Positions 1-64,000 of a stretch of 64,000 nt of DNA are shown here, in pieces. Within the stretch, counting starts at the first letter, position 1. Every line of letters starts with the position of its first letter. The stretch lies in the NCBI GenBank assembly GCA_964016885.1, contig OZ024756.1, positions 42,594,001 through 42,658,000 on the forward strand, given 5' to 3'. Both the position numbers and the translations under genes were made by a program. The stretch comes from Eledone cirrhosa (lineage: Eukaryota). Under the pieces are notes generated by a model that was given only the letters and a program-made list of their open reading frames with translations, did not search any database and was not told where the DNA came from.

Positions 1-1370
1 AGACCGGCTGCCCATGGGAACTCCTATACGCAGATGATCTAACGCTCATAGCTGAATCAATGGCCGAGCTAGAGAAGAAATTCCAAACATGGAAGCACGG
101 CCTAGAATCAAAAGGCCTTAAAATTAACCTGGCTAAGACTAAAGTTCTAGTTTGTAAGAAAGAAAATAAGGCGGCGGTCCCCTCCGGGAAGTGGCCATGC
201 GCAGAGTGTAGGAAAGGCGTAGGTAGAAATTCCATTTTGTGTCCCAAATGCAAAGTTTGGGTGCATAAAAGATGTAGTGGGATCACAGGTAAGCTAACTA
301 AGAACATAGATTTTACATCTGGCCGGTGTCCTGGGGCAATAAGTAGCAGCAAGTGCCCACAAAATACTAGCTCTTTCAACTGCGCAGAGGGTTCTATAGA
401 AATAGTGGACAGCTTCCGTTACCTGGGTGACAAAATCAGCAGTGGGGGAGGGTGCTCTGAAAGTACAGTAGCTAGAGTCAGAACTGGGTGGAAAAAGTTC
501 AGAGAGCTTATACCACTATTAGCCGCTAAAGGGTTCTCCCTAAAAATGAAAGGCAGGTTGTATGATGCCTGCATACGAACAGCAATGTTGCATGGCAGTG
601 AGACCTGGGCATTGTGTGCAGAGGATATACGCAGACTAGAGAGAAACGAAGCTTGCATGCTCCGCTGGATGTGTAATAGTAATATACGTGAACGACAAAG
701 CATATACGAACTAAGGAAAAAATTAGAAATAAGAGGGATCAGATGTTGTTTACTAGAGAGAAGGCTACGTTGGTATGGTCACGTGATGCGCATGAAGGAC
801 GATAGCTGTATAACAAAGTGCAGGGCAATAAAGATAGACGGTAGCCACGGAATAGGCAGACCCAGAAAAACCTGGGACGAGCTGATAAACTCCGACCTCA
901 CACACTTACACCTCACCAAGACAATGTCACTGGACCGAGACCTTTGGCGGTACTCAGTAATAGAGAAGACCCGCCTTACCTAAATACAAAGTAAAACCTA
1001 CTACAGTCAGTAGGCATCTCTAACAAAATACACCCCCGTCCCACCACCCCCACCCCATCCACACCGCCCCCTTCTATGTAAAGTTATGTTGGTGCCACAC
1101 CATCCAGGCCGAAACAAATGAGATCGTGTAGGTGTCACGACAAAAACACACACAGTCCACGCTGTAATGTGGCCATGTAGGCAGCACGGTAAAAACCTCC
1201 CAGACCCACACTGTAAATGTGGTTGGTGTTAGGAAGGGCATCCAACTGTAGAAAACCTGCCAGACAGTCCTATGCGAGCAAGACAATCACTCTTGCCTCA
1301 AGTGGGAAAACCCCCGTCCAAACCCATGCAAGCGTGGAACACGGACGTTAAACTTTGATGATGATGATGA
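1..1370 (+). mobile_element. RTE-clade non-LTR retrotransposon (family A), 3' part: RT C-terminus, Cys-rich PHD-like insert, 3' UTR and (GAT)n tail
   Basis: Window starts in 'CPWELLYADD'. ORF 60-983 has CxxC..CxxC..HxxC..C, 'YLG', 'RRLRWYGHV' and 'GRPRKTW'. The 3' UTR ends in gatgatgatgatga next to (TA)n. Nearly identical to 17685-19040 (opposite strand) and 43076-44447. Confidence 0.95.
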
Positions 1371-1478
1371 TATATATATATATTGACGTACATGTACGTC
1401 AATACTCATCTTTTTCCATTTATCTGAGGGTTCTAAACCCCATTATCAGGCTAAAAATTCCTTTAGTCAAAAATACGG

Positions 1479-1519
<41 letters not shown>

Positions 1520-2203
1520 TATATATACATATATATATATACGGGGTAACAAATAATAGTTATATCCAGTCCACTTAGGTGTAGTCCAGTTATGGTATTC
1601 CAGGTAGTGGATGATATCAATGCTTGGCTTGGTTTGACTCAACAAGGCGTTTTCATAGTGATGCTGCGGGTATGCTGTAATTCCTATGTTGTAAACACTT
1701 GGAGTAATAATAAATCAGGAAAGAAGGTTGACATGGTTTGCTATACAAAAAAGGTTTTTAATCTCATAGCTGACAATTGTTTCTCTGAACTGATAGGTCT
1801 AGAGATCGCTATTCGCTTGTTTTCACGTTACTCGATCGCCAATACAAAATTATAACCAGTCAGTTCTTCGGAGCATGTGAGAATGAAGAGAATACACAGG
1901 CAAGAAAAGAATATACAGGCTACTATATGAAGTAGTAATGGCATTCAGTTAGAACAATAACAACAATTACAACAATGCTATTAATAAATTATTTGAGGAG
2001 ACCCTGACATTACTTAGGTGGGGGGTATAGTGTATCTAAGATTTTGGCGTGTAAAACTAGCTGTCATGAGGCAGAAGTAAAAGTTTGGCATGTACAGAGT
2101 ATCGAAGTGTGTATCAATTTTAAATTATAAAGATAAGCCAGTGTTTACAGTCTTTCTTTTCATCTTCAATAACATACATGAGTGGGACAACACTGTCAAA
2201 GCT

Positions 2204-2258
2204 AAATAGTGGTTGAGTTAATACAGAGGTTAAGGAGGTAATATACGCATATATTTAT

Positions 2259-2300
<42 letters not shown>

Positions 2301-2842
2301 GCACATGCATGTGTACATAGACACATACATACACATCAATATACACTCGTACAAAAATATACATACATGCAAAGAGATAAGCGTGCTAATTGTGATTATG
2401 GCAAAAGGAAGGTAAAGTTACATTGTAGTAGTGATTTGAGAAAAACTAGGATTTAGGATCAAATGGTGGTAGCAGCTGAGAAGGAATAAGTTTGTGGGTT
2501 GATGAGGTACTTACAGACATTGCCACTAAATTCATAAGATTCAAACCTCCGTGAATCGAACCAACACAACATAGTTTTAAATTAGGATACCCATTACCCA
2601 CAGAAATATACTCATTAAGTATACTCAAATGTCTGTAAGTACCTCATCAACCCACAAACTTATTCCTTCTCAGCTGCTGCCATCATTTGATCCTAAATCC
2701 TAGTTTTTCTCAAATCACTACTACAATGTAACTTTACCTTCCTTTTGCCATAATCACAATTAGCACGCTTATCTCTTTGCATGTATGTATATTTTTGTAC
2801 GAGTGTATATTGATGTGTATGTATGTGTCTATGTACACATGC

Positions 2843-2915
<73 letters not shown>

Positions 2916-2967
2916 AATATATGCGTATATTACCTCCTTAACCTCTGTATTAACTCAACCACTATTT
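2204..2967. repeat. Fold-back inverted duplication, arms about 320-340 bp, spacer about 105 bp
   Basis: 2204-2521 is the reverse complement of 2628-2967 apart from a few substitutions and microsatellite length. Confidence 0.95.
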
Positions 2968-3133
2968 CTGAGGAGGGCATGTATATGTGAAGGTATGTAT
3001 ATTTCCTCTGATAGTTTGTAATATTTTTACATAGATCTATATGATATACATACCAACACATATACATTTCAGAAACGATCGTAAAATGATGAATGTTTTA
3101 ATATAAGGAACTTGTTCTTTGTTTTTATTAATT

Positions 3134-3218
<85 letters not shown>

Positions 3219-3589
3219 TATGCATATACATATATATATATACATATACATATATATATATATATGTGTGTGTAATCTGATTTTTTCGAATATTAATAAT
3301 TACATTCGATTCGTTTGCAATTATACAAACAAGCCTCATTTTTTAAAGCCATGTCAGTAGAATGAACCCTTCATTCTTGCTCTTGTGTTGGCATGTAAAC
3401 AGAACTGCAGACACTAATGTTTCTGGGTATCACCCTTCATCATAGCAGAAGCTATCAACCACTTCTATGGATCTTTCGTTTGATTGGAAAAGGTTTATAT
3501 CCCATTGTTTACCCCTATGCCTAACCTTACTGTTAGTCTACCATTTATCCTAGTGCAGCTTGTTTACCCAACATTTACATTAGGTACAC

Positions 3590-4235
3590 CATATGAAGTT
3601 ATGTCTACTTGTTTTCTACATATAGATCAAGGCCACTTCCCTGAAGGGATCAGATCTTATCTTTCCTACTTAATAGCACTTTAGTTTTGGCTCAGACTCT
3701 CAGACCTTTTGATTCCAAATTCCGTTTCCATAGTTGGAACTTATTTTCTAGTTCTTTTATGAATTTTATTATAAATACGAAGTTCCCATGGACAGCCAGT
3801 CTTAAACTCCTCTGTTATGACCTGGAGAACTGTAATGAATAGCCTTGGGTTAAGGACCGAAACTTGATAAACTCCTACTTGTACCTTGAATTCCTCACTA
3901 AACACACTTTACTGACAGTCCCTCTGTACATGGCTTGCACTGCTTTTACAAGTCATACTTTTACACCTAATTTCTTTAAGGACCACCAGATAATAGATTG
4001 AGGTACTCTGTCAAAGTCCATTTCTAGATCAATAAAATCTAAATATAGTGGCTTATTCTTGACTAGGCACTTCTCTTGCAGAGATGAGAACATGTATTCT
4101 ACTTTTCCCAGGCATAAAACCAAACTGCATTTGAACTAATTTGATTCTTTCCCTAATTAGTTGCACTATAACTCTTTCTGTCACTTTCATAACTACATTT
4201 CTCTGTAGTTGCTCCTTTTTAGAGCATCACCCATT
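3590..4235 (-). mobile_element. Old degenerate RTE RT fragment
   Basis: Minus strand retains decayed 'QFGFMPG', 'FIDLE..FDRVP', 'EEFKTGCPWEL' and 'PSGKWP' motifs with stops. Confidence 0.85.
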
Positions 4236-4254
4236 GCACAACACTATTGTGTCT

Positions 4255-4720
4255 ACATTGCCAAAAGCTTTCCCGTAGAATAAGGTAAACATAAAGATAG
4301 GTAGGTCCTCAAAATGTTTGCTTTGTCCTTTATTGCAGGTCCTCAAGCAGTGTATGTACTCTGTCCTTTGTTGTATGTCCTAAAACTGTTTGCTTCTTCT
4401 GTCCTTTGTTACAGGCCCTCATATTGTCTTTGTGTATTGGAACATTTAGTCTAAGAGAACATATCTGCAGTCAGAAAAGCTGTCTTTTATTCTTTAAATA
4501 TAACCTTGTTTTATATATTAATTGGTTCATATGGATAGTTTCACTCATTATGGTAATTAAAGATATGCTGTTGTTGTTGTTGTCAGTGTAGTAGTAGTAG
4601 TTGTTGTTCTTTTCTTTCCTGTAATGGTTTTATACCATGAGACAGTTACTTCCTCAACATTCTTGGCAGTTTAGGCAGCTACTTCTTCAACCTTGTTGGA
4701 ATATAAGCAAAACAGTTGTC
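4255..4720 (-). pseudogene. Decayed terminal exon and 3' UTR of Ig-receptor copy 1
   Basis: About 4630-4693 reads VEEVAA*TAKNVEEVTVS and aligns to the copy 2 terminal exon (IEAVSVESKEKLEEISD / AEEEAVKSREKVLEGTVV). The acceptor cag aligns to caa. 4255-4580 is essentially identical to 46108-46435. Confidence 0.7.
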
Positions 4721-4804
4721 AAATATATTGTCTCTACTGCCGCACACTGTAAGAAACAAACTCTCATCTGGTCACTCTCTCTCACTTTCTTATATATACA
4801 TATA

Positions 4805-5182
4805 TCATCATCACCGTTTCACGCCCATTCTTCCACGCTAGCATGGGTTAGACAGGTTGTCCTGTTGTGGGCAGTGCCCGGTCGGCTGACCATGTCTTAC
4901 TCAGATGGGAACTGATTCTGGCTTGATTTCTACAGCTGGATGCCCTTCCTAATACCAACCTCATTTACAGTGTGGGCTGGTTCCATGGCGCCTACACGTC
5001 CACTTTACAGTGTGGGCTGGGAGCTTTTTTGTCGTGGCATCTCCACTACCACTTTGCAGCGGGTGGGGGCATATTGTTTATATGCTTCAGCTTCGGCTTG
5101 TACTCGTGGGAAGTCAGGTCTTCTGTATTACTGCGTGACGCCAGCGGTCTTTGAGAGGTGCAATTAGGTAAGGTCGGCTTTT
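4805..5182 (-). mobile_element. RTE family B 3' end (ORF end and 3' UTR)
   Basis: Matches 10960-11365, with a catcatc tail at the left end. Confidence 0.85.
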
Positions 5183-5214
5183 ATATATATATAGTTATAT
5201 ATATATATATATAT

Positions 5215-6708
5215 AAACAGAAAAAATGAAACAAAATTTCATTTCTCACTCTTAGTACGGCTGTTACTTAAATATAAGTATGTATACGTACATACATATA
5301 TGTATACAGATGTACAGTAGTATGTATATATATATACATACATGCACACATATATACATGTATGTATGGATTCACCGAACATTTATGATAATGCTCGGTG
5401 TGTTTGTAAACAAACATCCCGAATTAAGCCATACATACATGTATATATGTGTGCATGTATGTATATATATATATACATACTACTGTATGTCTGTATACAT
5501 ATATGTATGTACGTATACATACTTATATATATATATTTATATATAAAAACAAATAACGAAACGAAATTAAATTTCGTTTCGTTTGTAACTCACTTTTGTA
5601 TGACTGACGCTTAAACAATTAAGTTAAAAATGTACATCCACATATGTATACTGAAATACTAGTATGCATATGAATACACACACGTGTACATATGTAGATG
5701 TACCGAGTTTTTCACTGGTCACTTTACTGTGAGTGTCCAGCTATTCTGTATGTAAACACACAGACAAACCGGTTTTTAGAGTCATACTGGTTTTTGAGGA
5801 AACACCTTTCCTCTATTCTCCAGAAAGCCAGACAAGGAATATTGGACTAGTTTCGATGTTGTTACATCTCATCAGCAATATTTACCTATCTTCCACTACT
5901 AATTTTCATAGAAAAAGCATATAACGATATGTGCTTTTACGATTCTCTAGAAAGGCCGGAAGATAGGTAAATATTGCTGATGAGATGTAACAACATCGAA
6001 ACTAGTCCAATATTCCTTGTCTGGCTTTCTGGAGAATAGAGGAAAGGTGTTTCCTCAAAAACCAGTATGACTCTAAAAACCGGTTTGTCTGTGTGTTTAC
6101 ATACAGAATAGCTGGACACTCACAGTAAAGTGACCAGTGAAAATCTCGGTACATCTACATATGTACACGTGTGTGTATTCATATGCATACTAGTATTTCA
6201 GTATACATATGTGGATGTACATTTTTAACTTAATTGTTTAAGCGTCAGTCATACAAAAGTGAGTTACAAACGAAACGAAATTTAATTTCGTTTCGTTATT
6301 TGTTTTTATCGTCTCCGTTGAACCGGTACGTACTCACGCTCTATGCAAATTAGTCTGCCCACTACTAATTTTCATAGAAAAAGCATATAACGATATGTGC
6401 TTTTACGATTCTCTAGAAAGGCCGGAAGATAGGTAAATATTGCTGATGAGATGTAACAACATCGAAACTAGTCCAATATTCCTTGTTTGGCTTTCTGGAG
6501 AATAGAGGAAAGGTGTTTCCTCAAAAACCAGTATGACTCTAAAAACCGGTTTGTCTGTGTGTTTACATACAGAATAGCTGGACACTCACAGTAAAGTGAC
6601 CAGTGAAAAACTCGGTACATCTACATATGTACACGTGTGTGTATTCATATGCATACTAGTATTTCAGTATACATATGTGGATGTACATTTTTAACTTAAT
6701 TGTTTATT

Positions 6709-6789
<81 letters not shown>

Positions 6790-7195
6790 ATTTACATATA
6801 TATATATTTATATTTATATATATTTATATTTATATTTATATATATTTATATTTATATTTATATATTTATATATTTATATATTTATATTTATATATATATA
6901 TATATTTAAGCTTCAAACTAGTACATCGTTCCTGTGTCAGTGTTGAACAAAAAGGTGACGTGGTTGCCTAAACACTGTACGGCGTAATTCGGGCTGTTTG
7001 TTTGTTTACAGACAAACCGAGCATTATAATAAATGTTCGGTAAACCGATACGTGCATATATATGTGTGCATGTATGTATATATATACATACTACTGTACG
7101 TCTGTATACATATATGTATGTACGTATACATACATACATACTTACATTTAAGTAACTGCCGTACTAAGAGTGAGAAATGAAATTTCGTTTCATTC
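5215..7195. repeat. Nested inverted/direct duplication complex
   Basis: 5543-5894 is inverted at 5958-6309. About 5893-6240 is repeated directly at 6359-6706. The outer block 5215-5520 is inverted and more diverged at about 7000-7195. Three identical spurious ORFs (MSSYSVCK...) mark the copies. Confidence 0.93.
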
Positions 7196-7215
7196 TATTT
7201 CATTTCATCATTATT

Positions 7216-7803
7216 TCATTTCATTTTACGTCCGCTTTTTCCTTGCTTGCAAGGGTGGGACGGGAACTGATTCTGGCTTGATTTCTACAGCTGGATGCCC
7301 TTCCTAACACCAACCTCATTTACAGTGAGTGCTGGGTGCTTTTTTGCCGTGGCACCTCCACGACCACTTTGCAGTGGAATGATAGGGACCCAAGTCCCTA
7401 TCATCTCATTTCTACAGCTGAGCAAACTGGAGCAATGTGAAATAAATTGTCTTGCTCAAGGAAACAACACATCACCCGGTCTGAGAATTGGGTGATGTGT
7501 TGTTTCCTTGAGCAAGACACTTTATTTCACATTGCTCCAGTTTACTGTAGAAATGAGATGATAGGACTGGGGTCCATATCATTCCACTGCAAAGAGCATG
7601 TGGAGGTGCTATGGCAAAAAAAGCACCCAGCCCTCACTGTAAAAGTGGACGTGTAGGTGCCATGGAAAAAAAGCACCCAGCACTCACTGTTAATGAGGTT
7701 GGTGTTAGGAAGGACATCCAGCTTTAGAAATCAAGCCAGAATCAGTTCCCGTCCCACCCTGGCAAGCAGGGAAAAGTAGACGTAAAATGATGATGATGAT
7801 GAT
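7216..7803. mobile_element. Two head-to-head, 5'-truncated copies of the RTE-tailed SINE forming a fold-back
   Basis: 7216-7478 (minus) and 7490-7803 (plus) both match the SINE at 23910-24245. Confidence 0.88.
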
Positions 7804-7897
7804 TTCTACTAATAGAATCATACACACACACCAGCACACAGATAAACATACATATATCTACTTTCTTTATTTCAATAGAAATTCTGAATTTTGACAC

Positions 7898-8600
7898 CCC
7901 AGCACACCAGCCATATTCACTGAACCAGAACAATTATCCCATCCCGTTTTTCTTGACCATTATCCTTTGTTTTGCACAAAATTCTCTAAATGGCTACAAA
8001 AGAAATTCCCAAATACAGGCGCAAAATTTAATTTACTTGTTCACACGACAGTCATAATTTCATTTATAACCAATCAAATTACATTTCAGCACATCAGTCA
8101 TACTCACTGAACCAGAACAACTCTCTCTATCCCTTTTTCTTGACCATTATCTTTTGTTTGGCACAAAATTCTCTAAATGGCTACAAAAGAATTCCAAAAT
8201 ACTGGTGCAAAATTTAATGTACTTGTTCACGTGACAGTCATAATTTCATTTATAACCAATCAAATTACATTTATAAAAAAAGCCTTCCCGAGCCACTTTT
8301 TTTAAAGTAAAAAGAAATTCAAACACAAACTGGTGCGAAAGCTGATGTGCTTATTCACGTGACTGCATCAACCAACCAAACTTCACTCATATATGAAAAA
8401 ACAATTTGAGCCCCCTTTTTTTGAAGGCAAATATAATAAGAACTTTGTAATGCGAACTGGCGCGAAATTTATTATACTTATTCATATGACAGTCATCAAC
8501 CAACAAAATTACTTCTCTAAAAAACCTAGCATTTTGAGCCACTTTTTTCCATATAAAACAGAAGTAAGATTCGAACACCAACCAGATGTAAGAAAAACCA
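7898..8600. repeat. Degenerate tandem repeat: two copies of about 187 bp, then more diverged subrepeats of about 110 bp
   Basis: 'cagcac..cag.cata.tcactgaaccagaacaa' at about 7900 and 8087, and recurring 'ttcac.tgacagtca' and 'aaccaa..aaattac' motifs. Confidence 0.8.
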
Positions 8601-8884
8601 CAAACCCTCCATTTCAATTCTACTTTTCAAATGCATAAGAACTGCAAAACCAGTAAAGGAACCAAATAAATATATTTAAAAAAAAAAAGACTCCAGTTGC
8701 ATTTTCGATTTCATCTTTTTTCCTTATATATTTATATTTATATATTTATATATATTTACATATTGGATTTGCAATTTAGTCAAAATGTTTGGTTCTAATA
8801 GTTTCATAGACTGATCTGTTTTTCATACAAATCTATAAATATTTAACTTTATTCAAAACATAACATTTGGAATTCATAACATTT

Positions 8885-9055
8885 GGATAACCTCTGGAAG
8901 TTAAGAAACCTTCTCTGGGCAGAATAACCTCTGGAAGTTAAGAAACCTTCTCTGGGTAGAATAACTTCTGGAGGTTAAGACATCTTCCCAGGGCTGGATA
9001 ACATCTGGAAATTAAAAGTATCCCCTGGGTTGAATAATATCTGGAGGTTAAGACT
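8885..9055. repeat. 37-bp minisatellite, about 4.5 copies
   Basis: Unit ataacctctggaagttaagaaaccttctctgggcaga, progressively diverged. Confidence 0.9.
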
Positions 9056-9567
9056 CTTTATAGAACTGTCCAATAGGAAAACTGCTATTCAAATTTCCCA
9101 TAAACCATTGTTTCAAAGTATATAATGTATATATAAAGACTGACTGGGTAAAGTAGTTTGGCATGAAGTCTGTTATTATTGAACCCCAAATCAACCCTGA
9201 ATAAGTAAGCTTGTTATCAAAATATTTCTGTTACAACCATGCCACCTTTTTTAAAATCTATGTCTACACTAATGTCTTCTTTCTTGTTTTAAAAGTGGTG
9301 GGTGTGATTTGAGAGAGATTTGGCTGCTATTTTTAACTGATCAAGTGATAACATAGGTATGATATTATTGAGTGTAATTGAGGAAGGTGTGAACAACAAG
9401 CAGAGTTAGTACACACTACAAATAAGTTGTGGTAGGGTGTGAAGGTTGAGGAGGAAGTAAAGTTATAAAAGCAGTAAATGAGACAAAAATGAGGAGAAAT
9501 AGCTGAGTAGAAGGAAATATAAATTTGAGGGTTACTCAGATAAAAAGGTAAAAAAGAAAAGAAATAC

Positions 9568-9701
9568 TCATTCATTTGGTGGTGGCTCAGCATTTATTGG
9601 TGGCTCAGCATTTATTGGTGGCTCAGCATTTATTGGTGACTCAACGTTTATTGGTGGCTCATCATTTATTGGTGGCCCAGCATTTATTGGTGGCACAGTA
9701 T
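9568..9701 (-). CDS. Ig-receptor copy 1, exon 5: cytoplasmic tail with (PPINAE)n repeat, ends at read-through stop
   Basis: Acceptor ttctag, phase 1. Reads DTVPPINAGPPINDEPPINVESPINAEPPINAEPPINAEPPPNE*. Same position and flanks as copy 2 exon 47443-47491, but the donor is GA|atgagt instead of GA|gtgagt. Confidence 0.8.
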
Positions 9702-9965
9702 CTAGAAGATTAGTGAAAGAAAATATTACAGGGAAAATAGTTCTAGGTGATATATAATAATGGTATCTAACATAGGCACAAGGCCAGAAATCTTAGGGGG
9801 AGAAAATTAATTATATTGATTATAGTACTTTACTGGTATTTTATTTTATTAACCCCAGAAGGATAAAAGGCAAAGCTGACTTCTGTAAAGGTCTAGAATA
9901 AATACTGTCAAGTTTTTGTTCAACATTGACAACTCTGCCAGTCCAATGTATTGTTACATATATAT

Positions 9966-10143
9966 AATTGTTTCTACTTTTGGCACAAGGCCATCAATTA
10001 CCCAGTGCATTACTGGTACTTTATTTTATCGACCCCGTAAGGATGAAAGGCAAAGTGAACCTCGGCGGGATTTGAACTCAGACCGTAAAGGGACGTAACT
10101 ATGCTGGAAAGCATGGCGTCCGACCCTCTACCGATACTGCCAA
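9966..10143 (-). mobile_element. tRNA-derived SINE with Nin/Deu-like core; absent from copy 2
   Basis: Minus strand has A box (tggcagtatcggtaga), B box (gagttcaaatccc) and core gcctttcatccttacggggtcgataaaataaagtaccag. The empty site is at about 47895. Confidence 0.88.
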
Positions 10144-10764
10144 TATACATAATGTCAAGCTATTGACAACATCATCATCACGACCATTTTATGTTTATTT
10201 TCCCTTCTTTCATGGTTTTAATGGGTTGTTATATTCTGAGGCTAGACAGGTAGGTCAGATAAATGTGTCTTGCTCATACTTTCCATTTTGGCAGGGTTTA
10301 TATCATTGGTTGCCTTTCCTAAAGCCAACCACTTCACAGCATGAATCAAGTTCATTTTCTCATGGCACCATCAATACCATCTGATAGGGCCAAATGGATG
10401 TTTAAGGGAAAGTTAACATAAAATGAGATAAATATAAGTTAAGGACTAAAAAAACTCCATAGAACTTAATAAATATTTATGCAGAAAACTGTATATATTT
10501 AAAAATTAGATATAACCACATTTGTTTAATTAGAAGCCTTGCTGTGAAAGTAATAAAGTGTCAACTAAAAAAGTTGACATCAGGAAGGGCATCTGGTGGT
10601 AAAACATTGTCACAAAACATCACATACAAACACTGATAGAGGGAAAAGTGAACATAAAAACGATGATGTACTTACACTTCCTTCTCTTCACAAGACTTCT
10701 AATTAAAAAACTGTAGTTATATTTACATTAAATCACTAAATATACTAAGTTGTATATCACTAAC

Positions 10765-10878
10765 CTTTTATATAACTTTTTTGGCGGAATACAAAGAACC
10801 AAATTAAAAGAATGACAAGTATGAGAAATACGATAATTCCAAGGATGATACCAGCAATTGTGTCAGGAGCTAATCCAG
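10765..10878 (-). CDS. Ig-receptor copy 1, exon 4: transmembrane segment
   Basis: gataacag|...|gttagt, 114 nt, phase 1-1. Reads PGLAPDTIAGIILGIIVFLILVILLIWFFVFRQKSYIK, a hydrophobic helix followed by basic stop-transfer residues. Confidence 0.9.
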
Positions 10879-10957
10879 CTGTTATCAAGATAGAAAACAA
10901 CAGCAATAAGTAATGTTTCTAATATTGCCACATGATTTCAAATTTGGTGGGAGGGTT

Positions 10958-13607
10958 CATCATCATCATCACCGTTTTACGTCCGTTCTTCCACGCTAGC
11001 ATGGGTTAGACGGGTTGTCCTGTTGTGGGCAGTGTCTGGTCGGCTGACCATGCCTTGCTCATACAGGAATTGATTTGGCTGGATTTCTACGGCTGGATGC
11101 CCTTCCTAACACCAACCTCATTTACAGTGAGTGCTGGGTGCTTTTTCGTGGCACCTACACGTCCACTTTACAGTGTGGGCTGGGTGCTTTTTTGCAGTGG
11201 CACCTCCACGACCACCTTGCTGTGGGGGGTGTGAGGGCATATTGTCTATATGCTTCAGCTTGTACCCATGAGAGGTCGGGTACTCTGTATTACTGTGTGT
11301 CGCCAGAGGTCACGGTCGTGTGTCATCGCCTTTGAGAGGTGTAATTGGGTAAGGTCGGCTTTTATCACCTCATCCCAGGTCATCTTGGGTCTCCCCACTC
11401 TGTGGTTTCCATCGACTTCTAGTGCTCTGCGCCTTTTTATGCAGCTGTCATCCTTCATACGCATCACATGTCCATACCAATGCAACCGCCTCTCCTGCAC
11501 ACAGCATTTGATTTCTCTTATGCTCAGTCTCTCTCTCAATTCATTTATGCTTTGTAGTTCGCGTATATTACTATTACACATCCATCGGAGCATGCAGGCT
11601 TCGTTTCTTTCTAATCTACGTAAGTCTTCCACCTTCAGCGCCCAGGTCTCACTACCATGCAACATCGCTGTTCGGATACACGCATCATACAGTCTGCCTT
11701 TCATTTTGAGGGAGAAGCTTTTGCAGCTAGCAGTGGTAGTAGTTCCCTAAACTTCTTCCATCCCGTTCTTACCCTAATTATTGTACTTTCTGAACACCCA
11801 CCTCCGCTGCTAATTCGGTCACCTAGGTAGCAGAAGCTGTCTACTGTTTCTACAGAGCCCTCCCAGAGATTGGTGGTACTTGTTTCCTGTGGCTATTTGC
11901 TGCTTGCTGTCCCAGCACAGCTGCTGCATGTGAAGCCTACATTCTTAATTAAGCTTCCTGAGATCCCGCTACATCTCTTGTGTACCAATTGTTTGCATTT
12001 GGAGCAGAGAATGGAGTTCCTACCTACACCTTTCCTACATACTGAGCAAGGCCATTTCCCTGAGGGGATCTGGGTTCTGTTTTCTCGTCTACTTACAAGG
12101 ACCTTAGTCTTTGTCATGTTGACTTTGAGACCCTTTCTTTCTAGTCCCTGTTTCCAAGTTTGGAATTTCTTCTCTAGTTCTACCATAGATTCAGCTATAA
12201 GTGCGAGGTCATCAGCATACAGGAGTTCCCATGGGCATCCGGTCTTAAACTCCTCCGTTATTGCCTGCAGGACTATGATGAACAGGAGGGGGCTAAGAAC
12301 AGAGCCTTGGTGGACCCCAACCTGTACACTAAATTCCTCGCTATACTCATTGCTACTCCTAACTTTGCTGACTGATCCCCTATACATGGCTTGTACCGCT
12401 TTCACAAGCCATTCATCTACTCCTAGTTTTCTAAGAGCCCACCAGATTACAGCACGTGGAACTCTGTCAAAGGCTTTCTCAAGATCGACAAATGTCAGGT
12501 AGAGTGGCTTACTTTTAGCTAGGTACTTTTCCTTTAACTGCCACACAAGGAAGAGGGCATCAGTGGTGCCTCTTCCTGGTACAAACCCAAATTGCATCTC
12601 ATCTAGTTTCACCCGGTCCCTAATCAACTGTGCTATAACTCTTTCTGTTACTTTCATGACCTGGTCCATCAGCTTTATACCTCTATAGTTTCCTCTATCT
12701 AGTGCATCACCTTTACCTTTGTAGCAGTTGACAATGATGCTACTGCACCAATCTTTTGGTATGACACCTAGTATTACCTGGTTAACAATACGTGTGGTTA
12801 TAGTGTGACCTACAGACCCAGATGCCTTCAGCATCTCAGCAGCTATACCCGATGGACCGGTTGCCTTCCCCATCTTCATATCTTTGATTGCCTTACTTAC
12901 TATGCTGCTGCTGACTTGTACTGCTGGCTCCTCTATAGGGTCTACTTGGGGTAGGGTCTCTTCTTCCCATGCATTCTCCTCATTTAGTAATCTATCATAA
13001 TGACTCTTCCATGCATCTTTCTTCTCAGCACTTGTGAGGGCAAGCTCACCTTTATCATTCCGGATACACTTCTCTCCAATGACATCACAATTCTCTCTGA
13101 CACACTGTCTCGCAATCTTGAACACCTCCTGTTTCTGGTCCTCACGTTGCAAAACATGCTTGAATTTTCTATCCTCCGCTTCCCTCCTAGCTAAGTATAC
13201 TTGTCGCCTAGCTTCCCTCTTGGTCTCTATGTAATGTACCCTGCTCCCCCCGTTCTTCCATTCTTTCCATGCCTGTCTCTTGGCCTTAACTGCCTCATCT
13301 ACCTTATTGTTCCACCACCAAGTCACTCTCCTCCTGCTTGTGGTCTTACTCCAGCCACAGACCTCATCCGTCGCCTCTAGTAAGTTATTTTTTAGGAACT
13401 CCCAGTTCTCTTCTACATTGAATGTCTCTATCTGTTCTTCTTTACTGTCGTAGGCGTTGAGTAAAATATCTTTAAATCTGTTACTGGTTGAGGAGTCTTT
13501 CAGCTTCCATATCTTTCTTCTCCAGGTTGGCCTCTGTTTCCAGGTTCGTCTAGTTCTGACTGTGAGGTCGCTGACAACTAAGCTATGTTGGGAGGTACAT
13601 TCCTCAT
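10958..13607 (-). mobile_element. RTE LINE family B, 5'-truncated intronic insertion specific to copy 1
   Basis: ORFs 11893-13326 (RT: NYRGI, QFGF..G, FVDLEKAFD, QGSVLSP, YADD) and 11255-11704, frameshifted, with a (cat)n tail. Empty site gggtt|atagttg at about 48705. Confidence 0.95.
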
Positions 13608-13639
13608 TATAGTTGATTATAGTTGGTTATAGTTGATTA

Positions 13640-14210
13640 TATGAACCCCAGTATTTCACTGGTATTTTATTTTATCAATCCCAGAAAGGTGAAAGACCAA
13701 GTTGTCCTCAACAGGATTGAAACTCAGAAAGTATAGAAGCAGGACAAATACCACAAAGCATTTTGAACAGTAGTAATAATAATTTCTAACATTTTAAATA
13801 ATTCTTTATACAAGGCCAACAATATAGAGGAAAAGGAAAGTCTATTTTCAACACCAATATTTATCTAGTACTTTATTTTATCAACCTCATAAGGATGAAA
13901 AGCAACATTAACCTCAGCGTGATTTGAACTCAGAACGTAAAGGGCCGTAACTTTATGCTGTGAAGCATGCTGTCTGACGCTCTGATAATAATAATAATAA
14001 TGATTTCTAGTATAGGCACAAGGCCAGTAATTTTTGGGGAGGGGAAAGTCGATTAAATCGACCCCAGTATGTTACTGGTACTTCATTTTATCAATCCCGT
14101 AAGGATGAAAGGCAAAGTTAACCTCGGCGCGATTTGAACTCAGATCATAAAGGGCTGTAACTCTTTGCTGCAAAGCATGGGGTCCGATCCTCTACCAATA
14201 TTGCCAATCC
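13640..14210 (-). mobile_element. Cluster of three Nin/Deu-core SINEs
   Basis: Repeated tactggtactttatttt..gatgaaaggcaaagttaacctc..gatttgaactcag blocks. Confidence 0.8.
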
Positions 14211-14214
14211 AAAA

Positions 14215-15085
14215 CAATGTCTATCATAATAGGTGCTCTAGGAATGATAAAACACAGACTTACAAATATATACAACATACAGAAGGTAGCTCTACTAGGT
14301 ACCGTATATATATTATATAGAGTACCACAGGACTTACAAAAATATACAGCATACAAAAGGTAGCTCTACTAGGTACCGTATATATATTATATAGAGTACC
14401 ACAGGACTTACAAATATATACAGCATACAAAAGGTAGCTCTACTAGGTACCGTATATATATTATATAGAGTACCACAGGACATACAAATATATACAGCAT
14501 ACAAAAGGTAGCACTACTAGGTACCGTATATATATTATATAGAGTACCACAGGACTTACAAATATATACAGCATACAAAAGGTAGCACTACTAGGTACCG
14601 TATATATATTATATAGAGTACCACAGGACTTACAAATATATACAGCATACAAAAGGTAACACTACTAGGTACCGTATATATATTATATAGAGTACCACAG
14701 GACTTACAAATATATACAGCATACAAAAGGTAGCACTACTAGGTACCGTATATATATTATATAGAGTACCACAGGACTTACAAATATATACAGCATACAA
14801 AAGGTAACACTACTAGGTACCGTATATATATTATATAGAGTACCACAGGACTTACACATATATACAGCATACAAAAGGTAGCACTACTAGGTACCGTATA
14901 TATATTATATAGAGTACCACAGGACTTACACATATATACAGCATACAAAAGGTAGCACTACTAGGCACTGCACACATATTACGAAAACTACTATCAATAC
15001 AATAGAAACCACACCACCAAAAACTACACGGGTCGAACCCAAGGCTCGGTAAAGCAGTAATAATGCGCAATAAAAATAATAATGG
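14215..15085 (+). mobile_element. 3' terminal fragment of an R4/Dong-like (REL endonuclease) retroelement containing a minisatellite
   Basis: Left flank encodes IIIGALGMI and right flank QKVALLGTAHILRKLLSIQ*, the typical C-terminus of this group, followed by a short UTR and aat repeats. Confidence 0.7.
14255..14966. repeat. 72-74 bp tandem minisatellite, about 9.5 near-identical copies
   Basis: Unit cacaggacttacaaatatatacagcatacaaaaggtagcactactaggtaccgtatatatattatatagagtac. Confidence 0.96.
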
Positions 15086-16790
15086 AAATAATAATATATA
15101 GGCACAAGTCCAGGAATTTTGGAGTAGGGGGTAAAATCGATTAATTCAACCCCAGTTCATTACTGGTACTTTATTCTATCAATCCCAGAAAGATGAAAGA
15201 CCAAGTACCTTTGTTACCATTATCTGTTCTAGTAAGAATGACTTCTAATTTAGACACACCATTGCAAGCAAGGAAAAGCGGACGTAAAATGATGATGATG
15301 ATGATGACACAAGATAAGCAATTTTTGCCAAGCAAAGTGTCGATTAAATCAACCCCAGTACATAACTGGTACTTTATTTTATCATCCTCAGAAGTATGAA
15401 AAGCAAAGTTAACTCTGGCAGGATTTGACATTTTGTATTACCTATTCAGTATTTCACCTATCTGTTGTAGGTCTGTAATAATTGAGCCAATTTCATTGAA
15501 CAGTGGCCTTATATGGTAGTGTACTGAAGCAAACTCTTTTGCAAATTTAAACAAAATTTTAAGGTTGGTTTTCATATTTTATATAACCCTGGCTTCTCTT
15601 TCTTCCATCTCCTTTCAAAGGGAATGTTTGAATTCAGTCTGAATTTCAAGTAGTACCCAGTTCAATTGTTGAGTGTGTTAGGTAAAGATCCCCTGAAGTC
15701 AGGAAAAAGGAACAGAGAACGATGACAATACTGTATCAGAGCTTATAATATAATTGTTTGGATCACCCAATGTAGCTGCTCTCTTTGAAAAGAACCATTT
15801 CCATTTATACAATAAATACTATAATATGTCTGTGAGAGAACTACTACATAGCTGCAACATAAGGTTATGTCATAGCCACCTCTATGACAGCATGGACCCT
15901 ATTTTAACAAATAAACACTGCACTGGGTAAGGAGGAAGCTTCTGTGGAATTGTTTAGTTGTAGATCATTCCTGATTAAGAACTGGGATTGATAGCATTTC
16001 TATGACTATATAAAATATGTTTTTCAACTGTCTGATTGTGACCATTTACTGAAAGGGTTGGATGTGATTTGAAGGAGATTTGGCTGCTGTTTCTAACAGG
16101 ACAAATCATCTGCAGCTTAATCCATCTTAAAACTTAGTCATATAAAAATAATATTAACAGCAAGCTACATAATAAACTATTAGGTATCTGTCGTCATATA
16201 AACTCTAGTTCATTCCAAACTAAAATGATAGTTATGGGTTTAACTACAGATCAACTGTGATGGGACAGACCGATGACTAAAGACATTCCAGTTGTGACCA
16301 TCCCATCATTTTCAGATTATTTAAAGAATTCTGTCTTCCTTGAAGAGAATATAGTTATTTAAGCAAGTTGTATGACCATGTAAATATTTCCTATTTGGTG
16401 GCAGTGGTAATAAAGGTGGTAGAGTGGTTACAATGATGATGATGATGAACATGGTTGTAGTGGCAGTCATAGTGATAGTAGTTAAACTGATCAAGATTGT
16501 GAAAGTATAAATCCAAACACAAACACAGCAGTACAGAAATATGTACACACTTAATCAAATATATGAATAATTATGTATTTCAAACATATACATATTTCAC
16601 ATGGAAACATACAATTATGCATATATACACACATGCATGTATATAAAAGCAGGTATGCTAGTATGGACACACACACACATATATAAATTTAAAAATATGG
16701 AATCTCACTCATGTATACATGCACACACATGCAGATATAGAATGATGCAGTGATTAATATGTATGTAGAAAGAAAAGTGATACTGCCTAC

Positions 16791-17099
16791 GTTCAGGTGA
16801 AATGAGGAGTTCCATTGTACTGTTAAATACTGTACAGGATATGGTTGTATTGCAGAGGTCTTCAGCTGTTATCAAGTAGTGAAATTCTGACTGTAACTCA
16901 GCATAACATTTGGTAGTTGTTGGAATGGTGATATAATGTTCACTAACACCTATCTGGTCATCATCACGTGTTAGACTCCATTGAAACAGGACTCTACTTC
17001 CAAAGTTTATGGCAACAATTGCACTACATAGGAAGCGAGATATCTGGTTAATTTTATGGACTTCAGTTAAACCCACCAGACTTTTCAGTTTAGATTTCA
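16791..17099 (-). CDS. Ig-receptor copy 1, exon 3: second Ig-like domain
   Basis: ttttcag|...|gtaggc, 309 nt, phase 1-1, open frame. Has the F-x-C-x-A, F-x-W and I-x-C-T Ig spacing. Homologous to 50349-50663. Confidence 0.88.
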
Positions 17100-17141
17100 C
17101 TGAAAAGAAAAGAAAAAAAACTGTAAATCTTAGGAACATAG

Positions 17142-17455
17142 ATAATTGTTTCTACTTTTGGCACAAGGCCAGCAATTATCCCGGGATTTGAACTCAGATA
17201 GTAAAGGGACATAACTATGCTGGAAATAAATAAGGGTTTCTTATATAGGCACAAGGCCAGCAATTTTTTTTGGTGGGAGGGGGGAGGGGGTCGATTAAAG
17301 GACCCGAGTGCATGACTGGTACTTTATTTTATTGACCCTGTAAGGATGAAAGGCAAAATTAACCTCAGCACGATTTGAACTCAGATTATAAAGGGCCGTA
17401 ACTCTATGTTGCAAAGCATTGTGTTTGACACTCTACCGATTCTGCCAAACCACCG
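17142..17455 (-). mobile_element. Two Nin/Deu-core SINEs (one partial)
   Basis: Same family motifs as 9966-10143. Confidence 0.8.
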
Positions 17456-17651
17456 CCCGAGGAAAATAAATAATGAAATAAAATGTTGGCTGGTTACATT
17501 AATACAAACTACAACTAAATTGGGTTGCTTCTGATAGGACACTCTGGAAGGCAGGGGTTGTAAATGGAAGGAAGGAAAAAGAAGAGACAAAATAGAAAAG
17601 AAAAAAGGGAGAAAATAAAAAGAACAAGAAAACGAAAAGATGAATATGTAC

Positions 17652-17684
<33 letters not shown>

Positions 17685-17687
<3 letters not shown>

Positions 17688-20400
17688 TCATCATCAACGT
17701 TTAACGTCCGTGTTCCACGCTTGCATGGGTTTGGACGGGGGTTTTCCCACTTGAGGCAAGAGTGATTGTCTTGCTCGCATAGGACTGTCTGGCAGGTTTT
17801 CTACAGTTGGATGCCCTTCCTAACACCAACCACATTTACAGTGTGGGTCTGGGAGGTTTTTACCGTGTTGCCTACACGGCCACATTACAGCGTGGACTGC
17901 ATGTTTTTTTGTCGTGACACCTACACGATCTCATTTGTTTCGGCCTGGATGGTGTGGCACCAACATAACTTTACATAGAAGGGGGCGGTATGGATGGGGT
18001 GGGGGTGGTGTATTTTGTTAGAGATGCCTACTGACTGTAGTAGGTTTTACTATGTATTTAGGTAAGGCGGGTCTTCTCTATTACTGAGTACTGCCAAAGG
18101 TCTCGGTCCAGTGACATTGTCTTGGAGAGGTGTAAGTGTGTGAGGTCGGAGTTTATCAGCTCGTCCCAGGTTTTTCTAGGTCTGCCTATTCCGTGGCTAC
18201 CGTCTATCTTTATTGCCCTGCACTTTGTTATACAGCTATCGACTTTCATGCGCATCACGTGTCCATACCAACGTAGCCTTCTCTCGAGTAAACAACATCT
18301 AATCCCTCTTATTTCTAATTTTTTCCTTAGTTCGTTTATGCTTTGCCGGTCACGTATATTACTATTACACATCCAGTGGAGCATGCAAGCTTCGTTCCTC
18401 TCTAGTCTGCGTATATCCTCTGCACACAATGCCCAGGTCTCACTGCCATGCAACATTGCTGTTCGTATGCAGGCATCATACAACCTGCCTTTCATTTTTA
18501 GGGAGAACCCTTTAGCGGCTAATAGTGGTATAAGCTCTCTGAACTTTTTCCATCCAGTTCTGACTCTAGCTACTGTACTTTCAGAGCACCCTCCCCCACT
18601 GCTGATTTTGTCACCCAGGTAACGGAAGCTGTCCATTATTTCTATAGAGCCCTCTGCGCAGTTGAAAGAGCTAGTATTTTGTGGGCACTTGCTGCTACTT
18701 ATTGCACCAGAGCACCAGCCACATGTGAAATCTATGTTCTTAGTTAGCTTACCTGTGATCCCACTACATCTTTTATGCACCCATACTTTGCATTTCTGAC
18801 ACAAAATGGAGTTTCTACCTACGCCTTTCCTACACACTGAGCATGGCCACTTCCCGGAAGGGACCGCCGCCTTATTTTCTTTCCTACAAACTAGAACTTT
18901 GGTCTTAGCCAGATTAATTTTAAGGCCTTTTGATTCTAGGCCGTGCTTCCATGTTTGGAATTTCTTCTCTAGCTCGGCCATTGATTCAGCTATGAGTGTT
19001 AGGTCGTCTGCGTATAGGAGTTCCCATGGGCAGCCGGTCTTGAACTCCTCTGTTATAGCCTGAAGGGCAATAATAAATAGTAGGGGGCTGAGAACAGAGC
19101 CCTGATGGACGCCAACTTTTACGCTAAACTCTTCACTATATTCGTTGTTAATTCTAACCTTGCTGACTGTTTCTTTATACATGGCTTGTATAGCTCTCAT
19201 TCGTCGACACCACCTAGTTTTCTAAGGGCCCACCAGATAATGGAACGGGGGACTCTGTCGAAGGCTTTCTCCAAGTCGACAAAAGCTAAGTAGAGGGGTT
19301 TACTTTTAGCTAGGTACTTCTCCTGTAGTTGTCGTACAATGAAAAGAGCGTCTGTGGTACTTTTGCCTGACACAAACCCGAACTGCATTTCATCTAGGTC
19401 AATTCTCTCTCTGATTAGTTGCGCTATTACTTTTTCCGTGACCTTCATGACCTGGTCGATTAATTTAATGCCTCTATAGTTACTCCTATCTAGGGCATCT
19501 CCTTTACCCTTATAACAGTTAACAATGATGCTGCTATGCCAGTCCTTTGGAACAACCCCATTCTGTACGACTTGGTTAACTATCCGGGTGACCATGGTGT
19601 GTCCCACCGTGCCAGATGCCTTCAGCATCTCAGCAACTATTTCCGAAGGCCCAGCCGCCTTACCCGTCTTCATATCCTTGATTGCCTTACTTATTATACT
19701 ACCCTCGACTAACACTGCTGGTCCCTCTATTGGGTCGATGTGGGGGAGACTGTCTTTCTCCCATTTATTCTCCTCATTTAGTAGCCTTTCATAGTGACAC
19801 TTCCAAGCTACCTTCTTATCAGTGTCGGTGATGGCAAGTATGCCGTCATCATTAAGTACACACTTCTCCCCGACAATATCACGGTTTTCCTTGACACATT
19901 GCCTAGCAATCCTGAACACCTCACGTTTTTGGTCCTCGCGTTGTAGAACATGCTTGAACTTTCTTTCCTCTGCTTCCCTTCTTGCGAAGTACACTTGTCT
20001 CCTAGCTTCCCTCCTGGCCACTTGATAGTCTTCTCTACTCCCCCCATACTTTCCAAGCCTGCTTTTTGGCCTTAATTGACCCCTCCACCTTACTGTTCCA
20101 CCACCATGTTACTCTCCTCCTGCCTACAGGCCTGCTCCAGCCACAGACTTCGTCTGCCGCCATCAGCAGGTTTGCTCTCAGGAATTCCCACTGTCCCTCT
20201 ATATTATACGACTCTAAATGTTCTTCCTTACTGTCGAAAGCATCAAGTAATATGCTTTGAAATTTATTTCTGGCTGTGGGGTCCTTTAGCTTCCATATTT
20301 TTCTCCTGAGGATAGTCCTCTTCTGTTGTCGAGTACGTCTCGTCCTGACTATGAGGTCGCTAATTATCAGTCTATGTTGGGAGGTGCATTCTTCATGGGG
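17685..20400 (-). mobile_element. RTE LINE family A, 5'-truncated, frameshifted
   Basis: ORFs 19197-20021 and 18058-19200 cover the full RT and C-terminus, with 3' UTR and (cat)n tail inside a (TA)n tract. Confidence 0.96.
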
Positions 20401-20412
20401 GAGGGATATTTA

Positions 20413-20509
<97 letters not shown>

Positions 20510-20814
20510 TATATATATATATATATATACACACACATACATATATATACACACACACACATATACATATATATATATAAATATGTACACATACATACAG
20601 ACACATATATATCTAGGTAGTGTAATGTGCAGTGACTGTAGGTTCACCCCAGTGAGCACTCCATGCTTAGTTTCCAGCGAGATGTACAACTAAGCAGAGT
20701 GTAAATACAATAATGAAAGGATGATTTGTTATGTCTTCATTACGTTTATTGAGTAGTGACGTGCGTTTCGCTATTGATCAGCTCAAGGTTCGATCTGTAT
20801 CGATCTGGCCTGAC

Positions 20815-21456
20815 TCTGGAATCAAATGGCCTTAAAGTTAACTTGTCTAAGACTAAAGTTCTAGTATATAGAAAGAATAGGGCACAGGTACCCTCTGGGA
20901 AATGGCCATGATCAGTGTGTAAGAAAGGAATAGGTAGCAATTCCATTCTATGCCTCAAGTGCAAACTATGGGTACATGTAGTGGGATCACAGGTAAGCTA
21001 TCTAAGAATGTAGATTTTATATGTGGGCAATGCTCAGGTGCAGTATGTAGCAAGGACCCACTGGACACTATCTCTTTCAACTGCCCAGATGGTTCTTTTG
21101 AAATAGTTGACACTTTCTGTTACCTGGGTGACAAAATCAGCAGTGGAGGAGGGTGCTCTGAAAGTACAGTAGCCAGAGTTAGTACGGGATGGAAAAAGTT
21201 AAGGAAGTTAATACCACTGTAGGTCACAAGGGATTTTTCTCTAAAAGTGAAAGGCAGATTGTATGATGCTTGTATACGAACAGCAATATTACATGGTAGT
21301 GAGACCTGGGTGTTGTGCTGAAGACTTGGGTAGATTAGAAAGAAATGAAGCTTGCATGCTCTGATGGATGTGTAATAGTAATGTGCGCAAATGGCAAAGC
21401 ATAAACGAATTGAGAGAGAGACTAAGCATAAGAGGTATCAACTGTTGTGTGCAGGA
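20815..21456 (+). mobile_element. Degenerate RTE fragment
   Basis: ESNGLKVNLSKTKV..PSGKWP..YLGDKISSGGGCSE..CCVQ with stops and frameshifts. Confidence 0.88.
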
Positions 21457-21499
21457 TGTATATATATATATATATGATGATATATATATATATATATGA

Positions 21500-21541
<42 letters not shown>

Positions 21542-21614
21542 GATGATAATATATATATATATATATATATGTATATATGATGATATATATATATGTATAT
21601 ATGATGATAATATA

Positions 21615-22110
21615 TCATCATCATCATCATCATCACCGTTTTACGTTCGTTCTTCCACGCTAGCATGGGTTAGACAGGTTGTCCTGTTGTGGGCAGTGAC
21701 TGGTCGGCTGACAATGCCTTGCTCATACAGGAACTGATTTGGCTTGATTTCTACAGATGGATGCCCTTCCTAACACCAACCTCATTTACAGTGAGTGCTG
21801 AGTGCTTTTTCGTGGCGCCTACACGTCCACTTTACAGTGTGGGCTGGGTGCTTTTTTGCCGTGGCACCTCAACGACCAACTTGCGGTGGGGTGTGTGGGG
21901 GCATATTGTCTATATGCTTCAGCTTGTACCCATGGGAGGTCGGGTACTCTGTATTACTGCGTGACGCCAGAGGTCACGGTCGTGTGTCATCGCCTTTGAG
22001 AGGTGTAATTGGGTAAGGTCGGCTTTTATCACCTCATCCCAGGTCATCTTGGGTCTCCCTACTCCGCGGTTTCCATCAACTTCTAGTGCTCTGCACCTTT
22101 TTATGCAGCT
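21615..22110 (-). mobile_element. RTE family B 3' end
   Basis: Closely matches 10960-11447. Confidence 0.92.
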
Positions 22111-22478
22111 GATGCTATATATATGTATATGATGTATATATATGTATATATGATGATATATATATATATGTATATATGATGATATATATATATATGTATA
22201 TATGATGATATATATATATATATATATGATGATATATATATATATATATATATGATGATATATATATATATATATATGATGATATATATATATATATATA
22301 TGTATATATGATGATATATATATATATATGTATATATGATGATATATATATATATATGTATATATGATGATATATATATATGTATATATGATGATATATA
22401 TATATGTATATATGATGTATATATGATGATATATATATATGTATATATGATGATAATATATATATATATGTATATATG

Positions 22479-22509
<31 letters not shown>

Positions 22510-22592
22510 ATATATATATATATATGATATATATATATATATAATATGATATATATATATATATATATATATGATATATATATATATATATG

Positions 22593-22623
<31 letters not shown>

Positions 22624-22697
22624 ATATATATATATGATATATATATATATATGATATATATATATATATATATATATATGATATATATATATATATG

Positions 22698-22796
<99 letters not shown>

Positions 22797-22836
22797 GATG
22801 ATATATATATATATATATATATATAGATATATATGA

Positions 22837-22882
<46 letters not shown>

Positions 22883-23055
22883 ATATATATATATATATAT
22901 GTCTATATTATGATATATATATATATATGTATATATGATGATATATATATATATATGTATATATGATGATATATATATATATATGTATATATGATGATAT
23001 ATATATATATATGTATATATGATGATATATATATATATATGTATAGATGATGATA
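22111..23055. repeat. Compound microsatellite (TA)n interrupted by GAT/GATGAT
   Basis: Direct reading of the sequence. Confidence 0.97.
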
Positions 23056-23481
23056 TCTATATATATGAAAGCGAGGACATGTGTGTGTCTGTGTACAACT
23101 TTGGACAGCTAAGGCTTTTACAATTCCCAACCGAATTTGACCAAATTTGCTGTGCACGTTGCACCTGTGGCTAAGATGGTCACATCACAAACATTTTTCA
23201 AATCGACCCATGGTGAGCAATAAAAAATCGATTGCAAAATTATTTTTTCTAAAGTGCAACGCAGAAATCAAGCTAAACAAAATCTTTATGGGACTTTCCA
23301 TTCAAATTGTTGGGACCTACAACTTTTCAGCTGTAGCTTGCACGTACAAAGATTGCACTAAATATTCGTTTGCATTAATTATTGAAGACTTTTGCTTATT
23401 TTGACAGGTTGGGGTAAATTACTTCCTAGCTGTATATTCTTATAATTTCAAACCCTGGGCAACGCAGGATAAATCTGCTAG
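23056..23481 (+). mobile_element. Non-autonomous Helitron
   Basis: Starts A|TCTATATATATGAAAG then a gtgtgt microsatellite. Ends with hairpin cctgggcaacgcagg and CTAG|T. Confidence 0.78.
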
Positions 23482-23723
23482 TATATATATATGATGATAT
23501 ATATATATATGATGATATATATATATATATATGATGATATATAGTAATAATAATAAAATTGAAGACTAAAATCCAGAGAGGGCTCGCCTCCGGTTGCAAC
23601 GTTTTTTGAAATATCCAGTTCTGCGTTTACAGATTGACTTTGTTAGTTTCAGAAGATCCCGTTAAGGGTGAAAGCAACGATTCTTTGCTTAAACTTTAAT
23701 CTGTTATTTTAATAAATATGATG

Positions 23724-23829
<106 letters not shown>

Positions 23830-23909
23830 TGCGGTGCCCCAGCATGGCCTCAGCCGGATGGCTGAAACAGGTAAAAGAGTATATATATATGTATGTATAT
23901 ATGTGATAT

Positions 23910-24242
23910 GGAGGCACATGGCTTAGTGGTTAGAGCATTGGCCTTGCAATCGAAAGGTTGTGAGTTCAATTCTCCGACCTAGTGATGTGTTGTTTCCTTG
24001 AGCAAGACACTTTATTTCACATTGCTCCAGTTTACTCAGCTGTAGAAATGAGATGATAGGGACCCAGTCACTGCAAAGTGGTCGTGGAGGTGCCACGCCA
24101 AAAAAAGCACCCAGCACTCAGTGTAAATGAGGTTGGTGTTAGGAAGGGCATCCAGCTGTAGAAATCAAGCCAGAATCAGTTCCCGTCCCACCCTTGCAAG
24201 CAGGGAAAAGCGGACGTAAAATAAAATGAAATGAAAATGAAA

Positions 24243-24245
<3 letters not shown>
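23910..24245 (+). mobile_element. Full-length tRNA-derived SINE with V/Meta-like core and RTE-derived tail
   Basis: A box tggcttagtggttaga, B box gagttcaattc, core gtttccttgagcaagacacttta, tail matching RTE 3' ends. Confidence 0.9.
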
Positions 24246-24280
<35 letters not shown>

Positions 24281-24306
24281 ATATATATATATATATTTAT
24301 AAATGA

Positions 24307-24345
<39 letters not shown>

Positions 24346-24589
24346 TATATGTATTATGTGTTATGTATGATGTCGACGTGACGGTCCAGGTTAGTCAAAT
24401 TTTTCCTGAGTTCAGTCCTTTTCGTGGCTATGGCCACTGCGGCCCTTCTATCAGTCGCTATCTTCATTTTGCAAAGCTGTCTAAACATAATGTTATAACT
24501 CTAGGGTTATATACCCTATTCGAGTGCTTAGCTGCACACCGAAACTGCATTCGTTAGCTTGGCTGCAACCATGGCTTCGTTGATGCTGT

Positions 24590-25715
24590 ACTAAATTTTG
24601 TATATATATTTAATGGAAGTACTCAAACTGAACGGATACACAACATCCACCACAAACCGTGCCAGAAAGAACAGAGGACACCACACCCGAGGCACTAACA
24701 CTTGCTTCCTGAAGCTCCAACACTTCAGTGACGAAACAACAACAGCCATCCGCAGAGCTATCAGACGAGAGGGACTAGATATCCAACTGGCCCACTCAAG
24801 ACCTTCTCTACGCAGACAGCTAACCAAAAGACACTCCACCAGACATGACAACCGCTGCAGGCTAGCCAACTGCCCCATCAACGACACAGACCTATGCCAC
24901 AAGGCTTACATCGTATACAGACTAGAGTGCGCCAATTGCAGCAACTTCTACGTAGGTAGCACCACCAGACCACTTCACATAAGAATAAAAGAACACTTCA
25001 ATACTAACGCTTCCTCATTTAAGAAACACCTAGTGAAATGCAAAAACACCGACAAAACCATAACAGTTAGGATAGAAACTAAGGACAGAAACCTCAGCAA
25101 TCTTAGAATTAAGGAAGCACTAATTATAGACAAAACACAACCACCAATCAATAATAGACTAGAACTCAACACCCAATTTATTACTTGATAGAGCATCTAG
25201 CCCCATACTTACACCCCAACACACACACGCACGCTTACACCTCCACTTATTCTCTCACACACACACACACACAAAGACCAGTTCTAGCACGAGAGAACAT
25301 GTATCCCCCACATTTACGTATAGACATATCTTCTCACTCACACACATACTTACACATTCACGCATTCTCCCACACACTTAAACAGACATGTACACAAAAA
25401 AAAAAAACCCTTTTAAAGGGAGACTACTCTTTATCCACCTAACCTTAACTCTTTGACATTAGAAATAGAACAGATACTCTATACCATTTCCTGTCAGCAT
25501 GACTTGGCAAGCTATTTAGAACACTGGTTTAACCACTTTACTTCCCTCCGAAGAAGAGATATTATCTCGAAAATTAAGGACATTTAAATAAATCTAAGGT
25601 AAAAGACTAATTGTCAACAATATCTTTTGCATTTGCATTTTTATTCTATGTCCATACCTGCATTGTTTGGCTTTACAAATTCAAACGTTTATACCTCATT
25701 ACACAATAACTTCCT
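24590..25715 (+). mobile_element. Penelope-like element, 3' fragment with GIY-YIG endonuclease and pseudo-LTR region
   Basis: ORF 24598-25188 has LxxNGY, a Cys linker, IVYRLEC..C..FYVGSTTRPLHIRIKEH and 'KEALII....P.IN'. Hammerhead-like motif at about 25548-25572. Confidence 0.9.
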
Positions 25716-25836
25716 CTTATATATATATATATGTGTATGATGATATATATATATATATGATGATATATATATATATGATGATATATATATGATATATATA
25801 AAGATATATATATATATATATATATGATATATATAA

Positions 25837-25887
<51 letters not shown>

Positions 25888-25944
25888 CGATGATATATAT
25901 ATAAGTATATATATGATGATATATATATATATGATGATATATAT

Positions 25945-26285
25945 GATCATCATCATCATCATTTTACGTCCGCTTTTCCCTGCTTGCAAGGGTGGGACAG
26001 GAACTGATTCTGGCTTGATTTCTACAGCTGGATGCCCTTCCTAACACCAACCTCATTTACAGTGAGTGCTGGGTGCTTTTTTGCTGTGGCACCTCAACGA
26101 CCACTTTGCAGTGGAATGATAGGGACCCCAGTCCCTATTATTTCATTTCTACAGCTGAGTAAACTGGAGCAATGTGAAATAAAGTGTCTTGATCAAGGAA
26201 ACAACACATCACCCGGTCTGAGAATTGAACTCACAACCTTTCGATTGCAAGGCCAATGCTCTAACCACTAAGCCATGTGCCTCCA
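25945..26285 (-). mobile_element. Full-length RTE-tailed SINE
   Basis: Reverse complement of 23910-24245. Confidence 0.9.
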
Positions 26286-26644
26286 TATATTTATTGGCTA
26301 GTAGTGGGTTCTCTTCTTGCTCACATCTCACTCACGTCGGACGGTCTGTATCTTGATCGCTCATGAAATCTACCCAGCTTATGCTGACCGGATAACCATG
26401 TTGCTTGTTTATTCCCATCTTTGCGTTGCTTTCATCCTTCTATGTTGTTTACTTGTCTCACTCGCTTTACGCGATTTACTGGTCCCAATAGCTTTTTTTA
26501 GTTATTGCTCGCACCAGCCTGAGGTATATGATTTTTAATGCGACGAAATATCAATGATGGTTGGCAAATCACTGACGAAGGACTAATTTTATCATATGTA
26601 ACCCATGTGCAACCACGCAGTATTCTTCTTTCTTCTCATGTGTT

Positions 26645-27150
26645 TTATATATATATATATATATATATGATGATATATATATATATATATATATGATATA
26701 TATATATATATATGATGATATATATATATATATATATATATATGATATATATATATATATATATATGATATATATATATATATATATGATATATATATAT
26801 ATATATATGATATATATATATATATGATATATATATATATATATATATATGATATATATATATATATATATATGATATATATATATATATATATGATATA
26901 TATATATATATATATGATATATATATATATATATATGATATATATATATATATGATATATATATATATATATATATATGATATATATATATATATATATG
27001 ATATATATATATATATATATGATATATATATATATATATATGATATATATATATGATATATATATATATATATATGATATATATATATATATATAGATGA
27101 TGATATATATATATATATATGATGATGATATATATATATATATATGATGA

Positions 27151-27217
<67 letters not shown>

Positions 27218-27220
27218 TGA

Positions 27221-27254
<34 letters not shown>

Positions 27255-27256
27255 GA

Positions 27257-27289
<33 letters not shown>

Positions 27290-27294
27290 TGATG

Positions 27295-27355
<61 letters not shown>
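26645..27355. repeat. Compound (TA)n/GAT microsatellite array
   Basis: Direct reading of the sequence. Confidence 0.97.
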
Positions 27356-27500
27356 ACGAAGGAAATGTGATAAGGAACCAGGTGGACCATAACGCACCAA
27401 AGTACTCAATACTTAGGATAGTAGAGTGGGTAATAGGAACGAGTAGGACCCCGACGGCTGAGCTCAAGCCGTTTCGACGGCTAGTTCTGGACCGAACTAA

Positions 27501-28994
27501 CCGCAAAAGTTTACAACACATTTTATATTTATCGCTTTTTTTCAAGAAAATTCTTAAATTTTAAGATTTAAAATTCACTAGAATGTTCTAGATTAGGTTT
27601 AAGGTAACTTCTAAGGACTATTAAACACATTATGTCATTATTTGTCTGACAACCATCCTGTAAACATTGACAACCATCCTGTAAACATTGACAACCGTCC
27701 TGTAAATATTGACAACCGTCCTGTAAGCATTGACAACCGTCCTGTAAACATTGACAATATGGGGAAAAATAAACTGATTGATCAAGACCTCCGTAAACGC
27801 ATTGTAGACCTTCATACAAATGGTGTTGGTTATAGAAAGATATCATGTCAGTTAAATGTGCCATTGAGTTCAGTTGGTACTATAATTCATCACTGGAAAT
27901 CTCATCATTCCATCTGTCCTCTAATTAGTTCTGGTCGTCCTAGAAAGATAACGGAACGTGCAGCTCGGTTATTGATGAGAAAGTTTGGCAACGAACCCCG
28001 GTGTACTCTTAAAAATCTTCAGGATGACCTAGAAGGAAGTGGAGTAAAAGTGAGCACAGATACAATTAGTCGTTCACTTCGTCGATATATCTTCTCGAGG
28101 TCTCCAAGGAAAACACCACTTCTTATGAGGAAACACGTTCTTCGTCGATTAAACTTTGCAAATGAGCATCTCATCAAATCTGCGTCATTTTGGTAAGGTG
28201 TATTTTGGTCAGACGAAACAAAAATTGAACTTTTTGGTCGAAATGCTGTGGCAAAAGTCTGGAGAAAGAAAGGTACTGAATATTCGCCGAAGAATACTAT
28301 TCCAACTGTAAAATTTGGAGGTGGATCAATCATGGTCTGGGGTTGCTTTAGTGCCACAGGTGTAGGAAATATTGAAATAATAGAAGGAAGAATGGGTGGC
28401 GCTTATTATAGAGGTATTTTGCAAAGGAATTTACATCAAAGTGCACATTCTCTCAGCTTAAAGTCAGGTTGTTTTTTTTCAACAAGATAACGATCCAAAG
28501 CATACTGCAAAGCTAACACAATCTTGGTTAAGTACGAATGGAATAAATATTCTAAAATGGCCAAGTCAGTCTCCAGATCTTAACCAGATCTTAAATTTGT
28601 GGAGCGAACTGAAACTCAAAATTCAAAAAACGGAACCCCAAAATATCCCTGAAATAAAGAAAATTTGTTGTGAAGAATGGAAAAATATTAGCCAAGAAAC
28701 ATGCAAGAAGTTTGTAGGAGGCTACTCCAAATGCCTACAGGCTGTAATTAGCAACAAAGGTTACGCTACAAAATATTAAGAGATGATTTAATAAATGTGT
28801 TGTAAACTTTTGCGTTATAAAAATATTGATTTTTCTTCATGAGTTATTTCCTTGTTATTTTTTTAAAAATATGATTGTATCATTAAATACCTCATTATAT
28901 GTTCTATCAGTAGTTAAATTTTCATTACCCTAACTTTATTAAAAAATACCTAAAACTGCATTTTTCCTAATGTGTTGTAAACTTTTGCGGGGCA

Positions 28995-28997
<3 letters not shown>
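27501..28997 (+). mobile_element. Tc1-family DNA transposon with disrupted transposase (27759-28779)
   Basis: HTH region (GYRKIS..LNVP), GRPRK, WSDETK, VKFGGGSIMVWGCF, QQDNDPKH, WPSQSPDLN and GYATKY*, with stop and frameshifts. TIR ccgcaaaagtttacaacaca at 27501 and inverted at 28971-28997 ending cactg|TA. Inner repeat at about 28797. Confidence 0.95.
27645..27757. repeat. 21-bp tandem repeat, about 5 copies, in the Tc1 5' leader
   Basis: Unit tgacaacc(a/g)tcctgtaaacat. Confidence 0.92.
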
Positions 28998-29032
<35 letters not shown>

Positions 29033-29222
29033 GTATATGTATATACATATGTATATGTATATATATATATATATATATATAATGATGGTTGGAAAATCAC
29101 TGACGAAGGACTATTTTTATCATATGTAACCCATGTGCAACCACGCAGTATTCTTCTCTCTTCTCATGTTTTTTTATATATATATATGTATATATGATGA
29201 TGATATATATATATAATTTTAT

Positions 29223-29818
29223 TTTCTGGACCGCTTAGATGCTTGGAAAGTACTTTTTTCCTCTGGATTAGGGTTAGGTTTAGGGGTAGGGTAGGGGTTG
29301 GGTTTAGTGTTAGATTTAGATTCCACCCTTTAATTTTCAAACCAGCCAAAACCGGCCAGAATTCTCTACCTTTTTCTTTTGAAACTGGCGGTAATTAGTC
29401 ACTCAAACTGATGTTAAGGTATTGTTCTCAAAATAAATACTTTCAAAATCTCATAGATTGGATATTATGTGAGATAATTATGTAAGGTAAAGCATTTACC
29501 ATGAAGATATAATAGTGTATATAGAGTAATGTGAATGCTAAAGGGTTAATTTTAGGGTTATGTTTAGGATTAGGGTTAATTTAAGGGATAGGTTTAGGAT
29601 TAGGGTTAGTTTAAGGGCTAGGTTTAGGGTTATTTTTCTGGCTAGGTATAGGATTAGTTTCAGGGCTAGTTTTAGGGTTAGGTTCAGGGCTAGTTTTAGG
29701 GTTAGGTTTAGAGCTAAGTTTAGGGTTAGTTTTCGGGCTAGGTTTAGGATTAAAGTTAGATTTAGGGTTACCGTTTTCTGGGAAAAAGTCAATTGCAAGC
29801 ATCTTAGAGGCTCAGAAA
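29223..29818. mobile_element. MITE-like element with imperfect TIRs of about 38 bp and degenerate TTAGGG-like arrays
   Basis: Left tttctggaccgcttagatgcttggaaagtacttttttcc versus reverse complement of right tttctgagcctctaagatgcttgcaattgactttttcc. (gggtta/ggttta)n at 29265-29320 and 29540-29770. Confidence 0.65.
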
Positions 29819-30139
29819 AAAAAACAAGGGAAGATAATTGTTTCCCATAAAATGCAAGAGGTGTGTAGATCTGTGAAACTCCAATGATTATTTCGTCCCC
29901 TTTTACTCTACTTTATTTTACAAATCTAGTCATTTCTGACTGCTTTGGGGTCCTGTTCATTGATGTCATGAAAAAATAAAAATAAAAATAAAATGGAGAG
30001 AAAACATCTGAGGAAAAAAATTGATTGCTAGAATCTAGGAGGTTAGATTAGTTGATAGAACACAGAAAGAAAAAAATGAAAATAATTTTTTCCTCCACTG
30101 AAATCGAGTGAGGGTGTTCTATAAATTTACCAAACTTAC

Positions 30140-30481
30140 CTCTTACAGTCTGTGAAGGTAAGGATTTAGTTTTATTTACTTCACATTGAAAACTTTTTAA
30201 ATCATTGCAATTAGGGTTATTTTTCCAGCACTGATAAAAAAACACAGGCAGTTTATCAAGTTTCAGAACTGCACAGTCAAAATTTTCAACTGTTTCTTTC
30301 ACAAATATTTTGAGAATAACGTTAAATTTCATATTTGCAACCTCGGCTCCATTACCTAGGACTTTCATGATTGTTATGTAATCCAATGAAACGTTTACCT
30401 TACATGTTATATTTATTCTAGATGTTGATCCGATAACAATTTCAGCAGGTGATACAGAGGAGTTGACTGATAAAATGTCAT
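30140..30481 (-). CDS. Ig-receptor copy 1, exon 2: first (V-like) Ig domain
   Basis: ccatactttag|...G|gtaagt, 342 nt, phase 1-1, open frame. Reads DDILSVNSSVSPAEIVIGSTSRINITCKVNVSLDYITI...QCWKNNPNCNDLKSFQCEVNKTKSLPSQTVR, with the I-x-C and C-x-D-x-x-x-F-x-C Ig motifs. Confidence 0.85.
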
Positions 30482-30579
30482 CTAAAGTATGGAAGAGGAG
30501 GAAATTATTAGATAAAGATTAATACAAAAATAACATATATAATGGCAGGTAGAGAAAAATTAAGACAAAGAAGAAACAA

Positions 30580-30700
30580 TAATAATTGTTTCTACTCTTG
30601 GCACAAGGCCAGCAATTATCCCAGTGTATTTCTGGTACTTTATTTTATCGACCCTGTAAGGATGAAAGGCAAAGTTAACCTCGGCGGGATTTGAACTCAA
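30580..30700 (-). mobile_element. Partial Nin/Deu-core SINE
   Basis: Family motifs as at 9966-10143. Confidence 0.8.
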
Positions 30701-30992
30701 GAAGAGAAAATACAGTTGTGAATGATAAAATGAGGAGAGAAAGAAAACTGAAGAAGAAAAAGAAAAAAAGACACAGAAAAGAAAGTAGACCAAAAAAACA
30801 AACATGAGGAAAAACAAAATTTAAAAAAAATCAACTAAAACAAAAAAAAAAAACAAGCACACTGAATGTCGCATCGTAAAGTTCAACATACGGTATTTGT
30901 TCAAAAGATGTTTCATTCGGTTTCCTTTTTCAAACGGTAAGATGTTTTCAGAAGTCTTTTAGCTCAAAAACTAGAGCACTCATCAAGTTCAC

Positions 30993-32110
30993 TATTGTGT
31001 CGTCTGCTGGGCACAAAGGAAGCTAGGCATAGATGAATGGTTACTGACGGCTATGCAGGCCATATACAGAGGTGAAAACAACAAGGTGGCAGTTGGCAAT
31101 GAGTACAGTGATGAATTAGAAGTGCTTGTAGAAATCCACCAAGGTTTAGTCATCAGTCCAGTCCTGTTTATCATTCTCATTCAGTCCTTATCTGGAGAGT
31201 TTAAGACTGGCATTCCATGGGAACTCCTGTATGTTGATGATCTAGTCCTTATATCTGAATCTACGGGAGAGTTATTGGCAAAATTCAAAGCATGGAAGAA
31301 AAACCTAGAATTGAAAGGCCTAAAAGTAAATTTAGCAAAGACAAAAGTCTGAAGTAGAAAGGAAGGCTAGAAGCTGTTACCATCAGGAAATTGGCCTTGT
31401 TCAATGTGTAAAAAGAGGGTGGACAGAAACTCGATAAGTTACATAGTGTTCCCTATGGACACACAAGAAAAGTAATGGGATTGTAGGTAGGCTAACAGAG
31501 AAGATAGATTTTATGTAGTAGAGGTGTAGGAGGAGTAAGAACTAAGAAAACACGTGAAGTAGATTCACTCAATTGCTACGGCTTTCAGGTTGTTGACAGA
31601 TTTTGTTATCTAGATAACCTAATCAGCAGTAGGTGAGGATGCTCTGAAAGAATGGTGGCCTGGATAAGAACAGGCTGGAAGAAGTTTAGAGAATAACTAC
31701 CTAAGCTGACAACAAAGGGCTTCTCTCTCAGAATGAAGGGTAGACTGTATGATGCCTGCGTGCGTACTGCAATGCTACATGGCAATGAAACATGGGCCCT
31801 GACTGCAGAAGGCCTACAAAGGCTAAAACTAAATGAAACAAGTATGCTCCGATGGATGTGTAATGTCAGTGTGCATGTGTGAAGTAGCATGAACGAGCTA
31901 AGAGAAAAACTTGGTTTTAAGATGAATTGGATGTAGAGTGTATAAGAGAAGACTGTATTGGTATGAACATGTGATGTCTATGGAAGGTAACAACAGAGAA
32001 TCTATTGGAAGAGGTAGATCTAAGGAAACATGGCAGGAAGTAGTGAAGACTGACCTTCAAAAGCCAGGACTGAAGGGAGTAGCCATATGCTGTACTGAAG
32101 ACCTTCCTAA
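30993..32110 (+). mobile_element. Degenerate RTE RT/C-terminal fragment
   Basis: ORF 31053-31352 (HQGLVISP..PWELLYVDD) and downstream 'RRLYWYEHV', with many stops. Confidence 0.88.
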
Positions 32111-32514
32111 TACTTTTTGATGTTGTGTCAGGTTTCTATGAAAGTATGTTGATACACACAGACACAAACTGACATTAATAACACACTATATTCTTAAATT
32201 CAGATATTATTTACATGACGAAACCCGACTCTAGTTAAAGGAAATAGTTAACCGATTTTATCAATATTTTAAAATACAGTTTTCAATGACACAATAGCAT
32301 TACTACTATTGATCTCAAACAGGTATTAATATACAAAGTTAGAAGACTAACAAGGGACGGAGCTGTAACTGATGAAAGCTGAACCATGTATATTTGGCTG
32401 GTAGGGCTAATGTCTTACCTGGGCATATATTGAAGGGGAGAGATGGGGAGGAGAGGGGCGAGAGATGAGGAGGAGAGAGAGGGAGAGAGGAAAATAAAAG
32501 GGGGGAAACAGAGT

Positions 32515-32730
32515 AATAATCGTTTCTGATTAAGGAACAAAGCCAGCAATTTTAGGGGTGAGGAAAATTTAATTAAATCGACCACAGGGCGTGACTGATA
32601 CTTTATTTTATCGACCCTGTAAGGAGGAAAGGCAAAGCTAACCACGGCTGGATTTGAACTGAGAATGTAAAGGGTTGTAACTCTATGTCGCGAAGTAGGG
32701 TGCCCGTCACTCTACCGATTATTGCTACTC
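32515..32730 (-). mobile_element. Nin/Deu-core SINE
   Basis: Family motifs as at 9966-10143. Confidence 0.75.
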
Positions 32731-32843
32731 CACTACCTGCGTGTAAGAGAGGAGGAAAGTGTATATAACAGAGAGAGGTGGAGTGTGTAAAAGACAGAGA
32801 GAGCAACATGGGGAAAATTAAATTGTCTTTTGTCTTAACTTAC

Positions 32844-32964
32844 CGCCTGAAGTGGAACGAGCCATCATCATCATCACCATAACTATTACCATAGTCCTCA
32901 ACAGGTTGGGCAGAAATAAGCGCCGACTGCCCCCATCAACAGTTGTAATAAAACAGCAAGACAT
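32844..32964 (-). CDS. Ig-receptor copy 1, exon 1: start codon and signal peptide
   Basis: aagtATG...TCA GGC G|gtaagt, phase 1, compatible with exon 2. Reads MSCCFITTVDGGSRRLFLPNLLRTMVIVMVMMMMARSTSG, a hydrophobic stretch ending in small residues (T-S-G). Confidence 0.72.
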
Positions 32965-33133
32965 ACTTTGATCCACGTAAAATATGAATTGTAACAGAAA
33001 TAAAAAAATATTTTACAATAGTTTTTCTTGTCTAATTAATGTCTGTGGTGTAATAAAATTAATTAAAAGAAATGTACTAATTAAAAGGTAATAAAACAGG
33101 TTAATCTAAACAAGTATTGTGTATATATCAAGT

Positions 33134-33176
<43 letters not shown>

Positions 33177-33889
33177 TTGTGTGAGAGTTGTTAAATTGGG
33201 ACGTTTTTTCTTCGAAATATCGAATAATGCACAATGGGACAAATAAAGTTGGTTTTTCTTGTTTTCTTAAATCCCAGAATGAAAGTAGTTAAAATAATCC
33301 GTATGTGAATAAACAACACATATACCACATATATATTTCTCTAGAGTGGTGAGCGTGTATTAGAGAAAAATATATTTTGAAATGAAATCTAAAAACAAAA
33401 GAAGAACGACCAACTTTTAAAAATGGAACAAGTTGCAGGTAATATAGTAACAGGCTATTTTCCCTCAACTGACTTGACTTGAAAGTTAGTAGCAGCACAA
33501 ATACACACTTACGTATGTAGCGTTCCAAATGTTATGATCAAAGAACGCCGTCTCATCATCTAACTCTCTCTAACAAAGTTTTGTTTTTTTTTCTCTTAAA
33601 ATCCCAATAAAATTTTCTCTCTCTTCCTTTCTTTCCCTCTGCCTACTGTCATGTAATTTTCTTTTTTCTCTCTCATTCTCTCTATCTTGACACATGTCTT
33701 TCTCTTTCCCTTTCTCTCTTACACCATCTATTTCTCTTATCTAAGTCTTTTACTTTTCATATTCTTTCCTCTCTCTGTCGCTATTTCTTTTTTACAATGA
33801 ACATAGTGACCTTTGAAGAGATTTTTAAAGAAATAGTAAAAATTATACCCGAACGAGTATCCTCCACCTCCAACTAACTTAACCTCCCC

Positions 33890-34470
33890 CTTTCTCTCCC
33901 GGACGCCTACAGGATAAAGAATAGATTGCTCCGGAAAACGGCGAGGAGACGCGCTGGAACAGCTACTTTATCTCGTTTGGGGCTCGCACCTGCGGCCGGA
34001 CTACTCCGCTCCAATAACAAAATGTAGGGATGTGGTCCGGGGGTCAATAATACCGGAAGTCTCCACTGCTACAGGCTCTGCCATAAACCTATCAGAGAGC
34101 TGCCGATACTTAGACAGTTTAGGCTTGACGGGCAGCAGAGCCTGGGTTGGTAACTGAACGCACCAAGTTGCCACAAGAGTAAATGTTCCAGCATGTGGCA
34201 TCCAATATGAGAGCACTACCCGCGCGGAACGGGTAGATTGTTATGCCGTCTGACCTTTTGCCGTCCTCTCGGTCCAGCACCGCTGGCTTGAGCTGGGGAA
34301 GGAAGCCTGCGCCTTCCAGGTCATGCGTTATGATTTCGTTGAGAGCAGCAGGACGTGCACGGCAGCCGGCAGTGTAAAGGCATGACAGTGGGTGGTGACC
34401 AAAAGTATCCACAGTGGTACTGCAGCGGCATTTGTGAAGCTCACTGAGGAAACGCCGGTGCGTACTCATC
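33890..34470 (-). mobile_element. CRE-like non-LTR retrotransposon 3' fragment (zinc knuckle and REL endonuclease)
   Basis: CRC..D..GHHPLSC...LNEII...DGKRSDGITIYPF..G..LILDATC, then PVAVETSG in the next frame. Confidence 0.8.
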
Positions 34471-35370
34471 CTGTCTGTCCTCTATAGAATGGAGAAAGAC
34501 ACTCAATTCCAAAACAAAATGGCTAGATTGTTTTTATATGATAACAGGAAAATAAGTAGCATTGAATTCAATTTAAATTAGTTTTAAACCTCAAAATAAA
34601 TACTTTCGTTAATAGAAAGAAAACAAAAAGAAAATTTAGATTGAGAAGAATGGAATGTAAAATAGGAAAATGTAGAGAAAAAATATAAAAATAAAAAGAA
34701 TAAACGGGAAGAGGATGGAATGGCAAGAACTCTAGAGTCACAGAAGAATGGCGTGAGGGAAGGATGAGGATGAATGGACTCTGAGCCCAGGGCGCGGCGG
34801 TAGAAGGGCTGCGCCCCCGCGGTCAATGGCCAGCGACACCCGCTGCAACTGCCACCTCACCTCGCGGTGCCCCTCAGACGGGCCACCAACATTCCGATCT
34901 TGTGAAGGAGCTCGACTGTATGGGGTCCAAGTACACCTGAGGCCTCGACAGCGACCGGTGCCAAGAGGAAGCTTCCGGACAGTCTCCGGTATTTATTTAT
35001 TTTCCTTTCCTCTACGAAGCGGGTCACGGTTCAGGGGTTTGTGGCCGAAGCAGCTAAGCTGGAGGCGGAGGTCGTGTCGCAACAAGTGGCATCCCATTAA
35101 TTGTTTAGGTGGGATAAGGAAAAATAATATATTTTTCGAGTGTGTTCGTTCTCTAATTTCTGAGTTTACTCCAGACACACACAGATAATTTTTCTTTATA
35201 TTATAGACGAGCAGGGGTACCCGGCAATACCCAGGTATTTAATAAAACTAACAATATATTTTGGTACATATTACAAAATATTTGACCAATAAAATAGGAT
35301 TATTATATTTTCACTAAAGTTGGAATTATAATAGAATTGTTATATTAATTTGTTCAATGCAAATCATTAG

Positions 35371-37365
35371 GTGGGAGTAGAGAAGGATATACAGCCGCTA
35401 AGAGAGAAGCTAGACGTCAGGTGTACTTAGCACGCAGGGAGGCTGAGAGTAGGAGGTTTGCCGATGTTCTGCGACGGGAAGATCAGAGGCATGCGGTGTT
35501 CCACATTGCAAGGCAGTGTGTCAATGCAAATCCGGATGTTGCTGGTGTACTTAGTGTCACGAATGAAGGCCTGGAAATGTCATTATGAGAGACTGATGAA
35601 TGTGGAGAATGAATGGGAGAGAGAGAAATTACCTTCAGTAAATCCGACAGAGGGACCAGTTATTGAGATTGACGAATATAGGGTCCAAGAGGCGATTAAG
35701 GAAATGAAAAATGGTAAGGCTGCTGGACCGTCGGGGAGAGTTGCTGAGATGCTGAAGGCATCAGGGGACATAGGCACTAAACTGGTTGCACGCATCATCA
35801 ATCAGGCTATATATGGTGGTGTCATACCCAAAGACTGGTGCAGCAGTATTCTCATAAATTGCTACAAAGGTAAAGGGGATGCTTTGGAGAGGAGCAATTA
35901 TAAGGGTATAAAACTGATGGATCAGGTTATGAAAGTGGCAGAAAAGATATTAGTACAACTAATTAGAGAAAGAGTCAAACTAGATGAGATGCAGTTTGGT
36001 TTTGTGCCTGGGAAAAGTACAACAGATGCCCTCTTCTTGGTGAGACAATTACAAGAGAGGTTCTTAGAGAAGAATAAGCCACTATACTTAGCCTTTGTTG
36101 ACCTAGAGAAGGCCTTTGATAGGGTACCTCGATCTGTCATCTGGTGGTCCCTAAGGAAACTAGGTGTTGAAGAATGGCTTGTGAGGACAGTGCAAACTTT
36201 GTACAGAGGTGCTGTCAGTAAAGTCAGGGTAGGAATGGAGTTTAGTGAGGAATTCCAGATACAAGTAGGAGTACATCAAGGTTCGGTCCTTAGCCCGCTC
36301 TTGTTCATTATAGTCCTCCAAACCATAACAGAGGAGTTTAAGACTGGCTGTCCATGGGAACTTCTCTATGCTGACGATCTGGTTATTATAGCAGAATCAG
36401 TAAAGGAGCTAGAGAATAAATTCTGGCTATGGAAACAGCAGTTGGAAGCAAGCGGACTGAGAGTGAACCTAGCTAAGACAAAAGTGTTGATGAGTAGAAA
36501 AGAGGACAAAACTCTGATTCCGTCAGGGAAATGGCCAAGTTCGATATGCAGAAAAGGAACTGGCATAAATTCTATAAAATGCACACAATGCAGATCCAGG
36601 GTACACAAGAGATTTAGTGGGATAGCAGGCAAACTAACGGGTAGGGAGAAATACGTATGCAGTAGGTGTACAAGGAAATTACACAGTAGAAGTTGCATTG
36701 ATAGACACATTCTTCAAATGCAGGTGGGCGCTATAGAAGTGGTGGATAGCTTCCGGTACCTAGGAGATCAGATTAGCATGGAGGGGGGTATTCCGAGGCC
36801 ATAGTATCTAGAATAAGGACGGGTTGGAAGAAGTTTAGGGAGCTGCTTCCTCTGCTGACGAAGAAGGGTTTCTTCCTGCGTACGAAAGGCCGGTTATATG
36901 ATGCCTGTGTGAGGAGCGGGATGCTGCATGGTAGTGAGACATGGGCAGCAACTGCAGAGGATATGCGACGGCTGGAGAGAAATGAGGCAAGCATGCTCCT
37001 TTGGATGTGCAATGTCAAGGTGCGTGAACGACCCAGCATGGATGTGTTGAGAGAGAAACTGTGTCTGAGAGGGATAGAATGTAGTGTGCGAAAGAGGAGA
37101 CTGTGGTGGTATGGACATGTGATGCGCCTTGAGGATGACTGATGGGTGAAGAAGTGCCAGGAAATGCCAGTTGAAGGAAGACGTGGTAGAGGTAGACCAC
37201 AAAAAACATGGGTGGAGGTGGTGAGAACAGACCTCAGATCGCTGAAGCTCACGGTGGAGATGACGAAGGACCGTGACGAGTGGAGAGATGCTGTGCTAAA
37301 TAAGACCCGTCCCACCCTTGCAAGCAGGGAAAAGCAGACGTAAAAGGATGATGATGATGATGATG
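35371..37365 (+). mobile_element. RTE LINE family C, 5'-truncated, with short 3' UTR and (GAT)n tail
   Basis: ORF 35458-36804 has complete RT motifs and continues in 36909-37343 after frameshift and stop. Confidence 0.95.
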
Positions 37366-37372
37366 AATATAT

Positions 37373-38327
37373 ACTAGACATGAAAAATGCGCAAGCTCAA
37401 AAGTGCCACAGAATGTTATAATAAACCTTCAAAAGTGTGGGACTAGAGTTGTTGCTAAAAAATATTGTAATCATTATATATCGTACATTCTGTGGCATCC
37501 TTTATAAAAATAGCTTAAACCAACGAAGCCTTTATTTTTACGCTATTTCACTTAGTTAATTCTTAGAGTGTAACATATAAAAATATGATTTACAACTATA
37601 AAATAAATTAATTAATATAATAACAGAGCTGCGGAGCTGAAATTTAGGAAATAATGGAGTATCGGATCCTGAGTTGGAGCCAGTCAATTTTTGGCCGACT
37701 CCGCAGCCCTGTATAATACATTTCATATTAAAGTTATTAATAAACCTATTTTACACTGCATGCAAATTACCATGAGATATTGATATTAGATATAAGATAC
37801 AGCGCAATATCTACAGCTGTAAAAGTACGAAAGCGAAGTAATAATAAGTGGCTTAAGGTAATTCCAATATGAAAGTTTGTAGTGATAAAAATTTGATAAT
37901 GCAATACGATTGTTAATATTATAGTTCTATGAAAATGTAACAATAGATAACTAAATTATTTTACTATTAGTATATTTAAGAAATTATCATTATAGATTTG
38001 ATCGTTCATATAAGCATCATATTAATTTTCAACACAATTATTTTGTTACTATGAGTATATGATAATAATTACGTAATTATTTATAGCTGTTATTACATTA
38101 AACATAGATGTATTTATTTTTATATGTTACACTCTAAGAATTAACTAAGTGAAATAGCGTAAAAATAAAGGCTTCGTTGGTTTAAGCTATTTTTATAAAG
38201 GATGCCACAGAATGTACGATATATAATGATTACAATATTTTTTAGCAACAACTCTAGTCCCACACTTTTGAAGGTTTATTATAACATTCTGTGGCACTTT
38301 TGAGCTTGCGCATTTTTCATGTCTAGT
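37373..38327. repeat. Inverted repeat, near-perfect arms of about 213 bp, spacer about 530 bp
   Basis: 37373-37585 is the reverse complement of 38115-38327. Confidence 0.95.
37624..37711. mobile_element. Tiny hAT-like MITE
   Basis: TIRs cagagctgcggag / ctccgcagccctg and 8-bp TSD tataataa / tataatac. Confidence 0.7.
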
Positions 38328-39524
38328 TTAATATTTTTTTAAGGCAACGCTTGTAATAACTCTAGTTAAACAGGATATATATTAATAATAAATTATCGTT
38401 GTAATGTAATTAGATTATGTAATTGTTATTATAAATTATCTTATAAATATTAGTGTAAGATGTATAAAAATATTTTCAGACTTTTAATATAAACAACTAC
38501 AAAAAACAATCAATATTAAATCAATATATTATACATAATAGAAAACATAAAATAAACAATACAAAAACAAAATATTTACATACAATTGCAATTATCAGTG
38601 TATATACATTTTCTTTATATTCCCTGAGCAAATTAATAAGATTTGTTTTTATTGTACATAATTTGATGACTTGTTGGAGTGTATTAAAAGATAGCAACAA
38701 TTTGTGATTAAATTGTTATCTTAAGCAACTCACTTTTTAATAGTTGTTGGCTGAGCGAAATTGTAAAAGCCTATGAGCAAATATAAAAAAAAATACACAA
38801 ACAACATTTCCTTGTGTTATTACAACATTAGATAAAATAATTGAGCAATGTCGTTATATTTTGCTCTTATTGCACATTAATAGTGTTTCTATTTTTCGGC
38901 ACAAATCCATTACGGCAGTCCATTACTGGTACTTTATTTTATCGAATTAGTAAGTATGAAAGTCGAAGTTAACCTCGGCAGGATTTGAACTTAGAATGCA
39001 AAGGACCATAACAATACTGCAAAGCATGGTGTCTGACGCTCTACCAATACTTGTGTTGAGCTGGTCATTAATTTATGGTGGTCGTGCGTGGAGTAGAGCA
39101 ATCGCTAGTTGAAATATTATGAACAAAACATTTTTATTTGCCGAAGAACATATTTTCTATACTGTTTGTGAATGTGACGAAGGAAATACATTCTGATATG
39201 GAACAGTGTACAAAGTGTGTCTGTGAATAACATAATGTTACCTCATGTTGTTGTCAAGACATAATGGATTTCGTATATCCAATTAGAAGATGAAACCTAA
39301 CCATCTCGGATTAGTTATATTTCATGCCATGTGTAAACGTGTTTGAGGATAGCAAAATATGCGTGTTTCTTGTCTGAAAACTTTCTGCTAAACTGATTGG
39401 TTTCGTTTTTGGCACTATACAATACTCATCCAACAGATAGCTGTATTGGATCCTTGATTGGTTAATATTTAGGTGAGGGTGCTTGATGCACAGTTAGTGC
39501 AAAATGGATCAATGAGTGTAATAA

Positions 39525-40175
39525 TAATAATGATAATAATAATGAAAATATTGTGTACAATGCTGAGGTGCACTACAACTCATCAAAAGTGCATATATAA
39601 TACATAGGGTAATATAAAAACGTCAGGAAAAAAGAACAGTGCATGAGTCATGATATACACATATGTGCATGTGTATGGAAGGGGGACATCAGGTGTAGTT
39701 TTGGTGTATTTCGGAATGTATGATGGTTTTAAAGGATGCAGTGTGTCATCAGCTAACAACTGATGCAGGAAGTTTGTTCCATCCTTCAGCAACTCTGAGC
39801 ATGAAGAAATATTTCCTAAAGTCATGGGAGCTGTGTTGTTTTCTGACTTTGTAGGCATGTCCACGTGTTAGACACATGGAGATCAAAAAGGTGTTCGGGG
39901 TTGTTGTTGGTCGGATGGTTAATAACTTTGTGGGTGTTTACCAAGTCCATTGCCAGAGGGAAGCAAAATATTCAGGGTATGGTAGGTGTCTGATGGAGGG
40001 TATGCGCTTGGTTGCATGTCTCTGAACAGTTTCCAGGAGGTCAATGTTCTGAGCAAGATAGGGGTTCCAGACTGATGACGCGAACTCCAAGTGTATTCGT
40101 ACCATAGATGTATACAGCTTTAAATAGATGGCTGGAGAGCAGCTAATGAAGGTCTTGCTGATTGATGCCAAGTCA
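39525..40175 (-). mobile_element. CR1/L2-like LINE 3' fragment
   Basis: LYTSMVRIHLEFASSVWNPY...LETVQRHATKRI, the typical post-RT C-terminus, with an (att)n tail. Confidence 0.85.
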
Positions 40176-40359
40176 ATCTTAATAAATTGACTGATTTATC
40201 TGTTCACTACTGCTAATCCACCGCTGTTTGTACAATTTTTAGATAATGTCAATTTGAGCTTGAATCATTGGCGTAATGAAATTTGAAAAGATTATAAGCA
40301 AATCTTTTTTAAAATACACAGACAACATTTAACTGTATCGTTGCAACATTAGATCTAAT

Positions 40360-40536
40360 AATTGTTTCTACTTTAGGCACAAGGCCAGCAATTACCCAGT
40401 GCATTACTGGTACTTTATTTTATCTACCCCGTAAGGATGAAAGGCAAAGTCAACCTCGGCAGGATTTGAACTCAGATCGTAAAGGGACGTAACTATGCTG
40501 GAAAGCATGGCATCCGACCCTCTACCAATACTGCCA
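40360..40536 (-). mobile_element. Nin/Deu-core SINE, full length
   Basis: Near-identical to 9966-10143. Confidence 0.88.
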
Positions 40537-40563
40537 AAATAATGGAGCAACATTTGTGCAGAA

Positions 40564-41028
40564 TTATTGTTTGTGCAATAAGATATTTGCAGATCTGTAC
40601 TTGGTCTGCTCTTTAGCCAACTCGGTACGTTTAGAAGCTCTACGCTCGGCTTGCTTTTGAGATATAATAGCTGAATTTGCAGATCTATACTTGGCCTGCT
40701 TGTTTGCCAACTCATACCGTTTTGAACATCTATACTTGGCCTGTTTTTGTGTTAATTTAGCAAAATTCACAGCTCTATAATCGGCCTGTTTTTGTCTCAA
40801 CTTCTCCCGATTCCGCATCCGGTAAGCTGCTTTCACATCCAATTTAATACGCCCATCTAGATTATTAGCACAGGAATGTGAACAAGCTTGTGGGACCGCA
40901 TCATTGTAAGTATATGAACTGCCTGCAACATCAAGACCCAATTCACAAGTGCAGCGTTGCTCATTCACATCGGCAGTGGGGACACCAAAATCAGTGACAG
41001 GTCTCGATTCACTCGCGAGATACATCAC
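40564..41028 (-). other. ORF fragment with basic 14-aa repeats (KQAKYRSAN...), probably transposon-derived
   Basis: 42-bp imperfect repeats encode QKQAxYRxxN. No identifying catalytic motif. Confidence 0.4.
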
Positions 41029-41314
41029 AGCTACACTATATATTTAAACATATATACAGTGATACCTCGCTACTTGGCGGTTCAACTATCGCGGATTCAC
41101 GATTTCGCGCATTTTTAGAATATATATATGAACACCTAAAATTTTTCATTAAATTCATTAAAATATTAATAATAAACACAGTTCTAATCATACGCTATAT
41201 ATATATATATATATATATATAAATATAAGTAATTAATACCGTATAAATGGTACAAAGACTGTTTATGTAAAATGTATTTCTCAACAGAGTATTGAATACT
41301 TAGGAGAAATTCAA

Positions 41315-41508
41315 AACGAAGAGTGATAAAATTTCAAGCAAAGAGTTTAATTAGGTAATGACTTACAAATTTGTTTCAGTATATAGACAAAGCCTGAAGC
41401 GCTAATTATAATAATTAGTTAATAATATTATATTAAAGATATACTGAAACAAATTTGTAAGTCATTACCTAATTAAACTCTTTGCTTGAAATGTTATCAT
41501 TCTTCGTT
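41315..41508. repeat. Inverted repeat, arms about 70 bp
   Basis: 41315-41384 is the reverse complement of 41439-41508 with about 2 mismatches. Confidence 0.92.
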
Positions 41509-43031
41509 GAGAGAGAGAGATTTATCTAGTCCTTCGCTCAAGATTAATCTATAAGTTTAGATGTCTGCCTTCGTTTAAGTAAATATTACAGTAAGATTTT
41601 TAATATAAACAACTACAAAAAACAATTAATATTAAAACGAAAAAATTATCAATGATAAAAGAAGCGGATGCAACTTTTTTTTTTATAAAGTTATATTCCT
41701 GTTTCTTTAAAGAACATTTCATTTTTGTTCTATTGTAGGCGAAATAATGCAATGGTTTAATAGGGAAGATATAACTTACCAATTATGTCTCTAACCGTGT
41801 AACGCTTTTTAAGTAGATAACTACAATTGAAAATACTAAAGAAATGGAACCAACAATTCAATTTGAAAGTCGTCTACTTATAGTGACAGTGTATTACTGG
41901 TACTTTATTTTATCGACCCCGTAACGATGAAAGGCAAAAATGCAAATGTTTAAAATTTAAATTGCCTTAATTCTATCGTCTGCTGTTTCATTAAAGGGAG
42001 ATTCTCGTCTGTATTTAATTCTATCGTCTACTGTTCCACTAAACAGATATACCTCCACTATCGTCTCTATTTATACATTTTAACTTATAACTTATACACA
42101 TTTGATTTGAAATATTTTATCTAGTCCCCCCTCTCAATATTATGATGATTTCTTTCGAATGAAACAGTTCTAGTCCTGTAGAAGCCATTTATATATATAA
42201 TTGAACTGAGTTAAAAATTCACAATATTTATAATTAAATAAGCTCATATATATATGTGTGTATTTATCTGTTTATTGTATTATATATAATGTGTGTATAT
42301 ACAGGATGTCCCCCAAAAATATATACACACTTCAACAGCATTCTAATAACTATTGCCTGTACAGGTAATCAAAGTGTCAATCGAATGTTAGTTTCGTGTT
42401 TTAACAGTACACATTTACAATACACACATAAAACCAGTGTATATACATACATGAGTGTGTATACACATACATGAATGTGTATATACAATATATATGTATA
42501 TATATATAGACACATATATTCACGGTGCAACGGTACATTAAAATATAGATGCGGGAGAGGGGGGGTGTATATATAGGGGCGCTGGGGATAAAGGAGTGTA
42601 AAGCGTGTGTAATTGATATATTGAAGGAGAGGAGCGTGCAGCGATAGAGTAACAAATATATAGAGAGGGGGAGAGATAGTATTGAAGGGGAGGAGTGCAA
42701 AGCGAAAGAGTAAGAGAGATATATATATAGAGACGGAACAGATAGAGAGAAACAGGCGTAAGTAACAGTGGAAGAGATATAGAGAGAGGTACTCTGATTG
42801 GTTGAAAATTAGCCAATGACATACGATCACCACCACCACGGCTATCCCCGAAAAATTTTTTAAGAAGCTAGGCATATATGTTAGAACACGAAAAGTGAAC
42901 ATTCTGTTGTTTCACACTTTTCGTGTTCTAACAGATATATATTTATATATATTTATTTTGCATATATATATATATATATATATATTTATACAACATGCTA
43001 CTGGCTTTCTAAAGTCCTCGATCATTATACG

Positions 43032-43075
<44 letters not shown>

Positions 43076-43077
<2 letters not shown>

Positions 43078-44447
43078 ACAGAGGAGTTCAAGACTGGCTG
43101 CACATGGGAACTCCTATATGCAGATGATCTAACGCTCATAGCTGAATCAATGGCTGAACTAGAGAAGAAATTCCAAATATGGAAGCATGGCCTAGAATCA
43201 AAAGGCCTTAAAGTTAACTTGTCTAAGACTAAAGTTCTAGTTTGTAGGAAGGAAAATAGGGCACCGGTCCCATCTGGGAAATGGCCATGCTTAGTGTGTA
43301 GGAAAGGAGTAGGCAGAAACTCAATTTTATGCCCCAAATACAAAGTATGGGTGCATAAAAGATGTAGTGGGATCACAGGTTAGCTAACTAAGAATATAGA
43401 TTTTATATGTGGCCAGTGCTCTGGTGCAATAAGTAGCAGCAAGTGCCCACAGAATACTAACTCATTCCATTGCACAGATGGTTCTATAGAAATAGTGGAC
43501 AGCTTTCGTTACCTGGGTGACAAAATCAGCAGTGGGGGAGGGTGCTCTGAAAGTACAGTAGCTAGAGTCAGAACTGGATGGAAAAAGTTCAGAGAGCTTA
43601 TACCACTATTGGCCGCTAAAGGGTTCTCTCTAAAAATGAAAGGCAGGCTGTATGATGCCTGCATACGAACAGCAATGTTACATGGCAGTGAGACTTGGGC
43701 ATTTTGTGCAGAGGATATACGCAGACTGGAGAGAAACGAAGCTTGCATGCTCCGCTGGATGTGTAATAGTAATATACGTGAACGGCAAAGCATAAACGAA
43801 GGGAGAAATTAGAAATAAGAGGGATCAGATGTTGTTTACTCGAGAGAAGACTACGTTGGTATGGTCACGTGATGCGCATGAAAGACGACAGCTGTATAAA
43901 AAAGTGCAGGGCAATAAAAATAGACGGTAGCTACGGAGTAGGCAGACCCAGAAAAACCTGGGACGACTTGATAAATTCCGACCTCACACACTTACACCTC
44001 TCCAAGACAATGTCACTGGACCAAGATCTTTGGCGCTACACAGTAATAGAGAAGACCCGCCTTACCTAAGTACAAAGTGAAACCTACTACAGTCAGTAGG
44101 CACCTCTAACAAAATACACCCCCGTCCCTCTACCCCCACCCCATCCACACCACCCCTTTCAATGTAAAGTTATGTTGGTACCACACCATCCAGCCCGAAA
44201 CAAATGAGGTCGTGTAGGTGTCACGACAAAAAAAAACACAGTCTACGCTGTAATGTGGCTGTGTAGGTAACACGGTAAAAACCTCCCAGTCCCACACTGT
44301 AAATGTGGTTGGTGTTAGGAAGGGCATCCAGCCGTAGAAAACCCGCCAGACAGTCCTATGCGAGCAAGACAACCACTCTTGCCTCAAGTGGGAAAACTCC
44401 CGTCCAAACCCATGGGAGCGTGGAATATGGACATTAAACGATGATGA
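43076..44447 (+). mobile_element. RTE family A 3' fragment
   Basis: TEEFKTGCTWELLYADD...IEKTRLT* with a stop and a frameshift, 3' UTR and gatgatgat tail. Confidence 0.95.
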
Positions 44448-44630
44448 TATATATGAAACAGAATATGTTCTCCATTGTAATTTTACTAATCACTATGAGT
44501 GTTGTAATAAGTGACCAAAAAATTAGGTGTCAGGTAGGGCATCCAGCTCTGAAACATTGCCTCAAAAAAGCCCATACATTCCATGTCAGCATGGGAAGTT
44601 GATGTAAAAACGATGATGATGATGATGATG

Positions 44631-44677
<47 letters not shown>

Positions 44678-44984
44678 GAGTATAATGTGGCAGTTAGGCT
44701 TTAACAATACAGTGGTTTACAATCCATTCCTACTACTAATTCTTGTTAACTTCAATAAAGGACTTTCTAAAGTTAACAAGGACCAACCACAATAATTAGC
44801 TGTTGTAAAATATTGGACAACCAAAGCACACAAACCACCAGTAAAATCCCGTTTTTTTTAAATTAATTATATATAGCAAATGAAACAGTTTTAGTCCTGT
44901 AGAAGCCATTTCTATATTGAATTTGATGTTTACACTCTACTAATCTATTGAGTACCTTACTTACTATCTTTTTGTTGTTACAGC

Positions 44985-45222
44985 TCACACCTATGCAGGT
45001 TTAGCTGGCCTCTTCCAAGGTATATCTCGTTGGGGGTATCTTGGGTGATTTAATGATAGGGACCCCAGTCCCTATCATCTCATTTCTACAGCTGAATAAA
45101 CTGGAGCAACATGAAATAAAGTGTCTTACTCAAGGAAACAACACATCACCCGGTCCGAGAATTGAACTTACAACCTTTCGATTGCAAGCCCAATGCTCTA
45201 ACCACTAAGCCATGCGTCTTCA
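44985..45222 (-). mobile_element. tRNA-derived SINE (V/Meta-like core)
   Basis: Head and core match 26115-26285, but the tail differs. Confidence 0.8.
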
Positions 45223-46478
45223 CTTACTTACTATGGTTACTGCCAATTGAACCCGGTACACACACACACGCACACACACACACAACATTGGAAAGATATT
45301 GCGTAATATAAAGAAAATTTTAGGGTTAAAAATTTATCCCAGGTTGGGGATATATTAATGTGTCGTAATCAAAGTTGGATTAAAATTTCTGATTTCAATA
45401 TTTTTTTCATTATTTACAAGGGTACAAGATAGAAGTATATGATTCTTATTAAGTCAATTTGGTTAGTTAGAATCTAAGTTATTTCGATTAGTTCTTCTTC
45501 TTCTTCTCCTCTTACCTCTTCTTCCCTCTCTTCCTATCTATCCTCCTATCCTATTCTCCTTCTTTTTCATCTACCCCTCCTAATATACACCATTTTCTTT
45601 TATCCCTCCTATTCCACTCGTTCCACTTATTCTCTTTCTTTGCTCTGCTTCTTCATCCACTTACTCCCCTCAAATGACATTTGTTAATAGTGTCCTGCAG
45701 CACTCCTCTCACTATCTCTATCAGTCTAAAGAGGCAATCTGGAATATATATTTGTACGGTATGTCTATTCTTGTATCTACCCTGCTTGTATACTACCAAT
45801 AAAGATTCTAACTTCATTGTTTCCGAAGAAGCTGGTCTGATCGAACCTATAAATGAGGTCTGATAGTATACAGTTATATAACTGCTATAGATCAGTCAAT
45901 ATGTCAATATAATCAACCCTCCGAAATGATCGTAAAACAATGATATGAATAGATAAAATAACTTGACTTTGTTATTGTTTTTAGTGTTAAATTAATATCT
46001 AATATTAGACTCTGTATCTAAGGAACTCAGCGGAACACGGAACCTTCCTATGGATTTCACTGGATTACTCACTATCGGATTACGTTGAATTCTATCTACG
46101 GTGCAGACATTGCCAAAAGCTTTCCCGTAGAATAAGGTAAACATAAAGATAGGTAGGTCCTCAAAATGTTTGCTTTGTCCTTTATTGCAGGTCCTCAAGC
46201 AGTGTATGTACTCTGTCCTTTGTTGTATGTCCTAAAACTGTTTGCTTCTTCTGTCCTTTGTTACAGGCCCTCATATTGTCTTTGTGTATTGGAACATTTA
46301 GTCTAAGAGAACATATCTGCAGTCAGAAAAGCTGTCTTTTATTCTTTAAATATAACCTTGTTTTATATATTAATTGGTTCATATGGATAGTTTCACTCAT
46401 TATGGTAATTAAAGATATGCTGTTGTTGTTGTTGTATGTGTTGTTGTTGTTTTTTTCTTTCCTGTAAGGTTCTTCATC

Positions 46479-46632
46479 TCATACGACAGTTCCTTCCAGA
46501 ACCTTCTCCCGAGATTTGACAGCTTCTTCCTCAGCCTCCATGACTCTTTCATGATATAATTCGTCATCGGTGGCAGTGTTGTCAGATATTTCCTCCAACT
46601 TCTCTTTAGATTCGACAGATACTGCCTCTATC
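46479..46632 (-). CDS. Ig-receptor copy 2, terminal exon: acidic tail ending in a PDZ-type motif
   Basis: tattctaccag|, phase 2. Reads IEAVSVESKEKLEEISDNTATDDELYHERVMEAEEEAVKSREKVLEGTVV*. Confidence 0.85.
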
Positions 46633-47442
46633 CTGGTAGAATATAATCAAAACAGTCTTTATATATACATATATATATACACACTTACACACATATATAT
46701 ACACAAGGCATGTCTTTTAGGGATCAATTAAAAAACAGGAACAATTCCAAAGCAACAAAATTGTCTAAAAAAGTGGAATTTTAATTACAATTTCATGTTT
46801 TTATATTGTATATCATGATTTAGTAAATTCTTAGAATGTTCAGGTGACATTTTCTTACTTATACTCCTACACCTGGGCTGAATTTGAAAAATGTGACATT
46901 AATTATAAAGCTAAGTTTCAATTCTAAAATATAGAACTGTCCAATAGGAAAACTGCTATTCAAATTTCCCATAAACCATTGTTTCAAAGTATATAATGTA
47001 TATATAAAGACTGACTGGGTAAAGTAGTTTGGCATGAAGTCTGTTATTATTGAACCCCAAATCAACCCTGAATAAGTAAGCTTGTTATCAAAATATTTCT
47101 GTTACAACCATGCCACCTTTTTTAAAATCTGTGTCTACACTAATGTCTTCTTTCTTGTTTTAAAAGTGGTGGGTGTGATTTGAGAGAGATTTGGCTGCTA
47201 TTTTTAACTGATCAAGTGATAACATAGGTATGATATTATTGAGTGTAATTGAGGAAGGTGTGAACAACAAGCAGAGTTAGTACACACTACAAATAAGTTG
47301 TGGTAGGGTGTGAAGGTTGAGGAGGAAGTAAAGTTATAAAAGCAGTAAATGAGACAAAAATGAGGAGAAATAGCTGAGTAGAAGGAAATATAAATTTGAG
47401 GGTTCCTCAGATAAAAAGGTAAAAAAGAAAAGAAATACTCAC

Positions 47443-47491
47443 TCATTTGCTACTGTTACTGATGGTTGCTGCTTAATGTTTTCTTTAAAAC
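47443..47491 (-). CDS. Ig-receptor copy 2, short cytoplasmic exon
   Basis: ttctag|...GA|gtgagt, 49 nt, phase 1 to 2, which joins the TM and terminal exons in frame. Reads GFKENIKQQPSVTVANE. Confidence 0.85.
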
Positions 47492-47551
47492 CTAGAAGAT
47501 TAGTGAAAGAAAAATATTACAGGCAAAATAGTTCTAGGTGATATATAATAA

Positions 47552-47686
47552 TTGTTTCTACTTTTGGCACAAGGCCAGCAATAATCCAGTGCATTACTGG
47601 TACTTTATTTTATCGACCCCGTAAGGATGAAAGGCAAAGTCAATCTCGGCGGGATTTGAACTCAGATCATAAAGGGCCGTAATAGA
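47552..47686 (-). mobile_element. Nin/Deu-core SINE insertion specific to copy 2
   Basis: Flanked by duplicated tgatatataataat. Empty site at about 9750-9762 in copy 1. Confidence 0.85.
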
Positions 47687-48512
47687 TGATATATAATAAT
47701 GGTATCTAACATAGGCACAAGGCCAGAAATCTTAGGAGGAGAAAATTAATTATATTGATTATAGTACTTTACTGGTATTTTATTTTATTAACCCCAGAAG
47801 GATAAAAGGCAAAGCTGACTTCTGTAAAGGTCTAGAATAAATACTGTCAAGTTTTTGTTCAACATTGACAACTCTGCCAGTCCAATGTATTGTTATATAT
47901 ACATAATGTCAAGCTATTGACAATATCATCATCACAACCATTTTATGTTTATTTTCCCTTCTTTCATGGTTTTAATGGGTTGTTATATTCTGAGGCTAGA
48001 CAGGTAGGTCAGATAAATGTGTCTTGCTCATACTTTCCATTTTGGCAGGGTTTATATCATTGGTTGCTTTTCCTAAAGCCAACCACTTCACGGCATGAAT
48101 CAAGTTCATTTTCTCATGGCACCATCAATACCATCTGATAGGGCCAAATGGATGTTTAAGGGAAAGTTAACATAAAATGAGATAAATATAAGTTAAGGAC
48201 TAAAAAAAACCCATAGAACTTAATAAATATTTATGCAGAACACTGTGTATATTTAAAAATTAGATATAACCACATTTGTTTAATTAGAAGCCTTGCTGTG
48301 AAAGTAATAAAGTGTCAACTAAAAAAGTTGACATCAGGAAGGGCATCTGGAACATTGTCACAAAACATCACATACAAACACTGATAGATGGAAAAGTGAA
48401 CATAAAAACGATAATGTACTTACACTTCCTTCTCTTCACAAGACTTCTAATTAAAAAACTGTAGTTATATTTACATTAAATCACTAAATATACTAAGTTG
48501 TATATCACTAAC

Positions 48513-48626
48513 CTTCTGTATCATTTTTTTTACGAATTATAAAAAACCAGATTAAGAACACGATCACTCCGTTAAATCCTAAAATTCCAAGGATGATACC
48601 AGCAATAGTTCCACCATCTATTCCAG
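48513..48626 (-). CDS. Ig-receptor copy 2, transmembrane exon
   Basis: gataacag|...|gttagt, 114 nt, phase 1-1. Reads PGIDGGTIAGIILGILGFNGVIVFLIWFFIIRKKNDTE. Confidence 0.9.
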
Positions 48627-50348
48627 CTGTTATCAAGATAGAAAACAACAGCAATAAATAATGTTTCTAATATAGCCACATGATTTCAAATTTGGTGGGA
48701 GGGTTATAGTTGATTATATGAACCCCAGTATTTCACTGGTACTTTATTTTATCAATCCCAGAAAGGTGAAAGACCAAGTACCTTTGTTACCGTTATCTGT
48801 TCTAGTAAGAATGACTTCTAATTTAGACAGAAGATAAGCAATTGTTGCCAAGCAAAGTGTCGATTAAATCAACCCCAGTACATAACTGGTACTTTATTTT
48901 ATCATCCTCAGAAGTATGAAAAACAAAGTTAACCCTGGCAGGATTTGACATTTTGTATTACCTATTCAGTATTTCACCTATCTGTTGTAGGTCTGTAATA
49001 ATTGAGCCAATATCATTGAACAGTGGCCTTATATGGTAGTGTACTGAAGCAAACTCTTTTGCAAATTTAAACGAGGTTTTAAGGTTGGTTTTCATATTTT
49101 ATATAACCCTGGATTCTCTTTCTACCATCTCCTTTCAAAGGGAATGTTTGAATTCAGTCTGAATTTCAAGTAGTACCCAGTTCAATTGTTGAGTGTGTTA
49201 GGTAAAGATCCCCTGAAGTCAGGAAAAAGGAACAGAGAACGATGACAATACTGTATCAGAGCTTATAATATAATTGTTTGGATCACCCAATGTAGCTGCT
49301 CTCTTTGAAAAGAACCATTTCCATTTATACAATAAATACTATAATATGTCTGTGAGAGAACTACTACATAGCTGCAACATAAAGTTATGTCATAGCCACC
49401 TCTATGACAGCATGGACCCTATTTTAACAAGTAAACACTGCACTGGGTAAGGAGGAAGCTTCTGTGGAATTGTTTAGTTGTAGATCATTCCTGATTAAGA
49501 ACTGGGATTGATAGCATTTCTATGACTATATAAAATATGTTTTTCAACTGTCTGATTATGACCATTTACTGAAAGGGTTGGATGTGATTAGAAGGAGATT
49601 TGGCTGCTGTTTCTAGCAGGACAAATCATCTGCAGCTTAATCCATCTTAAAACTTAGTCATATAAAAATAATATTAACAGCAAGCTACATAATAAACTAT
49701 TAGGTATCTGTCTTCATATAAACTCTAGTTCATTCCAAACTAAAATGATAGTTGATGGGTTTAACTACAGATCAACTGTGATGGGACAGACCGATGACTA
49801 AAGACATTCCAGTTGTGACCATCCCATCATTTTCAGATTATTTAAAGAATTCTGTCTTCCTTGAAGAGAATATAGTTATTTAAGCAAGTTGTATGACCAT
49901 GTAAATATTTCCTATTTGGTGGCAGTGGTAATAAAGGTGGTAGAGTGGTTACAATGATGATGATGATGAACATGGTTGTAGTGGCAGTCATAGTGATAGT
50001 AGTTAAACTGATCAAGATTGTGAAAGTATAAATCCAAACACAAACACAGCAGTACAGAAATATGTACACACTTAATCAAATATATGAATAATTATGTATT
50101 TCAAACATATACATATTTCACATGGAAACATACAATTATGCATATATACACACATGCATGTATACACACATAGAAAATATGTACACATACAAGCAAACAC
50201 ATTTGCAGACATGCCTGAATGTAAAAGCAGGTATGCAAGTGTGTACACACATGTATATATGTACACATATGTAGATATGTACACATATGTAGATATATAG
50301 TGATGCAGTGATAAACATATATGTACAATTTAAAGTAATACTGCTTAC

Positions 50349-50663
50349 GCTCATTCGAAATTATGATTGCAAGTGTCTTGTTAAATGCTGTACAGGTGAT
50401 CATTCTCTTGGAGAGGTCTCCAGCTTTTATTTGGTAGTTATATTTTGAATTTATCCAAACATAACAATTTCTGCTGCTGCTTTTAGGAACATCCTCAGTC
50501 TTTTTAATGTGATCTGTTTTGTCATCTGAAATTGATGTTGCCCAATCAAAATCGGCAGACACTTCAGAATCTATGGGAACAATTGCCCTACATGTGAAGG
50601 TAGATATCTGGTTAATTTTATGGTATTCACTATTAGATGAAAGTTGTTTCAACTCAGATCTCA
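50349..50663 (-). CDS. Ig-receptor copy 2, second Ig-like domain exon
   Basis: ttttcag|...C|gtaagc, 315 nt, phase 1-1. Has FTCRA, FDW, CY and ITCTA. About 39% identical to copy 1 exon 3 by hand count. Confidence 0.88.
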
Positions 50664-50855
50664 CTGAAAAGAAAGAGAAAATAAAAAGAGGTAAATCTTA
50701 GGAAAATAAATTATGAAATGAAATGTTGGATGGTTACATTAATACAAACTACAACTAAATTGTTGAATGAGGAGGTTGTTTCTGATAGGGCACTCTGGAA
50801 GGCATATGTAAGGACTCTAACCCCACAAAATTCTCATGCTGAGGGGGTGGAGGAG

Positions 50856-50995
50856 GAGAACAGACCTCAGATCGCTGAAGCTCACGGTGGAGATGACGAA
50901 GGACTGTGACAAGTGGAGAGATGCTGTGCTGAATAAGACCCGTTCCACCCTTGCAAGCAGGGAAAAGCGGACGTAAAATGATGATGATGATGATG
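50856..50995 (+). mobile_element. Short RTE family C 3' end
   Basis: Matches 37223-37365. Confidence 0.88.
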
Positions 50996-51074
50996 ATACA
51001 TATATACATATATATATACATACAGACATATATATATATATATATGTATACATACATATATACATATATATATA

Positions 51075-54000
51075 CGAGCAGCTGAGCCCGGTTGCACTCG
51101 GGGCTACTCGGGGCCACTTTTTATTAAGTTAATAAGTTGAGGAGCGATGTGAAGAGAGTGGTTTGACAGAGAGATGTTGGGTAGAGTAGGGTTCAAAGAT
51201 GTTATTGCAGGGCTTCTTTGTAGACAACGTTCCTGGTGTTGCCCGGGTTACCACAAATGAAGAGATTGTGTGGACTGCCAACGTATAGTTGACCATGGGA
51301 AAATACCTGCTGTGTTAGATTTAGGCCAACCACTTCCAGCCTTTGTCCTTGTGCTTTGTTAATGCTCATTGCAAAGCAGAGTTTTATGGGAAACTGCCGT
51401 CGCGTAAATTCATAGGGGACGTCAGAGGGACTAAGGCTCATAGGGGTAATTAACCTGGTCACGCCAGCAGCGGGTCCGCTCAAAATGGTTGTGTCCAGAA
51501 TTTGGGTCCTTATTTTTTTTATGATTAAACGCGTTCCGTTGCATAGTTCTGGTGCATCCAGGTTTCTCAGCAGCATAACTGGCACACCAACCTTCAGTTT
51601 CAGATCATGAGGAGGAAGTCCTGGAGGTAGTTGACTGTTAAGGAATTCAATTGGGTAGATGACGGCGGCGTCCGCGTTTTTATTGGTGTCAATCGACTTG
51701 AAGGAGACTTCATTTCTGGGAATCTGATCGAGTAGTTTTTGGTTCATCACGTCAACAATAGCATTATGTGGTGCCAAAATAGCTCTCCCTTTCAGCCAGG
51801 TGTAATCATGGAATCGTGATTCAAGGTCTGGAAATACAGATGACATTAATTCGTCAATGTTTGATACAAAGTTCCCAAAAGGCAAACGGATATGCTCTTC
51901 ATCCACTCAAGGTGTAGTTCCATTACCAACTTCCAGTAGATGTTTTGAGAAATCGATGGAGTCTGCGTCACCATGCACATGCACTCTCATGTTGGTAGTC
52001 AGATGTAGTTTGTGGACATACTGCCATACATAGGACGACTTGATGCATGCGTTCACTTCGTCAGCTCTACTGCCTCTAGTAATAACAGGATGAGTCTGTC
52101 GGAAATCGCCAGCCAGCAGTACTGTCGCTCCACCTATGACGCGTGAGTTCCGACCCAAGTCCTTGAGAGTTTGATCCAGAGCTTCAATGGCCGCCTTGTG
52201 ACTCATGGTAGCCTCGTCCCATATGATCAGGCAGCACTCAGAAAGAAGATGTGCTTTAGGGTGGCCACGATCTATTCTACATGTAGGATTCTCCTTCTTT
52301 GCAATGTCCAAAGGCAATTTGAATGCGGAGTGTACCGTACGACCGCCATGTAACAGTGTCGCCGCAATACCACTGGAGACATACTATCGAAGCAATGTAA
52401 AAGTATTTTAGGTTAAATACTGAACCACTGAGAGCACGTAGTCGTTTCAATAAAATGTTGCATTAAAAAAGGAAGGCATTGAATGTAAAATGCTGAGCTA
52501 AAAGCGAAAAATGAATGTCATTGTTTACGTATAATGAATTGAAAATGCTTCACTAAGAGATGGATATAAAAGTATTTTAGGTTAAATAATATAGGGAGGT
52601 GTGTAGGATACATACATACAGTCTCTCTGTGATATTATTCATCTTGTCATTAAACCCCTTGTCCTTTCTGCTCAAGAAATGTGAGGGATACATCATTGGC
52701 TCACAGGAGGACAGCAATACGAACCTAACCATAATTTCTTTGTGGACGATCTGAAACTCTATGCCAAGAACATGGATGGGATGAAGAAAAATCTTGACCT
52801 GGTTACAACGTTCTCAAAGGATATAGGAATGGAGTTTGGCCAAGATAAATGCTCATACATGACTGTAAAGCAGGGAAAAACAACAACCCAGTCTAGCAAC
52901 ATTGTCATCAATGGCCTAACTGTTTCACCGATATCTGATGAGGACTGCTACAGATACCTGGGGATAGCTGAGAACATTTCCTATAATGGTATCTGTAATA
53001 AAGAACGTGTAACCAGGGAATACTACACCCGATTAAGAAAGATCTGGTCATCGGAACTCTCTGCGCAAAACAAAACAGTGGCTCACAATGTGTTTGCTGT
53101 GCCTGTCCTAACACCAACGTTTGGAATACTCAATTGGTCGATAGACGAAATCCGAGCAGTTGATGTTGGAACTCGAAAAATACTAAACAACACCGGAAAT
53201 TTCCACATCAACAGTGACATAGACCGCCTTTACTTGAAACGTAAGCAGGGAGGCAGAGGCCTAACATCAGTCCAGACAACATTTGAATGTCGCATCATAT
53301 CTCTCCGACAACATCTACGAACCTCGAAGCGTATGAGCCCGTTTCTTGAGCAAGCCTATCTGCATGAAACAGATAAGATTATGAGAGTTGGGAAGGAACT
53401 CCTCGAGAGATATTCCCTGTGTGATAATCAAAAACTCACACCCAGGGAAGTCGCTCAGCAGTATCGCAGTGAATACATGGATGAAAAACTGCATGCTTAT
53501 CAGCAAAAAATCATGCATGGATATGTTGCCAGGAAGCTCCAGAGTGAGAGTAGTATAGATAAGGAAAGTAGTCTATCTTGGATCAACAACCGCTATATTG
53601 GCTCCCACTTTGAAGGATACGCTTTTGCAATCCAAGAACAGAGATTAAAATACCTGATTCACAAAAGAGATAGGGATGCAGGCAAAACACCTAGATGTGA
53701 TAACAAGTGCAGACTCGGCAGAACTAACATCGAGGATATCACCCATGTCATCAGCAGCTGTCCAAAGATGTCATCGCGGTACTATCTACCTATGAGGCAT
53801 GATGTAGTGGCCAAAACACTGTACAATGCAATTCGTAAAAAAGATAGCCCCGATAATAAACACATTAAAAGCTACAGCAATGTGGAAGACATCCATGTAC
53901 ATAATATGAAAGAGTACTGGTGGAATGTTCCAGTAAAAACCCCAATAAAATGCAGGCATAACAGACCAGATATTATGATATAGGACAGGGAAAAGAAGGC

Positions 54001-54481
54001 ATGCACAGTAGTGGAAGTTAGCTGTCCAGCAGATGCCAATATAATATCAAAGATTAGCGAAAAGGAGAATATTTATGCAGAACTGATGAGAAATCTGCAG
54101 ATACTCCACCCTGATTATACCTTCAGATGCATGCCTGTGATTATTGGGGCACTGGGGTATGTTAGTAACTGTCTCAATACAAATATTGAGTAGCTAGGCT
54201 TCACAGGAACAGAAAGAACACAACTAGTTAGGAAATTACAAGTACAATCCATTAATGGAACATTAAAAATATGTAAAACATTCCAAAAATTTTGCATCTA
54301 ATAACTGCATATACACATGTACAGATACTAAGCATATACATGCACACATACAACTCTTGAGAGTCTTGTGTCTATGTTAGAAACAGACTCTCTCTCTATT
54401 GCGAAAAAAAAAAATTTGTGAAATTATAAAACCAGAAGAACATACATACACACACACACACGACGCTCAGCTTTATATAAG
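51075..54481 (-). mobile_element. Internally deleted Helitron carrying a PIF1-like helicase remnant (51202-52380), interrupted by an R4/Dong-like LINE
   Basis: Helicase motifs GIAA.L..GRT.HSAF, IIWDE, LAGDFRQ, L.TNMR, LLRNL....LCNGTR, RRQFP, FAMSINKAQGQ and VFSHGQLYV. 3' hairpin gcccgagtgcaaccgggc then CTCG|T at about 51075. 5' end ttatataaagctgag plus microsatellite at about 54480. Confidence 0.88.
52621..54439 (+). mobile_element. R4/Dong-like (REL endonuclease) non-LTR retrotransposon, 5'-truncated
   Basis: FVDDLKLY, YRYLG, RLY..R..GGRGL, CRL...E...H..SSC, RHD.V, NRPD, EVSCP and IGALG, with in-frame stops. 11-bp TSD acatacataca at 52610-52620 and 54440-54450. Confidence 0.92.
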
Positions 54482-54495
54482 TATCGTGTGTATGT

Positions 54496-54536
<41 letters not shown>

Positions 54537-56589
54537 ATGCGAGCGACGACAGATCAAAGATATATAAAACGTTACTGAAAGTTAACTAAAGTTTGATGGT
54601 CCCTCTCTGTCTCTCTCTCTCTCTGAATATCTAACACTTTAATTGTATCTCTCTCTGTCTAACGGCCTACCTCTCTCTGCAGTGTTGTCATATAGGGAGT
54701 GAAGAGCGACAGAGAGAGTAGAGAGGGGGAATGATCTATTATAGAGAGAGGGAAGAGCGACGTAGAGAGTAAAGCTAAGAAACTATAGAGAGGTAAAAAT
54801 CGATAGAAAAAGACAATATTTTGTCCCTAGAGACCAGATCTTTCAATTTAGAGAACCCCAAGTAGACCTGTCGCTGCCTCGGCACCTTTTACATTAATGT
54901 GTAAATTTTCATGACAATCAGAGCATTGGTACTACCCTTTTGCCTCTATCAGACAATTTTCGCCCATTTCACATTTATATAATAGATATATGGTGGCTGC
55001 CAACTCGTTTTCGAGTACGGCCACTACTTTATATCCATGTAGGAGAACCCTTACCGATGCGCTGAACAAATGTGACTTTTTAGTCCAGCCAGCGACTTGA
55101 AAACTCTGATACAAACACTACACTTGTGACAATTATTGACACATAGTGCTGGGCCCATGGTACCATGTGAAGACAAGTGCAGAGAGATCTCCAGATATAA
55201 AGCAATGCCTGTGCCGTGAAGCTTTTATAGTGAGCAAAGGCACTGCACAAAGCCAGTCCCACTCTCTTAACCAAGATTAAAAAGAAGAACAAGTCAACAT
55301 CATTGGATACCATCAGGGTTGCAGGTGTTATATCAGAGCTTTCCTACTCCTAGAATTCTGCCTTGACAAAGGCTAAGGGGTCATCTCTCCCGGTGATTTT
55401 GGATGGCCATTGACTCTTGAGAGCTCCTTGAAAGTTAAACAGTTTAACATTTTTAAGGTTTTGGTTGCGAGGTTTAAGCAAAGAAAGAGTCTTTTATGAA
55501 GAAACTTAAATTGTATTATAGAGTAAAGATTATGTCTTTGTTTAGCAGTCAAACAGCATGCGGCGACTACAGGCTTACGCAGCCCATCCACTCCGAGTGA
55601 TATCGCCTAGCGAAAGATATGGAAATCAATTTTTCCGAGCACTCTAGGAATGTATAACAGGCTTCAGGTGCGCCAGCGGGAAGTCAGCCCTCATCGTTAG
55701 GCCATCCTTGTACAAAACCATTTCTTGGTTTTGTACCATCTTGTTCCTCCTACCACTTTATCCAACATCTTTCTGAACTTGAGATTGGGTATAGCACATA
55801 CACATTTTATTTTATCTGAATCTTCACTTCTATTTTCCACTTTCCATTCTCATATTTCATTTTTCACTTTCCATTCTCATATTTCATTTTTCATTTTTCA
55901 ATTTCCATTTTTCATTTCTCATCTTTCATTTTTCATTAATTAATTTTTCATTTATTTTCTATTTATTATTTATTTTCTGTTTTCTTCATTTTATTGCCTT
56001 CTATTTCTTCATATACATGGCAGACCCCTCCCTCCCATCACCACCACCACAAGAGATGGTGGCAGGATGGGTAAAGAAACACACACAGATGCTTATAAAT
56101 GTCAGCAGCAGCAAGACAGGGGCTGACCAAAACACCAACAACACTACCAAATTAAGGGTAGAGGTCAGATGTACTTAACAATAGAAAAAACAAAATCTAC
56201 AGGGAACCTCACCTCAGAAAGAATTTCTATAGACTTTTGACTGAGGAATGCTCTCAAAACTGACAAATGGGAGGAGTGAACTTACACACATTTTATTTGA
56301 TTATTTTATTTGGTTCCTCTACCACCTTATTCTTTCTACCACTTTATCAATTTTTTTAGTTGACTCTAACACCGACACCACTACCAACATAAGAGTAGAG
56401 GTCAGATGTACTTAGTTATAACAAGACTACAGATGGCCTTGCCTCAGAATGAATTTCTGTAGAATTCTGACTGAGGAATGTTCTCACAACTGACCAATGA
56501 GAGGAGAAGATGTCCTTTGACACTGAATTCGTTTGTTTAAATTCATATGATTCCAGCTCCTCAATGAAACAACAACCCAATATAGATAT

Positions 56590-57195
56590 ATTTCTTTATT
56601 AGCCACAGGGGCACAAAAGAAGGGGACAAATACAAAGGGGGAAGTTTACATACAATAAAAACGTGTAAAATGTTATCACAGATGGAATTTAAAAGTTAGT
56701 CGATTTTCCCCAATAGAGGGAGACAGTTTATATGGGTAACACATACCCCCGAAAAAAATGTGCAACCCTCATCTCCAGGAGTACGAAGAGCTTGTACTCC
56801 TTTCCTCTCCTCCTCCTTTTCCTCAACCTACAGGCTGATATAGAGAGAAGGCCCATTCACTCGGGCCATTCTCGCCACTTTCACCCACCTTTCATAAAAC
56901 TTGCTGGGGTACAGCACCTCTCTCTCCATCCTGATTCTTCTTCCAAAGTGGTATTTGAAAAAAGAATCAGTTGTTGGCCGGAGAGAAAGGTGTCTGACCT
57001 CAGCCCTTTCAACCTTGTCCACCATACAACCTCTTTCGCCATAGCTATCACACAAAGGAAAACCGCCTCTCCTTCGTTTTTGAAGGAGGGTGGCGGTTTG
57101 ATCATGACAATGGACTCGGTGGTCAACTGGATTGGTCCCACCCGCGACAATAGTCGTTCTACATAGCCCCACAGGTCGGTAACGCCCGGGCAGTG
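56590..57195 (-). mobile_element. Tx1/L1-like LINE 3' fragment
   Basis: HCPGVTDLW...[10 protein letters not shown]-terminal zinc-finger region, followed by a 3' UTR with aataaa. Confidence 0.7.
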
Positions 57196-57316
57196 TATAT
57201 ATATATATATATATATATAGATAGATAGATAGATATACTTGGGGAAGGTCATATTTGTGTAATAATATTGCCAGAATTAATAATATATATGTAGATAGAT
57301 AGATACATATATATAG

Positions 57317-57408
<92 letters not shown>

Positions 57409-57476
57409 AGATATATATATATATGTATATATATATATACATATATAGATACATATATATATATGTACACATATAG

Positions 57477-57557
<81 letters not shown>

Positions 57558-57573
57558 TATATATACATAATAC

Positions 57574-57645
<72 letters not shown>

Positions 57646-57646
57646 C

Positions 57647-57732
<86 letters not shown>

Positions 57733-57733
57733 G

Positions 57734-57817
<84 letters not shown>

Positions 57818-58048
57818 GTATTATGTATATATATATATGTGTATATATATATATATATATATTGTTATATTTGGGGAGGGTCATATTTGCGTAATATTGC
57901 CAGAATTAATAACAGAACACACTCACTGTTTGGTTGGTTTTCGCTTCTCGCTGTCTTTTATATATATATATCTGTTATCTAAATATAACAATATCTGTTT
58001 CGACACACGATTTCATATAAAAAACCTCGCAAAACTAATTCATCGCCG

Positions 58049-58114
<66 letters not shown>

Positions 58115-58184
58115 CTATATGTGTACATATATATATATATGTATCTATATATGTATATATATATATACATATATATATATATCT

Positions 58185-58268
<84 letters not shown>

Positions 58269-58368
58269 CTATATATATGTATCTATCTATCTATCACACA
58301 CTCGCGCGCAACCATAAACACACATACACATATACACACATAAAGACACACACACACATATAAATATA

Positions 58369-58400
<32 letters not shown>
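57195..58400. repeat. (TA)n-rich microsatellite field with embedded short blocks
   Basis: Direct reading of the sequence. Confidence 0.95.
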
Positions 58401-58401
<1 letters not shown>

Positions 58402-58409
<8 letters not shown>

Positions 58410-58749
58410 AGATCAAAAGATGGTTAAAGGAGTTCAATATATTTTATTATGCGCATTTCAAAAACAAACATCATCAAACAATAATATTTGTGTTTTCATC
58501 AGATAAAACAGGAGAACATGATATGAAGGCTAAAAAAACACTTGTTGATAGTGCAGTTTTAAATCAACATATCAACAGATATGTTGATTTAAAACTGCAC
58601 TATCAACAAGTGTTTTTTTAGCCTTCATATCATGTTCTCCTGTTTTATCTGATGAAAACACAAATATTATTGTTTGATGATGTTTGTTTTTGAAATGCGC
58701 ATAATAAAATATATTGAACTCCTTTAACCATCTTTTGATCTTATATTAT
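58402..58749. repeat. Perfect palindrome, arms about 172 bp, 4-nt loop
   Basis: 58402-58573 is the reverse complement of 58578-58749, with loop aaca. Confidence 0.97.
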
Positions 58750-58832
58750 GCATACTCCAGTCCCACAAACTGTAGAGTGCTTCTTATCCGATATCTGCAT
58801 TGCTTTATTGTACTACAATAAAACTCACCTCC

Positions 58833-58904
<72 letters not shown>

Positions 58905-58939
58905 CACACACACACACATACATACACACACATATATAC

Positions 58940-58998
<59 letters not shown>

Positions 58999-59033
58999 CA
59001 CACACACACACATACATACACACACATATATAC

Positions 59034-59092
<59 letters not shown>

Positions 59093-59496
59093 TTAGAAAC
59101 ACACAGATACATGCGGACACACACATATACATGAATGCATCCACACCCAACCGTGAGTTAAGGGTGCCAACCTCACCGATGTTGCTCAATGAATGACTGG
59201 GACAGACCGATCCGGTTGAACCAGACTGAACCAGTATCAGAGTTAAAAATACATTATGAAGAGAGAAGAAACATTTAGATATAATTAGTAATAAAATGCA
59301 TCATACCTAAACTGCTCCTAGATTCCTCAAAAAAAGATTTGTCCGGGAAAGACTGCCCTAACACCGGCCAGAGTTACCTCCCTTGACCTGATGCAAAATC
59401 AAAACAAGATATTTTTGCGAGCAATGAACCTTGATGTGGATTTAACCCCAAAAACTCTTTCCGAGGAATATAAGGAACACTTGTGATTATTTATGC

Positions 59497-59535
59497 CCTT
59501 GAGAAGCCCAACTGGGCGAAACGTACGTAGGTGAT
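59497..59535 (+). ncRNA. Atypical minimal hammerhead-ribozyme-like motif
   Basis: cttgagaa-GCCCA-ac-TGGGC-gaaa-CGTACG (stem II, GAAA, palindromic stem III). The core deviates from CUGANGA. Confidence 0.5.
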
Positions 59536-59806
59536 ATTTTAAATAAACATGTTCTAACGGTCTATTCTCCGATTTTTTACTTTCCCACGTGCTTACGCTC
59601 TGCTAACTCTCTAGCTCACTAAATATTAACACTTCGAATATTTAATACTGCCGGCACTAGTATCGAGCACCTTTGGCATACGCTACTTGGCAAATAACTA
59701 TATGTATCACCTATCCCCCCTTTTTTTCTCTTTCTCGATACGTAAATACTATATATATACACATACACATACATACACATACACATACAAATACATATAT
59801 ATATAC

Positions 59807-59853
<47 letters not shown>

Positions 59854-60140
59854 TATATATACACATATATATACATACATATATACACATATACATACAT
59901 ATACACATACATACACATACATATACACACACACATACGCACACATACATATATATAAATATATATATATATATACACACACACATACACACACACATAC
60001 ATATAAACATTATATATGTATGTGTGTGTGTATATATATATATATATTTATATGTATGTGTGTGTGTATATGTATGTGTATGTATGTGTATATGTATGTA
60101 TATGTGTATATATATGTATGTATATATATGTGTATATATA

Positions 60141-60185
<45 letters not shown>

Positions 60186-60226
60186 GTATATATATGTATA
60201 TGTGTGTATATATGTATTTGTATGTG

Positions 60227-60268
<42 letters not shown>

Positions 60269-60453
60269 TATATGTATGAATGGTGTATCTCTCTATATAT
60301 ATATATAAATATATGTATGTATGGTGTATGTGTGTGTATATATATATGTTCTGTTTTGTTCCCGTTCAATTTTTCATTATATAGGTGTATATGTGTGTGT
60401 GTGTGTATATATGTATATATATATATATATATATTTTTTTTTATATATATATT

Positions 60454-60500
<47 letters not shown>

Positions 60501-60539
60501 GTATATATGTGTGTGTATGTGTGTGTGTGTATATGTATA

Positions 60540-63500
60540 GCAACAGTGACCACAGTAATAATAACGGTAACAATACGAACAACAACAACAATAACCACAG
60601 TGGTAATAATGGAAATAGTACATGTAGCAACATCAACAAAAACAAGAAACATAATAATAGTAACAACCACAATGGTAGAAATAACAGTAACAACAACAAC
60701 AATAACGGTGAAGTAAACAACAATACATCTAGCAATCATAACAATAACAATAATAATGCTAATGATAGAAACAACAACAACCACCATGATAACAATAATA
60801 GCAACACACACAACTATGACGATAGAAATAACGACAACCCCTTAGAGAAACTATTTTTCAACCCAGCTGAAAAACATATAAGATGGGTAATATCTATCCT
60901 ACGTGGTTACCCTTTAATAAAAGAGTTTGCATACCACAGCAAATAGATGACGAGACGGAGGCACAGTTCACCATAGCTAGAAATAAGATTAGACAAGTAG
61001 TAGACAGGTATACTATGAGACAGAGCAGACCAGAGGCCCAACAACTTGGGAGAAAACCTGTAGAAGGCTTGGTTAGCCTCAAGCAGCGCACAAGGGATGG
61101 TGAGGTAGTGTGTCTACCCACAGATAAGTCTGGTAGGATGTCAATAGATAGCATGCCGAACTACATCGAGGCAATGCAACCCCACATCACCAACACGAGC
61201 GAAGTTGCACAACTAACACACGATGGGAGAGAAAAAATCCTCAACGCTCACATGATGATGTGGACTGACATCCTAAAGCCAAGCAGACGCACTGCCAACA
61301 ACTTCCAGGCGTCTAACAATGGCATACCACCCTTGTATGGGCTCCGCAAAGACCACAAGACAGTCGACGACCCGACAACACGACCACCAACAAGACCCGT
61401 ATGCGGAGCTAATATAGCTAGCAACTACAGGATCTCCTACTTCCTCTCAATGGTTATACGCCCCATAATCAAGATGTCCCCAGATGTATGTGAAAGTACA
61501 GAGGACCTCCTCAGCAGAATCAGTGAGTGCAACAAAAACAGGAGCCTATCCAACTGCATAATAGGCAGCATGGATGTGGTGTCACTGTACCCATCCATTA
61601 ACATTGATTTTGCTGTGAAAAGATGTGTGGAGATGATCATTGAGAGTGAGGTGGAGTTCTGCGACGTCGACACAGACGAACTGGGCCTCCTACTTAGACT
61701 TACCTACGACACTGACTACCTAGACAGCCATGACCTTAGATGTTTCTGCCCTAGTAGACCTATAAGAGGTAGACCCCCCACCATAACCTCAATGGCTAAA
61801 AAGACTCCCATAGGAAGGTGGATTGGGTGGACCAAAGCTATACGGACCCCCCAAAACACTGATCAGGTAAGAAAAATGGTCGCACATGCAATAGGGGCTA
61901 GTATCAAAACTACCCTAAAGGGCCACATATTTAAGTTCAATGAGAAAATCTACACCCAAAATGAGGGAGCAGCCATCGGCGTCAGCATAGCTGGTGATGT
62001 TGCCAACCTTTTCATGGTATGGTGGGAAAGGAGACTTAAAGATCTCCTTAATGAAAGCTCCATAGACCTCATCATGTACTCTCGTTATGTAGACGATATC
62101 AATATAGTTATAAGAACACCCCCACTAGAGAGCACTAACAAGTTTGATTTAGAACGTAGCACGATGGAAAGCATCCAGCAGATAGCTAATTCCATACACC
62201 AGAGTATAACTGTAACTATAGACTTCCCTTCCAAACACCCTAACAATAGACTACCTGTATTAGACACAGAACTCTGGATTAACACTATAGACGAGAGAGC
62301 CCAAATTCTCCACTCACACTATGCTAAACCCATGGCCTCCAAATACTTGATACTCAAAAACTCAGCAATGTCCAGTAGTGCTAAGTTTAATATTCTGATC
62401 GCAGATTTGGTACGAGTGATGAAGAATGTGTCCAGCATGTGCGACCCAACAGAAATGGAAGGACACATCCAACACTTCATCAACCGCATGCAGTTCTCTG
62501 GCTACAACCAAAGAGACAGAGTCAGAGTATACGAAGGAGCCATGGAAAAGTATAAGACCCTCATAGAACTGGACATGAAAGGAATTTGCCCACTATACAG
62601 GAGCAAATCATGGAATAGCTTAGATAGGGCTAGACATAAGATAGGGAAGGCCACATCATGGTACGACAACCAGAGATATCAGAGTGTCATGTTTGTGGAC
62701 GCCACCCCTGGAGGGAAATTAGCTAACCAGTGTAGAAAGGCCCTGAGAAAGACCCACTTAAAAATAAAGGTGGTAGAAAAGCCAGGAACCACCATAAAAT
62801 CCCTGATCAGCAAAACCTACCCTTTTAAGAAAACCCACTGTACCAATAGGAAATGTATCATATGTAAGGTGAACCCCCGGATAAACTGTTAAACTAGAAA
62901 CGTAGTCTATAGCATAAGATGTACAGAGGGTACTTGCAGAAACATGACAACAACATACATAGGTGAGACAGCTCGTAGCATAGGTGAAAGGATAGACCAA
63001 CACTGGGGGGAACTAAAAGGACGAAAAAACGGGTCAGTACTATACGAACATGCTAGACAACAACATGACGGTAACATTTACAACATAGAAATTAGAATAA
63101 TATCTAAACATAGGAATGACCCAGCAGATAGGCAAATCAGAGAGGCCAGTGAAATAGAAATTAGAAGACCAAAGCTAAACAGAAAGAATGAGTGGAACAA
63201 CAACAACACCCAAACAAACAACATTGACCTAAGAGAAGTATAAATAAGTAAATAAAATAAAATAAAATAAGATAAATAAATACATACACAAGCACAATAA
63301 CAACAAGCACATAAACACACACTAGTCACCCAGCAGACACAACACTATACACACTAGTCACACATCACACATAACACTATACACACACGCAAACGCATGC
63401 GCAAAGAAGACAAAATAAAATAAGATAAACAAACAAGCAAATAAATAAATAAATATATAGACAGACTGAATAAAAAAAAAAAATGGCGTAGACATACAAC

Positions 63501-63600
63501 ACAACAGGAGGAACAATGAATATAACACCACTGACGATGTTGCAGATGTGCAACGAAAGATTTATGTAAATTATGTAAACTATATATATGTGTTTGTGTC
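60540..63600 (+). mobile_element. Penelope-like element (Naiad/Neptune-type), nearly full RT and GIY-YIG
   Basis: ORF 60883-62892 has PTDKSG, PPLYGLRKDHK, RPVC, MDVVSLYPS, GAAIG, YSRYVDD and LPVLD. A single in-frame TAA precedes NVVYSIRC...YIGETARSIGERI..H (to 63243). Asn-rich N-terminus lies in a shifted frame. Confidence 0.93.
63531..63560 (+). ncRNA. Hammerhead-ribozyme-like motif downstream of the Penelope ORF
   Basis: CTGACGA-t-GTTGCA-gatg-TGCAAC-GAAA. Stems I and III not confirmed. Confidence 0.55.
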
Positions 63601-64000
63601 TATATTGTATCTGTATTATTTTTGACCGCCGGTCAGTCAATGGCAACATTGAGGACCGAGTAAGTTAGATCGCAGATATAAAAGACAGCGAGAAGCGAAA
63701 ACCAACAGTGAGTGTGTTCTGTTATTAATTCTGGCAATATTACGCAAATATGACCCTCCCCAAATATAACAATATATATATATAAATATATTTATATGTG
63801 TGTGTGTGTCTTTATGTGTGTATATGTGTATGTGTATGTGTGTTTATGGTTGCGCGCGAGTGTGTGAGTGAGTGTGTTTTGTGAATGTGTCTGTTAAATT
63901 TTTGGCATATAGTTGAATAGTTTATGAGAAATTTGAAGATAATTGTAAGATATGCACTCAATATTCTGAATTTGTCTACAGAATTCTCTAAACCTTTGTC

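What the first reader, a model, noticed from the sequence alone, without database searches (positions are those of the whole stretch)
9568..32964. Cryptic complete five-exon gene for a two-Ig-domain type I membrane protein buried in transposons
Seen: exons 32844-32964, 30140-30481, 16791-17099, 10765-10878 and 9568-9701 join in phase 1 at GT-AG sites without internal stops, giving about 339 aa (signal peptide, Ig1, Ig2, TM, tail). Ig1 lacks the usual C-strand Trp and has extra cysteines, including a C-x-D-x3-F-x-C motif. Both Ig2 copies keep an extra 'CY' cysteine that might pair with Ig1. Established: one domain per phase-1 exon is typical of IgSF genes, and Trp-less Ig domains occur in molluscan FREP-type proteins. 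Inference: a lineage-specific receptor family for self/non-self, immune or neural recognition, architecturally analogous to Hydractinia Alr genes. I cannot assign a gene name.
Basis: partly seen in the sequence, partly recalled or inferred. Interest (0 to 1): 0.8.

Follow-up and report, generated by a model that had tools for sequence, protein, structure and literature searches.

The report
Fast-evolving octopod immunoglobulin receptor gene cluster
This is an intact gene in a tandem cluster of about a dozen unnamed octopod genes predicted to encode antibody-fold surface proteins whose binding domains diversify much faster than the introns around them, so it likely makes a non-signalling relative of an inhibitory receptor that recognises something fast-changing, most likely microbes or parasites.

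Summary
The five exons are real: AG/GT ends, phase 1 throughout, 339 codons without a stop. The same exons recur in 12-13 paralogs over 1.25 Mb and in annotated but uncharacterised Octopus and Argonauta proteins. Domain 1 models as a V-set Ig fold, domain 2 as a C-type Ig fold. No spliced RNA was available. One correction: the family has further tail exons. This copy has lost the exon-5 donor, so its tail stops early, without signalling motifs. The cluster's conserved founder (ortholog of LOC115221679) carries an ITIM plus a second tyrosine motif. Ig exons show positive selection (M2a vs M1a p about 1e-8 to 1e-16, own code), in domain 1 mainly at CDR-equivalent loops. Introns and the signal exon stay 93-100% identical between paralogs whose adjacent exons are about 70% identical, which points to gene conversion that spares the exons. 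A 24-bp satellite found only here fills V-C introns with about 765 kb. Best reading: a CEACAM-like system, one inhibitory receptor plus diversified non-signalling relatives, reached independently in octopods. It is not an Alr, FREP or CEACAM member. Ligand, tissue and function are untested.

The parts
32844..32964 (-). Exon 1, start codon and likely signal peptide
   Evidence: 12 copies in the cluster at 92-100% nucleotide identity; 11 of 11 complete copies end in phase 1; similar N-termini in annotated Octopus proteins; SignalP not run
30140..30481 (-). Exon 2, domain 1: V-set Ig fold without C-strand Trp, five invariant Cys, positively selected loops
   Evidence: pLDDT 73.5; best Z 11.0, rmsd 2.5, 96 aligned, VHH/TCR V domains
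16791..17099 (-). Exon 3, domain 2: C-type (C1/C2-set-like) Ig fold with a third invariant Cys
   Evidence: pLDDT 91.7; SIRP-gamma D2 Z 10.3, VCAM-1 D2 Z 10.2; bacterial Ig-like domains score as high
10765..10878 (-). Exon 4, transmembrane helix
   Evidence: hydropathy peak 3.5 at residue 265
9568..9701 (-). Exon 5, short tail of 18-bp Pro-Pro-Ile-Asn repeats; ancestral donor lost, so the frame stops here; no ITIM
4388..4691 (-). Remnant of the ancestral exon 6 and shared 3' sequence; non-coding in this copy
15115..16790 (-). Intron tract mostly 98-100% identical to the neighbour gene's intron, next to an exon that is only 70% identical (inferred conversion tract)
9059..9567 (-). Intron-5 tract, 99.2-99.6% identical among five paralogs
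50349..50663 (-). Neighbour paralog, domain 2 exon (its exons 1 and 2 lie at G000:C17:42669568 and 42667728, outside the window)
48513..48626 (-). Neighbour paralog, transmembrane exon
47443..47491 (-). Neighbour paralog, exon 5 with intact GTGAGT donor
46479..46632 (-). Neighbour paralog, exon 6: acidic tail ending T-V-V (class I PDZ-binding type, motif recalled)

Best explanation
The gene encodes a predicted V-set plus C-type Ig membrane protein that is a tail-truncated, likely non-signalling paralog of a conserved ITIM-bearing octopod receptor, in a cluster whose binding domains are likely driven apart by fast-changing foreign ligands such as microbes or parasites. Shown: exon structure, cluster, founder tail motifs, excess of amino-acid change, near-identical introns beside divergent exons. 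Inferred: the founder signals inhibition through SHP-type phosphatases when domain 1 is engaged; duplicates took new domain-1 surfaces and lost or replaced the tail (short tails here, GPI-like ends in Octopus), so they would bind without inhibiting, as decoys, adhesion molecules or modulators. Paralogs exchange sequence by gene conversion, and selection removes tracts that would overwrite the Ig, TM or tail exons.
For: Fold. Cluster: all matches of four Ig-exon queries in the 3-Gb genome lie on C17 42.56-43.70 Mb. Founder: the plus-strand gene at 43.664-43.798 Mb matches LOC115221679 of O. sinensis, O. vulgaris and Argonauta exon by exon, keeps L-H-Y-A-E-L and a second Tyr 25 residues on, and ends S-x-V; database isoforms exist with and without the ITIM exon. 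Selection: pN>pS in 118 of 120 D1 pairs and 102 of 105 D2 pairs (pairs are not independent); M2a vs M1a 2dL 69-74 for D1 and 51 for D2, and 39 and 37 in the ten closest, easily aligned copies; most D1 sites fall in the BC loop, C'-C'' region and FG loop. Founder D1 is 62% identical between O. sinensis and O. vulgaris, D2 98%. Conversion. Independent expansion: this genome's 16 D1 form one clade with its own founder (SH-aLRT 99, quick tree). Analogy: CEACAM clusters (abstracts of PMC5112662, PMC13278318).
Against: No RNA evidence for this copy, no tissue data, no ligand. In CEACAM pairs conversion keeps the decoy's V domain like the inhibitory receptor's; here this gene's D1 is only 47% identical to the founder's and conversion spares the exons, so it is not a simple decoy for the founder's ligand. 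No ITAM-bearing or charged-TM activating partner was seen among 13 TM exons and the tails read. Domain 2 is also under positive selection, which a D1-only binding model does not predict. Recombination can inflate the codon tests, whole-exon omega for all D1 is not above 1 (1.19, p 0.2), and the close D2 set shows no purifying class. At least 3 of 13 gene units are broken and 8 of 13 TM-like exons are frameshifted or damaged. ITIM-like hexamers also occur in neural adhesion molecules (own knowledge).
Confidence: 0.5

Rival explanations
1. The family is a self or cell-identity code: each paralog (or allele) binds its own kind or a sibling across cells, as Hydractinia Alr proteins or nectins do, for allorecognition, arm self-recognition or neural wiring.
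For: V-C architecture and PDZ-type C-termini are typical of homophilic adhesion molecules (own knowledge); D2 resembles D2 of Necl-4, SYG and Rst; Alr genes are also clustered, divergent Ig genes with ITIMs (PMC9546547, abstract and passages); selection that resists exon homogenisation fits distinct identities.
Against: Wiring codes tend to be conserved between close species (own knowledge), whereas the founder D1 differs by 38% between two close Octopus species and the expansions are lineage-specific. Allelic polymorphism could not be measured from one assembly.
Confidence: 0.22
2. The proteins act in reproduction (gamete, spermatophore or oviduct recognition), and sexual selection or conflict drives their divergence.
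For: Positive selection, fast between-species change and GPI-type anchors are common in gamete-recognition proteins (own knowledge).
Against: An ITIM-bearing founder with alternatively spliced tails fits regulatory signalling better; no expression data point to gonads.
Confidence: 0.13
3. This copy, and much of the cluster, is a decaying or relaxed duplicate: the frame is intact by recent descent and the high omega reflects lost constraint plus recombination artefacts.
For: Lost exon-5 donor and shifted exon-6 acceptor; long D1 branch; several broken siblings; no purifying class in the close D2 set; no RNA seen.
Against: Both Ig exons are about 30% or more diverged from siblings at nucleotide level yet have no stop or frameshift and keep all eight invariant Cys and all splice sites; neutral decay cannot give exons 70% identical beside introns 98-100% identical, nor site classes with omega 4-7.
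Confidence: 0.15

Closest known systems
Uncharacterised octopod proteins of the LOC115221679 family (O. sinensis XP_029647744-type isoforms, Argonauta GAB1601880.1; paralogs such as O. bimaculoides LOC106878948/52, O. sinensis LOC118766833)
   Same: True homologs: same signal peptide style, D1 with the C-x-K-x4-C-x-D motif (63 of 64 domains), D2, and one cluster-bearing chromosome per species.
   Different: Unnamed and unstudied. Several Octopus paralogs end in GPI-like signals, whereas this genome's expansion is separate and uses TM plus short tails; this copy has a Pro-rich repeat tail.
Vertebrate CEACAM cluster (CEACAM1 with ITIM/ITSM plus decoy, GPI-anchored and secreted paralogs)
   Same: Works-like analog: V plus C Ig domains, one inhibitory founder, lineage-specific expansion, diversifying selection, gene conversion (abstracts of PMC5112662 and PMC13278318; GPI and secreted forms recalled).
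   Different: No sequence homology found; D1 keeps the B-F cysteines and has three more; conversion here homogenises introns and the signal exon rather than the V exon; no ITAM partner found.
Hydractinia Alr family
   Same: Single cluster of divergent, Pfam-silent IgSF type I proteins, some with ITIMs, with an inter-domain disulfide from an EF-loop Cys (PMC9546547, passages).
   Different: Alr D1 lacks the B and F Cys, D2/D3 are I-set, and an FnIII-like domain precedes the TM; none of this holds here.
B7/CD80, SIRP, nectin-like and CTX-type V-C receptors
   Same: V-set then C1/C2-set_2 domain, TM, Tyr motifs, PDZ-type end.
   Different: Fold-level likeness only (5-15% identity); no family profile matched above cut-off.
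Biomphalaria FREPs/VIgLs and polymorphic transmembrane clusters PTC1/PTC2
   Same: Molluscan, clustered, highly diverse candidate recognition genes (PMC10875847, passages).
   Different: No fibrinogen or lectin domain; no gastropod among the 29 named hits of the 30 looked up out of 36.

Membership tests
IgSF V-set (domain 1) | V topology with C' and C'' strands | tested here: met
   Model has A', B, C, C', C'', D, E, F strands; top 50 VIA rows are V-type domains, Z 9.5-11.0; 16 Foldseek hits at E<=0.001, nanobodies and CD28. pLDDT only 73.5.
IgSF V-set (domain 1) | B- and F-strand cysteines | tested here: met
   C26 and C99 invariant in 16 of 16, in strands E21-29 and E97-101; the bond itself was not measured.
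IgSF V-set (domain 1) | C-strand tryptophan | tested here: not met
   Absent in 16 of 16; the only invariant Trp is in the E strand. Many accepted Ig domains lack it (PMC9546547, passage).
IgSF C-type (domain 2) | Seven-strand sandwich with B/F Cys and C-strand Trp | tested here: met
   pLDDT 91.7; C24, W40, C88 invariant; Atlas nearest clusters C1-set/C2-set_2 at 0.92-0.93; VIA Z about 10 to SIRP-gamma, VCAM-1 and ICAM-2 D2, tied with bacterial Ig-like domains.
LOC115221679 octopod family | Sequence homology over D1 and shared exon order | tested here: met
   36 hits at E<=0.001 among 1.84 billion representatives; 30 looked up, 29 named, all octopod; founder exons located here.
Hydractinia Alr | Domain 1 lacks the B and F cysteines | tested here: not met
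   Feature from PMC9546547; both Cys present here.
Hydractinia Alr | FnIII-like domain between Ig domains and TM | tested here: not met
   D2 joins the TM directly or through a 14-residue stalk.
Hydractinia Alr | Allele-specific homophilic binding | not testable with these tools
   Needs binding assays.
CEACAM | N domain without the B-F disulfide (recalled) | tested here: not met
   Both Cys invariant.
CEACAM | Sequence homology to CEACAM proteins | tested here: inconclusive
   No CEACAM among the 60 of 68 listed PDB hits of the family profile; best were Fc-gamma receptors and light chains at E about 0.004.
CEACAM-like system (works like) | ITIM-bearing founder plus tail-less relatives in one cluster | tested here: met
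   founder; relatives. The motif is a consensus match only.
CEACAM-like system (works like) | Decoy V domains kept similar to the founder's | tested here: inconclusive
   Nine D1 exons are 69-85% identical to the founder's; this gene's is 47%.
CEACAM-like system (works like) | Binding by pathogen adhesins | not testable with these tools
   No ligand data.
FREP/VIgL | C-terminal fibrinogen or lectin domain, secreted | tested here: not met
   TM and short tail instead; no such Pfam domain above cut-off in 15 family members.

The most novel reading that the evidence does not exclude
The cluster is an octopod variable-receptor locus: a locus-specific 24-bp satellite, sitting between V and C exons like an immunoglobulin switch region, drives recombination that couples different V exons to different C, anchor and tail exons, in the germline or even somatically, around an ITIM-bearing founder. 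Not excluded: all 6134 genome-wide exact matches lie in this cluster, all 7 arrays are in V-C introns, genes with one, two and three V-C units alternate, and D1 and D2 trees disagree (weakly supported). The plainer reading is one intronic repeat inherited by a subgroup and amplified passively.
Probability: 0.06. Interest if true: 0.92.

Novelty: new variant of a known kind. Interest (0 to 1): 0.58.

Why it matters
The searches run here found no description of a diversified recognition-receptor family or an ITIM receptor in cephalopods. This family gives a concrete candidate: a conserved founder with a clear signalling hypothesis, separate expansions in different octopods, and a short list of selected surface sites to test. 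It would be an independent arrival at the CEACAM/SIRP design in a mollusc. The locus is also an unusually sharp case of conversion opposed by selection (introns 98-100% alike next to exons 70% alike), and of a satellite confined to one intron class that inflates introns to 0.1-0.5 Mb. The gene in the finding is one ordinary member; the interest lies in the cluster.

Tried and rejected
RNA evidence: no RNA holder listed; the three runs found behave as genomic DNA (their contig reads through the introns), so they say nothing on splicing. Word-index homolog searches with D1 and with the D2 alignment found nothing; only the full HMMER scan did, so those blanks were sensitivity limits. The third word-index search scored 7993 candidates and returned 4 proteins, all octopod: squid, cuttlefish or nautilus relatives are not excluded. 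Pfam gave no domain hit on single exons. A W-x5-C-x7-C likeness of D1 to IFNAR1 (E 3.3) was rejected: the fold is V-set. A candidate founder tail exon at 43720675 was rejected as antisense LINE. A Thr/Pro-rich mucin-like frame downstream of the damaged TM exons lies after a stop in all three phases and was taken as 3' repeat. A missed stalk exon in this gene was sought: the founder has one, this gene and its neighbour do not. The satellite holds no tRNA (5 stretches) or Rfam family (3 stretches). The scan of flanking DNA for neighbouring genes timed out, so synteny is unknown. The careful D1 tree did not finish; the quick tree is quoted. Papers: ten searches found no description of this family; six LOC identifiers gave 0 papers; cephalopod + ITIM + immunoglobulin + receptor gave 0. 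The readable supplements of two octopus single-cell papers held none of six identifiers, but the large data archive of PMC9712504 could not be read and may hold expression data.
Full report
Observation. The five exons lie on the minus strand at the stated places, with AG acceptors, GT donors and phase 1 at all four introns; they give 339 codons and a stop. The protein has a hydrophobic N-terminal stretch, one strong transmembrane segment at residue 265, six N-glycosylation sequons and a tail with a single juxtamembrane Tyr. The introns carry reverse-transcriptase, Tc1/mariner and GIY-YIG elements. The window is G000:C17:42594001-42658000 of a 3.0-Gb genome; its homologs place it among octopods.

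Folds. Domain 1 (alignment of 16 paralog exons) models at pLDDT 73.5 with A', B, C, C', C'', D, E and F strands. Foldseek and VIA-align return nanobody, TCR, CD8, CD28 and nectin V domains (best Z 11.0, rmsd 2.5, 96 aligned). Domain 2 models at pLDDT 91.7 as a seven-strand sandwich. VIA-align lists SIRP-gamma, VCAM-1 and ICAM-2 second domains at Z 9.6-10.3, tied with bacterial Ig-like domains; Foldseek had no hit at E<=0.001. The Atlas puts D1 near unnamed molluscan and V-set clusters and D2 near C1/C2-set_2 clusters. Pfam finds neither. D1 has five invariant Cys and D2 three. B-F pairs account for two in each, the D- and E-strand Cys of D1 could pair, and the EF-loop Cys of D1 and the Cys at the start of D2's E strand are left over at facing ends. 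An inter-domain bond is inferred, not modelled.

Cluster. Four Ig-exon queries against the whole genome match only C17 42.56-43.70 Mb: 17 D1-like and 17 D2-like exons. The signal exon has 12 copies there at 92-100% identity, plus one weak 45-base match elsewhere. Reading 1.256 Mb of contiguous sequence gives 12 genes with a signal exon and one headless unit beside an assembly gap. Units have one, two or three D1-D2 pairs. One D1 and two D2 exons are broken. Of 13 TM-like exons, 5 keep the ancestral frame; the rest are frameshifted or damaged and would give short-tailed, GPI-like or secreted products (inference).

Correction to the gene model. In 4 of 4 other genes that have exon 5, it ends at a GTGAGT donor in phase 2 and a sixth coding exon follows. 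The neighbour in the window gains an acidic tail ending T-V-V. In the finding's gene the donor reads ATGAGT and the frame stops; the old exon 6 survives at about 4388-4691 with a shifted acceptor. So five coding exons is right for this copy, but as a truncation. The founder also has a 42-base stalk exon that this gene lacks.

Homologs and founder. A D1 profile against 1.84 billion representatives gave 36 hits. Thirty were looked up; 29 carry names, all uncharacterised or generic Ig-domain proteins of O. vulgaris, O. bimaculoides, O. sinensis or Argonauta, mostly on one chromosome per species. Their gene models independently show the same signal peptide style, D1 and D2, and several end in a GPI-like hydrophobic signal (hydropathy only). 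One gene is conserved in all: LOC115221679, with TM and long tail. Its ortholog here is the plus-strand gene at 43.664-43.798 Mb, whose tail exons were located (62% and 54% identity). It keeps L-H-Y-A-E-L, a consensus ITIM, with a second Tyr motif 25 residues later, and ends S-x-V. That such spacing suits tandem-SH2 phosphatases is recalled. Database isoforms lack or include the ITIM exon. This genome's 16 intact D1 domains group with its own founder, apart from Octopus paralogs (SH-aLRT 99, quick tree of 64 domains): separate expansions, or concerted evolution within each lineage.

Evolution. pN exceeds pS in 118 of 120 D1 pairs and 102 of 105 D2 pairs. My own codon-model code gives M2a over M1a with 2dL 69-74 for D1 (omega about 4.3 on a fifth of sites) and 51 for D2; in the ten closest copies 39 and 37, with whole-exon omega 1.74 and 2.91. 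Against this, whole-exon omega for all D1 is 1.19 (p 0.2), the close D2 set has no purifying class, and recombination can inflate such tests. D1 sites concentrate at residues 28-34, 46-63 and 100-105, the CDR1-, CDR2- and CDR3-equivalent regions, with single sites at 15, 74 and 96. Founder orthologs of O. sinensis and O. vulgaris are 62% identical in D1 and 98% in D2. Between this gene and its neighbour the D2 exon is 70% identical, while most of the next 1.3 kb of intron is 98-100% identical; the TM exon is 72% with flanks at 97-98%. Across all 10 pairs of the five full-TM genes, TM exons are 61-85% and exon 5 54-88% identical, with downstream introns at 93-99%. Synonymous divergence of the D2 pair is 0.31, so fast substitution after a recent duplication cannot explain it; conversion of introns with selection against conversion of exons can (inference).

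Satellite. A 24-bp repeat forms seven arrays of 0.2, 493, 12, 115, 34, 108 and 4 kb, each between a D1 exon and the next D2 exon. All 6134 exact genome-wide matches of a 36-base probe are in this cluster. The arrays start a few hundred bases into the same intron and grade out of a TG-rich microsatellite, so a single origin in one subgroup is the simple reading. The finding's gene has no array. The largest array contains an assembly gap, and another gap sits at the head-to-head junction with the founder, so array sizes and orientation need checking.

Mechanism. Most likely (0.5): an inhibitory V-C receptor whose outer face is targeted by, or recognises, fast-changing foreign ligands, surrounded by duplicates that keep the ectodomain design, diversify it and drop the signalling tail; this gene would be one such non-signalling binder. 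Rivals: a self or cell-identity code (0.22), relaxed or dying duplicates (0.15), reproductive recognition (0.13). No expression, ligand or binding evidence was obtained; the three sequencing runs found were genomic.

Comparison. It is a member of the IgSF and of the unnamed LOC115221679 family. It is not an Alr (PMC9546547, abstract and passages), FREP (PMC10875847 and PMC11999971, passages) or CEACAM. It works most like a CEACAM cluster (abstracts of PMC5112662 and PMC13278318), but differs in that conversion spares the V exon and no ITAM partner was found. Passages of PMC13428168, PMC11703226 and PMC13193013 did not mention the family. Ten literature searches found no description (listed under Tried and rejected); subscription journals are not covered.

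Verdict. Real gene, uncharacterised family, new variant of a known kind; interest 0.58.

Noticed in passing
G000:C17:42734347-43557810: About 765 kb of a locus-specific 24-bp satellite in seven arrays, all in D1-D2 introns; would make introns of about 109, 118 and 496 kb if the genes are transcribed through them.
   Followed up: partly
G000:C17:43646853-43658574 versus 43677839-43709596: Inverted duplicate of the founder's D1, D2 (96% identical) and stalk exon (99%), head to head with the founder across a 200-N assembly gap that cuts the founder's first exon; the inverted unit has no first exon.
   Followed up: partly
G000:C17:43764577-43764895: If the donor after the founder's ITIM exon is read through, the second Tyr motif becomes T-L-Y-A-E-V, an ITSM-type consensus (recalled), followed by a stop six codons later: a possible alternative C-terminus.
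   Followed up: no
L004 and L007 (G000:C17:43425200 and 43258842): Two D1 exons carry the same in-frame internal duplication near their start (366 instead of 327 bases).
   Followed up: partly
P0001, P0002, P0038 (O. vulgaris models): Multi-repeat family members with up to five D1 copies and Thr-rich linkers; may be fused gene models.
   Followed up: no
window 27615-28779 (+): Tc1/mariner transposase with a Sleeping Beauty-type HTH, interrupted by stops, in intron 2.
   Followed up: partly
window 51202-52383 (-): PIF1-like helicase fragment, likely from a Helitron.
   Followed up: partly
window 24595-25188 and 60871-63243 (+): GIY-YIG and reverse-transcriptase frames of Penelope-like elements (class name inferred).
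   Followed up: partly
window 14253-14981: Tandem array with a 74-bp period at 90-97% identity in intron 3.
   Followed up: no
window 2204-2967, 5543-6309 and 58402-58749: Long near-perfect inverted repeats (87%, 96% and 99% self-complementary).
   Followed up: no
G000:C17:42542948-42543800 (+): 283-codon open frame with an N-x-C-F-x-N-S-V-V-Q-x-L stretch resembling a ubiquitin-protease Cys box (recalled), inside an intron of the last paralog; possibly transposon-borne.
   Followed up: no
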